Below are positions 1-64,000 of a stretch of DNA of 64,000 bases, in pieces. A model generated the notes under the pieces. It saw nothing but the letters and a program-made list of their open reading frames with translations, made no database searches and was not told the origin of the DNA. The translations under genes were made by a program, and so were the position numbers. Source of the DNA: Carpediemonas membranifera BICM. Lineage: Eukaryota; Protista; Fornicata. Numbering within the stretch: the stretch's first letter is position 1; the number at the start of each line of letters is the position of its first letter. The stretch is from NCBI GenBank assembly GCA_019828565.1, contig JAHDYR010000069.1, positions 1 through 64,000 of the forward strand, given 5' to 3'.

Positions 1-3000
1 TCTCGAGCTCGGCCTTCTCGGCCTGAGGGTGTCGCGCTCCTCGGAGGTGGAGGCGATCTTGCTCTCTTCGAGCTCGGCCTTCTCGGTCTGGAGGGAAGTT
101 GTCTCTGGAAGCCTGGTAGCTTTGATCTGCTCGAGCTCTGGCCTCGGCCTGGAGGGTGCTGTCGCGCGCCCTCGGTGTCGAAGCGATCTCGCGAGCTCTG
201 GAATTTTCCCGCCTGAAGCGCCGCGGGCCGCAGCGCGATCTTGCTCTCTCGAGCCTCTGGCCGGGCCGGAGGGTGTCGCGCTCCTCGGGAGGTGGAGGCG
301 ATCTTGCCTTCAAGCTCTGCCTTCTCGGCGCGGAAGGGCACTGCTTCGAGCTCGGACTCGGTCGCCTTGCCGTCCTCGAGCATCTCGGCGATGCGGGTCT
401 CGAGGCTCGTCTTGGTTATCGGTCGCGGCGTCGTGAGCGACTTCGAGCTCGGCCTTCTCGGCCTGGAGGGTGTCGCGCTCCTCGGAGGTGGAGGCGATCT
501 TGCCTTCGAGCTCAGCCTTCCTCGGCCTGGAGGGTGTCGCGCCCTCGAGGTGAATGCGACCTCTGTTCTCTCTGAGCTCAGCTCTCGGCCTGAGGGAAGT
601 CGCGCCTGGAGGTGAGGCGATCTTGCCTTCTCGAGCTCAGCCTCTCGGCCTGGAGGGTGTCGCGCTCCCTCGGAAGTCGAAGCGATCTTGCCTTCGAGCT
701 CAGCCTTCTCGGCCTGGGAAGGTGTCGTGCCTCGGAAGTCGAAGCGATCTTGCTCTTCTGAGCTCGGCCTTCTCGGCCTGGAGGGTGTCGCGCCCTCGGG
801 AGGGAGGCGACCTGCCCTGAGCGTCAGCCCTCCTCCTCGGCCTGAGGGTGTCAAGTGTCTCGGAGGTGAATGCGATCTTTAGCTGCCTTCGAGCTCAGCC
901 TTCTCGGCCCACCAGGAGGGTGTCGCGCTCCTCGGAGGTGGAGGCTTGATCTTGCCTTCGAGCTCGGCCTTCTCGGCCTGGAGGGTGTCGCGCTCCCTCG
1001 GAGGTGGAGGAGGCGATCTTGCCTTCAAGCTCTGCCCTTCTCGGCGCCGAAGGGCATCAAGCTTCTCTTCGAGCTCGGACTCGGTCGCCTTGCCGTCCTC
1101 GAGCATCTCGGCGATGCGGGTCTCGAGGCTCGCTCGGCAGCATCGGTCGCGGCGTGCCCGAGCGACTTCGAGCTCGGCCTTCTCGGCCTGGAGGGTGTCG
1201 CGCTCCTCGGAGGTGGGAGGCGATCTTGCCTTCGAGCCTCAGCCTTCGGCCTGGAGGGTGTCGCGCTCCTCGGAGGTGAATGCGATCTTGCTCGAGCTCA
1301 GCCTTCTCGGCCTGGAGGGTGTCGCGCTCCTCGGAGGTGGAGGCGATCTTGCCTTCGAGCTCAGCCTTCGGAGGTGTCGCGCTCCTCGGAAGTCGAAGGA
1401 TCTGCCTCGGGCTCTGAGCGCTCGGCCTGGAAGGTGTCGCCCTCGGAGGTCGAAGGCGATCTTGCCTTCGAGCTCAGCCTTCTCGGCCTGGAGGGTGTCG
1501 CGCTCCTCGGAGGTGGAGGCGATCTTGCCTTCGAGCTCAGCCTTCTCGGCCTGGAGGGTGTCGCGCTCCTCGGAGGTGGAGGCGATCTTTGCTCGAGCCT
1601 TGCTCTTCTCGGCCTGAGGGTGTCGCGCTCCTCGGAGGTGGAGGCGATCTTGCCTTCGAGCTCAGCCTTCTCGGCCTGGAGGGTGTCGCGCTCCTCGGGA
1701 GTCGAGCGATCTTGCCTGAGCTCAGCCTTCTCGGCCTGGAGGGTGTCGCGCTCCTCGGAGGTGGAGGCGATCTTGCCTTCAAGCTCTGGCCTTCTCGGCG
1801 CCGAAGGGCACTCGATAGCTTTCTCTCGAGCCTCGGACTCGGTCGCCTTGCCGTCCTCGAGCATCTCGGCGATGCGGGTCTCGAGGCTCGTCTTGGCATC
1901 GGTCGCGGCGTCGAGCTCGGCCTTCTCGGCCTGGAGGGTGTCACGCTCCTCGGAGGAATAGAGCGATCTTGCCTTCGAGCTCGGCCTTCTCGGCCTGGAG
2001 GGTGTCGCGCTCCTCGGAGGTGGAGGCGATCTTGCCTTCGAGCTCAGCCTTCTCGGCCTGGAGGGTGTCGCGCTCCTCGGAGGTGGAGGCGATCTTGCCT
2101 TCGAGCTCAGCCTTCTCGGCCTGGAGGGTGTCGCGCTCCTCGGAGGTGGAGGCGATCTTGCCTTCGAGCTCAGCCTTCTCGGCCTGGAGGGTGTCGCGCT
2201 CCTCGGAGGTGGAGGCGATCTTGCCTTCGAGCCTCAGCCCCTCTCCTCGGCCTGGAGGGTGTCGCGCTCCTCGGAGGTGGAGGCGATCTTGCCTTCGAGC
2301 TCAGCCTTCTCGGCCTGGAGGGTGTCGCGCTCCTCGGAGGTGGAGGCGATCTTGCCTTCGAGCTCGGCCTTCTCGGCCTGGAGGGTGTCGCGCCTCGGGA
2401 GTGGAGGCGATCTTGCCTTCGAGCTCAGCCTTCTCGGCCTGGAGGGTGTCGCGCTCCTCGGAGGTGGAGGCGATCTTGCCTTCGAGCTCAGCCTTCTCGG
2501 CCTGGAGGGTGTCGCGCTCCTCAGTCGAAGCGACTCTTGCCTTCGCAGCTCAGCACCTCTCGGCCTGCCGAGGGTGTCGCGCCTCCTCGGAAAGCGCGAG
2601 CGATCTTGCCTCGAGCTCGGCCTTTCTCGGCCTCGGAGAGGTGTCAGCGCTCCTCGGAGGTGGAGGCGATCTTGCCTTCGAGCTCGGCCTTCTCGGCCTG
2701 GAGGGTGTCGCGCTCCTCGGAGGTGGAGGCGATCTTGCCTTCGAGCTCGGCCTTCTCGGCCTGGAGGGTCGCGCTCCTCGGAGGTGGAGGCGATCTTGCT
2801 CTCGAGCTCGGCCAGCTCGGCCTGGAGGGTGTCGCGCCCTCGGGAGGTGGAGGCGATCTTGCCCTTCGAGCTCCGCCTCCTCGGCCTGGAGGGTGTCGCG
2901 CTCCTCGGAGGTGGAGGCGATCTTGCCTTCGAGCTCAGCCTTCTCGGCCTGGAGGGTGTCGCGCTCCTCGGAGGTGGAGGCGATCTTGCCTTCGAGCTCA

Positions 3001-6000
3001 GCCTTCTCGGCCTGGAGGGTGTCGCGCTCCTCGGAGGTGGAGGCGATCTTGCCTTCGAGCTCAGCCTTCTCGGCCTGGAGGGTGTCGCGCTCCTCGGAGG
3101 TCGGGAGGCGATCTTGCCTCTCGAGCCGGCCTCTCGGCCTGGAGGGTGTCGCGCTCCTCGGAGGTGGAGGCGATCTTGCCTTCGAGCCTCGGCCTTCTCG
3201 GCCTGGAGGGTGTCGCGCTCCTCGGAGGTCGAGGCGATCTTGCCTTCGAGCTCGGCCTTCTCGGCCCCTGAGGGTGTCGCGCTCCCTCGGGAAGTCGAAG
3301 CGATCTTGCCTTCACGAGCCTCGGCCTTCTCGCGGCCTGGAGGGTGTCGCGCTCCTCGGAGGTGGAGGCGATCTTGCCTTCGAGCTCGGCCTTCTCGGCC
3401 TGGAGGGTGTCGCGCTCCTCGGAAGTCGAAGCGATCTTGCCTTCAAGCTCGGCCTTCTCGGCCTGGAGGGTGTCGCGCTCCTCGGAGGTGGAGGCGATCT
3501 TGCCTTCGAGCTCAGCCTTCTCGGCCTGGAGGGTGTCGCGCTCCTCGGAAGTCGAAGCGATCTTGCCTTCGAGCTCAGCCTTCTCGGCCTGGAGGGTGTC
3601 GCGCTCCTCGGAGGTGGAGGCGATCTTGCCTTCAAGCTCTGCCTTCTCGGCGCGAAGGGCATCAAGCTTCTCTTCGAGCTCGGACTCGGTCGCCTTGCCG
3701 TCCTCGAGCATCTCGGCGATGCGGGTCTCGAGGCTCGTCTTGGCATCGGTCGCGGCGTCGAGCGACTTCTCGAGCTCGGCCTTCTCGGCCTGGAGGGTGT
3801 CGCGCTCCTCGGAGGTGGAGGCGATCTTGCCTTCGAGCTCAGCCTTCTCGGCCTGGAGGGTGTCGCGCTCCTCGGAGGTCGAAGCGATCTTGTCTTCAAG
3901 CTCAGCCTTCTCGGCCTGGAAGGTGTCGCGCTCCTCGGAAGTCGAAGCGATCTTGCCTTCGAGCTCAGCCTTCTCGGCCTGGAGGGTGTCGCGCTCCTCG
4001 GAGGTGGAGGCGATCTTGCCTTCGAGCTCAGCCTTCTCGGCCTGGAGGGTGTCGCGCTCCTCGGAGGTGGAGGCGATCTTGCCTTCGAGCTCAGCCTTCT
4101 CGGCCTGGAGGGTGTCGCGCTCCTCGGAAGTCGAAGCGATCTTGCCTTCGAGCTCGGCCTTCTCGGCCTGGAGGGTGTCGCGCTCCTCGGAGGTGGAGGC
4201 GATCTTGCCTTCGAGCTCAGCCTTCTCGGCCTGGAGGGTGTCGCGCTCCTCGGAAGTCGAAGCGATCTTGCCTTCGAGCTCGGCCTTCTCGGCCTGGAGG
4301 GTGTCGCGCTCCTCGGAGGTGGAGGCGATCTTGCCTTCGAGCTCGGCCTTCTCGGCCTGGAGGGTGTCGCGCTCCTCGGAGGTCGAAGCGATCTTGCCTT
4401 CGAGCTCAGCCTTCTCGGCCTGGAGGGTGTCGCGCTCCTCGGAGGTGGAGGCGATCTTGCCTTCGAGCTCAGCCTTCTCGGCCTGGAGGGTGTCGCGCTC
4501 CTCGGAGGTCGAAGCGATCTTGCCTTCGAGCTCAGCCTTCTCGGCCTGGAGGGTGTCGCGCTCCTCGGAGGTGGAGGCGATCTTGCCTTCGAGCTCGGCC
4601 TTCTCGGCCTGGAGGGTGTCGCGCTCCTCGGAGGTGGAGGCGATCTTGCCTTCGAGCTCGGCCTTCTCGGCCTGGAGGGTGTCGCGCTCCTCGGAGGTCG
4701 AAGCGATCTTGCCTTCGAGCTCGGCCTTCTCGGCCTGGAGGGTGTCGCGCTCCTCGGAGGTGGAGGCGATCTTGCCTTCGAGCTCGGCCTTCTCGGCCTG
4801 GAGGGTGTCGCGCTCCTCGGAGGTGGAGGCGATCTTGCCTTCGAGCTCAGCCTTCTCGGCCTGGAGGGTGTCGCGCTCCTCGGAGGTGGAGGCGATCTTG
4901 CCTTCGAGCTCAGCCTTCTCGGCCTGGAAGGTGTCGCGCTCCTCGGAGGTGGAGGCGATCTTGCCTTCGAGCACAGCCTTCTCGGCCTGGAGGGTGTCGC
5001 GCTCCTCGGAGGTGGAGGCGATCTTGCCTTCGAGCTCGGCCTTCTCGGCCTGGAGGGTGTCGCGCTCCTCGGAAGTCGAAGCGATCTTGCCTTCGAGCTC
5101 AGCCTTCTCGGCCTGGAGGGTGTCGCGCTCCTCGGAGGTGGAGGCGATCTTGCCTTCGAGCTCGGCCTTCTCGGCCTGGAGGGTGTCGCGCTCCTCGGAG
5201 GTGGAGGCGATCTTGCCTTCGAGCTCAGCCTTCTCGGCCTGGAGGGTGTCGCCCCTCGGAGTGGGAGGCGATCTTGCCTTCGAGCTCGGCCTTCTCGGCC
5301 TGGAGGGTGTCGCGCTCCTCGGAGGTGGAGGCGATCTTGCCTTCGAGCTCGGCCTTCTCGGCCTGGAGGGTGTCGCGCTCCTCGGAGGTGGAGGCGATCT
5401 TGCCTTCGAGCTCAGCCTTCTCGGCCTGGAGGGTGTCGCGCTCCTCGGAGGTGGAGGCGATCTTGCCTTCAAGCTCAGCCTTCTCGGCCTGGAGGGTGTC
5501 GCGCTCCTCGGAGGTGGAGGCGATCTTGCCTTCAAGCTCGGCCTTCTCGGCCTGGAGGGTGTCGCGCTCCTCGGAGGTGGAGGCGATCTTGCCTTCAAGC
5601 TCAGCCTTCTCGGCCTGGAGGGTGTCGCGCTCCTCGGAGGTCGAAGCGATCTTGCCTTCAAGCTCAGCCTTCTCGGCCTGGAGGGTGTCGCGCTCCTCGG
5701 AGGTGGAGGCGATCTTGCCTTCGAGCTCGGCCTTCTCGGCCTGGAGGGTGTCGCGCTCCTCGGAGGTGGAGGCGATCTTGCCTTCGAGCTCAGCCTTCTC
5801 GGCCTGGAGGGTGTCGCGCTCCTCGGAAGTCGAAGCGATCTTGCCTTCGAGCTCAGCCTTCTCGGCCTGGAAGGTGTCGCGCTCCTCGGAGGTGGAGGCG
5901 ATCTTGCCTTCGAGCACAGCCTTCTCGGCCTGGAGGGTGTCGCGCTCCTCGGAAGTCGAAGCGATCTTGCCTTCGAGCTCGGCCTTCTCGGCCTGGAGGG

Positions 6001-7940
6001 TGTCGCGCTCCTCGGAGGTGGAGGCGATCTTGCCTTCGAGCACAGCCTTCTCGGCCTGGAGGGTGTCGCGCTCCTCGGAGGTGGAGGCGATCTTGCCTTC
6101 GAGCTCGGCCTTCTCGGCCTGGAGGGTGTCGCGCTCCTCGGAGGTGGAGGCGATCTTGCCTTCGAGCACAGCCTTCTCGGCCTGGAGGGTGTCGCGCTCC
6201 TCGGAGGTGGAGGCGATCTTGCCTTCGAGCTCGGCCTTCTCGGCCTGGAGGGTGTCGCGCTCCTCGGAGGTCGAAGCGATCTTGCCTTCGAGCTCAGCCT
6301 TCTCGGCCTGGAGGGTGTCGCGCTCCTCGGAGGTGGAGGCGATCTTGCCTTCGAGCTCGGCCTTCTCGGCCTGGAGGGTGTCGCGCTCCTCGGAGGTGGA
6401 GGCGATCTTGCCTTCGAGCTCGGCCTTCTCGGCCTGGAGGGTGTCGCGCTCCTCGGAGGTGGAGGCGATCTTGCCTTCGAGCTCGGCCTTCTCGGCCTGG
6501 AGGGTGTCGCGCTCCTCGGAGGTGGAGGCGATCTTGCCTTCGAGCTCGGCCTTCTCGGCCTGGAGGGTGTCGCGCTCCTCGGAAGTCGAAGCGATCTTGC
6601 CTTCAAGCTCAGCCTTCTCGGCCTGGAGGGTGTCGCGCTCCTCGGAGGTGGAGGCGATCTTGCCTTCGAGCTCGGCCTTCTCGGCCTGGAGGGTGTCGCG
6701 CTCCTCGGAGGTGGAGGCGATCTTGCCTTCGAGCTCAGCCTTCTCGGCCTGGAGGGTGTCGCGCTCCTCGGAGGTGGAGGCGATCTTGCCTTCGAGCTCA
6801 GCCTTCTCGGCCTGGAGGGTGTCGCGCTCCTCGGAGGTGGAGGCGATCTTGCCTTCAAGCTCAGCCTTCTCGGCCTGGAGGGTGTCGCGCTCCTCGGAGG
6901 TGGAGGCGATCTTGCCTTCAAGCTCAGCCTTCTCGGCCTGGAGGGTGTCGCGCTCCTCGGAGGTCGAAGCGATCTTGCCTTCAAGCTCAGCCTTCTCGGC
7001 CTGGAGGGTGTCGCGCTCCTCGGAGGTGGAGGCGATCTTGCCTTCGAGCTCAGCCTTCTCGGCCTGGAGGGTGTCGCGCTCCTCGGAGGTGGAGGCGATC
7101 TTGCCTTCGAGCTCAGCCTTCTCGGCCTGGAGGGTGTCGCGCTCCTCGGAGGTGGAGGCGATCTTGCCTTCGAGCTCGGCCTTCTCGGCCTGGAGGGTGT
7201 CGCGCTCCTCGGAGGTGGAGGCGATCTTGCCTTCGAGCTCAGCCTTCTCGGCCTGGAGGGTGTCGCGCTCCTCGGAGGTGGAGGCGATCTTGCCTTCGAG
7301 CTCGGCCTTCTCGGCCTGGAGGGTGTCGCGCTCCTCGGAGGTGGAGGCGATCTTGCCTTCGAGCTCAGCCTTCTCGGCCTGGAGGGTGTCGCGCTCCTCG
7401 GAAGTCGAAGCGATCTTGCCTTCGAGCTCAGCCTTCTCGGCCTGGAGGGTGTCGCGCTCCTCGGAAGTCGAAGCGATCTTGCCTTCAAGCTCGGCCTTCT
7501 CGGCCTGGAGGGTGTCGCGCTCCTCGGAAGTCGAAGCGATCTTGCCTTCGAGCTCAGCCTTCTCGGCCTGGAAGGTGTCGCGCTCCTCGGAGGTGGAGGC
7601 GATCTTGCCTTCGAGCACAGCCTTCTCGGCCTGGAGGGTGTCGCGCTCCTCGGAAGTCGAAGCGATCTTGCCTTCAAGCTCGGCCTTCTCGGCCTGGAGG
7701 GTGTCGCGCTCCTCGGAAGTCGAAGCGATCTTGCCTTCGAGCTCGGCCTTCTCGGCCTGGAGGGTGTCGCGCTCCTCGGAGGTGGAGGCGATCTTGCCTT
7801 CGAGCACAGCCTTCTCGGCCTGGAGGGTGTCGCGCTCCTCGGAAGTCGAAGCGATCTTGCCTTCGAGCTCGGCCTTCTCGGCCTGGAGGGTGTCGCGCTC
7901 CTCGGAGGTGGAGGCGATCTTGCCTTCGAGCTCGGCCTTC
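1..7940 (-). repeat. 63-bp coding tandem repeat (~125 units)
   Basis: Plus-strand unit gccttcgagctc(a/g)gccttctcggcctggagggtgtcgcgctcctcggaggtggaggcgatctt. Variants are mostly synonymous in the minus-strand frame. An alternative block (SLDAATDAKTSLETRIAEMLEDGKATESELEEKLDALR) recurs at ~340-440, 1050-1165, 1800-1915 and 3650-3770. Confidence 0.95.
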
Positions 7941-10294
7941 ATCTTCATGAACTCCTCCAGCCGCCGCCTCAGCTCCGCGATGATTGACTCCAACTCGGAC
8001 CTGTCCAGCTGTGCCTGCAGCAGCTTCGCATCGACGACACTCTTCTCCTCGATCACCCGGTGAGCCCTGGCCTCAGCCTCGGCAGTCTTTCCAGACTCGG
8101 CAGCGAGCTTCTCGGCAAGCCGGTCCGACTCTTTTTGCAAGGCTTCGTTGGCGACGTCAAGTTTCAGCTTCGCGTCTCGGGCAGCGTTCATTCTCGTCTC
8201 AAAGGACTCGAGCTCTTCCCTAGCGTCCTTCAGCTTCTTCTCGGCAGAAATCTTCGCCTTGGTCGTCGCCTTGAGCTTCCCCTCAAGCAATTCTTGCTCT
8301 GCCTCGGCCTCGTCTATACGGTCCTCCATGTCTTTGCGCTCCCGTTTGAGTCTGGCGAGCCGGTCGTCGAACGAGGCGATCTTCTCCCTGGCATCGGTCA
8401 GCTCTGCCCTGAGTACTGAGTGCTTCTGCTCAGAGTCGAGAAGCTCCGCGTTTGTCGCCTTCTGCTCCTCAAGAGCCCGGACGAGCTGCTCCTCAAGGCG
8501 AGTCTGGTCCTCGGCGGCGTTCACCACCTTGGCCTCCAACAGGGCCTTCTCTTCGTTTGTCACGGCCATCGTTGCCTTCAGCCCGACACGCTCCTCCTCG
8601 CCGGCATCCATGGCTGCTGCAAGCTCCTTCTCACGCTGCTTGGCCTCGGTGGCCACCTTCTGGAGCTGCTCGCGCTCTGCGGCCGCTGATGCTTGCAGGG
8701 CTTCCTGGGCCTCGACTGCCTTGCGAAGCTTGGCCTCTAGCTCTGACGAACGTTCGGAAAGAGCGGCCTTCTCCTCCTCAATGGCGGCCAGAGTCTTAGC
8801 GAGCTCATCGCGCTCCTGCTTGCTCGCTCCAGCCCTAATACGGGCAAGCTTCGCCTTCCTCTCCATCGTTTGTGCCCGCTCGTTAAGGTCGCGGAGCTCT
8901 GTCTCCATCACAGAGATGTCGTCGTCTGCCCCGCAGGTGTCGTCTACGTCGGCTGTCTGGCGGGCGCGGCGGAGCTTCTCGGTCTGCATTCGGCTCGCTT
9001 GAAGGAGGCGCTTGATGATCGCATTCTCTTGCTCGGTGGCCTGCTCGGCAGAGGTGGGGAGCGAAGGCCGGCGTTGGTGGCCCACAGAGACTGGCGCGGG
9101 CGACGACAGAAGATGCGGCGTCGAGTTGGATCTGAGTCGTGCAGTTTTAGGTCTCTCGAACTCGACCTCGGATTCAGATGAGCTCTCGAAATCGCTGCCG
9201 TCATTGGTCGACTGGGCTGTGGGGAAGAGGGCCTGCACTGCGTCCGTGGAAATGACTGCCGCACACCCTTCCTTCCCAGACGGTACGTTTCTCCCAGCAA
9301 CAACGACAAGCGGCGGGAATACGCTTGGCGTCTCTTCAGGCCGCACAGCGACAAGGAGGGAGTTCTCCGTGCCCACGAAGGAGCCTATGGATCTAACACC
9401 CTTCGCGGACGAGTACTGTCTCGTGGCCTCGTCATACTGCATACAGACCAGCGATCCCTTAGGCTGCACGCCGATGACCATGGGCGCCGGCCCCTGCGCA
9501 GCGACTAGGGTGCTGATCTTAGTGGCGAGACGCACAGTCTTGACGAGATCACCTGAGGGCGAGTAAACCTTGACGGAGCCCTCGTTCGTGGCGGCCCACA
9601 CATGGGTGCCAGACCAGACGAGAGAGACGGGGACGGCGGTGTCAAGGGACCGCACGACCCGCTTCTGGGTGTGGCTGGCGGCATCGATGAGTGTGAGGGT
9701 CCCATCGAGGCACGCTGCCCACACGTAGGGTGTCCGGCCACCAACCTTGAGGAGAGACGTCACTGCGTTCTTCTTTTGAATCGAAACCTTCACAGCGGCC
9801 TTGTCCTTCTCCTTGATATCATAGACCTGGATTCTGAAGTCTGCGCTTGCTGACCAAACCTCACCTCGGTTGTTGGTGATCACTGGAACAACGGCGTGCA
9901 CGCGGTCCACGTGGCCGTTGTGGAAGGCCTTGGGGGGCTCTGGAGTGGTTGCAGAGGACATTGGGAGCTTCAGGGTGAATAGGCGGCCCTTTTGGGTTCC
10001 CACCCAGACTCGCTGGCTCTCCGAATGGAAACCGAGGGCTGATATGAAGTCGTTGCGGCATACTTCGATGGTGTGGATCTGTTTTAGAGTCTCTATGTCG
10101 AATAAAACAAGGTTGTTCCTTCCTGCGACGACGATCAGGCGCTTACCAACAGCTATGTGTTTCATAACTGGAGCGGAACTTGAAGGCGGGCGTGCGCTGG
10201 TGGCTATTCGCGTTGTTGAACGAGCAAGTGGCGTCGCTCTCGGCGTACGAGGACCGCCAGGCCTTAGCTGTGGCGTGCTGAAGGCCCCTTGCAT
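1..10294 (-). CDS. Host gene: WD40/beta-propeller-like N-terminus + long coiled coil + >120 copies of a 21-aa heptad repeat; 3' end runs off the window
   Basis: ORF 5225..10453, with probable start MQGAFSTP at 10294. It has WD-like segments (VWVGTQKGRLF, VWSASADFRIQVYD, VWAACLDGTLTLID, VWAATNEGSVKVYS), then an E/K/A-rich coiled coil, then (KAELEGKIASTSEERDTLQAE)n. The frame continues across an indel near 5255 and many indels below 3350. Confidence 0.8.
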
Positions 10295-11382
10295 TATGGC
10301 GCAGGTTAGAGAAAAATTGGCCCGACCGTCAGCGTATCTGGTCTTGTAGTGACAACCATGTGCCGGAAGAGTCTCTATCTGGCACGAAACGTGATTTGAC
10401 CTTGGTTTTGTCAGCTTTGATTCTTGTCGTTGCCTGGTCCATTTTTTCGCCAATGCTCAACACCCAAGGATACTTGTGCTCCCTTCAAGTCGTCTTCATC
10501 AGTGCCACCATGGACACAAATCCATCCAACACAAGCTTTACTAACAGCATTTACGGCTCCTACAAAAAGTTCAGTGCTCAGTTGTTCTGCCAACAAGAAT
10601 TCGCCCGACTGACCGCATTTCCATCCCGTCACATCGTACGGCATATACGGAACTTTGATCTTGGTATTCCCCGCCGGTATCGGGATTGAATACCCGTCCC
10701 ATGTGCACTGCTGAACACCGTTGCCCGGGGCAGCCATGCTGGCCCTGCCTTCCTCAGTGACGTCAACATTGACCACAGCCTTTCACATGACGAGACTGGA
10801 ATGGCACATTCTTGCAGGTGGCGCCAATTTCGCCGGGGTTGGCGAGCGGGTGGAAGCCTCCAACGGTTTCTGAAGCTCAGTGAGAGCCATGACCGAATTA
10901 CTTAACTATTATGTGTGTGCTGCATCCACGCGCTTCTTCTATTCTTCCTCTTCTATATAAGGCGGGGGACAAGGATTAGGTTGAAAGCAAGAATAACGTG
11001 GCCATTTTCAGCGGGATTGAAGAATACGATCCCTCTGTACTGCCTGAGCTTGGTTGGCTTCGAGAAGTCGAGATTGATCTCATTTCTTCACGACCCTTGT
11101 TCAGCCATCTCTTTGGTTTCGCAGTTTTGGGAACAGCCAATTGTGCCACTTGAAGGGTCGAACAATGTGGTTAATACTGCGCAATACCGCTCTATCTCCA
11201 TCCTACTCATGTCTGAAGTGGACAGCTGGACCATGTTTTCCAGATTCACAACAAAATAGTCTTCGTGGTCCAGAGAAATCGTGGCAAAGATGTTTCTGCT
11301 GTTTCTCCCGTGGTTGTAGTCATGTAGAATCGTGAATACTACCTAAATGAGCAGCAAAATTGAGTACGTCATAGTTTGATTA

Positions 11383-11455
11383 GCTCCTTTAGCTCAGTTG
11401 GTAGAGCATGCGATTCGTAATCGTAAGGTCTTCGGTTCGAACCCGGAAGGGAGCA
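11383..11455 (+). tRNA. tRNA-Thr(CGT)
   Basis: Cloverleaf: acceptor GCTCCTT/AGGGAGC, D arm GCTC-AGTTGGTA-GAGC, anticodon arm TGCGA-TT CGT AA-TCGTA, T arm TTCGG-TTCGAAC-CCGGA, discriminator A, no encoded CCA. Confidence 0.93.
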
Positions 11456-11458
11456 AAC

Positions 11459-11462
11459 TTTT
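11459..11462 (+). terminator. Pol III oligo-T terminator (T4) lying within the 3' end of the inserted CRE element
   Basis: aacTTTTatg follows the tRNA directly. The same trailer accompanies every family A copy (15137, 26020). Confidence 0.55.
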
Positions 11463-11674
11463 ATGTAATCAACGACAAACTGTCTAGCGAGCGGCGAGGC
11501 GCAGCCGAGCTTCGCGAGCCTGAGCGCAGCGAAGCAGTTTGAGGCTATGGGGTGCGTCGGGGTCCTCCGTCGCTCCATCCAGTGAGTCGCTGGCGAGTCA
11601 ACAAAACCAACAAGAACACTCTGAAGCGCTCTGCACGAGCCGATTGCTACACCAATATCAGAATTGAGTAACAA

Positions 11675-14600
11675 TTAGTGGGAGAGGCCCAAATCCTCTG
11701 CTGCAGCATGTGCTGCGTCGCATTGCTTGATGAACGCTGCATATGTGTGCACTTGCCCTCTCATGCACGCCAAGAAAGCGTTATCAGCCATCTCGCGGAC
11801 CTGCTCAGCCTTAAGACCAAGTTCATCGCGCAAATCGTCCGTCCAGCCCCTTCCGTGCACTCTTCCAACGTCACCGTTGTGAAGCGTCACCGCGGGTATG
11901 AGCTTGACGTCCCAGTTGGAGTACTGGGCGCGCTTGCTCGTCATGGCCTGAGACACGTGGTTGCTGACGACGTTGTCAATGACGATTGCCTTCACGCCAG
12001 GTTTCGTGAGGAGGATGTCCGCCCGCGCCTTCATAGGCTTGGTCCGGTCAATGGTCCACTCACTGGCCTTGTTCAACCACACCTCGGACTGGACTCTCCA
12101 GCCATAACCCTTCAGGTCTCTCACCAGCCCGTCCTTGATAGCGTTGTGACGCTCGTCGTCCAGGCCTCCACGGAGGCATGGGCAGCACAGGGTGTGAGTA
12201 GCGTTGCACACAACGGACTGGTGGTTCACGGTGCGTGCCCTGCAGAGAGGGCAGACGTCAAATCCGGGCGTGAATGCGGGGAGGCCCAGGTGATTGCGGA
12301 AGATGGGGGCAACAGCGGCATCGGTTACCGAGCGCCCAAGAGAGGTCGGGTCGACCATCATGAACGACCGAACGACGTTGGGCGAGACGGCGGCACTCAC
12401 AGAGAGCTTGGTGGCAATAGATTCCTCAACGAGGCGAACCAAGTTCTTCTGCGTGTGGTCGGCGTCAAGAGCCTTCACATCGTCCAAGCCACTAGGCCAG
12501 TTCGACGGCGTGTTGAGCTGGGGCGGGAGACACTTGATGGCACCCGTCACGCTGTCAGGTGAGCGTGTAACACCCAGCCCTGCCAGTTGTCTCGTGGCCG
12601 CGAGGAACGCGGGAGCCCACACGACTGATGGCATTGCCAGCGCAAGCCCGCGTCTTTCGACCGGCATACTCAGGCGGAGAGCAAAGTCGTCATCGACCTC
12701 AGCCTCGCTCGACAGGATTCGGAGGATGGCCGGGACCGCCTCTTTCTTCTCAAATCCGAGCTCAGCCTCGTAGAGACCGTTGCCGACTCCACCCGTTGCG
12801 GGGGGAACGTTACGGAAGAAGTGCTCCCACTTTGTGAGCGCACAATACTTCGCAATGATCAACGCAGGGGCAGTTGCCTCCGGCCCCTCCTTGGCCACCA
12901 TCTCTCCGGCAGCGTTAAGGAGTTGCATCACGCGACTGTTGACCTTGGCCAACTCACCCATCGCATGAGCAGCGGACCCAACCGGAACGCCCACGAGGTT
13001 TAGGCTGCGTCTTCTTGGGACGCCTCCCGAGGTGTTGCCGTCGGTAACGTCTCTGTGCGCCACAACGCACTTCGACTTGTTGAGCCGCAGGCCGACTTCG
13101 AGGAACTTCTCCCTCGCGATCTCGACAAGGTTGTTAGCCTCTCGGCCGACACCGGGCGTCTGCAAAGGCCGATCAGTCGTGGCGACAAGATCGTCTTGGT
13201 ACGCTTGGAGGTGCCAACCCGGGAACGCCTCGCGCAGAACGTCCAGAATGGGCTTGATGCCCAGGCTGAACAGAATAGGGGACAGGGGATCTCCTTGATG
13301 TATGCCCTCAGCTGACCTTATCACTCCTCCTGACGTGGAGAATAGGAGCCCTTGGCGATACATCGTAGACAGGTAGGGCATGAGAGCAGGCATGTAAGCG
13401 CGTACCACGTCGAACATGAACGCCCTAGATAGGCATCCATAAGCGTTCGATAAGTCGAGGGAGACAACAGTCCCTCCCTCCTCGTAGACCCTGGTCACGC
13501 TGTCACTCAGCCTCTCCAGGCCGCACTTCTCCCCCACCCCATACTGATCCTTGAGGGTCCGGTCGACGTCGACCAGGCGGGCCCTCACAGCCCAGGCGAG
13601 AGCCTTCGCCGCAACCCGCCGAAGCGAGTCCCCGATGGCCACTCCTCGGATCTTCCCGGCCCCCTTGGGGACCGGGACAATGATGCAGTGGCTCAATACC
13701 GCGGTGTAGGTCTCGCCGTTCAGGATGTCCTGTACGATCGGCATCAATGCGGCGATGAGGTCATGTCTGGCCACCTTCGCTGCTATTCTGATATGGAGGA
13801 AGGACAAGCCCGACGGCCCTGGGGCCGCCTCGGCCTTTAGAGCGTGTAGTACAGTCTTGAGGGTCCTAGCGGACACCTCAACTGACTGCAGTGGCTCTGC
13901 GGGGACGTCCTTAAACGGAACATCTGGGCGCAGGCCACTGTAATCCTCCTGCAGTCTCTTCAGCTCTACATCCACCTCCTGTGGTGACAGGCCCGCATCC
14001 TCAGCTACCAGCGCAGTGGCTGCCTTGGACACGAACCCGTGGCGAACCAGTCGCATCACCTTACGCCACTTGGACGGGCGGCGCTTGGGGCCTTTCGATG
14101 CAACCGGCGGTGCGTACAGCGCCTTCGGGTACTCGAGTACCGTCCTCAGGGCCGCGCGCTTCTCGTCCTCGCTCTCCACGAGGGCCACCCGCTTGAGCTT
14201 CTCGATCAGGCCTCTGGCGAATTTCTCGCGTCCCCTCTTGGGGGAGCGATCTTGCCAAGGAAGAGAGCCTGTCCCGGTGGTAGGAACACGTCGGGTCGAT
14301 GGGCTGGGTGAGCGGGAGGGGCAGTCGGGGGGCTTGCGGTGAAGCCCACCGCGGTGACGTGCGCTGCTGCGCTCGGCTGCGATGACAGCTGGCTACCAGG
14401 GGCGTGGACCTCTTCGACAGATGGAAAGAGACTGGCAGGGTCGTTGTTGCCCATCACGTTTCTCCTGATCTCTCGGAAGAATTCGGCCGCCACCGACGGA
14501 GCTGTTTTGGCAGAACGCAGCGGTGTTGCTTTGGGAGTACTGCTAAGAGTAACACCCGCCGCGTCTAAGAGCCGCTTGAAGGAATCTACGATGTCCTTCA

Positions 14601-14886
14601 GTGCTCTCACCGTCAAACGCACAATCTTCTTGTTGTTCACGTCCTTCATCAGCTCGACGATGGCCGCTTCGGAGCACAGCGTATCAAACACTGTCTCTAC
14701 ATTGCACCAACGTGCGTCAATGAACTCAGCATTGACGAATTTCGCGTAGTCGGTACGAACAGTCTGCAGCAGAAGCTGTACGTCCCGAGCAAGCGCGTTT
14801 TCGCGCCAATCGGACGTTATGGAAACTCTCATCGCCATCTGGCCTCCAGGATCAGCCTGGGGCACAGAAAATGACGACATTTCCAT
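11675..14886 (-). CDS. Single ORF (~1070 aa): N-terminal domain + RT + CCHC + restriction-like endonuclease (homopolymer frameshift near 14240)
   Basis: Motifs APGPSGL, VPKGAGKIRGVAIGDSLRR, QYGVG, LDLSNAY, GIHQGDPLSPILF, AYQDD, GLRLNKSKC, CPLC..H..C, RHNAIKD and RADILL..IDNVV. This set is typical of CRE/SLACS-like RLE elements. Confidence 0.9.
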
Positions 14887-14900
14887 TTCGGAAGGGAGCA

Positions 14901-15124
14901 TCGTTTATTGCCTTTTGGACGAACTGTATTGCGAGCGGCGAGGCGCAGCCGAGCTTCGCGAGCCTGAGCGCAGCGAAGACGTCACTCTAGTGGTCAGTAT
15001 GTCGGGTTTGAGGCACTGCTCGCTCCGAAATCTCCCTTTCGACTCTCCACTCAGTCACAACGAACGCGAACGCGAATAACGCGCAGATCACGCTCAAAGT
15101 ACAGAAACAACATCAGTATTAGTG
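14901..15124 (-). mobile_element. 5'-truncated CRE family B copy (3' UTR only)
   Basis: Identical to 22567-22790, which is the 3' UTR plus stop codon of the full B copy. Bounded by cggaagggagca at 14889 and 15125. Confidence 0.85.
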
Positions 15125-15661
15125 CGGAAGGGAGCAAACTTTTATGTAATCAACGACAAACGCTAGCTATCCTAGCCTCATGACATTCTTTTCATTAACC
15201 AACGGGGGGGGGGGCGCTTAATTTACACAATGTTAACGAGGAAGCTAGTGTAAGTTAAACGTGAAGTCCTCTCCGCTTACCGAGGGAGAAGGAGTATACC
15301 AGTCGTAACTGGTACCGTGCCGTCGGATCCGGCGGATCCGAACCTTGCGCCATTCTGTCCGCATAAACTGCGTGACTCGCCTGACCGGCGAAGCACCTTT
15401 TGCCCGGAGTGAGGCTGTCGCATCGCCCTCCGCTCCGGGCCCGTTACCCGAGGTAACCTTACTGACGATGTAGCGCCAGCTAGCTATCCTAGCCTCATGA
15501 CATTCTTTTCATTAACCAACGGGGATATCCCGCCGGCAACGTGCTAACAATGGTTGGCCCACAGGCACGCAGGTGGGCCCCCCGACCAACCCCTCGAGGG
15601 TTCGCGTCCAAGAATGTCGGTACCGTGCTAATCGTCACTGCCCCACGACTCCCGTCGTGAT

Positions 15662-18600
15662 TTAGAGTGGTGGTTGTAGTAGAATTGAGGCCAGGTGACC
15701 CTGGACCCCTGGATGGGTGCGTACCCCGTTACCCATGTACCTCAGCATGCTCTTCGTAGATGACCACGTGCCCATTGAAAGGAGGACCTCCGTGTTTGTG
15801 TTGGCCACTGCCAGCTCAGTAGCTGCCCCCTTGCGGAAGGAGTGCCATGAAACGCTCGGGCCGAAGGCGCTGTGGATCCATGTGCGGAGGGTGGACGCTG
15901 CAAGTGGACACGTGAGTGATATACCTCCCGATGGACCGATCATGCGCCAGATCGAGTCGGAATTGTGTCGCGTCGCAGTTGGGACCCAGGCCTTGAGGGC
16001 TCTTGCCGGGTTGAAGCGGTCCCATGACCTGTTAGGAACAAGCTTATGGATGCCCTTGGCCGTCTTGGTGCGGGGGAACCAGAGCATAGCGTTGCCCTGT
16101 TCATCGAAAGAGATGTCGCCTCTCGTCAGGCCGAAGATCTCGCCTCCCCGGCTGACTGAGATGAATGTAAGTGCAGCGAACAGCGCTACCTGGAACGCTT
16201 TCGGTGAGGAGCGTCGCCTGTCGACGACCTTGCGGACCTGGGCTCTGGTCACCGGTAGTGCGCCTCCTGTTAGGCCGTCGAGAGATGCTACGTTCTCCGC
16301 ACTCTTGATGATCTGCCTGGCTTCTGGCGGAGGTCGCCAGTTGGAGACGAGTGGAGCCGCTTGACAGATCCAGTAGCCCTTTCTGTGGATACTCTGCGGG
16401 CCAGTGGTCTCGCCCTCGGCGAGGAGGAATGCTCTGAGTTGTTCGGCGTCGGAGAGGGCTGCCTGTCGCGATAGGACGAACTTAGAGACCCAGCCAGCCG
16501 CTGAGCGGCGCGATGACTCGTTTCGGAAGTGAGATAGCCTGTCGTGGCGGAGGAGTTCGTCGAACGGGTCTTGACGATCATCGCAATCATTCTGATCTTT
16601 CCTTGCCTCTCGGTCCAGGATAGCTCCGTGTTGAGCATGTGCGAGGAGTGGACTCTGAGATACATCTTGTGTTGGGACAGCCGTTTCAGCGCTCTGACTT
16701 CGGGTGAGTTGAGATCGGGGAAGAGGAGTATTGCCGCTGACCTCCACGTCCGAGGGGACGTAGTCGGGGTCTGAGGCGTCCGAATCTTCTCCAGACGACG
16801 ATGTGCCGCTCCCAAGAGCGCTGTCGGCGGAGCCAGATAGATCCTGGCGCCGGTCCAGGAGCGCTGGAAGCCGTGATCGTCGAGGGACCAAGCTTTCCTG
16901 ACGAATCCTGGCAGTGCGAGCTTCTTGTCCGGAGATGCAGTGACGTCTATCTCCGCCGGACCCCACTTGGCCATTATCGTCTCGAGTACCTCGCGGGGTG
17001 AGTGCCAATCGAGCTTTGCGAATCTCGACAGCCGGTCCGCCTGGACATTGAGGTGCCCTGCGATATGGAAGCAGTGAATATCGACATTCTTCGTGTTCGC
17101 CGTGGTGAAGATATCCTGCAGGAGTCGAATGGCCGTGTCGGCGAGACATGGGGAGCCCTGGCGGTTGACCCATGCGATGGCCGCGGTGTTGTCCGAAAAG
17201 ATAGCTAGTTGGGTCCTGGTGCGCTGGGTTGGGGTGAGCTTGATAGCCTGGCCAATCGCGTAGAGCTCCTTGACTCCGATATGAGAGTCTCGGAACTCGG
17301 GAGGAAAGCGGCCTTGAGCCGAGCGGCCCTGGTCGCCGTTGAATAGGCAGGCGCCCCACGCGAAGGAGGACGCGTCGGATGCGACCGAGAGCTGGAGTTC
17401 GTCCTTGATCTCCCAGTCTGCCCTGGCCTGAGCGAATGGTCTGGATGGACGATCTCTGAGCAGCGCTAGCCAGCTGTTGAGCTGGCGACGCATCTGCTGC
17501 GAGATGTGAAGCGTCGGGGCGGGATGTAGGGCCTGGAGTGATCTGAGCTGGAGCCTGGCGAACTGTGTCGTACTTGCGAAGAACGAGAGGCGGCCTAGTA
17601 GGCGTTGCCACTCGGTTGCATCGATCCTGCCGGCCCTGAGGGCCTGCTCGATTGATGTTGCATAGCGATCGGCTCTGTCCTTGGAAATCTGCAGTGTCTC
17701 GGCGGCTGTGTTGATGGTGACTCCTAGGTACTCCAGGCGTTGTGTGGGAGTTAGGATGCACTTGTTGAGCCCTGGGATAGCTCCCAGCGACCTCATGAGC
17801 GCGACTATTTGGGGAGCGGCGTCTGCTAGGTGGCGACGTGACCGATGTGAGATGAGAAAGTCGTCGAGGTACACCGCTATTGTCACGTTGAAGCGGTTCG
17901 CGAGTATCTTTGCTAGCTGGATGGACGTAGACTGGAACACGAACGGGGCAGCGGTCCAGCCGAACCCTAGTGTGTTGTATCTGTACGCCTGCCCGTTCGG
18001 GAGGACGATCCCCAGTAGCGTGGAGTCGGTCGGAGCCACACCCATCTGGTGGTAGCCGGAGGCTAAGTCGATCTTGAGCATGAAGTCGTTGCGCTTGAGG
18101 TTGCGCACTGCTCGTTTTAGGCCGAAGAGCCGGAAGACCCGCGTCTCCGCAGTGATTGCGTTGAGGTCGCGTAGGTCGTGTACCGGGCGGACATCGTGCT
18201 CGCCCTTTGCAACCGCGAAGAGCGGGGCACTGTGCCGGAGTTGCCCGCTGGTACAGGGTGAGATCACGCCGAGTCGGACCATCTCGTCGAGCTTTGGGGT
18301 GAGCCGTGGGTCCAGGCGCCGTTGTGGCGTGGGTGGCGGGGGAGTGCCTGTTAGCTTGATAGGTACGCCGTGACGGAGCCAGCCGACCACCTCGTCCGAG
18401 GCGCCGAGCCTTTCCCATAACCACCACCTCGCGTTCATCGACGGGAATTGATGAACAGAGGTTGTTATGTTCTCTTCTTCTTGTGAAACCCCCCATGTTA
18501 CCGTTGGTGTCCTTACGCCTGCCCTTAGAGCGGGCCTTCGCTGCGCAGTAAGCGATGGTGCGGCTGCTCTTGCTTTCTGTGCTGTTGAAGAGGTCCTGAA

Positions 18601-19018
18601 ACAGCTCGGTCGTGGCATCGGACCAGTTATCATCTTTGAGGTCTAGGACCATTCTACGAGCCTGTAGTTCGAGAAGAAGACGTTGTTTCGTCGCGGAATC
18701 TGGGAGAGCACTAGTGATCACGACAACGCGTTGAAGCCACTTCGCTTCTGCCTTGAGAGGTCTCTTGCTTGGTAACTCCGAGAAGGTGTCCATCTCTGCC
18801 ATAGTTGCATCTATGTCCTCCATCGTGTCCTCCTCCAACGATTCGGAGGTATTGAACCTAGCAACGGTGGAACTTTCGAGCATTTCGTCGTCAGGTTCTT
18901 TCTCTGGCGGAGGCGGAGGAGCAAGCCTGTTTAGGGCTTCGGACATGGAATTGATTGAAGCTTCTAGCTTATCTAAGCGTGTTGCCGTCGGATCCGGCGG
19001 ATCCGAACCTTGCGCCAT
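15662..19018 (-). CDS. YR1 gag-like ORF continuous with tyrosine recombinase
   Basis: 1118-aa ORF whose C-terminus has YR catalytic motifs SRGGEI (R), RTKT (K), HSFRKG (HxxR), GTWSS and RY. Confidence 0.85.
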   Translation of the reverse strand: MAQGSDPPDPTATRLDKLEASINSMSEALNRLAPPPPPEKEPDDEMLESSTVARFNTSESLEEDTMEDIDATMAEMDTFSELPSKRPLKAEAKWLQRVVVITSALPDSATKQRLLLELQARRMVLDLKDDNWSDATTELFQDLFNSTESKSSRTIAYCAAKARSKGRRKDTNGNMGGFTRRREHNNLCSSIPVDEREVVVMGKARRLGRGGRLAPSRRTYQANRHSPATHATTAPGPTAHPKARRDGPTRRDLTLYQRATPAQCPALRGCKGRARCPPGTRPTRPQRNHCGDAGLPALRPKTSSAQPQAQRLHAQDRLSLRLPPDGCGSDRLHATGDRPPERAGVQIQHTRVRLDRCPVRVPVYVHPASKDTREPLQRDNSGVPRRLSHLTSVTSPPSRRRSPNSRAHEVAGSYPRAQQVHPNSHTTPGVPRSHHQHSRRDTADFQGQSRSLCNINRAGPQGRQDRCNRVATPTRPPLVLRKYDTVRQAPAQITPGPTSRPDASHLAADASPAQQLASAAQRSSIQTIRSGQGRLGDQGRTPALGRIRRVLLRVGRLPIQRRPGPLGSRPLSSRVPRLSYRSQGALRDWPGYQAHPNPAHQDPTSYLFGQHRGHRMGQPPGLPMSRRHGHSTPAGYLHHGEHEECRYSLLPYRRAPQCPGGPAVEIRKARLALTPRGTRDDNGQVGSGGDRRHCISGQEARTARIRQESLVPRRSRLPALLDRRQDLSGSADSALGSGTSSSGEDSDASDPDYVPSDVEVSGNTPLPRSQLTRSQSAETAVPTQDVSQSPLLAHAQHGAILDREARKDQNDCDDRQDPFDELLRHDRLSHFRNESSRRSAAGWVSKFVLSRQAALSDAEQLRAFLLAEGETTGPQSIHRKGYWICQAAPLVSNWRPPPEARQIIKSAENVASLDGLTGGALPVTRAQVRKVVDRRRSSPKAFQVALFAALTFISVSRGGEIFGLTRGDISFDEQGNAMLWFPRTKTAKGIHKLVPNRSWDRFNPARALKAWVPTATRHNSDSIWRMIGPSGGISLTCPLAASTLRTWIHSAFGPSVSWHSFRKGAATELAVANTNTEVLLSMGTWSSTKSMLRYMGNGVRTHPGVQGHLASILLQPPL
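16288..18633 (-). CDS. YR1 RT / RNase H / methyltransferase-like ORF (overlapping frame)
   Basis: RT motifs IDLASGYHQ, LGFGW..AP and YLDD. RNase H motifs SDAS, HIGVKEL, FSDN and ADRLSR. MT-like WGPAEIDVTAS...WTGARIYLAPP. Confidence 0.9.
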   Translation of the reverse strand: MITGPMPRPSCFRTSSTAQKARAAAPSLTAQRRPALRAGVRTPTVTWGVSQEEENITTSVHQFPSMNARWWLWERLGASDEVVGWLRHGVPIKLTGTPPPPTPQRRLDPRLTPKLDEMVRLGVISPCTSGQLRHSAPLFAVAKGEHDVRPVHDLRDLNAITAETRVFRLFGLKRAVRNLKRNDFMLKIDLASGYHQMGVAPTDSTLLGIVLPNGQAYRYNTLGFGWTAAPFVFQSTSIQLAKILANRFNVTIAVYLDDFLISHRSRRHLADAAPQIVALMRSLGAIPGLNKCILTPTQRLEYLGVTINTAAETLQISKDRADRYATSIEQALRAGRIDATEWQRLLGRLSFFASTTQFARLQLRSLQALHPAPTLHISQQMRRQLNSWLALLRDRPSRPFAQARADWEIKDELQLSVASDASSFAWGACLFNGDQGRSAQGRFPPEFRDSHIGVKELYAIGQAIKLTPTQRTRTQLAIFSDNTAAIAWVNRQGSPCLADTAIRLLQDIFTTANTKNVDIHCFHIAGHLNVQADRLSRFAKLDWHSPREVLETIMAKWGPAEIDVTASPDKKLALPGFVRKAWSLDDHGFQRSWTGARIYLAPPTALLGAAHRRLEKIRTPQTPTTSPRTWRSAAILLFPDLNSPEVRALKRLSQHKMYLRVHSSHMLNTELSWTERQGKIRMIAMIVKTRSTNSSATTGYLTSETSHRAAQRLAGSLSSSYRDRQPSPTPNNSEHSSSPRARPLARRVSTERATGSVKRLHSSPTGDLRQKPGRSSRVRRT

Positions 19019-22000
19019 TCTGTCCGCATAAACTGCGTGACTCGCCTGACCGGCGAAGCACCTTTTGCCCGGAGTGAGGCTGTCGCATCGCCCTCCGCTC
19101 CGGGCCCGTTACCCGAGGTAACCTTACTGACGATGTAGCGCCATGTCTAGCGAGCGGCGAGGCGCAGCCGAGCTTCGCGAGCCTGAGCGCAGCGAAGCAG
19201 TTTGAGGCTATGGGGTGCGTCGGGGTCCTCCGTCGCTCCATCCAGTGAGTCGCTGGCGAGTCAACAAAACCAACAAGAACACTCTGAAGCGCTCTGCACG
19301 AGCCGATTGCTACACCAATATCAGAATTGAGTAACAATTAGTGGGAGAGGCCCAAATCCTCTGCTGCAGCATGTGCTGCGTCGCATTGCTTGATGAACGC
19401 TGCATATGTGTGCACTTGCCCTCTCATGCACGCCAAGAAAGCGTTATCAGCCATCTCGCGGACCTGCTCAGCCTTAAGACCAAGTTCATCGCGCAAATCG
19501 TCCGTCCAGCCCCCTTCCGTGCACTCTTCCAACGTCACCGTTGTGAAGCGTCACCGCGGGTATGAGCTTGACGTCCCAGTTGGAGTACTGGGCGCGCTTG
19601 CTCGTCATGGCCTGAGACACGTGGTTGCTGACGACGTTGTCAATGACGATTGCCTTCACGCCAGGTTTCGTGAGGAGGATGTCCGCCCGCGCCTTCATAG
19701 GCTTGGTCCGGTCAATGGTCCACTCACTGGCCTTGTTCAACCACACCTCGGACTGGACTCTCCAGCCATAACCCTTCAGGTCTCTCACCAGCCCGTCCTT
19801 GATAGCGTTGTGACGCTCGTCGTCCAGGCCTCCACGGAGGCATGGGCAGCACAGGGTGTGAGTAGCGTTGCACACAACGGACTGGTGGTTCACGGTGCGT
19901 GCCCTGCAGAGAGGGCAGACGTCAAATCCGGGCGTGAATGCGGGGAGGCCCAGGTGATTGCGGAAGATGGGGGCAACAGCGGCATCGGTTACCGAGCGCC
20001 CAAGAGAGGTCGGGTCGACCATCATGAACGACCGAACGACGTTGGGCGAGACGGCGGCACTCACAGAGAGCTTGGTGGCAATAGATTCCTCAACGAGGCG
20101 AACCAAGTTCTTCTGCGTGTGGTCGGCGTCAAGAGCCTTCACATCGTCCAAGCCACTAGGCCAGTTCGACGGCGTGTTGAGCTGGGGCGGGAGACACTTG
20201 ATGGCACCCGTCACGCTGTCAGGTGAGCGTGTAACACCCAGCCCTGCCAGTTGTCTCGTGGCCGCGAGGAACGCGGGAGCCCACACGACTGATGGCATTG
20301 CCAGCGCAAGCCCGCGTCTTTCGACCGGCATACTCAGGCGGAGAGCAAAGTCGTCATCGACCTCAGCCTCGCTCGACAGGATTCGGAGGATGGCCGGGAC
20401 CGCCTCTTTCTTCTCAAATCCGAGCTCAGCCTCGTAGAGACCGTTGCCGACTCCACCCGTTGCGGGGGGAACGTTACGGAAGAAGTGCTCCCACTTTGTG
20501 AGCGCACAATACTTCGCAATGATCAACGCAGGGGCAGTTGCCTCCGGCCCCTCCTTGGCCACCATCTCTCCGGCAGCGTTAAGGAGTTGCATCACGCGAC
20601 AATTGACCTTGGCCAACTCACCCATCGCATGAGCAGCGGACCCAACCGGAACGCCCACGAGGTTTAGGCTGCGTCTTCTTGGGACGCCTCCCGAGGTGTT
20701 GCCGTCGGTAACGTCTCTGTGCGCCACAACGCACTTCGACTTGTTGAGCCGCAGGCCGACTTCGAGGAACTTCTCCCTCGCGATCTCGACAAGGTTGTTA
20801 GCCTCTCGGCCGACACCGGGCGTCTGCAAAGGCCGATCAGTCGTGGCGACAAGATCGTCTTGGTACGCTTGGAGGTGCCAACCCGGGAACGCCTCGCGCA
20901 GAACGTCCAGAATGGGCTTGATGCCCAGGCTGAACAGAATAGGGGACAGGGGATCTCCTTGATGTATGCCCTCAGCTGACCTTATCACTCCTCCTGACGT
21001 GGAGAATAGGAGCCCTTGGCGATACATCGTAGACAGGTAGGGCATGAGAGCAGGCATGTAAGCGCGTACCACGTCGAACATGAACGCCCTAGATAGGCAT
21101 CCATAAGCGTTCGATAAGTCGAGGGAGACAACAGTCCCTCCCTCCTCGTAGACCCTGGTCACGCTGTCACTCAGCCTCTCCAGGCCGCACTTCTCCCCCA
21201 CCCCATACTGATCCTTGAGGGTCCGGTCGACGTCGACCAGGCGGGCCCTCACAGCCCAGGCGAGAGCCTTCGCCGCAACCCGCCGAAGCGAGTCCCCGAT
21301 GGCCACTCCTCGGATCTTCCCGGCCCCCTTGGGGACCGGGACAATGATGCAGTGGCTCAATACCGCGGTGTAGGTCTCGCCGTTCAGGATGTCCTGTACG
21401 ATCGGCATCAATGCGGCGATGAGGTCATGTCTGGCCACCTTCGCTGCTATTCTGATATGGAGGAAGGACAAGCCCGACGGCCCTGGGGCCGCCTCGGCCT
21501 TTAGAGCGTGTAGTACAGTCTTGAGGGTCCTAGCGGACACCTCAACTGACTGCAGTGGCTCTGCGGGGACGTCCTTAAACGGAACATCTGGGCGCAGGCC
21601 ACTGTAATCCTCCTGCAGTCTCTTCAGCTCTACATCCACCTCCTGTGGTGACAGGCCCGCATCCTCAGCTACCAGCGCAGTGGCTGCCTTGGACACGAAC
21701 CCGTGGCGAACCAGTCGCATCACCTTACGCCACTTGGACGGGCGGCGCTTGGGGCCTTTCGATGCAACCGGCGGTGCGTACAGCGCCTTCGGGTACTCGA
21801 GTACCGTCCTCAGGGCCGCGCGCTTCTCGTCCTCGCTCTCCACGAGGGCCACCCGCTTGAGCTTCTCGATCAGGCCTCTGGCGAATTTCTCGCGTCCCCT
21901 CTTGGGGGGAGCGATCTTGCCAAGGAAGAGAGCCTGTCCCGGTGGTAGGAACACGTCGGGTCGATGGGCTGGGTGAGCGGGAGGGGGCAGTCGGGGGGCT

Positions 22001-22566
22001 TGCGGTGAAGCCCACCGCGGTGACGTGCGCTGCTGCGCTCGGCTGCGATGACAGCTGGCTACCAGGGGCGTGGACCTCTTCGACAGATGGAAGGAGACTG
22101 GCAGGGTCGTTGTTGCCCATCACGTTTCTCCTGATCTCTCGGAAGAATTCGGCCGCCACCGACGGAGCTGTTTTGGCAGAACGCAGCGGTGTTGCTTTGG
22201 GAGTACTGCTAAGAGTAACACCCGCCGCGTCTAAGAGCCGCTTGAAGGAATCTACGATGTCCTTCAGTGCTCTCACCGTCAAACGCACAATCTTCTTGTT
22301 GTTCACGTCCTTCATCAGCTCGACGATGGCCGCTTCGGAGCACAGCGTATCAAACACTGTCTCTACATTGCACCAACGTGCGTCAATGAACTCAGCATTG
22401 ACGAATTTCGCGTAGTCGGTACGAACAGTCTGCAGCAGAAGCTGTACGTCCCGAGCAAGCGCGTTTTCGCGCCAATCGGACGTTATGGAAACTCTCATCG
22501 CCATCTGGCCTCCAGGATCAGCCTGGGGCACAGAAAATGACGACATTTCCATTTCGGAAGGGAGCA

Positions 22567-25500
22567 TCGTTTATTGCCTTTTGGACGAACTGTATTGCGA
22601 GCGGCGAGGCGCAGCCGAGCTTCGCGAGCCTGAGCGCAGCGAAGACGTCACTCTAGTGGTCAGTATGTCGGGTTTGAGGCACTGCTCGCTCCGAAATCTC
22701 CCTTTCGACTCTCCACTCAGTCACAACGAACGCGAACGCGAATAACGCGCAGATCACGCTCAAAGTACAGAAACAACATCAGTATTAGTGGTTGAGGCCA
22801 TTAGCCTCAGCTTGACGGTGCGCAGCATCCGCCTGGCGCATGAACGCATGGAACACATGAACTTGCTGCCGCATACAGGCCATCATGACCGCGTCGGCAA
22901 TCTGCCCAACAGTTTCGGCATCAAGGCCCAAAACGTCGCGCATCTCATCGGTCCATCCTCTCCCATGCACAGCACCAACACCACCACTCTGGCGAACGAC
23001 CACGGGAATAACCCGGACGTTCCAGTTGGCGTACTGCTCCTTCTTGCTCCGCATAGATGCAGACGCGTGATTGCTCACCACTACGTCAAGCACAACGGGT
23101 TCGGTATGGCCCGGTCTGGTCAAGAGGAGGTCCGCCCGCGCCTTGACCCGTTTGGTCCGGTCCACAGTCCACTCGCTGCCCCGTCCGAGCCAATGCTCAA
23201 CTCTTACGCGCCAGGGGTGCCCGCGCAGCAGTTTGGCGAGCGTGTCGCGAATTTGGTCGTGCCGCTCCGATCCCAGCCCCTCCCTCAGGAAGGGACAGGT
23301 AAGAGAATGCTCGGCTGAGCAGGGGACAGACCGGTGGTTAACACTACGGGCCAGGCATAGCGGACAGACGTCGTGGCCTGTCTCAAAGGCAGGAAGGCCG
23401 ACATGGTTGCGAAGCATCGGTGCAGCACCCTCGTCACAGGGGTTACGACCCATAGCGGCTGGATCAGCCGCGAGTAGAGACCTGATCACGTTTGGCGAGT
23501 CGACTGAAACAGTCAGTTGGCTGGAAATGTTATCCTGCAGGAGGCGTACCAACTTCTTCTGCGTGCTCTCGAGTGAGAGCTTTCTGACATCGCCATATGA
23601 TGTCGGCCAATCCTTGGGCGTCGCGGCGAGAGCCGGGATGCATGGCAGTGCGTCTTGGATGAGAGCCTCGGGCCTTTCGACCTTCAGCTCTATGAGTTGT
23701 CGTGCGGCACCCAGATAGGCTGGGGCCCACACAACAGAGGGCATGGCCAATCCGAGCCCGCCTTGACTGACCGGCAGACAGAGCCTTGCGGCGAAGTCCT
23801 TGTCAGTCTCTGCGCTGGACTGGAGCAGCTTCAGGATGGCGGGGACCACCTTCTGCTGTTCGAAGTCCAGTTGCGACTCGAACATGTCACCCCCGCCCGG
23901 CGAAACATTGCGGAAGAAGTGCTCCCACTTGGTGAGGGCACACAGTTTCGTCACTAGGAGGGCAGGGGCGACGGCTTCCGCGCCAATGTCAGAGACCATC
24001 GATGCAGCAGCGTCAAGCAGCTCCATAACCTTGCGGTTAGCAGAGCCTAGCTCCCGCATGATGTGCGTGGCGGAGCCGATTGGAACACCAACCAGCTTGG
24101 TATCGCGTCTCCGTGGGACGCCACCAGTTGTGTTGCCGTCAACGACATCCTTATGGGCTAGCACGCACTTGGCACGGTTGAGGCGGAGGCCAACCTCGTT
24201 GAACTTCTGAGCGGCGAGTTCTGTGAGATTGTTGGCCTCACGGCCGACCCCAGGCGACTGTAGCGGGCGGGTAGTGGTGGCTACAATGTCATCCTGGTAG
24301 GCACGGATGCACCACCCAGGGAAAGCCTCGCGCAAGACGTCCAGAATGGGCTTAACGCCTAAGCTGAAAAGAATTGGCGAGAGCGGGTCCCCTTGGTGAA
24401 TGCCTTCAGCCGACCTCATGGTGATGCCGGAGGTAGAGAAAAGTAAGCCCCGTCGGTACATGGTCGACAGGTATGGGATGAGCGCCGGCATGTAGGCCGC
24501 CACCACCTTCATGGCGAAGGCCCTCGACAAGCATCCATAGGCGTTGGAAAGGTCGAGTGTGAGCACTGTACCGCCACTTCGGTAGACTGCACTCACCTCC
24601 TCTCCCAACCTCTCCAAGCCGCACTTCTCACCTACTCCGAACTGGTCCTTCAGGGGCACGATCGACGTCAACCAGCCGCTTACGGACGGACCAGGCGAGT
24701 GCCTTTGCCGCCACACGGCGAATAGAGTCGCCGATCGCGACCCCTCGGACCTTCCCTTCACCTTTCGGCACAGGGACGAGAATGCAATGACTGAACACAT
24801 CAGTGTAAGCTTCTCCGTTCAGGATGTCCTGAACCAGCGGGAGCAGAGCCTGGACTAGTTCGCGCCTTGATGTCTTGTAGGCGATCTTCAGGTGAAGGAA
24901 CGATAGCCCGGAGGGCCCCGGGGCCGCCTCAGACTTGAGTGTGTTGAGGATGGTCTTCAGAGTCTTAGAGGAAACTTCGACACACTGCAGGGGGTTCTCG
25001 GGGACGTCTCGCATGGGGACGTCGGGACAAAGCCCGTTGAACCCAACCTGGAGGTCCCGCAGTTGAGCGTCGATTTCAGTCGGTGTCAGGTCAGTCTCAT
25101 TGGCTACCATGGACGTGGCGGCCTTCGAGACAAACCCGTGGCGAATCAGGTTCAGCGTCCGACGCCACTTGCTCGCGCTAGCGCGTCGTCCGCCTCGGTC
25201 CGACGGCGGTGCGTACAGCGTCTTGGGGTAGTCTACAACCTTAAGAGCCTCAGCCCGCTTGGCGTCGTCACCTGTCGCGTTGTTCACCTCCCTCAATCGT
25301 TCAATAAGGCCTCGTGTGAACTTCTCGCGCCCGCGCTTGGGCGGAGCGATCTTTCCGAGGAACAAGGCCTGACCCGGGGAAGGAAGACATCGGGTCGATG
25401 AGCAGGGGTAGTGGGAGGTGCTGATGGCGGGGTTAGGGGGAAACCAACCGCCGAAACGTGAGCTGCCGTGTCTGCCTGGACCTCTTCGTCAACAGGCTGC

Positions 25501-26007
25501 GATGACAGACCCTCGTCGTCCGTCGCGATCTCTACTGCAGAGGGAGGGACATTTGCAGCGGTCTCTGGACGCATAGCGTTGTCTCGTATCGTGCAGGCGA
25601 TATCGCAATGGACTTGGGGGCTGTGTTTGCAGAACGCAACGAAGTTGCCGTTGGCAGCGCCTGTGTGGTGATGCTGTGGGCCTTAAGGAGGTCCTTGAAG
25701 CTGTCAGCAATCGCCTTCAGGGCTTTCACGGTAAAGCGTACGATGTGTTTGTTCTGGACGTCGCGCATGAGCTCGACAACCGCAGTTTCAGAGCACAATG
25801 TGTTGAACACCGTGTCCGTATCACACCACAGTCTGTCAATTAGGCTTATGTCGACGAACTTCGCGTAGGTGCTATGAACTTCGGTAAGAAGAGCACGAAC
25901 ATCCTCGGCGAAGACGCTTTCGCGCCATACGAGTCTCGTACGTCGTCGAGTCACCATCTGGCCTCCAGGATCAGCCTGGGGCGCAGAAAATGACGACATT
26001 TCCATTT
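22567..26007 (-). mobile_element. CRE family B, full-length copy (ORF 22785..26005, several homopolymer frameshifts)
   Basis: Diverged paralogue of family A with the same RT/RLE motifs (AYQDD, CPLC, RHDQIRD, RADLLL). Bounded by cggaagggagca (22555) and cgggagggagca (26008-26019). Confidence 0.9.
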
Positions 26008-26019
26008 CGGGAGGGAGCA

Positions 26020-29000
26020 AACTTTTATGTAATCAACGACAAACTGTCTAGCGAGCGGCGAGGCGCAGCCGAGCTTCGCGAGCCTGAGCGCAGCGAAGCA
26101 GTTTGAGGCTATGGGGTGCGTCGGGGTCCTCCGTCGCTCCATCCAGTGAGTCGCTGGCGAGTCAACAAAACCAACAAGAACACTCTGAAGCGCTCTGCAC
26201 GAGCCGATTGCTACACCAATATCAGAATTGAGTAACAATTAGTGGGAGAGGCCCAAATCCTCTGCTGCAGCATGTGCTGCGTCGCATTGCTTGATGAACG
26301 CTGCATATGTGTGCACTTGCCCTCTCATGCATGCCAAGAAAGCGTTATCAGCCATCTCGCGGACCTGCTCAGCCTTAAGACCAAGTTCATCGCGCAAATC
26401 GTCCGTCCAGCCCCTTCCGTGCACTCTTCCAACGTCACCGTTGTGAAGCGTCACCGCGGGTATGAGCTTGACGTCCCAGTTGGAGTACTGGGCGCGCTTG
26501 CTCGTCATGGCCTGAGACACGTGGTTGCTGACGACGTTGTCAATGACGATTGCCTTCACGCCAGGTTTCGTGAGGAGGATGTCCGCCCGCGCCTTCATAG
26601 GCTTGGTCCGGTCAATGGTCCACTCACTGGCCTTGTTCAACCACACCTCGGACTGGACTCTCCAGCCATAACCCTTCAGGTCTCTCACCAGCCCGTCCTT
26701 GATAGCGTTGTGACGCTCGTCGTCCAGGCCTCCACGGAGGCATGGGCAGCACAGGGTGTGAGTAGCGTTGCACACAACGGACTGGTGGTTCACGGTGCGT
26801 GCCCTGCAGAGAGGGCAGACGTCAAATCCGGGCGTGAATGCGGGGAGGCCCAGGTGATTGCGGAAGATGGGGGCAACAGCGGCATCGGTTACCGAGCGCC
26901 CAAGAGAGGTCGGGTCGACCATCATGAACGACCGAACGACGTTGGGCGAGACGGCGGCACTCACAGAGAGCTTGGTGGCAATAGATTCCTCAACGAGGCG
27001 AACCAAGTTCTTCTGCGTGTGGTCGGCGTCAAGAGCCTTCACATCGTCCAAGCCACTAGGCCAGTTCGACGGCGTGTTGAGCTGGGGCGGGAGACACTTG
27101 ATGGCACCCGTCACGCTGTCAGGTGAGCGTGTAACACCCAGCCCTGCCAGTTGTCTCGTGGCCGCGAGGAACGCGGGAGCCCACACGACTGATGGCATTG
27201 CCAGCGCAAGCCCGCGTCTTTCGACCGGCATACTCAGGCGGAGAGCAAAGTCGTCATCGACCTCAGCCTCGCTCGACAGGATTCGGAGGATGGCCGGGAC
27301 CGCCTCTTTCTTCTCAAATCCGAGCTCAGCCTCGTAGAGACCGTTGCCGACTCCACCCGTTGCGGGGGGGAACGTTACGGAAGAAGTGCTCCCACTTTGT
27401 GAGCGCACAATACTTCGCAATGATCAACGCAGGGGCAGTTGCCTCCGGCCCCTCCTTGGCCACCATCTCTCCGGCAGCGTTAAGGAGTTGCATCACGCGA
27501 CAATTGACCTTGGCCAACTCACCCATCGCATGAGCAGCGGACCCAACCGGAACGCCCACGAGGTTTAGGCTGCGTCTTCTTGGGACGCCTCCCGAGGTGT
27601 TGCCGTCGGTAACGTCTCTGTGCGCCACAACGCACTTCGACTTGTTGAGCCGCAGGCCGACTTCGAGGAACTTCTCCCTCGCGATCTCGACAAGGTTGTT
27701 AGCCTCTCGGCCGACACCGGGCGTCTGCAAAGGCCGATCAGTCGTGGCGACAAGATCGTCTTGGTACGCTTGGAGGTGCCAACCCGGGAACGCCTCGCGC
27801 AGAACGTCCAGAATGGGCTTGATGCCCAGGCTGAACAGAATAGGGGACAGGGGATCTCCTTGATGTATGCCCTCAGCTGACCTTATCACTCCTCCTGACG
27901 TGGAGAATAGGAGCCCTTGGCGATACATCGTAGACAGGTAGGGCATGAGAGCAGGCATGTAAGCGCGTACCACGTCGAACATGAACGCCCTAGATAGGCA
28001 TCCATAAGCGTTCGATAAGTCGAGGGAGACAACAGTCCCTCCCTCCTCGTAGACCCTGGTCACGCTGTCACTCAGCCTCTCCAGGCCGCACTTCTCCCCC
28101 ACCCCATACTGATCCTTGAGGGTCCGGTCGACGTCGACCAGGCGGGCCCTCACAGCCCAGGCGAGAGCCTTCGCCGCAACCCGCCGAAGCGAGTCCCCGA
28201 TGGCCACTCCTCGGATCTTCCCGGCCCCCTTGGGGACCGGGACAATGATGCAGTGGCTCAATGCCGCGGTGTAGGTCTCGCCGTTCAGGATGTCCTGTAC
28301 GATCGGCATCAATGCGGCGATGAGGTCATGTCTGGCCACCTTCGCTGCTATTCTGATATGGAGGAAGGACAAGCCCGACGGCCCTGGGGCCGCCTCGGCC
28401 TTTAGAGCGTGTAGTACAGTCTTGAGGGTCCTAGCGGACACCTCAACTGACTGCAGTGGCTCTGCGGGGACGTCCTTAAACGGAACATCTGGGCGCAGGC
28501 CACTGTAATCCTCCTGCAGTCTCTTCAGCTCTACATCCACCTCCTGTGGTGACAGGCCCGCATCCTCAGCTACCAGCGCAGTGGCTGCCTTGGACACGAA
28601 CCCGTGGCGAACCAGTCGCATCACCTTACGCCACTTGGACGGGCGGCGCTTGGGGCCTTTCGATGCAACCGGCGGTGCGTACAGCGCCTTCGGGTACTCG
28701 AGTACCGTCCTCAGGGCCGCGCGCTTCTCGTCCTCGCTCTCCACGAGGGCCACCCGCTTGAGCTTCTCGATCAGGCCTCTGGCGAATTTCTCGCGTCCCC
28801 TCTTGGGGGGAGCGATCTTGCCAAGGAAGAGAGCCTGTCCCGGTGGTAGGAACACGTCGGGTCGATGGGCTGGGTGAGCGGGAGGGGCAGTCGGGGGGCT
28901 TGCGGTGAAGCCCACCGCGGTGACGTGCGCTGCTGCGCTCGGCTGCGATGACAGCTGGCTACCAGGGGCGTGGACCTCTTCGACAGATGGAAGGAGACTG

Positions 29001-29455
29001 GCAGGGTCGTTGTTGCCCATCACGTTTCTCCTGATCTCTCGGAAGAATTCGGCCGCCACCGACGGAGCTGTTTTTGGCAGAACGCAGCGGTGTTGCTTTG
29101 GGAGTACTGCTAAGAGTAACACCCGCCGCGTCTAAGAGCCGCTTGAAGGAATCTACGATGTCCTTCAGTGCTCTCACCGTCAAACGCACAATCTTCTTGT
29201 TGTTCACGTCCTTCATCAGCTCGACGATGGCCGCTTCGGAGCACAGCGTATCAAACACTGTCTCTACATTGCACCAACGTGCGTCAATGAACTCAGCATT
29301 GACGAATTTCGCGTAGTCGGTACGAACAGTCTGCAGCAGAAGCTGTACGTCCCGAGCAAGCGCGTTTTCGCGCCAATCGGACGTTATGGAAACTCTCATC
29401 GCCATCTGGCCTCCAGGATCAGCCTGGGGCACAGAAAATGACGATATTTCCATTT
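26020..29455 (-). mobile_element. CRE family A copy 3 (ORF 26239..29453, frameshifts at homopolymers)
   Basis: Near-identical to copy 1. Followed by cgggagggagca (29456-29467) and a different trailer, agcttttactgcc. Confidence 0.9.
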
Positions 29456-29498
29456 CGGGAGGGAGCAAGCTTTTACTGCCAAGAAGCGACTGTGTGGC

Positions 29499-29980
29499 GC
29501 TAGAGTATCCTAGCATCCTAACTCATATCCAAATGGGAAACCGACCAATCCCGTCCTCCTCAGGGAGTTAGCTGCACTATGCAAGCTTCTGTGCCAGCGG
29601 CTCCTTGCCGCCTCGGCTCACCGGACGTCGCCATGACGATCCTCGGTGCGATGGTGTTTAATGGGATGAGAACAGTGTCTCAGCAGTTTTTCTTAACTGC
29701 GACGGATGATTTCTGATGGCCTCGCCGATGTAGGGGCGGAGTGAGTTGCCATTGGCCCATGTGCCCAGCTGTAGCAGGGTCTCGAGGGGTGTCCCGGCGA
29801 GGGCTAACTCGGAGGCGGCCCCCTTGCGGAAGCTGTGGAGGCCAACGCGGTCGTCGTTGAACGTCCTCCGGAGCTCATCTCGCATGTACCGCATGGAGGC
29901 CGCCTTCCGTCGGCTGATTGTACGGTCGGAGGTGATGACTCTCCAGATGCCGACATCTGGCGGCAAGGAGGTTGTGGTAC
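29499..29980 (-). mobile_element. 3' fragment of a YR element (YR2; recombinase C-terminus + 3' terminus), related to YR3
   Basis: ORF 29658..29966 contains GLHSFRKGAASELALAGTPLETLLQLGTWANGNSLRPY, nearly identical to the YR3 recombinase. Terminus GCTAG-gatact-CTAGC at 29499. Confidence 0.8.
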
Positions 29981-32080
29981 CTTACAGGAGGCCTTCGCTG
30001 CTGATGAGTCTGTCACGAGCCATATGCTCCGTGCTCCCGCCTGCAGTGCTGCCTTGACCCCGCGCACTCCCATGAGTGTCTCCTTGGCGGTGATGTGTAG
30101 GTGGCGCGGAAGGGATGCTTCTATCTGGTGTGTGCCTGTCGCCGTGAAGATTACGGCCCCTCCGGCTGAGTCTGATGCGTCTGACTCCACTCTCGCGTCG
30201 AAGTTCGGTATTGTCATGGGGCTCTCGCATCTCGTCTTGAGTGTTGTCTCCCACCACGCTAAATCCGCTCTGGTGGCGCTGTTGAGGGTCTCTCGTCCGA
30301 ACCTGAAGTCCTTCCTCCTCGATAGGGCTGAACTCAAAATCATCAGCTCCCGCAGCATGACGAGCGCGGCATCTCCGATGGCGAATCTGGTGAAATTCAG
30401 CTTCCCGATAAGCTTCTGAAGGTCCTTCTTGATAAAGCGCTTGGCTCTCATGAGTTGTTGCACTTCTTGCAGATACTTGTCCCGTTTGTCGTCGGGGAGC
30501 ACGAAGGTCATGGATTGTGAGTTCAACATCATTCCGAGGTACTTCACTTGCTTTGATGGCGTCCATATTGACTTGTCCTGGTTCACAGCAATGCCGAAGT
30601 TTGTGAGCATCGACAAAAACTGCGGAAGAATGCTCTCAAGGTATCTCTGCGAATTGTGCGCTATCAGCCAGTCGTCTAGATAGACGACTATCCTTAGCTG
30701 CAGGGACTCCGCAATAAATCTAGCGGCATGCTTCGAGACCTGTTGGAAAGTCCGTGGGGCTGTGGAAAGCCCAAAGGGTAGGACCTTGAACTGGAAGAAT
30801 CTCCCGTCAAGCTCGAAGCCGGCCCAGTTCTTGGCCTCCTCCTCTAGTAGGAGTTGGTAGTACCCTTTGCGAAAATCCATCGCTATCATCGAGTCGCCAG
30901 GTAGTATTGTCTTCGCGACCTCTCCGAGGCCCTCCATTCTGAACTTCCCTTGCCTCTAGGTAGGAATTGATGCTCCTTAAGTCGTGTATGAGCCTCCATG
31001 AGACCTTGTCTGACTTAATGATGGTGAAAATGGGACAAATCCCGCTTGGTTTGGATGCTACCTCTTCTACTGCTCCGAGTTCGATCAATTTGCTGACTTC
31101 TTCGTGTAATCTGGCTTGTGCCTGTGCAATGTGCTGGGAGTATTCATGAACCTCCTTCTCTGGAGCGCCGATCGCGACTCCTTTGACAGCTTCTAAAACC
31201 TCTGCTGGAGGGCGCGTGCGCCGCCATGTTTCCAACCGGGACGAGATAGAACCTACAGTAGGTAAACTTGCGTTCAATGATAGGGCTTCTTGAAGCTCAC
31301 GCTCCGTCATCGCCTTCTCTTCTCGTCCTTAACCTGCGTAAGACAAAAAACAGAGCCAACCTTTACTTCTGGTTGGACGACTGGCTGCGCCAGCACTCGT
31401 GAGCGGAGTGTCCTCTGCGTCTGCACACCGTGCAGAACTTAGAGCTACCGCCGTGAGGTCTCTTGGTGATCGGTCTGGCGTTGAGGTTCTTGGCGGCCTT
31501 CATCGCGGCACGCGCGAAGTCCTTCTTGCCTGTCAGACCTTCGGCCTCGACAAGGTACACTGCAGCCACAGCATCTCCGAAAGTGTCGACTGTTCTCAGG
31601 TACTCGAGGCGCTTGTCGATCATCGCCTTAGCGGTGTCGAATACGTCTCCAACAGACGGTTTCTCTGTACGGCCCTTAATATCCGCCTTAAAATCAGCAA
31701 AGAACTGCTTCCAAGCGCGGTACTCCTTGATAACACCATCAAGTCTCTTAGGTTCTCTTAGATCTTCTTGCTTCTCCTCCTGCTCCGCCATTCTGGCGGT
31801 TAAAGCTTTAATAAGCTTGTCCTGCTTGTCAATCTTCGCAATAAGCTCCTCGTTCGCGTTGGCCATTTTGGCGCGAATTCTGAGGCGTTTTAAGGCCTCG
31901 CATTTTAAGGCATCAGATGGCCAACACCAGGATGGCGCGCCTCCGAGACAGATGCGCGTCCATCGGGCTGGGAAACGGGGCTCCAAGCCCCAAGTGCTCC
32001 CGCACGTCCGGGCACCCTTGCCCGCTTCTTGGGCAGTGGTCCGCAGTCTGACAAGCAGACATTGGGTATGTCGAATGTCG
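29981..32080 (-). pseudogene. Truncated YR-type element YR2a: gag with CCHC knuckle (31363..31866) + RT/RNase H (~29990..31310, frameshifted)
   Basis: Motifs CTVCRRRGHSAHEC; RLIHDLRSIN, DFRKGYYQ, LPFGLSTAP, YLDDW, ESDAS, HITAKE. Breaks off inside RNase H. Boundaries approximate. Confidence 0.75.
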
Positions 32081-33633
32081 TTCTGCGCGCGGAGTCGATC
32101 AGCATCCCTAGGAAGACGGTGACAGTGGCGGGGTCCAGCTGGGATTTCTTGATGTTCAGGATAAGGCCCAAATTTTGCAGAAAGCGCACAATCTGCGGCA
32201 TGCAGCTTGTCAGGTAGTCTTTCGGCGCGAGAAAGGCCCAATCGTCTAGATATACGACGATCTTGACGTTCCATCGGGCCGAAACAAGGCGAGCAGCTTC
32301 TAGCATTATCATCTGGAAATGGAACGGTGCTGCTGACCAGCCGAATGGAAGCACGCGGAAAGCGTATGGACGCCCGTCTATCATGAAGCCGAGCAGCTTG
32401 CGGTCCTTCAGTCTGATTCCTACCTGTTGGTACCCTGACTTCAAGTCTATACGGCACATGTAGTCCCCTGGGGCAAGGAGAGTGACCAGGCGCTTCACCC
32501 CGTGCAGACGGAACGACCTGACCTCGCTGGTGACGCTGTTGAGGGAGCGAAGGTCGTGTATGAGGCGAGTATCCGTCTCGCCCTTCGGTACCAGGAAGAC
32601 TGGCGAGATGAGGGCCGGACTGCGGCAAGGTACAGCCGCACCCGAGGCGAGCAGGTCCGCAAGGTGCTTCCTCAACAACGGCTTGTCGCACGCCCGTGCT
32701 GGTGGAAGCCTGGGCTTTGAGGCTGCCTGCTGGATGTTGATGGGCACGCCGTCGCGAATCCACCGCACCACTTCTGAGCGCGCCCCGCAGTCTGACCAGA
32801 TCTGATGATCTGTGATGGACGGGAAGGTCGGATTGGCGTGCTGACTGTCGGGAGGCGACGGAGGAAGCTGAAGAGGCCCTGGAGGAGGTGACGGAGGGGG
32901 AGACAGCCCTTGTAGGGACGGAGAGGGAGGTGGGGAGGAGTGGGGAGAGGCAAGAGAGTGAGAGCGATCGCCTAGAGAGAGTCTTTTCGGATGTTTTCTT
33001 AATCTCTGGCGGGCTTGCCGCTTCGCTTCGGTGGGCGACGGGAGCGCTGAAAAGAAGCGCGTTCACGCTGGCGGTCGCCAAGCCTGGGGATCTTGGAAAG
33101 GGTGGAGAGGATCTTCTCCTCGATGATCGCCTCCGTAGCAGTTGGCTTAGCGCTGAGCAGAGCGTCAGTGGCGGTTTCCACCGCCAGGCCTACGTGGAAC
33201 CCGTAGCGGTCCTTGATGGCAAGGGCCCTCTGGCGAGAGTAGAGCCTGTTGAGGAGCTCGGTTGATGAGGTGGACGCGTCAAACCGAATGGCTCGGTAGA
33301 GGCGCTGAAGGAAGGCCCATTCCCCTCGCATGGAGTCCGAATGCGGAGGGGTCCAGTTGTTGGAGCGCCGTTCATCCTCAAGGTTGGAAATAAGGCCCCG
33401 CAAGGTCTTGAGCTCCTGCTCGAGTTGCTCGTTGGACTTCGGAGTTACTTCGATGTCCCGTTGTTGCTCAATGGTCTCCTGCAGTTGCTCAGGTGTCTCG
33501 TTGTTGGTCGGTGCCATCTCTAAAGCTTATTCCTTTGCCCTTCGTCCGAACTGACTTGCTCAGAGTTGATCTCGATCCTCTTCGCAGAATCAGATCAGCA
33601 AATCGAACCGTATCCGGCGCAGGACCCCTACGT
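32081..33633 (-). pseudogene. 5' part of YR element YR2b: ORF1 (32999..33517) + RT truncated near 32085
   Basis: RT motifs IDLKSGYQQ, LPFGWSAAP and YLDDW. ORF1 resembles the other YR ORF1s. The 5' end motif cgcag.ac..ctacgt is shared with YR5 (near 63000). Confidence 0.75.
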
Positions 33634-33658
33634 CCTATTGAAGGCGTGCCCCGCCACC

Positions 33659-33729
33659 TGCTCTGTAGTGTAGTGGTAGCATAAGAGGCTCATAACCTCT
33701 AGGCCTAGGATCGAAACCTAGCGGAGCAA
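33659..33729 (+). tRNA. tRNA-Met(CAT), initiator-like
   Basis: Acceptor TGCTCTG/CGGAGCA, anticodon arm AGAGG-CT CAT AA-CCTCT, T arm CTAGG-ATCGAAA-CCTAG (A54/A60 as in eukaryotic initiator tRNA), followed by cTTTT. Confidence 0.88.
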
Positions 33730-36700
33730 CTTTTATGTACATCATCATGCCATTGCTGGCGGCTAGACTAGGCTAGCCACCCAACTCATACTCCCAAAGG
33801 GGAACACCGTCCGCAGATCTGAGGTAAGTAGAGTAATTACAGTGGAGTATGGCGGCTCCATGCCTGCCTCAAGTGCCAGCAGCTCCTTGCTGCTTTCGGC
33901 TGGACCGGGCGTCTCCTTGACGGCCTCCGGTGCGATGGTTTATGGTGTTAGAATGGGAACAGGGTGTTTGCAGTTTGTCGGGTTTGACGAGGGTGGTTGC
34001 GGATAGCCTCCCCGATGTAAGGCCGGAGAGAGTTGCCGTTAGCCCAGGTTCCGAGTTGGAGTAAGGTCTCTATCGGTGTGCCTGCTAGTGCCAGTTCGGA
34101 AGCCGCTCCCTTGCGGAAGCTGTGTAGGCCAATCCTGTTGTCGTGGAAGACTGTGCGTAGCTCCTCTCGCATTCGTCGCATTGTGCACGGGGTCTTACGG
34201 CTGACCTTCGATGAGGATGTGATCGCGCGCCAGATGCAGGCGTCCGGTGGAAGGTTCAAGCCTCGTACCCATCTCTTCAGGGCCAGCGCTGGGTTGAATG
34301 GGCCTAGTAGGGTGTTGGGTAGTGACTTAGTGACCTTTGCAAGCGTCTTTGTGCGACCAAGGAGCAGCTGGGCGTCCCCGTTTGCCTTGAACACGATGTC
34401 AGCGCTCGTCAGGTTGAAGATTTCAGCTCCGCGGCTCACGGTCAGGTAAGCAATCGCGGCGAATAGTGTCGCTTGGTACGTCGCGATGTCGCTGTTCCTG
34501 GACTTGATGGCCCTGATCATGTCCTCCCCTTGTGACTGGGGCTGACCCGCCTGTCATGCCGGTGGTGTTGGCGTTGTCTGCTATGCCTCTTCTGATTTGT
34601 GGACAGTAGGTGCTGGGGGTCCAGTCGGAAAAGAGTGGGGCGGCCTTCTCGATCCAGTATCCCTTTCGATCGACCGTGGCTGGTGCATTATACTCGGCCT
34701 CGTCCTCCAGGAAGGCTCGGTACTCATCGGTGTCGTCCTCGTGTGGGTCGCGGTACTCAAGGAATGCTGTAATCCATCCGGCTACTGAGCGCTTGGACTC
34801 GTCTCGGCGCATGTGAGACAGTATTGGGTGCTGCAGGATTCTGGAGAACGTGTCCTGAAGGCGAGAGCTATGAAGCGGATGGTCCCGTTTGGCCTGGAGA
34901 GACGGTCTAGGAGTTGTTGGTCCTCTGATGCGAAGTCGTCTTTCGGTACTGAGAAGGGAATCTTGCATGTCGCGTGCGCCTTGAGTTGTTGGAGTTCGGG
35001 GCTCGTAATGTCTGGCACGACGAGGAAGCATGCTGAGGTCCACGAGTTCGGAGGGGATGTAGTCGGGGTCGTTAAGATCGGTAGGAGGGTCTGCCATGTC
35101 CGTCCCAAGGTCATCGGGGACGGGTGTGGCGCGGCATAAACGCGGTGTCCGCGCCAGTCCCTGAACAGGCCGTCCGGCCAGTGTTCGATGGTAAACCCTG
35201 GGAGGCGTAGAGTGCGGTCTGGGTGTGCTGTAGCGTCCACGTCGACGGGGCCCCAAGTCTCGAGAATTGTCTCCAGCACGTGGGGTGGGGTGGACAACCC
35301 GCGTGACAGTCGGTCTGCGGCGAGATTGAGGTGGCCTGGGGTGTGTCGAGCGTGTATGAGGAGCTTCTTGCGTTCCATCTCCTTGTAGAGTATCCTGAGT
35401 GTCTGTAGCGCCATCGGGGGGCCTTTGAGCTGCCCTCCTTGTTGATCCAGGCGACGCACGAGCTGTTGTCTGAGAAGACCGTGAGATTGCGCTCTGAGTC
35501 CTGTGCTGGTATGATGCGTGAGCCAAAGAGGACTGCGGCGAGCTCCTTCACGTTGATAGATTGTTCCGCCAGTGCGCCCTTGAAAGAACCGTGGGAGTTC
35601 GCGGACGTGTTGGTCCACTGGGCTCCCCAGCCTGTGCCCGACGCATCTGTGGAAATAATCAGCTCTAGTTGCTGGTCCTGAGACCATAGGTTCTTCAACT
35701 CGGCGAAGGAGCGGGTTGGTCGGACGGCCAGGAGCTGCAGCCACTCCTTGAGGTCTGCTGTGTAGGGGTGGATGTCGACCCAGTTCTCCGTGGCAGAGGG
35801 GAGCGTGCGGAGCTTCAGGGTAGCCCGTCTTGCAGAGGTGGCGAAGAAGGAGAGCTTGCCTACGATCTTCGCCCAGTCTTTCGCGCGGATGCGCTTCTTG
35901 ACGAGTGCTTCTGATAGGGCCTCTGCGTACCTCTTGGCCTTGTCGGCGGGGAGACGGATGGTGTTGGACGTGGTGTTCAGGAGCAGGCCAAGGAATTCTA
36001 TGCACTGGCACGGTGTTAAGATGCACTTCTCCAGCGACGGGATGAGGCCCAGTGCCTCCATCGTCTTGATGATCTTGGGTATTTCCTTGCTGAGGTGGTC
36101 TCTGCTGTCGGCTGACAGTAAGAAGTCGTCGAGGTAGACGTTGACGATTACCTTGTGGCGGAGGGCGATGACCTTTGCTACCTGGACCATAGCGGACTGG
36201 AAGAAATAAGGCGCGGCGGTCCAACCGAAGCCTAGCGTGCGGTATTGGAACGCCCGACCGTCGGGCAGAGCGATGCCCAGGAGCGGTTTGTCCGAGTCTC
36301 TGATGGCCAGCTGTGAGTAGCCGGATCTTAGGTCTATCTTGGCCATCCAGGCCTGGCTGGAGAGTGTGTTGATGGCACGACGTATGCCGAACAGACGGAA
36401 GGAGCGGCGTTCGCGTGTGACCGTGTTCAGCCGCCTCAGGTCGTGGATCACTCTTATGTCTTCCCCCTTGGGGACAGCAAACAGCGGGGCGCTGTGCTTG
36501 AGCTGACTGAGGGGCGTCGGCTCGATGATTCCTTGTTGTGTCATTGATTCGAGCTTCGGAAGTATCCTCGGGTCGATGGTCCTCTGTGGGGCTGCCGGTG
36601 GTGGAGGCGCTGTGATCTCGACGGGGATTCCGTCTCGTACCCGCGCTACTACTGCTGGAGCTACCCTGAATTGTTCCCACACCCGCCATCGCGAACGGGT

Positions 36701-37905
36701 TGATGGGAATATTAGGAGCGGGCCCGGCGGCCGACGCTGCTGGAAAGAAAGAAGAAAGAATTTAATGTGTCCTGCTACTCGTCCTGCTGTGTAAGCTGAA
36801 TGTCACAGTTTGTGTCACCCCTTCGAGGAACGCCTAAGCGTGTTGGTACCTCTACAGAGCACACCTAACACTTCCTAAGAGGGCGTGAACAACGGCCGTC
36901 AAGGCCTAGCTGGTACGCTAGAGGGATCCTATACATGGCCACATTAATACCCCCAAAGTTAGGCTAACCCAGGTCTTACTCTTAGGGGCCCTTTGGGTCC
37001 CAGGTCTGCCTGGCACCTACAAAGCCTTGCCCTGCACGCTGCTGTCAGGGACCTTCCGTACGTTTCCCCTCTCCCCCGGGTCCCCTAGGGAGGTCCTGGG
37101 GTTTCCTCGACCCGCTCGCCATGTTTTCAGGCACCCGCCAGGGCGGGGTCGGGTCTAGAGTTCGCCGTACCAGCTGGGCCGGGTTAGGAACCCACCGACG
37201 CCGCGTAGGTAGACTTCCACGGACTTGCCGGCTGCGTTCGGGCTCATCTAGCGCTGTCCGATTTCACTCCAGGTTCCCATTATCGGGGGGGAGCTCCCAG
37301 GGGCGGTTGCCACGTCTTCCAGTGTTCCTGGCTAGGCGCCGGGCCACATCAGGATGGCCCTGCCTTCCCGGCAGGTTACCGACGGAGTGGGTAGCTTCTT
37401 GCGTCATCCAGTACCTCCGCCAGTCTGCCATGCATCATCCTCCTGGTGCGCCCCCCACTGTGTGGGGAGGGGGTACCCCTTGCGCGCCGGAGGGATGCGC
37501 CGGACTGCTTGTCCGGACGCTTGCGCCCTACTGGCCCAGCTGTTTTGCCAGGCCTTCCCTATTTCGTGCTTGTTGTATGCGGTTGTCCCTTAGTGGTCCT
37601 TTGCAGCCTTCCCTCCGCCTGGCGCTACCGGAACATGTGGTGTTGTCCTCATTGGTTCCAGGCCCGCTGCGCTTGGGGTCGGTGCTCGGGCCACCTTTCC
37701 AGGCCGCCCTGTGGGTTGGGCCTGTCCCCTCTTGGTGGTGGGGGAGTTGTTTCAAGTGTGATGCAGGCATCAGAGTGCTCCCCTTGCTGCGTGGGTTGGG
37801 TTGGGTGTGCGGCCGGGCGCTACCGGAACATGTGGGGGGAAAACACCTCCCGCCGGTTCCAGGAATGTTCCGCCCTGTGCCTTGTCTTCACCCAGGGCTT
37901 TCCTC

Positions 37906-40900
37906 CTAGGGGTCTGGGCCTGTTCTGAGGTTCATGAGGGCCTTTTTCCCGCATAATAGACCCTCCTTCACTGTTTCATCCTCCTGTTGCAGTAGCCAGT
38001 GGAGCTCCAATATGGCCCTGGAGTTATACCACTCCCCATCTGGGCCGTGCCGCAGCCTACTTGCCATGGTGTGTGTTGCCGCAGCTTCCCAGCACTGCTC
38101 CCACCCACTTGGGCGGCCGACGCCCTGGCACTCCGCTATGATGTGGCTTTGTGTTCCTAGCGGTTGGTCTTCCAGCCACCCGGCTACTGCCACTAGCGCC
38201 TGCGCCTGGGGGGGGTATAGTTGGAGGTAGTTGATCAATTCGCGTTCGGCTGCGAGTGTGCATATCGGGCATATTCTTTGGATACGGTCGCAGAGCATTT
38301 CCTGCCCAGGGTACCTCCTGCTTATGATGAGCGCGGCTCCTCGAGTTGTGTGGCTGTTGCTAGCGGAGGGGAGCGTGTTGGAGGCTGTTGCAACTACCCT
38401 CTTCAGCTCCCTCCTGAGCATCATCTCCCCTCTGATAATCTTTGGTTTCTTGGGTGCTCTCCCGCCTGCCATTGTTTGCATTGCCTCCGCAGCTAGCACT
38501 TCGGCGGCCGCCTTGGCTGTTCGGCTACCTTTGGTGGCGATGTCTCGTGCTGTCATCTTCCATCCCCCGGCTATTGCTCTGGGTCTGGGTCCGTGAAGGT
38601 CGCTAGGGGCCAGATCTAGTACGTTGTCTGCCCACTTGTTCAGCTTTCCGATAACGGACTTGGGGTTCGCTCTTCCCCAGTCGAAGTCCGCTAGGGGCGA
38701 TGGGCGGTCAGGGTCCCGGGCCGATTCGCGGATTCTAACCGCTCTTACACCCATGTCCGCTTCCCAGCACATCCATCCCATCATCAGGCGGGCGACACCC
38801 CCTCCACCGGGTCCGGTTCCCGCCATGAGTCCTCGCCAGTCGTTCCAAAGCCTTCTGCCTCCTGGGACTTGGCCCCAGATTTCGATTCCGAATTCGATCT
38901 TTGGCCATAGGAAGGTGCGGAGGATGGACTCGGAGACAGCCGCGGGCGTGGAGCCTTTAGTCCATCCCACTCTCCGGGCGAGGGCGATGTACTTGTTCGA
39001 CTGTTCTCTTTTTCTTTTGCGATGCATGCGCTGAGCGGATGAGGGAGCCACTTGCTATCCAGAGTCCCAAGTATCGGCCTGACTCCGCTGCTCGGGTGGC
39101 CTCCCCTTGAATTCGCACTTCCGCATTTGGATTGGTACTTATGACGATGTTCTTTCCTGGGCTGATACACAGCTTGTGTGCCACTATCACTTCCACCATT
39201 GCGGCGGTGAGGGACTCCGCATCATTTTCTTTCTTTGCCGAGATGCTCGTATCGTCTACGAACATTGCTATGATGCCATTCCCGGGTCTGTGGTGGGTGG
39301 GGGAAGCTTCGGGTCTGGTATCTCGCCGTACTGTATTCTGAGTGACGCCTGGCTAATCCAGTTGGCCGTAAATAGTATGAATAGGGTGGGGGCGACCACG
39401 CAACCTTGCTTGACTCCTAGGTTCGTTTCGGACCATAGGTCGGATCCCCTTACCGCAATGTAGGTCCTCTCCATTGTGCTTTGTACTGCTCTGACTAGGT
39501 GGGGGTGTACACCCATATTGATCAGCTTGCTGACTAGGATGTCCCTGGGAACCGTGTCGTACGCCTTTGCAATGTCGAGCAGCACGCTGGTCCGGTCTCC
39601 TTCTTGGTGCAGTTGGGTTAGGAGGGCGATGTGGTCTATGACTGTCTTTCCCTTCATGAAGCCGATCTGCTCTCTGGGGGTGTGCCTCTCAACTGTTGGT
39701 TTGAGCCTCCATTTGAGTACCTTCCCATATGCTCGGTAGAGGAGGGGGGTGAGTGAGATGGGTCGGTAGGATCCTGGCAGTAGCTTATCTTTCCCTATTG
39801 CAGTTTTGATCTAAAAGTGTCCACCTAATCATTGTCCCATCAAAGTTGTGGACACAAATTGCCACTCGAAATGACGATCACGCTTGAAAGACGCAACGAA
39901 CTGAGATGTCTGATGGCCGCAGGTGTACCGAAGAGCGTTCTATGCTCTCTCTATGGGCATTCTAGAACCACTCTTCGTAGAATTCAAGCGATCTACGGGG
40001 CGCCTGAGGGCAAAAGAGTGGTGGAACCGCGCAAGCTAACGAGAAACATGCGCAACTACCTTGTTGACTACGTTAGATCAAACGAAGCAGCTCAGTTGAA
40101 GGATATTCAACAAGAACTTTTCGAAAAGTTCCAGGTTAGCCTCAGCACAGGATACCTCAGCCACGTCCTTAACCACGAGGAGGGCCTTGTCCTCACCGTC
40201 GGAGAGACTCGGTGGATGGAGCATGACCCAGAAAAGGCGCTCCGCTTCCGCTCATTTATGGTTACCGAGGCGATCCCGCACTATGGGCTGGACAAGCTCT
40301 GCTTCATTGATGAGACGTCATTCGACCCTCGTGGCCTTCGTGTGAAGAGAGTCCGTGGCCCGCGGGGTCAGAGAACCATCGCGCGTCGCTCAGGTGCTGC
40401 CCTGGGTAAGCGATACTCGGTCGTAGCAGCCCTCACGACTTCGGGGATAGTTCACAGGCACATTACAAGCGGCACTTACAACGCTGACCTCTTCTGGCAG
40501 TTCATGATTGCTTTGCTACCACAGATTCCTGGATACTGCATCATCCTTGACAACGCGCGCATACACAAAGATGAGGAGCGAATCAACAACTTGTCCCGCA
40601 TTTATGATGTTCGTATTGTCTTCCTTCCTCCATACTCTCCCTTCTTGAACCCCATAGAGGTAGTATTCGGCCAAGTCAAGGCCTATGTCGCCACGCATTT
40701 TAAGGAAGAAGGCCGTTTGCCCAGTATCCTCCATGCCTTCGACCTGGTCAAGGACTCTGACATCCTCGGACTCTACGCCAAGCATGGCTATGCTTTGTAA
40801 ATGCTGTTTATTCAAGTAGCGCTTGGCTTTCGGCCACGGAAACATCAGAAGGCGACGGAGCTTCCTCAAGGCTAGCAACGAATGAGATAACGCGGGAGTA

Positions 40901-42794
40901 CACTTCTGGGCGGACGGGAATGCTGATGAAGGTCGGCTTTTGAGCCTCTCTACGGCGGGGGACGTAGTCGCTGGATGACGGTGTCGTGTGAGGGGTCATA
41001 AGACCGGCTGGTGGCGTAGCTACGGTTGCAGTTGCATTGTCGATTTCATATGCCCATGCCGCGATGAGTTTTCCAGGCAGCGAGCGCGAGAGCTCATTGT
41101 CTCGTACCAACTCCTTCATCCGGGGCGTTAACACCGCGTCAACGGCTGCTTGATCGCTGTTTACCTCCAATACGTTTTTGAATGGGCATCCATTGGCGTT
41201 ATGACCGGTAACACGGCACCTACTGCATGTTACAGTTCTCGACATCAGCTTCCCATCAAAAAGTTCTTCTCCCAATCAAACTTCTGGACACTTTTAGATC
41301 AAAACTGCAATACTTTGTGTATCGGGGAGATGGAGGCGTACTTCCACGTGGTGGGTAGTTCCCCAGACTCGTATACTTTCTGGAAGAGGCATGTGATTGC
41401 CCTGTAGGCCGCCTGGGGGAGGTCTCTCAGACATTCGCCCGTGATACCATCCGGGCCTCCTGCCGATGATTTCTTCAGGGACTTGATGGCGGCCGTGACC
41501 TCCTCCTCCGTGGGGGGTTGATCAGTTGTTTGGGCCGCCGGGATCTGGTCCCAACTAGGTGCTATGCCACTACTGACTTGGGCGTATTGCCTCTGCAGCT
41601 CCCTAGCTATCTCGTTTTCCCTTGTTAAGATCGACCTCTTTCCTCTGAGCATCGCCGGTAGCCCTGCGTGTTGTTTCTCGTTCCAGAACCTGTGGACCTG
41701 GTTTGCTATGACCTTCTTGGTGGTCTTATACCCTGCCCTTGCGCTGTTTTCCACCTGCTGCGTCCACTCCTCCTTGAAGCTTTTCCATGACTTCTGGAGC
41801 TCGTTGTTCAGGGTTCGCTTGATTTCCGCGGCCCCCGCTTTGTTCCATCGGGCTAGGATGAGTTGCTTCCATACGTTCTCCGGGATCCTTTTTGCGATCT
41901 CCCTGGTCTGACGTTCCTAGCGGAAGTTTGAAATCCCACCGATAAGAGTTCCCGTATTTGGTACTCGATTGTATCTACATGGAGCTCCACATCGGGTTGC
42001 GGCCATTCCCTTGCCCTTTCCCCGTTGCGCTCTGGGAGGACATTCCAGGTGGTTGTTCCTGGGATTTCCAGCTTGGGTTTGGCCGGTTGTTTCTTCCAAT
42101 GCGGTTCGTCCCAGGTTAGCTCCACTGCCCTATGGGGGAGCCCCAATGCCCCATCTCAGCTTTGTCAATGACTCTAGCTTTGGCCCTCGTGATCCCCCCA
42201 GATACAGCTGCATAATCCAGCGTCGAGGTGGTATTCCCACTCATGTATGTGTGAGACGAGGGGAAAACTAGGTCTAGATTGTTTCGCTGTAGTGTGGCGC
42301 TGGTGGCATGGCGCAGGCTCCGCGGGTCACGGTTCCAGTCCCCCATGATGATTATCTCGAAGCCGTGGTACTCTCTGACGATGTTTTCCAGCTGTTGGTC
42401 GAAGCGGTCTAGCTCCGCTGCGCTGCGGTCACTTGGAGGGGCGTATATGTTGATGACTGCGATAGCCCTTGAGGTTTCGAGGATGCTAACTTGAACTCGG
42501 GGGTTCGTGCCGTCAGATACTCCTACATCCCAGGTTGCCTGTGAATGTGGGCTGATCACCGTGGCTACGCCTAGGTTAATCTTGCCCTTTCGAGCCTTGA
42601 TGGGTTTGGCGTGCCCTGCACATGCGTATTGTAGGTCCGCCCAACAGGGGGACTACGGAGTTACCGTACCTGAATGTTTCCTGCAAGAGGAGGGCGTCCG
42701 GGCTCGTGTGCTTGCGAAGCGCTACCGCTATAGATCCGCTGTAGTCTTCATTGCCCGTTAAGTGTCCTTGGCTGTTAAGGGAGACTATTCGCAT
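37906..42794 (-). CDS. LINE ORF2: APE endonuclease + RT + C-terminal Cys/His motif (frameshifted, interrupted by Tc1)
   Basis: APE motifs MRIVSLN, LLQET, INIYAP, GDWN, LDY and PHRAV. RT motifs AGGPDG, PIHK(VG)..YRPISL (restored across the Tc1), LDIAKAYD, GVKQG, FVDD and YLG. C-terminal CPIC...HIIAEC. Confidence 0.88.
39871..40800 (+). CDS. DD35E transposase
   Basis: HTH-like N-terminus and FIDET ... ILDNARIH ... LPPYSPFLNPIE, with 35 residues between the second D and the E. Confidence 0.93.
   Translation: MTITLERRNELRCLMAAGVPKSVLCSLYGHSRTTLRRIQAIYGAPEGKRVVEPRKLTRNMRNYLVDYVRSNEAAQLKDIQQELFEKFQVSLSTGYLSHVLNHEEGLVLTVGETRWMEHDPEKALRFRSFMVTEAIPHYGLDKLCFIDETSFDPRGLRVKRVRGPRGQRTIARRSGAALGKRYSVVAALTTSGIVHRHITSGTYNADLFWQFMIALLPQIPGYCIILDNARIHKDEERINNLSRIYDVRIVFLPPYSPFLNPIEVVFGQVKAYVATHFKEEGRLPSILHAFDLVKDSDILGLYAKHGYAL
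40808..41245 (-). CDS. Accessory ORF in the Tc1 element with a CCHC zinc knuckle
   Basis: MSRTVTCSRCRVTGHNANGC (CX2CX4HX4C). Fills the rest of the element and converges on the transposase stop. Confidence 0.65.
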   Translation of the reverse strand: MSRTVTCSRCRVTGHNANGCPFKNVLEVNSDQAAVDAVLTPRMKELVRDNELSRSLPGKLIAAWAYEIDNATATVATPPAGLMTPHTTPSSSDYVPRRREAQKPTFISIPVRPEVYSRVISFVASLEEAPSPSDVSVAESQALLE

Positions 42795-43449
42795 TCAGGT
42801 TGTTACTGCCTTAACCTGCACTCCTTATTCTGCACTACCTGCACACTTTCATCTTGTTGTTGGGGTTTAGCATCTGCATAGTTGCCTTCCCAATGGGTGA
42901 GCGCCTATGTCGTCGTTGTTTAGCACGTTGGGTGGGCCGCTTCCCGCCCTGTGGGTTGTTGGTGGGCGGCCCGGGTAGGCGTCTTCTTTGCCCTTGATAT
43001 TTCTCCAGGACCCAGAAGCATGCGCCATTCACATGGGGTGCTTGGCCAGAACGGCTGCTTCCTCCAGAGTCCCCAGACGTGGCCCAGGTTCCCTCTTGGA
43101 GCTGACCTAGGGTGTACCACCCCTTTCACTGGCCGCGCCCTCGCGGTGCTTGTCGGGACTTTCGTGCCAGTCTCTATAGCGCTTCTGGCCTCGCACATTG
43201 GCAGCATCGTTACCTAACTACGCATAGGTGGGAGCGACTCCTTTCGGCGCCCCCTCCCAAGGCTGGAGTTCCAGCCTGCCGGACAGGCGGGTCCTCGAAG
43301 GCGTTCCAACTGCCTCTTACCCGCCCCCCGGTCCCTGCGGGGAACAGGGGTTTTAAGAAAAGAAAAGTCACCCGGGCATTGGCGCCAGTACAGCCCTTCT
43401 GGCGGGCTCCAACGCTGCGCCTATTCCGGCGCCTTCACTTCACCTAGTC

Positions 43450-46400
43450 CTACACTAACGTGCTATATATACACATCCCTTTAGACTCTGCACTCTTCCC
43501 TCCACTGCTTTGGTATGGCTCGTTACTCATGCATCTCTTGATCTGGTTCGTCGCTCTCGTGCTCCATTCCGATGCGTAGGAGCTCTTCTTCCTCGTCGCT
43601 TCCGTTGGCGGCGGCAAGCGCCTCCTCAAGCCTGGCCTCGAGGACTCTGTTTGTTTCACGGAGCCTGAGGCTGGCTCTTTGAAGGCCTCCGATTTCTCGG
43701 CGATGCGCTGGAGGCGCTGGCGCTCGCTCGCTCCTCTTGCTAGGGCTTCCCTTTCCTTGGCCAGCTGGCCTTGGAGGTGGGCAACCTCGTTGTTCAGCCG
43801 GGAGACTTCCTCTTCGTAATGGCTCATGATCCGCTGCCGCTCTTCTTCAGCTCTTCGCTCCACCTCCGCTTGGAAGAGGGCTTGGATGTAGGCACCCATC
43901 TGATCGACCGTGCCCAGTCTTGGGTTTGGGGGCCTCTTCCCTTCGGGGCCACGCCCGGCGGGGGCCGGTGCTCGAAAGCCTGGCTCAGAGGCATCGCCGG
44001 GGGTTGGCCTCTTTGTGAGGCGTGAGGATCGCCTGTCCCGGGGCCGGGTGGGGGGGTTCATTCCTCTGGGAGTGGGGTAAGCAGGGCTTACCTGGTGCGC
44101 ATTAGGGGTGATGATTGCCCTTGGGGTGGGGTGGGCGGGGGTTACCTGGCGCGGGTTGGGGGTGGGGTTTGTTTCCCCTTGGAGCCTGCTGGGGGAGGGG
44201 GTGGCGTTCACCTTCCTTTGAGATGGGTTCGGGGTGGGGACCTGTCGGTTCTCGGTGAGCGGGCCCTCAAGCAGCCCTAGGGCCGGCCACTCCATGCCTT
44301 GGTGAATCTCGTTGGTGAGCCTCTCCCGGTGCTCTTCGAGGCAGGCTCTAAGCGCGGCCCTTGCCGCGGTCACAGCCTCTTTTGCTCTCGCTGCGACCTG
44401 TGCCCGTCGTTGTTCTGGGTGTACGGGAAGTCCCACAGGCGGATGGGGGTAGTCTCATCATGGGACTGCATCCCAGGGCCAGGGTGCCGTCGTATTGGGG
44501 TTCGCCCAAGGCGCTCGGGCGGCGTCTTCCAGGCTCCCCTCCTTGTTCTACTGTGCGGATGCCCCAGTCTAGGGGAAGAACCGAGGGGAAGAAGTTGACA
44601 TAATGCCTGGGCCCTCTATCTTGGCGCCGGAGTTCCGCGCTTACGATGAGTTTCGGGACGCCCGCTGGTGCTCTATCGCCGATGTTCACCAGGCAGTGGG
44701 TGAGCCGGTGTCTCAGCTGCTGGGCTGAGCCCCCATGCATCATGTCATGCTTATGGAGCGGGACCAGCGAGGCTGCCTGGGATAGGGTCAGGAGCTCGGG
44801 GTGGAGTTTGACCGGGAGTTGCTCCATGACCCTGGGGGTCCAGGGTGGTACGGTTGCCATAGAAGTCTGGCCAGTAGCCCTTCTCCCTTGCTACGCGGCG
44901 CCTACCGTTCCACTCGGATAGGAGCTCCACGACCAGGGGTCTCGTGCTTGGGCAGGAGTCCGGGCTGAGAACGGCTACGCCCCTCCTTTCAAGGACCCTT
45001 AGGATTCCTTTTCCTGTGCTGAACTCTTGCGCGGTCGTGTTGGCCATGTGGATTTCCTTCGGACGCGGCTTGGTGGTAAAGATCACGTGCTGTAGTTGCC
45101 CCAGGGGTGTGATGACCTCTCGCCCTCTATGGCGGTTGATCTCTACAGCCAGGTCTGGGACCCCGTGTCCTACTCTAATGATGGGGCTTTTGTGCCCCCG
45201 TCACTTTCCCTCCTCGTGCGATTAGTTCCGCTCCCACATCAGCCCAGGTCCACGGGTTATACAGCATGTGGATGGCCAGGGAGAGTCTTGTGTAGAAGAG
45301 CGATACATCCGCAAGCGCACAGTGACAGTAGGCTGGTGCGTTTCTGTGATAGGGGCACAGCCCCTTGGGTTCCCTTCTCCTTTGCTGGTCGCGGGTCCAG
45401 ACCTTGGCCTGCTCGGCTGCCTTCTGGTCCTCCTGTGGGAGGGTCTCTCGGACCGGGCGGTCCTCCTGGGAGGGGGGGTAGAAGAGGGTGAGGGTGCTAT
45501 TGAGACGGGGGTACACCGCATCTAGGCCGGCTTCATCGATTAGGTGGGTGGCTACCCATGCCCTGGCCGTGGAATCCGGTACGTATTTGGCGCTCGTGAG
45601 GACACTTCGTTCAGCTTCCACCCCTTTGGCAGTCAGGTGGATGAACGCGTTATGGTGTCCTTCGAGACGCCGGAGGGCATCGATCATTTCCGCGCACCAT
45701 GTGGTGCTGTTTGGGAATGTGCTTTCGAATCCCTGGGGGCCTGCCCAGTGGTGATGTCGACGAAGGTGGCTGGGGGCAACCGTGGAGAATTCTTGAGCTC
45801 ATCAGAGCCTGGTCGAGGTCGGCCACCCGAATATCTTCGCCTAACATCCCGTGCAGACTGGCGACGATATTCCCGTTGGCGGGGTCAAAGACTATGACCG
45901 CCCCTTCGCATATGACGGCCTCATCCCCCGCCTTGGATGCGGGTTTGGACGCTTCGAAGTCAATGCATCCGATCAGCATCCTCTTGCCCTGCGGGTTGGT
46001 GAGCGGGCAGGACGGGGGGAGTCTGCTGTTGGCTGACAGTTCTCTACCCCTTGGCGGGTTGACGTCACTATCACTGCCAGGGACTCTTCTGGCCGAGTCG
46101 TCGGCGTTGGGCCGGGGGCCATCTTGGGTACCCCCGGTCTCCGAGCCCGCACTTTCGCCGCTGGGCATGGTGGCGGGGTTCCCCCCGCTAGTTGGGTTCC
46201 AACCTGCTTCGCCCCCCAATGAACGAGGGGGCGACTGGATCGCCCATGTTGGGTTGGCCAGTGGTCGGGTCGCCGCCGTTGTGCGGGGCAACGCCCAGGT
46301 TGCCCCTGGTGGGTGGGTCCGTCCTTGGGCCGCCGTTGGGCGGGCTATCACCTGCACTTGCTCTGCCATTATTCGGTGGGGGGGTGACCGGGTTGCCCTC

Positions 46401-47864
46401 GTGGGGTGGGTTGTCGGTTTGCTCGTTGCCCTTGGGCGGGCCGTCCCCTGTGGATTCGGTGGCGAGCAGCTTGGTACCCTGGTCCGCCATCCAGATGTTT
46501 GCGATCCTGCTAACGAGGGTGGAAGCGTCGCAGAGGTCCGGGTGGATGAACTCAGGGGCCGGCATTGGCCGGGTAGTAGTATCCCATGCGGCCCACAGCT
46601 CTTTGAAGCCCGGAACCGTCCAGCGAAGCACTAAGTCTTCGGCCTCACTGCGCGCTAGCTCGTCGCCGGCAATGTTGAGGGCTGAATCCGTGGGTGTCCT
46701 GCTAACCAACACAGGTCTGGTCACCCCATCGGTCCTGCTGTAGACAGCTATCGCGGAGAACATGCCACCTTCCCAGGGCTTGACGGCCTGTCCGTCAAGG
46801 GGGGGGAAGCCTCCTGCTGGGGGTCTGGGGCTAAGGGGGACGGGGGCATCCTCCCAGGCCCGACCTAGGGCCACCCACTTGTTGTTGACGTTGTTGTGGG
46901 CTCTGTCCGCACCTGGCGCTTTCGCTGAGCCGGCTGTGGCTTGGCCGCCTGCCTTGAGGAGCCAGGCGGCGCTCTGCTGGCCGAACCTTGTCCTGATCCC
47001 AGGCCCTGTGAGGCTTTGGTGACCTGCGGCCTTGAATGTGCTGGCAACTAGCTCGAACAGCAAGGATCTAGCCGGTGGCGGGCTTGATACCTTGAAGTTG
47101 GCGGCGTTATCCCTCGAGAAGATCACTGTGGTGTTGTTGCACTTGGCGAGGATGGAATCGGCTGCTCTTCGGACTTTTTGCCACTCTTCGGTCGTAGCTA
47201 AGCGTTTTCCAAGCTTGGTGAGCTCTGTTCCAGCTTCGTCTACATCATTCCCCCGGCCCATGGCTTGTTGGGGGAACTTTGTGTTTGTGGCCGAAATTGG
47301 TCTCGAAAAGTCGGAGGGGGAAAGTCGGCATGAATCCCCCGGAGGGGGAGCCCTCCCTGCCCGCCTCGCCTGTAGGCGCCGTTGCCGGCGCTCGTAGGCT
47401 GGGAAACCCGGGGTCAGGGAGTAATCGGCCTTGGAGGTGAACATCACGAAGGCCGGCCCGCATCGGGGCAGTGGCCGGCGCTGTTGGTCCTCGCGGTGGA
47501 TTTTCCAGGCCGCCTGGCTTACCCACCATGGCCTTCCGGTTATCAGGGCGTAGTGGTATAGCAGGATGTCATTTTCTAGCATTTGGGTAGCCGTTATTTC
47601 CCTTTCTCGGCTGGGATTCTGCCACCACTGTAGCTGGTGATCCACTCCTGGGGGGAAGGGATCCTTTATCTTGCTATACCCTTTTAGGTCGCCGTACATC
47701 CGGATCAAGTCGGCGATTTTCTCGGTTCTCGTGCGCTCCTTGCGTAGAGGAGGCCCTATGGGATGCTCGGGGAGGAGATCTTCTGCTCGGGCAACGTACC
47801 CGCCCTGTGGGTTCCTGGGAAACGCGTCCATTGCCGGCCGGTGGCTCGGATGAGGAGTGTGCAT
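43450..47864 (-). CDS. LINE ORF1 (~1450 aa, several frameshifts) containing a Maelstrom-like DEDDh nuclease domain, Pro-rich linkers and a coiled coil
   Basis: Chain of overlapping minus-strand ORFs: 46188-47864, 45650-46369, 45175-45687, 44751-45086, 44348-44860, 43450-44436. MAEL-type motifs at ~45280-45985. Confidence 0.7.
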
Positions 47865-47992
47865 TTTAGTGCTCCATCACCTGATCACACCATAGCCTTG
47901 TGGCGTTGCACGTTGGCCTTTCCGAGCAGGGGCGGGGAGGTGTGGCCTATTGCCTGAGATGCGGGGTCGGTTGCGAACCTTGTAGCCATAAT

Positions 47993-48773
47993 ATGGGTTC
48001 ACCACATTTGGTTCCTGTTACACCCATTAGCCCGCCTGGCGACTACCACCAAGGCCCAGGCATTGCCGCAGCTAAGGTTCAGCCTTCTAAGGTACCTGAT
48101 TCCCCTCTTGGCCCCTCATGCCGATCACCTCCAAGGCCCAGGCATTGCCGCGGCGGAGCCCCAGACCCCTAGAGAGGGCTGGGGGTCGGATTCTTCCACC
48201 ACATCGTCCTCTGTGGAGGAGCTGCCCCCCGGGTCATTGGCATTGCCTTCCTCCCGCAGCGCCCGCGCCTCTGCTCCCAACCTGGTGGGATGGGGCCTCA
48301 GGAGTCCTCAACGCCGACTCTTCCGCTCCTTCCAGGGGAAAGCCGTCCCCCGCCGCCTCCAGCTGGCCCGGTCCCCTGCTTCCCCCGGTCCTCACAACGG
48401 CGAGGGCGCTGCCCCGTTTGTCACGCCATTGGCTTCCTCCCCAGCTGGGGCTCGCACCGTTCGTCAGCCTGTGGCTCCACTTGCGTCAGCCCTCGACGCT
48501 CTCAGCACTTTGGATCGCATCGCCATGGACTGGCACTCGTGTGCCTATGCCTTCGTGGACATGCTCCATGAGGGGACCGACGAGGATCAGCCTGTCGAGA
48601 ACCTACAGGCCATTTTGGCATTCCAGCGCACTTCTCAGTCCCAGATGGTTATGTATCGCAGCAGCAGGGGCGCTCTTGAGCGGGCCCTTAGGCAGTATGT
48701 CCCTTCGGTTTCCCATTTCCTTGCCGACGGAAGCCCCTCAGTGGAGTTCCTGGGCGCCGGGACTCCTCAGTAA
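47993..48773 (+). CDS. Antisense ORF inside the LINE 5' region (~260 aa, one frameshift)
   Basis: MGSPHLVP.. joins ORF 48063-48773. The peptide repeat QGPGIAAA (21-bp direct repeat at 48049-48069 and 48131-48151) becomes in-frame after one indel. Helical-looking C-terminus. Confidence 0.45.
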
Positions 48774-50199
48774 ACACCCAGGGTTGAATGGGGGTTGAGA
48801 CCATGTTGCTGCTGTTCCTTGCGGTATCTGCCTACCACTCGGGTTGCTGGGCCCCGGCATTCTCCCCTTCTCCCAGCGGGGGAGCGCGGCCACAGGGCGC
48901 CATTTGGGTTTCCCTCCAGTTGCGCGTCATTCCTACTAAATTCATGAGTTCATACCTTGGTTTCGGCTTGGTTGCAGTGGTGAGGGCCCTTGGCATGTTG
49001 CTGGGGGCTCCTCTGGACGTTCTTTGCCCTGTGGGTTGAGGAACGTCCGGGCGGTAAGCTTCCCTTGGTCTTTTGGATGGTAATATCCCATCAGACCGCT
49101 CACCGGGGGCTCCATGCCCATACGGGTTTCGTTGCCCCAGAGGGTGCACTTTAGGGAGCACAGAGAACCAACCCAAGCACAGCGCCCGTCCGCTAGCGGG
49201 TTATACAAGGCAGGCAGGGTGGTTTCAGGGCGACGGCTCGTGCCTCCGGCGCTCGCATCTTCCAGTTTTCTGCCACCGGCCCGTTTCGCTTCCGTTTGAC
49301 TTGGTCTCAGGCGATCTCATCGAGGAGGCTAGAGAGAGGCCTCGTGCGCCCTATGGGTAGAAGTGGTAAAGAGTTATGCTGTTCCTGCTGGTATTCCCCG
49401 AGCAGGAGAACTCCCGATGCTGAATTGACCAAAATGTGGCATTCCACGCTATAGGTCACCGCCGCTCTGTTTTGAGCTCTATAAACCTCGAAAGAATCGC
49501 CAATGGCTATCATTCCTCGGCGCTTGGCTTTGTTCCGGTTGGTGATTCCAACTTTCCATACCGGACATTTTAACTGTGGCCGACGCTGCTGGAGCCCTGC
49601 TCCTGAAAATTCCGACGCTTACGCTTGCCCTTAGTCTTGGCCTTAGCGAGGATCGTCTCGATCTCCATCTCAGACTTCGGGGGCGTGGCTCGCAGGGCTG
49701 CAGTGGCGTAGTCACAGACGTTGTCGTCGTAGTCGTCCTTGAGGAGAAGGACCTTGAACCGGCTCAGGAGACGGAGCAGTAGATCGTTCACGTCGATTGA
49801 GTGCGGGTCCGCGGTCGTCAGGAGACGCATGATCTCGCGTAGGAACTTGGCTTCGTCGCGGGGCCCGTACCTCTTGGGGAGCTCCAAATCGAACAAGAAG
49901 GACGGAAAGCCTTGGAAGGTTCCCTGGGTTGCTTGCTCATCGGTTTCTAGCTCGTACTCTTCTTGTTCTACCTCCCTCTGGATGGATCTTTCCTCGATGT
50001 TCTCCATCTTCGTTTTCATGAACTCCAATGTGGCAGTTACGTTGTTGGTAAACTTTCGGAACTCTTCCTGGGATACAGGAGGTTCTGCGGACGTGCCCGA
50101 TGTGCCTTCGGGCATTCGAAATTCTGATGCCATAAACTGCACGTTTCCGTGCGCCCTCTCGGGCGTCTCAGCACCCCGGGTGCCAATGGGCTCGAGTGG

Positions 50200-50635
50200 T
50201 ACTCTTACATCGCGCTAACAGGTTACCTCGGGTAACGGGCCGTGAGCGGAGGGCAATGAGATCGCCTCGCTCCGGCATGGTTATGCGCCGACCAGGCGAG
50301 CCGCGCAGTTTATGCGGGCAGAATTGGGGCTACATCAGCTCTAATGTCACCTTGGGTGACGCCATCCGCAAGAGACGATCAATCGTTGCGCGGGTGCACT
50401 TTAAGCAGGCAGAATGGTAGAAACTTCGGCTCCGCCGACCGTCTCCCGTCTGCCCGCATCGGCCAAGGCCGATGTTCGGCTCATCCGGTAAGATGAGCAC
50501 GTTCGACTTACATAGGTTGCCGGAGCGCAGGTAGGTCCCGAATATTTACTTAGGAGACCGGGGGTTTCTAAAGTAAATCTTCTCCCCCCCGTTGGATATC
50601 AAGCGTAGTATGTGAGAAAGGCTTGCCAGTCAAGC
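50200..50635 (+). mobile_element. ORF-less YR mini-unit 1 (A-spacer-B), diverged relative of YR1
   Basis: A-like ggttacctcgggtaacgggcc...gcagtttatgcgggcagaat and B-like ccccgttgg...GCTTGccagtCAAGC. Start approximate. Confidence 0.7.
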
Positions 50636-50636
50636 G

Positions 50637-50950
50637 TGGCGCTACATCGTCAGTAAGGTTACCTCGGGTAACGGGCCCGGAGCGGAGGGCGATGTGATAG
50701 CCTCACTCCGGGCAAAAGGTGTTTCGCCGGTCAGGCGAGTCACGCAGTTTATGCGGACAGAATGGCGCAAGGTTCGGATCCGCCGGATCCGACGGCACGG
50801 TACCAGTTACGACTGGTATACTCCTTCTCCCTCGGTAAGCGGAGAGGACTTCACGTTTAACTTACACTAGCTTCCTCGTTAACATTGTGTAAATTAAGCG
50901 CCCCCCCCGTTGGTTAATGAAAAGAATGTCATGAGGCTAGGATAGCTAGC
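50637..50950 (+). mobile_element. ORF-less YR mini-unit 2 = A2-spacer-B2 of the YR1 family
   Basis: Reverse complement of 15162-15478 with a few substitutions and a shorter C-run. Confidence 0.9.
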
Positions 50951-50959
50951 GTAGAAAAT

Positions 50960-53900
50960 TCGAGCACCACTCGAGCCCATTGGCACCCGGGGTGCTGAGA
51001 CGCCCGAGAGGGCGCACGGAAACGTGCAGTTTATGGCATCAGAATTTCGAATGCCCGAAGGCACATCGGGCCTAAAGGAGCCCGAGAAGAATAAATCCTT
51101 TACCCCCCCTTTGGGAGTATGAGTTCCTGTCACAGGACCATCACTGGCACCTGCGCGCGCCGATCAATGTGCACTTTAGGTCACACTTCGAAACGCATCG
51201 GCAGGATGTCTGATAACGAAGACCTGCCGCCGCAAGACAGTCCCGATGAGCTTAACAAGCGTATCGAGAAGCTGGAGCGCTTGGTTAAGATACAATCGGA
51301 AGCAATTTTGGAGCAGCAAGCAGAAGCAGCTCGCCGTCCACTGTTCCTGGAGATGCCAAAGAGGTTCGGCCTCGAAGATGAGGCCAGATTCGTATACAAG
51401 ACCATGAATAGGATCGAGAACGGCGCAAAGATGAAGGAGATCGGGAACATTCTCTTTGCAAGAATCCAGTACCTTCTAATCAAGGACGTGTACACTGACG
51501 CTACTGCAGAGCGGTTCGAGAACTATTGCAAGGCGAAGGGCGTGCCTGATCGCGACGAGGTCCTGGAACTGGCGGCCCGCGCCAAGTCTAAGGGCGATAA
51601 GCGCGACGCTAATTTTCGCCGCGGTGGCCGCGCTCAGGACCGAGGTCGCACTCAGACAGGATCCTCCGGCAAGAGAGCCCACACCTAACCCTCTTTCCAT
51701 GCATGAACGCGGCGTGGAGGGAGTGGCAGAGGTTGGGAGCATCACAACGGGTGATCAACTGGTTACGATACGGGGTCGAGATCCGTCTGAGAAGTCAACC
51801 ACCAGCACCAAGGCAACAGCCGACAGTCGACCCATTCATTGTCCAGCAGATTCCTTCCTTGATAGAGACAGGCGTCATAGAGCAAGTGAATCCCTCTTCC
51901 CTGCGACACACCGCCTCGCTGTTTACTGTGCCGAAGGGCGAGTCGAAGAGGATCATTCACAACCTCACGATACTGAACGACTGCTCGGCAGAGCGCTCAT
52001 CCTTCCGGCTCTACGGTCTGCGCAGAGCTCTCTCCCTTCTCCAGAGGGGCGACTGGATGGTCAAGTTCGACCTCAAGTCCGGGTACCATCAAGTACCAGT
52101 ACGGAAGGAGGACCGCAAGCTGCTAGGAGTCTATCTTCCAGACGGACGAGCGTTTCAGTACAGAGTGCTAGGCTTCGGCTGGCGCGCATCGCCGTTCGTG
52201 TTTCAGACGATCACCAACCAACTCGCCAAGATACTAGCCCTTCGGACGGGTCTTACCATCGTTGTCTACCTCGACGACTTCCTCTTATTTCACCGCGACC
52301 GAGAAATCCTGAGGAGGGCGGTGCCGCGCATCAGGCGGACTCTAGCCGACCTCTGTGTCCTCACCTCAGAGGAGAAGTCAGAATGGGCACCGACTCAGTC
52401 ATTGGTCTATCTGGGGCTCGTGATAGACTCCGCGAGTTTTACAATACGCCTCCCGGCGGACAAGGCCAAACGTTACTCCTCTCACATTCATCAGGCTCTG
52501 GCAGGCAAGACCATCGATCAGGAGACTTGGGCCAAGATCCTCGGGAGACTGACTTACTTCGCTACAACCGCCCACGGGGCTTTCCTCCGGCTGAGACACC
52601 TTCAACAGGACCCACTCTCCAAGGAGCTACTGCAAGAGTGGCTGCTACTGCTAAGAGAGCGCCCAGTCCGAGACATCAGAGAACTTCAGTCGCTTTGGGG
52701 CGCTCACCCCTCCTTAGACCTCGTCGTATCGACAGACGCATCTGGAGTCAAGTGGGGAGCAGCCGTGCACGGCGAGTATGGGACCTCAGCCTCGGGCACG
52801 TTCACTCCAGAACTAAGAGCAGAATCTATCAACGTGAAGGAGCTCGCGGGAATCCTACAGGGCATCCGTCTGATCGGCAGACAGAGTTCCCAACGCGAGC
52901 TATCGATCTTCTCAGACAACACATCAGCTCTGGCCTGGCTCAACAAGGCGGGGTCTACGAAGGCTCCACCTCAGGCCCTGCACATTCTAGCCCAGATCCA
53001 GAAGGAGGCGGAGGACCGGAACCTGACACTCCGTGGACTACACACTCCGGGCATCATCAACCTGGCAGCAGATCGGCTGTCCAGAGGCTTCTCACGACTC
53101 CCTTCCTCTCTGGAGTCCAGCATGGAATCTGTCCTCGCGGAGTGGGGTCCAGTCCAGACAGTCTCAGCGGACGTAGACGTAAGGCTTGGATGTCGCGTCC
53201 TCTGGGCCCCCAATTCGTCTATGGCAGCCATAGTCCAGAAGATAGCGACAGCGAGAGTTCAGACTCAGACTGGACACCCGAGGTCTTGGACCTCAGCAGT
53301 CTTTTCTCCTCTACCCAGAGGTTCAAGCGCCGGAGATGAGACTCCTCAAGAGTTGGACGTCCTGGAAACTCCGTCTCTCCGTCCCGGCTTCGAGCTCAGA
53401 TCTGGCCCACCTACTTCACCTACAGGACAGAGGACGCCTACGGTTCAATGTGATGGCGTTCAGGACGTTTTCCACAGAGTCCTCAGGTCGGACAGAGTGA
53501 TTCACCTTAATCACGCGTCTGCTCGGACGGTGGCCGGCTGGGTGGCCAGGTTCGAAGGCTCTCGCGATCGCAGCCTGTCGGATCGAGACCAGCTTGTAGC
53601 CTTCCTCAAGGACGAAGGCTCCTTCTGCGGGCCATCGAACGTGGCGAGGAAGGGCTACTGGATTGTTCAGCTACAGGAGTTCCTCAAAGACTGGCATCCG
53701 CCCGCCAACTCCAAGTACATCGTTAAGCAGGCGGCTAAGGGCGCCAGCACGGCGGGAACTACCGGCGGCTCGCGCGCCATCACCAAGGCTGAGATGATCG
53801 AGGCACTGGGGCGCCGGAGTGACGACTTTGAGTCATATCAGGCATGTCTCTTTGGGGCAGTCGCCTATCTGACGGTGTCCAGAGGCATCGAGATACTCTC

Positions 53901-54609
53901 CCTATGCCCGGCCGACCTGGAGCTACTCAAGAACGGCGACATTCTCCTACACATTCAGCGGACCAAGACCATCCTAACGGGAGTTAAGAAGCGCGTACCA
54001 TACGTATGGCTATCAGCCGCCTTCAACCCGGCCTTGGCACTTAGACGCTGGGTCGAGGGCACACACTACCTGGCTGATGACACCCCCATCTGGCGAGTCA
54101 TAGTCAACGGGCGCCTGAGCAGAGACAAACCGCTCACAGCCGCACACCTCCGACGAGTCGTGAAGGCGTTGTTCGGTCCACGGACGGGTCTCCACAGCTT
54201 CCGTAAGGGGGCAGCGTCGGAGATGGCTCTATCAGGAGTCCCGCTGGAGGTGATCCTCTCAATGGGCACATGGAAGGACGTCACCTCCCTCCGCAGCTAT
54301 GTCGCTGACGCCATCAGAACAAACGAGGACCTCACCAGGAGGATGAACCTCAGCCTTCTCGGGCCCCACTTTTAACCACCCCCTCCATTAAACATCCGCG
54401 TTCGAGGGGAACGGCCGAGGCGAGACGGACTCGCCGGCCTGGATTCATCATTAATTCTTAACTCTGGTCGAGGCGAGATAGACTCGCCGGCCCAAAGCTT
54501 TAGTCCCACAGGGACGTCTTGCGGGATTGTCCCATTTTGGTTGGATTTAAGAGGAGGGCTCTCTGTTATAGAGCCACACTTTGTGGATAGGTGGCTAGCC
54601 TAGTCTAGC
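50960..54609 (+). mobile_element. ORF-less YR mini-unit 3 (YR3 family; 50960-51125 plus 54590-54609), split by YR4
   Basis: 50966-51070 is the inverted copy of the YR3 5' end (50096-50200). The YR3 B sequence cccctttgggagtatgagtt|gggtggctagcctagtctagc is split at 51125/54590. Confidence 0.8.
51126..54589 (+). mobile_element. YR retroelement YR4: ORF1 51206..51688, then RT/RH/MT-remnant and YR within 51703..54375
   Basis: Motifs FDLKSGYHQ, YLDD, STDASG, INVKEL, ADRLSR; SRGIEI, RTKT, HSFRKG, GTW. Confidence 0.9.
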
Positions 54610-54636
54610 ACAGCTAGCTGAAAAGAAGAAAAGATA

Positions 54637-54708
54637 TGGATGAGTGGGGATTTGAACCCCAGGCCTTCAGCATGCGAAGCAGACGCTCTACCACTGAGCT
54701 ACACACCC
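54637..54708 (-). tRNA. tRNA-Ala(CGC)
   Basis: GGGTGTGTAGCTCAGTGGTAGAGCGTCTGCTT CGC ATGCTGAAGGCCTGGGGTTCAAATCCCCACTCATCCA. Has the G3:U70 alanine identity pair and T-tracts downstream. Contains two U-U mismatches. Confidence 0.88.
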
Positions 54709-57421
54709 GCGGACCGCTTTTCATTTTTAGTGCGGTGATGCCAGGAATATGTTTCCTGACCTAAAGTCTGACCCAGCAGACGCCTAGGCTGACTAGCCAA
54801 ACCTGAACGGGGCCTTCCCGGACGCCGCCGAGAGACCATATTACTTTAACATACGTGGCTTCACGCCATCCAGCGGAGCTCTGATGTCTGCTGGGGTTTG
54901 CCTCTCCATGGGGCAGGCTCTGCGGCCTTGTCGCGTGTGGGTCCGACTTGCCCTCCTGGGCGTAGCTCTCCGTGGGCCGGTCGGGCGACGGATCATGTGG
55001 TCGTCTGCGTGACTAGTGACCTCATGTTCTCTGTGATGGCCTCCCTGTCGACTAATGTGTAGGGTATGGACGTCAGGGCTGTGGACTCGATCCGTATTGT
55101 GTCCTCGATGTAGTGGATTAGCGATTTTGTCGAGGCCCACGTCCCTAATGCTGCAACTACTGGGACCGGCACCCCTGCAAGCATGAGGTCGGCCGCTCCT
55201 CCTCTGCGTAGGCCATGCGGGGTCCACCCGAGCAGGCTGCTGACGTTGGTGAGTACATCCTTGCCCCACAGCCGCTGCGACCTGGCACGGGCCCTGAGAC
55301 GTATGTATAGCCAGAGTGCGGGGGAGAGAGGGTGGCCTTGGACTTCCGGGACCCGCTTGTGGACGTTTGTACGACCGGTCTTGGTGCGTTTGATGGTGAT
55401 CACCAGACCACAGCTGTCGGTCCGGATGTCCTGAGGTGACAGCGCCGCGATCTCTCCTGGCCTTGAAACAGTTGAGTGGCACACCAAGGCAAAGGCTATT
55501 GCCTCCACCCATGACGTGCTGGACCTGTCCGTAGAGTCCGCGTCTACGACCACGCGAGCGATGTCCCTCAGCCTGAATGCCTGCGCAGGTCCGCGTAGGC
55601 GGCCACTGGCCTCCTTAGCGACCGCGAAGACCTCTTGTTGAGCGTACTCTGGGAGCTCGAGGCCGATCGTGTGGCCATAGCGCTTGATCGCTCGGAACTT
55701 GGCCTCCAGCGAGGCCTTTCCGTTTGTTTGCGCCTACTGTACAGCCCACTGCCGGCATTCCGCCTCTGTCGGTGCTATTGATGTTGACTGGACGAAGTGG
55801 GCGATGTTCCCTGCAATTGCTCGACGATAGCGGGTTGAAAGGAGCAACAGCGCCTTGTGTTCCATTACTGTGTGGAAAAGGTCGTCTCCGTCGGAATAAA
55901 GAGTGCTAACAAGCGGACGTTGTTGTTTGCCTTGAGTCTTTGCAGTTCTGAGTCGACGAACTCCGATGCGGGAAGTGTGAACCTCTTGCGGTGTGTCGCT
56001 AGTCGCTTGAGCCCACTCACGGCCGGGCTCCATATGTCCGGTATAACGAGTGTGGCGGCTGATCGAACGGCGTGTGGGTCTATGCAGCTCTCTCTGGACG
56101 TGATCTGCAGTAGCTTGGCGTATACTGGAGCCAGCATAGCCCATGGTGGCGCCAGGAAGACTCGCTTTCCTGTCCAGTCGGTCTGCAGTCCTTGGTCTGA
56201 GTAACCTAGGCTCGACGCGACGAAGCCTGGAAGCAGAAGCTTCTTCTCGGAGTGGCCCGACACGTCCACCTCCGAGGGTCCCCACAGGCTCTGGATCTTC
56301 TCTAATACTGCTCTTGGTGTCCGCCATTGGGTCTTCGCGAATCTGGAAAGAGCGTCTGATGTGACGTTCAGATGCCCTTGCAGGTGGGACGCTCGGACAG
56401 AGAGCCCTCTGGAGGCCAGCTTGCTCCATAGCCTCTGTATTGTCTCGTTTACCTGCGTGGGAGCCCTGGTCGACGACTGCTTGTTGATCCAGGACTTCGT
56501 GGCGACATTGTCGGTGAATATGTGGACTTCCGCGTCGCATAGGTCTGTGGAGAGTACCCACTCCAGCGCCCTTGCTGCTGCTAGGAACTCTAGCGCCGTG
56601 ATATGCGGGCCATGGGGCGCTGGTTGTGCGACGGAGTGAACTCTGCCGCTCGGGAGGCGGATCGTGGCTCCTAGGCCCTTTGTTGACGCGTCGGAGGTGA
56701 TGCACACCTCGATCCGCGTCGCGAGGCCCCATATGGCAATCAAGTCCCTGAATGGACGGGCTGGCGGGTTCTGCAAGAACTGGGCCCACATCTGGCCGGC
56801 TGTCCTGACCTCCCGTGGTAGGTTTGTGGTCCCCTCCACCCTCAGGGCCTGTAGCGGCCGCAGCCAGGCCCTGCCTGTTGGGAATGCTATGGCTGCGTAG
56901 GAGAGATACCCTAGGAGCTTCTCCCACTGGGTTCTGTCGACCCTTCCAGCGTGGAGTACGTCCTTGAGGGCCTTGAGGTACTTCGCGGCCTTCTCCCGGC
57001 CCAGGCTGAGCGTTCTTGCTCTGAAGTCGAAGGTGAGTCCTAGGAATGTGGTGGTCCACGCTGGGGTGAGCTGTGACTTGCTCTCGTTGATGAGTAGTCC
57101 GAGGGAGTTCATGTCTGCGATGATCTGTCGTCCAACCTTCAGTAGGTGCTCCTTTGTGCCCAGCACCAGCCAGTCGTCCAGATAAATCACCAGACGAACG
57201 CGGTATCTCTTTCCTATGATGGCTGCCGCGTCCAGCATGATCGTCTGGAAGAACCACGGAGCAGGGGCCCAACCGAAGGGCAGGACGGCGAAATTGAATA
57301 CTTGTCCGTCTACTACTGCGCCCAGTAGCTTCTGGTCGCTCTATCGGACCGGTATTTGGTAATAGCCCTATTGAAGATCCAGGCGAATGCACGCATCGTC
57401 TGGTGCGGCAATGGTCACCGC

Positions 57422-60400
57422 TGTCGTGGATCTTTAGATCCATGCATATATTTATTCCTGATCTGATTACGATCTGGTCTTGATTTGTCTTTTGTTGTTA
57501 AACACTTCGCATTGTTCGTTGTTGTTCTACCCCCGCGCGCCTACAACAGTAATATTACTGATGAACATTGAGCAACTAACGAATTATTTCGCCCCATACC
57601 TGTCGTCCACTAAGGCAAAGGGCTGGTACTCCTTCAGAGAAAGCTACTACCTTTACGCCGTTCGAGCACGCGATCCTGCGCCGATATACGAGTGCGTTGC
57701 ACGCACTGTGCTTGAGACTTTCGCCCTTGAAAGTGAAGACGTTCGACGCTTGATGCGTTACGTAGCCCTCCGACGCCAACGCCCTCAGGCCCAGCCTCGA
57801 GATCCACTTCTCTTTCTTCCGCCTCCGGCAGAAGAACAAGCTCTCGACGACGACAGCTCCAGTGATTCTTCATCCTCCGCCTCTTCCTCTTCCTCCTCCG
57901 AAGCTCCTGACCACGTCTCCATCGACTCTATCTTCTCCCACGAGTCCGACATGAACGATCCGACGATGCTTTACGCTTCAGCCCAGCATCTCAACAAGTT
58001 CTTTATTGACGCCGTCAACCGTATCTTCAAGCCCCGTGACAAGCAGAGTGCCCTCGATCGCTTCAACGATATAAGCTTTTCGAAGGCCGCGAGCTATACG
58101 AGAACATGATGCACTACTGTCTGCTGTACCGCCGTACCCTGCAAAACTGCTGTGACGTTCGCCCCAAGGAGTCTCATCTGGTAACCAAATTCCTATCGAA
58201 CATCAGCGACGCCCGTCTGCGCCAAAGGTGCAAGACCGAGGCCGACAAGCGCACTCTGCGCAAGACGATGCAGCTCTCCCTCACACAGGCCAAGGAGCAG
58301 GAACGCGTTCGGTACGAGACCAAGGCAGAAGCTGAATTAAAAGATCAGCCCTGCCTTGAGTTGACTGAAGATTACCTGGACGCTATTGATGAAGCCCATT
58401 CGTGCACCGATGTGCGTGATCGACCAATCTACCCAATTCACCTTGGGGACCACAAGGTCATGGCACTATACGACACTGGAGCCACCGCGAATTTCCTCAG
58501 CCTAGCCCTCGCGAAGTCAATCGGTGTCACGCTCAATCCAGAGCGCCATCGTATCAGGCTAGCCACCGGACAGATTGTTGTGTGCACCCATATCGCGCAA
58601 CTCTCAGTCCACTTTCCCTCCGTGACAGGCCACGACCTGACAGCCGATATCAAGTTTATCATCCTCCCAAACCTTGATTTCGACGCCGTCATTGGCTTCC
58701 CCACGTTACGGAACACAGGCCTTTTCGAGATCCCAGAGGTCTCCGACATCTCCATCCTGGATGACGAGGAGGACATGGAACTGGACGCCATGGCGGAAGA
58801 ACCCGATGAGCCGCGGATCGAACTATTTAGAGAAGAGATCCAAAGGCTACTGAAGAAGTACGACGTCACCGGCGACATTTCGTCCCCATCTCTCCTAGAT
58901 CCCTTCACCATACGCACCAAGGATGCCCAAGTCATCAAACGTTATCCATACAGATACTCCGACTCCGTGATGAAAGAGATTCATCGTCAAACAGACACCC
59001 TAGAGTCTCTACGAGTCCTGGAGCCGTCTGACTCCCCATACAACAACCCTATTGTCATGGCTGGCAAACGCAACGGTGAAGCCAGGATGTGTCTGGACTT
59101 TCGGGAGCTCAACAAGGTCACCCTGGACCTTATACATCCCCTACCATTGATCGATGACCTCGTGTCTCATCTCGAGGGCATGCAGTTTTTTGCTGCCTTG
59201 GACCTCACAAAAGCATTTCACCAGGTTGAGATTGACCCCCATTCTAGGCCTCTCACAGCTTTTACAGCTGGAAAGAAAAAGCCGCAATACTGCCGTATGC
59301 CCTTTGGGCTGAAAAACGCGCCTATTCACATGCAGCGGGCTCTTGAGAAGGCTATGGGCGGTGCACTCCACACTAAGTGCTTGGTCTACATCGATGATAT
59401 AGTAGTTTTCGGCCGATCCAAAGAGGAATACCTCGCAAACCTTCAAGATGTGCTGTCTCGCCTTTCCAGGCATGGCCTGAAGCTCAATCTAGCGAAGTCT
59501 GTGTTCTCCGCCACGGAGATAGACTATCTGGGCTGGCACATTGACGCACACGGTAAGCGGGTCTCCTCTGATCGCCTCGACGCCATTAAGGCCCTACGCC
59601 CCGCGACATCTCTCACTGGTCTCCGCGCCCTCATTGGTCTAGCTAACTACTTCTGCGCTCTCCTACCCGACTACGCAACGAGGATGGAACCCCTTATCTC
59701 ACTCACGAGGGCATCCAAGTTTGACTGGGGACAGGAGCAGGACGCTGCCTTAACCTGGATCAAGGACCGCCTCTTGAACGAGGAAGTCCTAGTCCACCCA
59801 CGTCCCGGAGAGGCACTGCATTTATTTACAGACGCTTCTGACGTCGGGATAGGCGGTGTGCTGACCAACTCCGAGGGAAACCCCGTCGCATATTTTGCCA
59901 AGACTCTCTCGTCGACACAAAGACGATGGAGCACTATCGAGAAAGAGTGCTTCGCAATATTCCACGGCATTACGAAGCTTAGGCGCTACCTAGCCGGCAG
60001 AGTGTTTGAAATCCACACGGACCACCGCGATTTGACTTACATGCACCACAGTATCAACGCGAAGGTCATGCGCTGGGCCATGGCACTCTCCGAGTACGAC
60101 TACAGCATCAGCCACGTCGCTGGGGTCGATAACGGCGCTGCCGACGCTCTCTCTCGACTATTCACTTTGGACGACGTCCCTGACGAACGTTTCACCACCT
60201 TCCAAGCTCACCACAATGGCTCAGTAGGCCATCTTGGCCGTGACGCCACCTGCCGGAAAATCGCTCAAGCCGGTCTCTCATGGCCCGGCATGAAGTCCGA
60301 CGTCCGTCGGTTCATTGGCGAATGCCCGGTTTGCCAGCTGGTGCGCTCTAAGCGATCCACTATCCCGTCGGAACGCCACTCTCTCATGGGGAGCTATCCC

Positions 60401-61999
60401 TTTGAAGTGGTCCAGGCTGACTCGATCGGCCCCATGGACGTCCCCGGGTGCCACTCTTACGGCCTTGTCGTGGTGGACACCTTCTCCCGTTTGACACAGG
60501 TTTATCCCACCACCGATACAACCTCATCCGAGGCTATCCGCGTCCTGTCGTCTTGGAGACAACACTACGGCACCCCTGCCACTCTGATCACTGATGGAGC
60601 CTCGCAGTTCTGTTCTGAGGAGTTCAAGTCCTTCTGCAACCAGTCTAGCATTATTCACAAGGTCGGGACACCCTACCACCCAGCTGGGCAAGGATCCGTA
60701 GAAAGGCAGAATGAGGAGGTTAAGCGCCACCTGCGCGCATATCTCTTGGAGAATGATGGTACGTGGGAGGAGGGTGTGAACCAAATCACATCAATTATCA
60801 ACAACGCCCCTCTCAGCACGTCTCAGCTATCGCCGAACCAGGTTTTATTTGGGAAGGAAGTACCGATACCTGCAGGCTCTCTCTCCATGGAGCTCTTCTA
60901 CTCCACACTCCAGGCTTTGAGGTCCGAACAGCTCAAAATGACCTCCCGGCAATCCCCCACAGCAACGCACGCAGCGGAGCACCTCGTGGGTCAGGGCGTG
61001 ATAGTTCGCAGGAACACTACCGGCCACGTGATCACACGCGGTCCTTGTCGGATCATCCGCAAGACCGAGCGGCCGAATGTGTACATTGTTCGTGACTTCA
61101 CGCTCAACAAGGACTTCGAAGCTCATGCTGACTCGCTAACTCACTTCAGGGGCACCTACACCGACAAAGAGCTTGCCGACTGGGCCGCCCGTCACCAAGG
61201 TGAGTACCTAGTCCGGTCCATCCTTGCTCACCGGGTCTGAGCTGGACGGCTGCAACTGTCCGTCGCGTATGAGGGGTACGATGACGCCGACTCCACATGG
61301 AACGAGTTCGATAAGTCTATGGATCAGCTCGAGGCGTTCGACGCGTACCTTGCCGCTCACCCCAGGCTCAAGAAGAACTTAAGACGGTACAAGTGGTGGC
61401 TTAAGCCATCATCATAGCCGCAACATGTCCATACTGCACGTAAATGGACCTCTGTTTCTTCGTTCTCTACCGCTTTCACCGCCACCATCCGAAAACTAAC
61501 TAATTTGAACATAACTAAGTAACTGGTGGTGGATACCGCTTCTATACGGCTAACTACTTGATATTGATTACTTATATGGCTCGTCGTTGAGATCTTAGGC
61601 GGCTACGAGCTCGAACGGAGGGAAGAAAGCGAAAATAGCGAGAACTCGCCATTGAGGCCTCGTTGGGCCTTCTAAGGGCCATTTTCGCGCTCTTGTTGGG
61701 ATCGTGCTCATTCAACTGGCATTACTTCCAGCAATAGGAAAACTCGTTGGATGTCGTCATCAATTGATTGCTGACGAGATTTTGATCCTGATTTCCCCTT
61801 TAGAGCATCCCGAGGGAGCAACTGGGCTCACCATAGCTCAGTGGCGCCCAATTACTGACCATGGGAGGGAAGTGTCGTGGATCTTTAGATCCATGCATAT
61901 ATTTATTCCTGATCTGATTACGATCTGGTCTTGATTTGTCTTTTGTTGTTAAACACTTCGCATTGTTCGTTGTTGTTCTACCCCCGCGCGCCTACAACA
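57422..61999 (+). mobile_element. Ty3/gypsy LTR retrotransposon with chromodomain
   Basis: Identical 127-bp TG...CA LTRs (57422-57548 and 61873-61999), 5-bp TSD accgc, PPT gggagggaag at 61863-61872. Confidence 0.95.
57561..61417 (+). CDS. gag-pol (PR, RT, RNase H, IN, chromodomain); frameshift near 58100 and TGA at 61238 within the chromodomain
   Basis: PR YDTGA. RT LDLTKAFHQ, MPFGLKNAP, YIDDI. RH TDASD. IN H..GH..C..C, D,D,E. Chromodomain EYLVRSILAHRV*AGRLQLSVAYEGYDDADSTW. Confidence 0.9.
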
Positions 62000-63015
62000 A
62001 CCGCCTCCTTCAGACCCTTGAGTCTGAATGAGCGGGTCTCCGCAGAGGCTGAGTTGAGTTGTCGCAGATCGTGTATCAGCCTGTCTGATCCGTCTGACTT
62101 TGGGGTCAGGAACAGGGGAGATATGAAGGACGGCTCCGTCGCTGGGACCATCACACCCAGTCCCAGGAGCTCCCTTACATGGGGACTCACGGCCGGGTCG
62201 TCTCGGATCGGGGGAGGTCTGATCGGGGGGGCGTATTGGATGGGGACACCCTCCCGTATCCACGACACCGTCTGTTCGGCAGCTCCGAATCTTTCCCACG
62301 TCCTCCAATGTCTCTGGGTTGTGGGGAATCTCGTTGTGGACGTGGGAAGAGATGTGGTCCCGGGGGAGCTGTCGGTTGGCGCCTGACCGACACGGGTTCG
62401 GTCTTGGCATCCTAGGCCACATTGTGTCGTATGCGTCGTCAGCAAGGTTTCGTTTCATGCCCTCTTTACACCCTTGGGGGTCTTGAAGGCTTCTCTGATC
62501 TCGAGGTTGGGGAGCTTCGCCAGCTTCTCCACCACCGCTTGATCGATCTCGTCCTCTGCTATCTCCGGTTTCGCCAGGAGCATGGCGTCGAGCTTTCTGG
62601 CTATCACAGCCGCGGCTTCGTACCCGAATTTGCTTTTGAGGAATAGGATCTTGTGTCGAACGTACAGTCTGTTCATGATGGCTTCGGCTGAAGCTTCGCC
62701 CTCCTGGACATCTTCGTAAATCTCCTGGAGAAAGTCCGCTTCTTCCTCTAGAGCGGCTCCCTTCGGTTTCTCCCACTTCCTCTTCCTTCTGTTCTGCTTC
62801 ATGAGCTGGAGCATTCTCTTCGTTTCCTGCAGTTCTTCCTTCAGCTTCCTCACCTCGGCGGCGGTGGCCGGCTTGTCCTCGGCCATTTTCTTCAAACATG
62901 CGGGATCGATTCATCAACTGATTACTGCCCAACCTCTAACCATATTCAACCAGAGCCCTTACTGACCGGGCGTTCGGTGCCCACCACCGAGGGGCCGCAG
63001 ACCTACGTATGTTCT

Positions 63016-64000
63016 AAAAAAAAAAGAAAGAAATTTATGGTGCTTGGATTCTGACCCCGGACTGAGCTTGTTTCCCGTTGTCTTGGAGCTGAGTGCCCCG
63101 GGGTACTGCCTATTTCCCGTGGCAAACTGGTCAGCAGCGTTTGCCTTGGGCTTTCGGTGCTACTGTCTCCGCGGAAAGCCGATTCCAATCGCCCCAGAGG
63201 CCCTGCGGCCATCTCCGTGCAAATATGCTTTCCTGTCTCCCTGAAAGTCCGGCAACTATCCGGGGAGCCTGGGGGTCTGTCCTCGGGGCATTGACAGGCA
63301 GGATCGTCCTGCAGAACCTTGACTATGACACTCCTTGCTTCCCTGCAGTCCTTGTAGAGCCGTTCAGCCACGGCACCCTCTCGTCTGTCCGGTTCCCCAA
63401 TTCCATGCCCCCTCGACTCTGTTAAGAGGCCTACCCGAAGGCGGGGGAAAGTGACTAAGTCCATGCTGTCTACCCCGGTTAGGTGGCGTGGGTCAGGGCA
63501 TGGGTGGTGTACCCCCAGGCACTAGGCCTGGTTGTCCTGTTACCCCTTACAACATTTCGCTTGCACTACATGTCCTTGGTTTCCCATGTCGTTAACAAGG
63601 GCGGCAGGGGCACCTGTGCCCCTCCGACCCCCGTGGCCAGTCCCTGCAGTTTCCTTGGGGTCCCAACGAGTGGTGCAACCATATGAATATGGATTTCCTT
63701 GACCTTATCCTTGCTCTGTCCTTGTTGCATGTCCTTTCTTTCTTATTTCTGGTCTGTCCTTCCTGTTAATTCCTTGCAGTCGTTCCTTCCCTTGCTTTTG
63801 GTTCCTGGCTACCGGGATACGTGGGGCCTTTCCTCACTGATCCCAGGAGCTTAGCACCAGCGAGGGTGGTCCATGGCTGATTCCTTGTCCATCCCTTCCC
63901 GGTCCTGGAGTCAGGGGTTCATGACATGCTTCTATTCCACCTTGAAGCTGTTGTAAACCTTTGCCAGTTCCCGTAGTCCTGCCGTGAGGCCTTCCCAAAT
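63016..64000 (-). mobile_element. 3' end of a second LINE (tail, ~0.9-kb 3' UTR, last codons of ORF2)
   Basis: aaaaaaaaaagaaagaaattt tail resembles the one at 36745. The frame from 64000 reads IWEGLTAGLRELAKVYNSFKVE* (stop at 63932), similar to the first LINE's ..VKEGLLCGKKALMNL. Confidence 0.55.

Follow-up and report, generated by a model that had tools for sequence, protein, structure and literature searches.

PAT-like tyrosine-recombinase retrotransposons insert in a single orientation just downstream of tRNA genes in Carpediemonas membranifera

Retrotransposons encoding a tyrosine recombinase (YR), here termed Y elements, occupy a restricted site in the genome of the free-living metamonad protist Carpediemonas membranifera, which is cultivable and has a compact genome of 24.2 Mb. 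The site lies approximately 9-51 nt downstream of tRNA genes of any kind, shortly after the T-run terminator, and the copies join the chromosome exactly at the start of their A repeat and the end of their B repeat, without target-site duplication. We favour, with a probability of roughly 0.6, a reading in which active PAT-like elements make oriented insertions at a position defined relative to the tRNA 3' end, the insertion window and the orientation being set by contact with the Pol III complex. Homing to tRNA genes was found described only for other classes of retrotransposon.

Four junctions between a YR terminus and a tRNA 3' end are present in the window (the whole stretch of DNA analysed, 64,000 nt of contig JAHDYR010000069.1), in which tRNA genes were called with ARAGORN and Rfam. 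The relevant features are as follows.

11383-11455, plus strand: tRNA-Thr(CGT), called by ARAGORN and Rfam
15125-15161, plus strand: copy of the last 12 nt of tRNA-Thr and its 25-nt trailer, identical to 11444-11480; left flank of Y1
15162-19143, minus strand: Y1, complete PAT-like YR retrotransposon, from domain matches and repeats
15162-15207 (B2), 15208-15478 (A2), 15479-15524 (B1) and 18983-19143 (A1), minus strand: repeats of Y1
16288-18633, minus strand: RT/RNase H/Dam-like ORF of Y1
15662-19018, minus strand: overlapping long ORF of Y1, with the tyrosine recombinase at its C end
29456-29498, plus strand: Thr-type tRNA 3' end (12 nt, 29456-29467) and 31-nt trailer containing a run of TTTT, which border the Y2 fragment on its left
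29499-29967, minus strand: 3'-terminal fragment of Y2, 469 nt, 100% identical to eight other copies
33659-33730, plus strand: tRNA-Met(CAT), called by ARAGORN and Rfam, with a 31-nt trailer at 33731-33761
33762-36744, minus strand: 3' part of a full-length Y3 element, RT ORF at 35111-36682
49578-50204, minus strand: 5' part of the same Y3 element, A1 starting at 50204
50205-50636, plus strand: mini-2, an A-B unit of a Y1-like variant, 3' end toward tRNA-Ala
50637-50950, plus strand: Y1 mini (A of 272 nt and B of 46 nt, without ORFs), 3' end toward tRNA-Ala
50962-51126, plus strand: Y3 mini, A and most of B, with its last 22 nt at 54588-54609
51127-54587, plus strand: Y7, full element, fused RT-RNase H-YR ORF at 51703-54375
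54588-54609, plus strand: final 22 nt of the Y3 mini with its terminal palindrome, at a distance of 27 nt from tRNA-Ala
54637-54708, minus strand: tRNA-Ala(CGC), called by ARAGORN and Rfam, with a trailer at 54610-54636 containing two TTTT runs

At the Y1 junction, 25 nt of trailer separate the copied tRNA-Thr end (15125-15136) from the element, which terminates at 15162. The Y2 fragment ends at 29499, 31 nt past the Thr-type 3' end, Y3 ends at 33762, 31-32 nt past tRNA-Met, and the Y3 mini ends at 54609, 27 nt from tRNA-Ala. At all four, the element is encoded on the strand opposite to that of the tRNA, and the two lie tail-to-tail. These distances and directions had been proposed in an initial annotation of the window and are confirmed by the sequence, ARAGORN and Rfam, as is its observation that flanking sequence differs between junctions, which extends to the genome as a whole, where no target sequence is shared. 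Several families are involved, as that annotation supposed, but they number three rather than four, since the termini at 33762 and 54609 both belong to Y3. Two of the termini are to be read differently: the element at 29499 consists only of the last 469 nt of Y2, and the terminus at 54609 is the end of a Y3 mini that has been split by Y7. The latter (YR4 of the initial annotation) has the orientation assigned to it but ends 49 nt, not 47 nt, from tRNA-Ala, and the two minis are stacked behind this gene in the same orientation, as described.

The 3' side of the tRNA-Thr gene at 11383-11455 carries an array of non-LTR (CRE-like) elements, by which the YR elements have been displaced. The suggestion that the two Thr-type junctions arose while the 3' end was still attached to its gene fits the structure: Y1 occupies the precise boundary at which the 25-nt trailer gives way to the non-LTR element. 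The Y2 fragment stops at 29967/29968, with unrelated RT/RNase H sequence beyond, and between the two parts of Y3 lie 12.8 kb of other transposons (36745-49577), bordered by a 16-nt duplication. The Y3 mini, 187 nt in length, is cut in two by the full-length Y7, which has a terminal palindrome of its own (CCACA-AAG-TGTGG).

The association with tRNA genes is found throughout the genome. A composite pattern, in which the T-loop/B-box motif is followed at a set distance by the terminal palindrome GCTAG-N5/6-CTAGC, was scored against a control and gave 38 matches versus 1 with the palindrome 12-42 nt past the tRNA end; these matches represent 30 true tRNA genes and 8 of an unrelated repeat. A second composite pattern search, which returned 12 matches versus 0 in the control, added seven tRNA genes with a terminus 43-73 nt downstream. 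When the 63 best-scoring tRNA genes were cross-matched with element termini, 18 had a terminus no more than 60 nt downstream, compared with approximately 0.02 expected from the ~136 palindromes in the genome. Chance is excluded as the cause of the association, and the enrichment in distance and orientation that the initial annotation anticipated genome-wide is present. Distances between tRNA and terminus range from 9 to 51 nt around a median of about 30 nt, apart from a single one near 65 nt; none is shorter than 9 nt, and the composite pattern had no match in the genome at less than 12 nt past a tRNA end. The interval of 25-32 bp originally given was therefore right in being position-specific but too narrow. 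At about 40 nt in breadth, the insertion window is looser than that of Ty3 or of the Z family described below.

Only one orientation, with the element 3' end directed to the tRNA 3' end, is observed at 37 of 37 tRNA genes. In genome-wide pattern searches the two other arrangements, a terminus directed at a tRNA 5' end and an element 5' end directed at a tRNA 3' end, were each found zero times, and in those fetched loci that hold a tRNA every palindrome is arranged tail-to-tail. The composite searches also showed no insertion that interrupts a tRNA or its T-run. The initial claim that the elements always lie tail-to-tail beside a tRNA is thus correct for all tRNA-linked termini, but a minority of outer termini (loci L001, L003 and L005/L006) have no adjoining tRNA. 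In seven loci with tRNA-less termini, Rfam at E values up to 1 detected neither a tRNA nor any other Pol III RNA, and ARAGORN at a relaxed threshold returned a single implausible call on the opposite strand among terminus loci lacking a tRNA. The end clusters of Y1/Y5 number about 62, but only some 24 lie no more than 73 nt from a tRNA; a large part of the others are putative inner repeats, tandem followers or displaced members of stacks. The Y2/Y3 palindromes number 51 in the genome, and their flanks were read at 20 loci.

At least 24 distinct tRNA 3' ends serve as targets, including those of Thr, Met, Ala, Ser, Lys, Asn, His and Val genes, and six element families are represented at tRNA 3' flanks. 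The trailers are unrelated among targets and a common junction motif is absent, in agreement with the differing flanking sequences noted at the outset. One trailer, common to three paralogous tRNA genes, has been entered at 29, 32 and 43 nt by two families, and unrelated types of terminus (the GCTAG type, the CCACA type of Y7, and Y4) are found at the same position. Four comparisons between filled and empty sites could be made, all of which show exact insertion without target duplication. Y1 sits precisely at the junction of trailer and non-LTR element, a point that is uninterrupted at 11480/11481 and at 26044/26045; similarly exact insertions are seen for Y2 in L009 when compared with an uninterrupted paralog on contig 47, and for Y7 inside the Y3 mini when compared with intact minis in L016 and L018. 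Around the crossover, which falls outside the palindrome, no bases are common to the empty site of Y1 and its B|A junction, and target and junction lack a common overlap sequence. Taken together, the differing junctions, the single trailer entered at three positions and the exact insertions indicate that the site is set by position and not by sequence. Exact joining at the A start and B end is what insertion by a recombinase should give if the inserting form has its B end linked to its A start. Since later arrivals enter the same window, they often land within the first few to ~50 nt of a resident end, giving rise to stacks. Target-primed reverse transcription was ruled out for the Y elements by their exact 5' ends and the lack of target duplications. 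We also rejected the possibility that the tRNA is part of the element, acquired by transduction or as a primer copy, given that many tRNAs are involved, on the opposite strand and with differing trailers.

Judged by their domain and repeat architecture, the elements are PAT-like retrotransposons of the DIRS order. The ORFs of Y1, Y2, Y3, Y7 and Z match RVT_1 with E values of 1e-19 to 1e-28, and several members match RNase H families. Matches to Phage_integrase were obtained for Z (E 8.6e-12), Y7 (E 1.5e-6, above the cut-off) and Y1 (E 4e-4, below the cut-off), and the R, HxxR and C-terminal Y positions of tyrosine recombinases align between Y7 and Z; the ORFs of these elements yielded neither an rve nor an endonuclease domain. 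A Dam-like methyltransferase located after RNase H occurs in the DIRS1 and PAT groups and is absent from Ngaro. The Dam-like family PF05869 matches six of ten aligned RT ORFs (best E 3.3e-7), the match in Y1 itself being weak (E 0.044) within a region that is conserved in the alignment. The repeats of Y1 are split direct repeats in the order A1-ORFs-B1-A2-B2, not inverted repeats, and B2/B1 pairs about 300 nt apart are found genome-wide. All families terminate in a short palindrome whose arms are conserved while the loop varies, and the palindrome of mini-2 shows a compensatory change in its arms (GCTTG...CAAGC). Copy identity is 99-100%, and from such near-identical copies the Y elements are probably active. 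A cluster look-up of the closest homologs provided no names. Relatives at 38-50% identity (GCA_002919055.1, Logan and metagenome contigs; L021-L026 and L032-L055) have no tRNA on contigs that are nearly all 1.3-6 kb in length and end near the element. A search of sequencing runs returned one run with 8% of words and no RNA run.

A further family, termed Z, is related to Y and also encodes a tyrosine recombinase. Its 5' end lies 1-4 nt upstream of 19 tRNA genes (19 matches versus 0 in the control), a very precise site immediately upstream of the gene and of fixed orientation, from which head-to-tail arrays lead away from the tRNA gene. The two sister lineages have specialised on opposite sides of the tRNA gene, and the downstream Y elements, the upstream Z elements and the non-LTR array are all antisense to it. 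With regard to other Pol III genes, 5S rRNA genes were located only within the 9.5-kb rDNA repeat, and a single U6 candidate, which scores under the Rfam cut-off, lacks a YR terminus in the surrounding 1.5 kb. The tRNA genes of this organism are hubs for at least three groups of retroelements, namely Y, Z and a non-LTR family whose insertions lie inside the tRNA gene, which matters for annotation of the genome and for judging the function of tRNA genes here.

Several explanations that do not invoke the Pol III apparatus were considered. An attachment-like motif behind tRNA genes, such as the T-run with neighbouring bases, comparable to the sites of prokaryotic integrases, would be in keeping with the T-run present in all trailers 2-12 nt past the tRNA end and with an over-representation of 'GC' directly before the terminus (8 of 36 junctions, hand count), the latter hinting at a small local sequence or microhomology effect. 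Yet the insertions vary in their distance from the T-run (about 10-36 nt) as from the tRNA end, the last bases before the junction differ, resident element ends have been entered at many different positions, and both the shared trailer and the Y1 empty site argue against a motif; hidden sequence specificity is largely refuted and we regard it as very unlikely. Just as improbable is random insertion followed by selection, whereby only copies in harmless locations such as tRNA 3' flanks survive. This would suit a compact genome in which tRNAs and T-runs are never disrupted, but selection is unable to yield a 40-nt window, a strict orientation, or near-identical young copies at many tRNA genes, and other intergenic DNA should be equally harmless. 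Recombination between elements, through terminal palindromes or A/B repeats, would reduce the clustering at tRNA genes to a few ancient founders. Many nested insertions do lie 4-50 nt into a resident end, A-ORFs-B units occur in tandem arrays, and DIRS-1 is known to enter other DIRS-1 copies (PMC5006619). However, in at least 20 junctions the element end abuts a unique trailer and any remnant of a resident is missing, and the nested sites are variable and involve unrelated families, as a positional window predicts. As the source of the targeting this process is distinctly unlikely, and it is at most a contributor to stacks and arrays.

The targeting is best explained, in our view, by a proposed tether to the Pol III apparatus. 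A protein of the element, either the non-catalytic part of the recombinase or the ORF1 product, would contact the Pol III transcription complex, whose assembly on the tRNA gene is asymmetric, and this contact would set both window and orientation. The downstream partner of Y may be a factor bound to the B box or Pol III at the terminator, in line with the recombinase tethered to TFIIIC or to terminating Pol III that the initial annotation envisaged, and Z would use the upstream side (TFIIIB/start site); the positions of Y and Z on the same type of gene fit contacts with two parts of one complex. The tether is proposed by analogy with the tRNA-targeting retrotransposons of known mechanism, all of which use Pol III factors (PMC5911963). 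A tether could be dispensed with if the recombinase inserted single-stranded cDNA, its terminal palindrome folded into a hairpin site, into the non-template strand where this is displaced by the Pol III bubble or R-loop at their edges, or at a fork stalled on the tRNA gene, with replication resolving the product and DNA structure and strand polarity providing position and orientation. This would account for the single strand rule obeyed by Y, Z and the non-LTR array and for the location of Y and Z at opposite ends of the transcribed unit. It would also suit the terminal palindromes with conserved arms in all families, including one with a compensatory change and one that is unrelated, as well as a crossover outside the palindrome without shared overlap, and DIRS-1 is reported to amplify via linear single-stranded cDNA (PMC7192593). 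Nevertheless, most Y sites are 10-36 nt beyond the T-run, where Pol III should have terminated, these recombinases would have to act on single strands, and a symmetric dimer-binding site would conserve palindromes equally, so that we consider such capture unlikely. Slightly more doubtful is its specific form, in which folded single-stranded cDNA would enter the non-template strand at the edges of the Pol III unit (the start for Z, past the terminator for Y) in the manner of an integron cassette and be resolved by replication. This would explain the strand rule, the hairpin-like palindromes, the missing overlap sequence and the exact, duplication-free insertions, and, if true, would constitute a new integration pathway for eukaryotic retroelements. 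Tethering and its alternatives are directly accessible to experiment, as the system offers a definable target, dozens of independent junctions, pairs of filled and empty sites, near-identical copies and a cultivable host, from which both the integration mechanism and the host partner can be tested.

Integrases of prokaryotic and archaeal phages and integrative elements use tRNA genes as attachment sites. They are sequence-specific and recombine within the 3' part of one particular tRNA gene at an identical core carried by the element. The Y enzyme belongs to the same superfamily and likewise employs tRNA genes as landmarks, but it accepts any tRNA, at a site outside the gene, at variable distance and without a shared core, and site-specific attachment of the prokaryotic type was rejected for these reasons. 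Closer parallels in targeting are found in Dictyostelium, where Skipper-2 (Ty3/gypsy) inserts 8-23 bp and TRE3 (non-LTR) 40-150 bp downstream of tRNA genes (PMC5911963, PMC5006619). As in these cases, Y elements are position-specific, a few dozen bp behind many tRNA genes of a compact protist genome and without a target sequence, and several element lineages converge on tRNA genes. In contrast to Skipper-2 and TRE3, whose insertion relies on a DDE integrase or on an APE endonuclease coupled to target-primed reverse transcription and produces target duplications, Y elements use a tyrosine recombinase and insert exactly, without duplication; furthermore, TRE3 has the same transcriptional orientation as the tRNA whereas Y elements are always convergent with it. 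A 2018 review of Pol III-targeting retrotransposons covers only LTR and non-LTR elements, all with a DDE integrase or APE endonuclease (PMC5911963). Neither in this review nor in text searches did we find a published report of tRNA targeting by tyrosine-recombinase retrotransposons, which agrees with the statement in the initial annotation that none was known for DIRS, PAT or Ngaro elements. Homing to tRNA genes, which has evolved repeatedly in retrotransposons of compact genomes, thus extends to a third enzymatic class, in a metamonad.

In structure, the Y elements resemble PAT, kangaroo and DIRS-1 in possessing RT, RNase H and a Dam-like methyltransferase together with a tyrosine recombinase and split direct repeats (A1...B1-A2-B2), and they share with PAT and DIRS1-like elements the lack of target duplication. 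The long recombinase ORF of Y1 overlaps the RT ORF, as in DIRS-1 in the form drawn in PMC5006619. They differ in target from DIRS-1, which is described as entering its own copies or centromeric clusters, and from other known members, described without a defined host target. Unlike PAT/DIRS1-like members, the Y elements also commonly occur as 'half' forms of the arrangement A-ORFs-B (L014, and Y7 in the window) and as A-B minis devoid of ORFs.

A host gene on contig 1 of the source assembly (24.2 Mb, 69 contigs) matches an OTU protease of the free-living metamonad Carpediemonas membranifera at 100% identity. Transposon sequence makes up nearly all of the window, which covers 64 kb from the start of contig 68 in this assembly, besides three tRNA genes. 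These genes, the tyrosine-recombinase (YR) retrotransposons of families Y1, Y2, Y3 and Y7 (Y7 being YR4 of the initial annotation) and the associated ORF-less A-B units (minis) are arranged as follows.

Refined map of the window (coordinates, strand where assigned, feature)
11383-11455, +, tRNA-Thr gene
15162-19143, -, complete Y1 element
18983-19143 (A1), 15479-15524 (B1), 15208-15478 (A2) and 15162-15207 (B2), -, split direct repeats of Y1
starting at 29499, Y2 terminal fragment of only 469 nt, which gives way at 29967/29968 to unrelated RT/RNase H sequence
33659-33730, +, tRNA-Met gene
33762-36744 and 49578-50204, Y3 behind tRNA-Met, full length but split
50205-50636, mini-2, adjoining the Y3 5' end
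50637-50950, Y1 mini, then an 11-nt spacer
50962-51126 and 54588-54609, Y3 mini, then a 27-nt trailer and tRNA-Ala
51127-54587, full Y7 element, inside the Y3 mini and 22 nt from its end
54637-54708, -, tRNA-Ala gene

The initial annotation had placed four YR termini 25-32 bp behind tRNA 3' ends, and reading of the sequence bears this out at every junction. The last 12 nt of tRNA-Thr and a 25-nt trailer, the DNA between tRNA and element, occupy 15125-15161 before the element end at 15162, and a Thr-type 3' end and a further 31 nt (29456-29498) precede the end at 29499. The ends at 33762 and 54609 are reached 31-32 nt past tRNA-Met and 27 nt past tRNA-Ala, respectively. Read from outside, all four element ends open with the palindrome GCTAG-N5/6-CTAGC, and the layout is tail-to-tail because the element coding strand is opposite to the tRNA strand. 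The convergent tRNA-Met and tRNA-Ala genes are ~70 nt apart once the elements are subtracted, and each element between them points its 3' end at the tRNA of its own side. Other transposons form a 12.8-kb block (36745-49577) between the two parts of Y3, and 16 nt of Y3 sequence are duplicated on either side of it. Remains of an unrelated retroelement (29968-33658, minus strand) meet the Y2 fragment at an abrupt joint, with the C-terminal part of an RT and an RVT_3-type RNase H at 29804-30937 (minus strand) and, at 31363-33081 (minus strand), an ORF of 572 codons bearing a weak zinc knuckle; no further copy of these remains was found among 20 loci (L001-L020) fetched from the same genome around element termini.

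Tail-to-tail placement of YR termini behind tRNA genes extends from the window to the whole genome, where the Y2/Y3 palindrome occurs 51 times versus 3 for a reversed control and the Y1/Y5 palindrome 85 times versus 0. A composite pattern, in which the palindrome follows a T-loop/B-box motif at a gap set as distance past the tRNA end, gave 38 matches versus 1 in the control at 12-42 nt (30 tRNA genes and 8 copies of an unrelated repeat) and 12 versus 0 at 43-73 nt, adding seven tRNA genes; this search returned no match less than 12 nt past a tRNA end anywhere in the genome. Genome-wide pattern searches found neither termini facing a tRNA 5' end nor element 5' ends facing a tRNA 3' end, and in the 20 fetched loci all palindromes that share a locus with a tRNA are tail-to-tail. 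Among the 63 tRNA genes with the best scores, cross-matching by hand placed a terminus within 60 nt downstream of 18, compared with an expectation of ~0.02. The distance between tRNA and terminus, measured from tRNA position 73 with an uncertainty of 1-2 nt, is 16-51 nt (median ~30 nt), with one case of ~65 nt; at L018, Y7 lies only 9 nt behind tRNA-Val.

On sequence grounds, the elements have the PAT-like architecture of the DIRS order, combining RT-RNase H-methyltransferase, a recombinase and split direct repeats. In Y1, an 1118-codon ORF whose C-terminal end is a tyrosine recombinase overlaps the RT/RNase H ORF in another frame (15662-19018 and 16288-18633, respectively). The Dam-like match of the Y1 RT ORF is weak, and the Dam methyltransferase family matches six of ten aligned RT ORFs, taken from this genome and from the closest relatives of its ORFs (best E 3.3e-7). 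The families are young, since their copies are 99-100% identical to one another. Throughout Y1, Y3 and Z, a sister family, a recombinase-ending ORF of 950-1160 codons spans the entire RT ORF of 610-780 codons in a different frame, as in two ORF pairs at L015 (1928-4783/2112-3950 and 5521-8997/5855-7861), and in Y7 a single frame fuses RT and recombinase (51703-54375). This dual coding of ~2 kb is retained between lineages with only ~32% RT identity. The palindrome stem is kept across families with differing sequence: GCTAG/CTAGC in most, GCTTG/CAAGC with both arms altered in mini-2 (50621-50636), and CCACA/TGTGG with a 3-nt loop in Y7 (54573-54587; L018 1334-1348). The loop is variable in both length and sequence.

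Family Z is absent from the window and occupies the upstream side of tRNA genes.

Representative Z element
L015 5080-9392 (contig 6: 504979 onward), RT/tyrosine-recombinase element

Its RT and recombinase are 32% and 35% identical to those of Y7, the two recombinases having R, HxxR and Y positions in common, and it begins ~5 nt before the 5' end of tRNA-Ser. At 19 tRNA genes, versus 0 in the control, the Z 5' terminus (GCR-TACCGTCGTAGAC) precedes the mature tRNA 5' end by 1-4 nt, head-to-head. Most others of its 55 occurrences are tandem followers spaced ~4.3 kb apart, head-to-tail, leading away from the tRNA; terminal repeats were not detected within one Z unit. Z, Y and a non-LTR array are all antisense to the tRNA gene.

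At least 24 distinct tRNA 3' ends are involved, and their trailers are unrelated except for an early T-run. One trailer, common to three paralogous tRNA genes, was entered at 29 nt (Y3), 32 nt (Y5) and 43 nt (Y3). The bases preceding the junctions vary, with 'GC' in 8 of 36 as the sole bias noticed, and a cryptic motif is an unlikely explanation of the clustering beside tRNA genes. Families with unrelated termini occupy the same zone. Selection acting alone is similarly improbable. Newcomers are frequently found within the terminal 4-50 nt of a resident element, at variable positions, and this nesting is what a positional window predicts at occupied sites; that recombination with resident copies is the sole cause is also unlikely. 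Filled and empty sites were compared for Y1, for Y2 (L009 against contig 47) and for Y7, where intact Y3 minis at L016 and L018 show the empty state, and in each comparison the insertion is exact, with neither a duplication nor a shared core; the trailer entered at three positions provides a fourth comparison. Integration of the YR elements is a recombinase-type exact insertion within a window defined by position rather than sequence, in strict orientation and independent of tRNA identity.

The tether to TFIIIC or Pol III proposed in the initial annotation is plausible as a mechanism. By analogy with Ty3, Ty1 and TRE5-A (PMC5911963), an element protein may contact an asymmetric Pol III complex, which the Y protein would touch on its downstream side and the Z protein on its upstream side; we give this reading a probability of roughly 0.6. 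The main rival, in which folded single-stranded cDNA is captured at single-stranded DNA exposed at the edges of Pol III units, is suggested by the strand rule common to all tRNA-linked elements, by the terminal palindromes and by a report that DIRS-1 employs single-stranded cDNA (PMC7192593), but we regard such capture as rather unlikely. A 2018 review lists only LTR and non-LTR elements among Pol III-targeted retrotransposons and knows downstream insertion only from dictyostelids (PMC5911963). DIRS-1 is treated as centromere-targeted in a dictyostelid survey (PMC5006619), and a fungal survey of DIRS/Ngaro elements does not mention tRNA. We found no report in the open-access literature of tRNA targeting by DIRS or tyrosine-recombinase elements, nor of Carpediemonas transposons.

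Some outer termini (L001, L003, L005/L006) adjoin neither a tRNA nor any other known RNA gene; the L001 terminus lies between two protein genes, and L005/L006 are duplicated. In three further cases (15162 and 29499 of the window, L004, L009/L010) the termini border no more of a tRNA than its final 12 nt: a non-LTR element has inserted into the gene at this distance from its end, displacing the 3' end together with its YR neighbour. This CRE-like family lies antisense within tRNA genes, with the old 12-nt end and trailer at the far side of the element.

Sites of the CRE-like non-LTR element
window 11444-29475
L004 ~3880-3921
L009 ~4995-5035
contig 6: 1107684-1107806

Its insertion is seen in two tRNA-Thr genes and, judged by 12-nt tRNA-end fragments, in at least two other tRNA species. 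The 25-nt trailer is identical in the two Thr genes and leads into the non-LTR 3' end, so that it may belong to the non-LTR element. At L009 4960-4994 and L010 4964-4998, a Y2 mini harbours a Y3-type element that ends in a (TAAGG)n-like run, not the usual palindrome, and the nested structure is present twice, 7.3 kb apart, on contig 5. On contig 23 (8851-47168, L027-L030), 5S rRNA genes are spaced 9.5 kb apart and presumably belong to an rDNA repeat unit. Positions 1-10000 of the window (66% G+C) have a strong T-over-A skew (AT skew ~ -0.4) with several frames open for 1500-2000 codons, and are probably a long low-complexity repeat or gene. Direct repeats of 127 nt (57422-57548 and 61873-61999), 4451 nt apart, enclose a 1044-codon ORF (58106-61240), and the interval 57422-61999 resembles an LTR-type element lying immediately upstream of tRNA-Ala.

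Follow-up and report, generated by a model that had tools for sequence, protein, structure and literature searches.

Does a LINE retrotransposon of Carpediemonas membranifera encode, within its first gene, a nuclease domain related to Maelstrom (MAEL), the protein that silences transposons in animals? The question arose from a single copy within a 64,000-nucleotide stretch of strain BICM (assembly GCA_019828565.1, contig JAHDYR010000069.1, positions 1 to 64,000 of the forward strand), hereafter called the window. An earlier note, based on the sequence alone, had proposed that, after the correction of two 1-bp indels, the ORF1 region of this element reads as a MAEL-type nuclease domain. First, we translated the minus strand of window positions 45100-46400 and recovered the corresponding peptides in three frames. 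Frame 1 runs ...CIDFEAS...ICEGAVIVFD...SLHGML...RILHG, frame 0 covers a short stretch and frame 2 runs ...AKGVEAE...LCPYHRNAPAYCHCALADV. We then aligned the window copy with a sister copy that has an open frame (L003, 99.6% identical) and observed five differences in 1.2 kb, namely four 1-bp homopolymer-length differences and one substitution at 45968. The two indels placed at ~45780 and ~45735 in the earlier note are those at 45777 and 45740. The open copy (L003:940-2199, 419 aa) reads exactly the reconstructed text, so no hand correction is needed, and all analyses used natural open copies. Since the assembly is Nanopore-based, the indels of the window copy may be assembly errors.

The features of the element are listed in the table below. 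The window copy is 99.6% identical over its whole length to a copy on another contig (C54), apart from a foreign insert that is absent from the C54 copy. The target-site duplication is exact and the 15-mer occurs only twice in the window. The element has no terminal repeats, a simple 3' tail and many dispersed copies (99.2-99.9% DNA identity over the domain region on many contigs). It is a young APE-type LINE. A homologue search returned only unnamed relatives and the LINE clade could not be assigned.

Features of the LINE copy in the 64,000-nucleotide window
Position	Strand	Feature	Basis or remark
36744..49577	-	Whole LINE copy, about 11.3 kb without the foreign insert	Recent insertion into the gag-like ORF of another retroelement
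49578..49592	.	Target-site duplication, 5' copy	CCAGCAGCGTCGGCC on the minus strand
36729..36743	.	Target-site duplication, 3' copy
47865..49577	-	5' region ahead of ORF1, about 1.7 kb	Between the element start and the first long ORF
46188..47864	-	N-terminal part of ORF1 (558-aa open frame in this copy)	No recognisable domain; one frame with the nuclease domain in another copy (L012)
46217..46217	-	Frameshift site	G-run one base longer than in L003; separates the N-terminal ORF from the domain in this copy
45258..45979	-	Maelstrom-like DEDDh exonuclease domain of ORF1	Exo I D-x-E, zinc Glu on strand 2, Exo II Glu, C-x2-H, Exo III H-C-x3-D; split over three frames in this copy
45777..45777	-	Frameshift site	C-run one base shorter than in L003
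45740..45740	-	Frameshift site	C-run one base shorter than in L003
45191..45191	-	Frameshift site	A-run one base longer than in L003; causes the stop at 45175-45177 just after the domain
44348..45086	-	Second conserved ORF1 module (motifs KGIL.. and ..P.DWG)	Fold unknown; structure prediction failed (pLDDT 41)
43450..44436	-	C-terminal part of ORF1 with a coiled-coil stretch	Weak coiled-coil family hits only; same feature in ORF1 of assembly GCA_002919055.1
42116..42794	-	ORF2 apurinic-type (APE) endonuclease domain	In two frames in this copy; homologous ORFs of sister families hit Exo_endo_phos and Exo_endo_phos_2
41311..41754	-	ORF2 segment between the endonuclease and the reverse-transcriptase core	Cut by the foreign insert
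39798..41310	+	Foreign Tc1/IS630-type DNA transposon, not part of the LINE	C54 copy joins 41311 directly to 39797; 322-aa ORF reads as a DDE transposase by eye
38957..39797	-	ORF2 reverse-transcriptase core, including the F-V-D-D motif	RVT_1 in sister families
37906..39051	-	ORF2 C-terminal region with a C-x2-C...H-x4-C motif	Read by eye
36744..36760	-	3' tail, short (TTCT)-type simple repeat

To determine whether the domain is peculiar to this copy, we searched the genome and found it in more than 160 places, in at least six divergent LINE families. The window peptide gave 147 matches, and 20 more were found in a family in which the domain is fused to the endonuclease in one ORF of up to 1748 aa. 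At least four more families occur in assembly GCA_002919055.1, the contig count and sizes of which fit the Carpediemonas frisia metagenomic bin (PMC8516963; PMC5437931), although this is only our inference. The domain always lies upstream of, or fused to, an APE endonuclease and reverse transcriptase. Indeed, the domain-bearing ORF1 lies directly upstream of an ORF2 with Exo_endo_phos, Exo_endo_phos_2 and RVT_1 matches in four sister families (B, C, D and E) and in GCA_002919055.1. The domain is also the best-conserved part of ORF1, being often the only ORF1 stretch alignable between families. For the four pairs with a defined dS, NG86 dN/dS was 0.13-0.36 in the domain against 0.34-0.57 in the rest of ORF1; these ratios are rough because dS is close to saturation. 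Together with the invariance of the catalytic and zinc residues described below, these results indicate that the domain is not evolving neutrally.

We next investigated its homology. Pfam does not see the domain: the window pieces, open sister copies and ORF1s of five families gave no Maelstrom, RNase_T or other nuclease hit, even at E 10, and scans of the whole genome with PF13017 and PF00929 gave nothing, although such scans do not show absence. No separate host MAEL gene was found in these searches. However, an exhaustive HMMER scan of 1.84 billion representative proteins returned only 15 hits, all of them LINE ORF1s except one Rhizamoeba protein (E 6e-4), which matches Pfam Maelstrom at 5.7e-19. 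Comparison of a LINE-only profile with this protein using hhalign gave 98.5% (E 1.8e-15 over 178 columns), and comparison with a second Pfam-positive protist MAEL protein gave 95.8% (E 7.3e-9). The predicted structure has an RNase H-like DEDD exonuclease fold (strands 1-3, helix A, strand 4, helix B, strand 5, helix C), and its five best structural matches are solved MAEL domains, although the margin of MAEL over RNase T is only about 1 Z unit. Two of our profiles (A1 and A2) gave only chance hits against PDB sequences, and of 114 pattern matches found in metagenome contigs with A1 none was confirmed. A viral structure library yielded only generic phage and giant-virus DEDDh exonucleases. Considering that the domain falls outside the Pfam model, we refer to it as MAEL-like or a distant member rather than a member of the Pfam family.

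The residues support this relationship. Using the numbering of L003:1207-2025, the exonuclease residues D7, E9, E124, H220 and D225 and the zinc ligands E25, C209, H212 and C221 are invariant in all copies without a local frameshift. The positions of the exonuclease residues on strand 1, the start of helix B and the start of helix C agree with the predicted fold, and E25 sits on predicted strand 2, as in Bombyx MAEL (PMC4408791). These motifs are not due to chance, as they are invariant in 20 distinct full-length domain sequences from families only 23-32% identical to the window family in this domain. The earlier note, which had reported all six positions of the EHHCHC signature (PMC2628886), is supported in its main interpretation but calls for corrections. 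Across families, only the four zinc ligands E-C-H-C are fully conserved: the first additional His is kept in 18 of 21 rows of the residue table and the second in 14 of 21, being Thr in the other 7, while the window family has both. In addition, the Exo II acid is Glu rather than the usual Asp. The functions suggested in the note (a decoy, or degradation of small RNA or dsRNA), as well as the direction of transfer (captured versus source), are still hypotheses.

Taken together, we favor, with moderate confidence, the explanation that the very long ORF1 protein of these LINEs contains, as an integral and ancient module, a 3'-5' exonuclease domain of the DEDDh class with the Glu-Cys-His-Cys zinc site that otherwise marks only MAEL domains and the arenavirus nucleoprotein exonuclease. 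The amoebal MAEL protein and the Lassa nucleoprotein keep both residue sets and are active (PMC4408791), and we infer by analogy that the LINE domain is an active Mg/Mn-dependent 3'-5' exoribonuclease carried into the LINE ribonucleoprotein by ORF1p. A nuclease on the protein that coats the element's own RNA is a risk to the element, which argues for a restricted substrate or for no activity. Its most likely role, which is speculative, would be to remove double-stranded or antisense-paired RNA made from the element and so blunt small-RNA silencing by the host, as the arenavirus nucleoprotein removes dsRNA to avoid innate sensing. The host has two Piwi/Argonaute genes and an RdRP, but no RNase III domain was found with PF00636, and nothing bears directly on the anti-silencing role. 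A role in trimming RNA or DNA 3' ends during target-primed reverse transcription is nearly as likely.

It is possible, though we hold this view only tentatively, that the domain is an active exonuclease serving replication of the element rather than counter-defense, by trimming the 3' end of the LINE RNA or of the nicked target DNA for priming, or by removing the RNA strand of the RNA:DNA hybrid. ORF2 shows only endonuclease and RT domains, with no RNase H, and DEDDh enzymes such as RNase T and TREX1, which are close structural matches, act on DNA and on structured 3' ends. Moreover, the family with the domain fused to the endonuclease-RT polyprotein places it at the integration machinery. On the other hand, in most families the domain sits in ORF1p, which in studied LINEs such as L1 is probably made in excess of ORF2p and coats the RNA. 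There is no direct evidence for any substrate, and most LINEs manage without such a domain. A less likely alternative is a catalytically inert RNA-binding module. Metazoan MAEL domains bind single-stranded RNA without cleaving it (PMC4408791), ORF1 proteins need an RNA-binding domain, and no RRM or zinc knuckle was found in these ORF1s. However, metazoan MAEL lost the DEDD residues, whereas the invariance of D-x-E, the Exo II acid and H-x4-D across such divergent families is hard to explain without catalysis. It is similarly doubtful that the domain is a generic DEDDh (RNase T/Orn-like) exonuclease with a Cys/His pattern acquired by convergence. In favor of this view, the lowest Foldseek E-values are for RNase T, RNase T and 3'hExo are within about 1 Z unit of MAEL, the atlas neighbors by features and by shape are RNase_T and Rv2179c-like families, and the Pfam Maelstrom model does not match. 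Yet none of the very many generic DEDDh enzymes appeared in the HMMER scan, the hhalign link covers the whole domain, and all four zinc ligands sit at the MAEL positions (E on strand 2, C-x2-H, and C next to the Exo III His), a site reported to be absent from cellular DnaQ-like exonucleases other than MAEL (PMC7968707). Finally, although the window copy itself is frameshifted, a one-off transduction of a host gene or a read-through artifact is refuted by the open copies and by the presence of the domain at the same position in at least ten LINE families of two Carpediemonas-type genomes, with no stand-alone host copy found in our searches.

Among known systems, protist MAEL-domain exoribonucleases (e.g., Entamoeba histolytica EHI_192630; PF13017) share the DEDDh fold, both residue sets and the spacing (C-x2-H, then about seven residues, then H-C-x3-D), and the amoebal enzyme is an active Mg/Mn-dependent exoribonuclease (PMC4408791). 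They are encoded by cellular genes and lack a strongly conserved insert of about 25 residues (G-L-P-P-x-T-F...) found in the LINE domain, in which the Exo II acid is Glu. Metazoan Maelstrom, a host silencing factor of the piRNA pathway that binds RNA, carries an HMG box and lacks the DEDD residues, whereas the LINE domain keeps these residues, has no HMG box and belongs to the transposon itself. The C-terminal exonuclease of the arenavirus nucleoprotein (Lassa, LCMV) showed no significant sequence-level match and belongs to a negative-strand RNA virus, and its dsRNA specificity and immune-evasion role are shown for the virus only. The ORF3 of bdelloid rotifer LTR retrotransposons and Athena/Terminon elements is also a retroelement-borne 3'-5' exonuclease of the DnaQ-like superfamily, shared among divergent element families and of unknown role, and a Cys-His-Cys motif reminiscent of Maelstrom was noted in some of them (PMC5408684). 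However, it is of the DEDDy (RNase D-like) subclass and is a separate ORF in LTR and Penelope-like elements of animals rather than a LINE ORF1 domain in a metamonad protist. The esterase-type ORF1 proteins of CR1/L2/RTEX LINEs (cited in PMC5408684) likewise combine an enzymatic domain with a coiled coil instead of the usual RRM or zinc-knuckle RNA-binding domains, but the enzyme is an SGNH esterase, not a nuclease, and there is no homology.

LINE ORF1 proteins are known with RRM, zinc-knuckle, coiled-coil and esterase modules. In the literature we could search, the rotifer DEDDy ORF3 was the only 3'-5' exonuclease reported in a retroelement, and we found no earlier description of the domain presented here. 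Pfam misses this branch, and our alignment could seed a model for annotating protist genomes. A more far-reaching possibility, which we consider unlikely although not excluded, is that LINEs are a natural reservoir of the active form of the Maelstrom/arenavirus-type exonuclease. In that case, the transposon-silencing MAEL domain of animals, or the arenavirus immune-evasion exonuclease, would share its origin with, or derive from, a counter-defense nuclease carried by selfish elements, and in Carpediemonas this nuclease would actively degrade dsRNA or small-RNA precursors to escape Argonaute/RdRP silencing. The LINE domain is of a rare zinc-bearing type otherwise known from a host factor that silences transposons and from a viral protein that destroys dsRNA to hide from innate immunity. 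It provides a concrete, testable case of a transposon carrying a possible RNA-silencing countermeasure and adds a third, mobile context to the unresolved origin of the MAEL and arenavirus ExoN domains.

First, we translated the minus strand of window 45100-46400 and recovered the peptides given in the earlier note, although spread over three frames and, in the ORF list, over two overlapping pieces. A search of the genome of Carpediemonas membranifera with the second of these pieces found 147 matches, eleven of them at 96-100% identity. One sister copy (locus L003) has a single 419-aa open frame that reads exactly what the earlier note had reconstructed by correcting two 1-bp indels. A base-by-base comparison showed that the window copy differs from this open copy in 1.2 kb by one substitution and four 1-bp homopolymer-length changes, of which the earlier note had corrected two. 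Other copies carry different single-base indels at 99.2-99.9% identity. The genome has 24.2 Mb in 69 contigs, figures that match the published assembly, which was built from MinION R9.4 reads plus Illumina (PMC8516963). Homopolymer indels in a repeat present in many near-identical copies are therefore plausibly assembly errors.

We then delimited the element by comparing it with a copy on contig C54, which is 99.6% identical to the window from 49576 down to 41311, then from 39797 down to 36734. The stretch missing from the C54 copy, which joins 41311 directly to 39797, is therefore a foreign insert, and its 322-aa ORF reads by eye as a Tc1/IS630-type DDE transposase. The ends of the element carry an exact 15-bp duplication, CCAGCAGCGTCGGCC, which occurs nowhere else in the window, and the 3' end has a short (TTCT)-type tail. 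Joining the flanks across one copy of the duplication restores the gag-like ORF of another retroelement (a tyrosine-recombinase/DIRS-type neighbour), and it is into the 3' end of this ORF that the element inserted. Along the minus strand, the element reads as a 1.7-kb 5' region, a long ORF1 (broken in this copy) made of an N-terminal part, the nuclease domain, a second conserved module and a coiled coil, followed by ORF2 with an apurinic-type endonuclease, a reverse transcriptase (RT) and a Cys/His C-terminal region. It is an APE-type LINE of about 11.3 kb. The second ORF1 module, located just after the nuclease domain, is conserved across families and in both genomes carrying the domain (motifs KGILL and F-I-P-R-D-W-G), but it has no Pfam match and its AlphaFold model failed (pLDDT 41). 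Of note, the last kilobase of the window is 98-99% identical to the ORF2 region of family C LINEs, and any ORF1 with the nuclease domain of that copy would lie beyond the window end.

Coordinates of the LINE, its nuclease domain and associated features. Positions are those of the window unless a locus (L), contig (C) or protein (P) is named; contigs are those of the C. membranifera genome.
Feature	Position	Strand	Remark
Target-site duplication	49578-49592 and 36729-36743		Exact 15-bp duplication
Tc1/IS630-type DNA transposon	39798-41310	+	Foreign insert within the ORF2 of the LINE
Overlapping ORF pieces	45650-46369 and 45175-45687		Second piece used as the query
Open sister copy	L003:940-2199		Single open frame
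Homopolymer-length changes	46217, 45777, 45740, 45191		45777 and 45740 corrected in the earlier note
Conserved insert of the nuclease domain	L003:1207-2025, residues about 67-91 (window about 45705-45780)		G-L-P-P-A-T-F-V-D..T-G..P, between helix A and the helix before strand 4
Second ORF1 module	44348-45086; L037:3605-4312; L003:2102-2842		
Flanking gag-like ORF	49570-50142 and 36500-36743		Interrupted by the LINE
ORF2 region of a family C LINE	63023-64000	-	Similar to e.g. L037:6543-7507
Domain in the same open frame as the endonuclease	C6:526698-527369, C9:344526-345197, C39:17338-18024, C4:59693-60379 (L054, L055)		Group of at least 20 copies
Annotated protein of that group	P0014, residues 172-400 and 661-822		Nuclease domain and Exo_endo_phos, respectively
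Two Piwi/Argonaute-domain proteins and an RdRP	C7:87108-88037, C65:23790-24737, C6:763156-764388		

To determine whether the domain belongs to the LINE, we analyzed its other occurrences. Besides the window family (A), the genome holds families B, C, D and E, whose domains are 27-52% identical to A. In each, an ORF1 of 720-1170 aa bearing the domain lies directly upstream of an ORF that starts with the endonuclease and continues into RT. A further group of at least 20 LINE copies has the domain in the same open frame as the endonuclease, and probably RT, with single ORFs reaching 1748 aa. An exhaustive HMMER scan of 1.84 billion protein representatives found only 15 hits, and the LINE proteins that we traced come from C. 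membranifera or from one other assembly, GCA_002919055.1 (run SRR4018424). In the latter, four divergent ORF1s of 1129-1250 aa carry the domain, and the assembly holds at least four divergent LINE families with it. Two of them (loci L047 and L050) are followed on their short contigs by an ORF with endonuclease and RT domains, while in the other two (L048 and L049) the downstream ORF is cut by the contig end. One contig of this assembly also carries a chromodomain gene. The contig number and sizes fit the C. frisia metagenomic bin (PMC8516963), from which we infer the identity of the assembly. In a maximum-likelihood tree of the domain, from which two locally frameshifted copies were left out, the LINE sequences separate from the two cellular MAEL proteins, and the single-ORF group is the sister of all two-ORF families. 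The families of the two genomes interleave, so several lineages predate the split of the two organisms, although long branches make the details unsure. Hence, the domain is really part of the LINE.

Sequence searches with Pfam gave nothing for any LINE copy, and searches of PDB sequences gave nothing either. The one non-LINE hit of the exhaustive scan is a 352-aa Rhizamoeba saxonica protein (P0015, E 6e-4), which matches Pfam Maelstrom at 5.7e-19 and, much more weakly, Rv2179c-like exoribonuclease. A profile made only of LINE domains (A3) aligned to this protein over 178 columns, from the first strand to the last helix, with an hhalign probability of 98.5% and E 1.8e-15. The same profile aligned to a second Pfam-positive MAEL protein (P0017) with 95.8% and E 7.3e-9. 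AlphaFold2 with that alignment gave a confident model (pLDDT 82, pTM 0.82), in which the order of strands and helices is that of DnaQ-like exonucleases. Foldseek found RNase T, oligoribonuclease, 3'hExo and Maelstrom. However, the structural margin of MAEL over RNase T is small and, on its own, the predicted fold shows only a DEDDh exonuclease, with which ESM Atlas neighbours agreed. What singles out the MAEL/arenavirus branch is the zinc site, composed of a Glu on strand 2, C-x2-H, and a Cys next to the Exo III His (PMC4408791), which other cellular DnaQ-like exonucleases are stated to lack (PMC7968707). In 20 distinct full-length domain sequences from both genomes, these four residues are invariant, as are the Exo I D-x-E, the Exo II acid (Glu here) and the Exo III H-x4-D, the only exceptions being two copies with local frameshifts. 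The other two His of the EHHCHC signature, all six positions of which had been read in the window copy in the earlier note, are only partly kept across these sequences. Interestingly, the LINE domains also share a strongly conserved insert (G-L-P-P-x-T-F...) that is absent from the two cellular MAEL proteins and that could be a substrate-binding arm.

We also investigated the constraint acting on the domain. Between distant families, it is often the only part of ORF1 that BLAST can align. Nei-Gojobori estimates gave dN of 0.25-0.59 in the domain against 0.55-0.97 in the rest of ORF1, with dN/dS ratios of roughly 0.13-0.36 against 0.34-0.57 for the four pairs with a defined dS. These ratios are rough since dS is 1.1-2.6, close to saturation. 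The domain is not decaying neutrally. No stand-alone MAEL gene was found in the genome, where the Pfam model finds nothing and the best matches of the amoebal MAEL protein are LINE copies.

Full-text searches for Maelstrom or DEDDh exonucleases in LINE ORF1, and for Carpediemonas transposons, found no description of such a domain. The nearest precedent is the DEDDy exonuclease ORF3 of rotifer LTR and Penelope-like elements, whose authors stated that such exonucleases had not been reported in retrotransposons before and remarked on a Maelstrom-like Cys-His-Cys motif (PMC5408684). Esterase-type ORF1 proteins are the nearest architectural analogue. An accessory enzymatic domain in a retroelement is thus already known, while the Maelstrom-like exonuclease domain in a LINE ORF1 is so far seen in one protist genus only.

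A protist MAEL protein with both residue sets is a Mg/Mn-dependent exoribonuclease, animal MAEL without the DEDD residues only binds RNA, and the Lassa nucleoprotein has both sets and is active (PMC4408791). The arenavirus enzyme serves immune evasion (PMC7968707). By inference, in the absence of expression or activity data, the LINE domain is an active 3'-5' exoribonuclease delivered by ORF1p. The parallel with the arenavirus nucleoprotein, an RNA-coating protein with this same nuclease type, makes the removal of dsRNA or antisense-paired RNA our first choice, although only a tentative one. A role in replication is nearly as likely, namely trimming 3' ends for target-primed reverse transcription or removing RNA from the hybrid in an element without RNase H, and it is favoured by the family in which the domain is fused to the endonuclease and probably RT. 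An inert RNA-binding role is less likely because the catalytic residues are invariant. The genome encodes two Piwi/Argonaute-domain proteins and an RdRP, so small-RNA silencing is plausible. Profile searches of the genome with PF00636 (RNase III) and PF00929 (RNase_T) gave no match, which does not show absence. In this context, the removal of dsRNA or antisense-paired RNA by the LINE domain would damp Argonaute/RdRP silencing.
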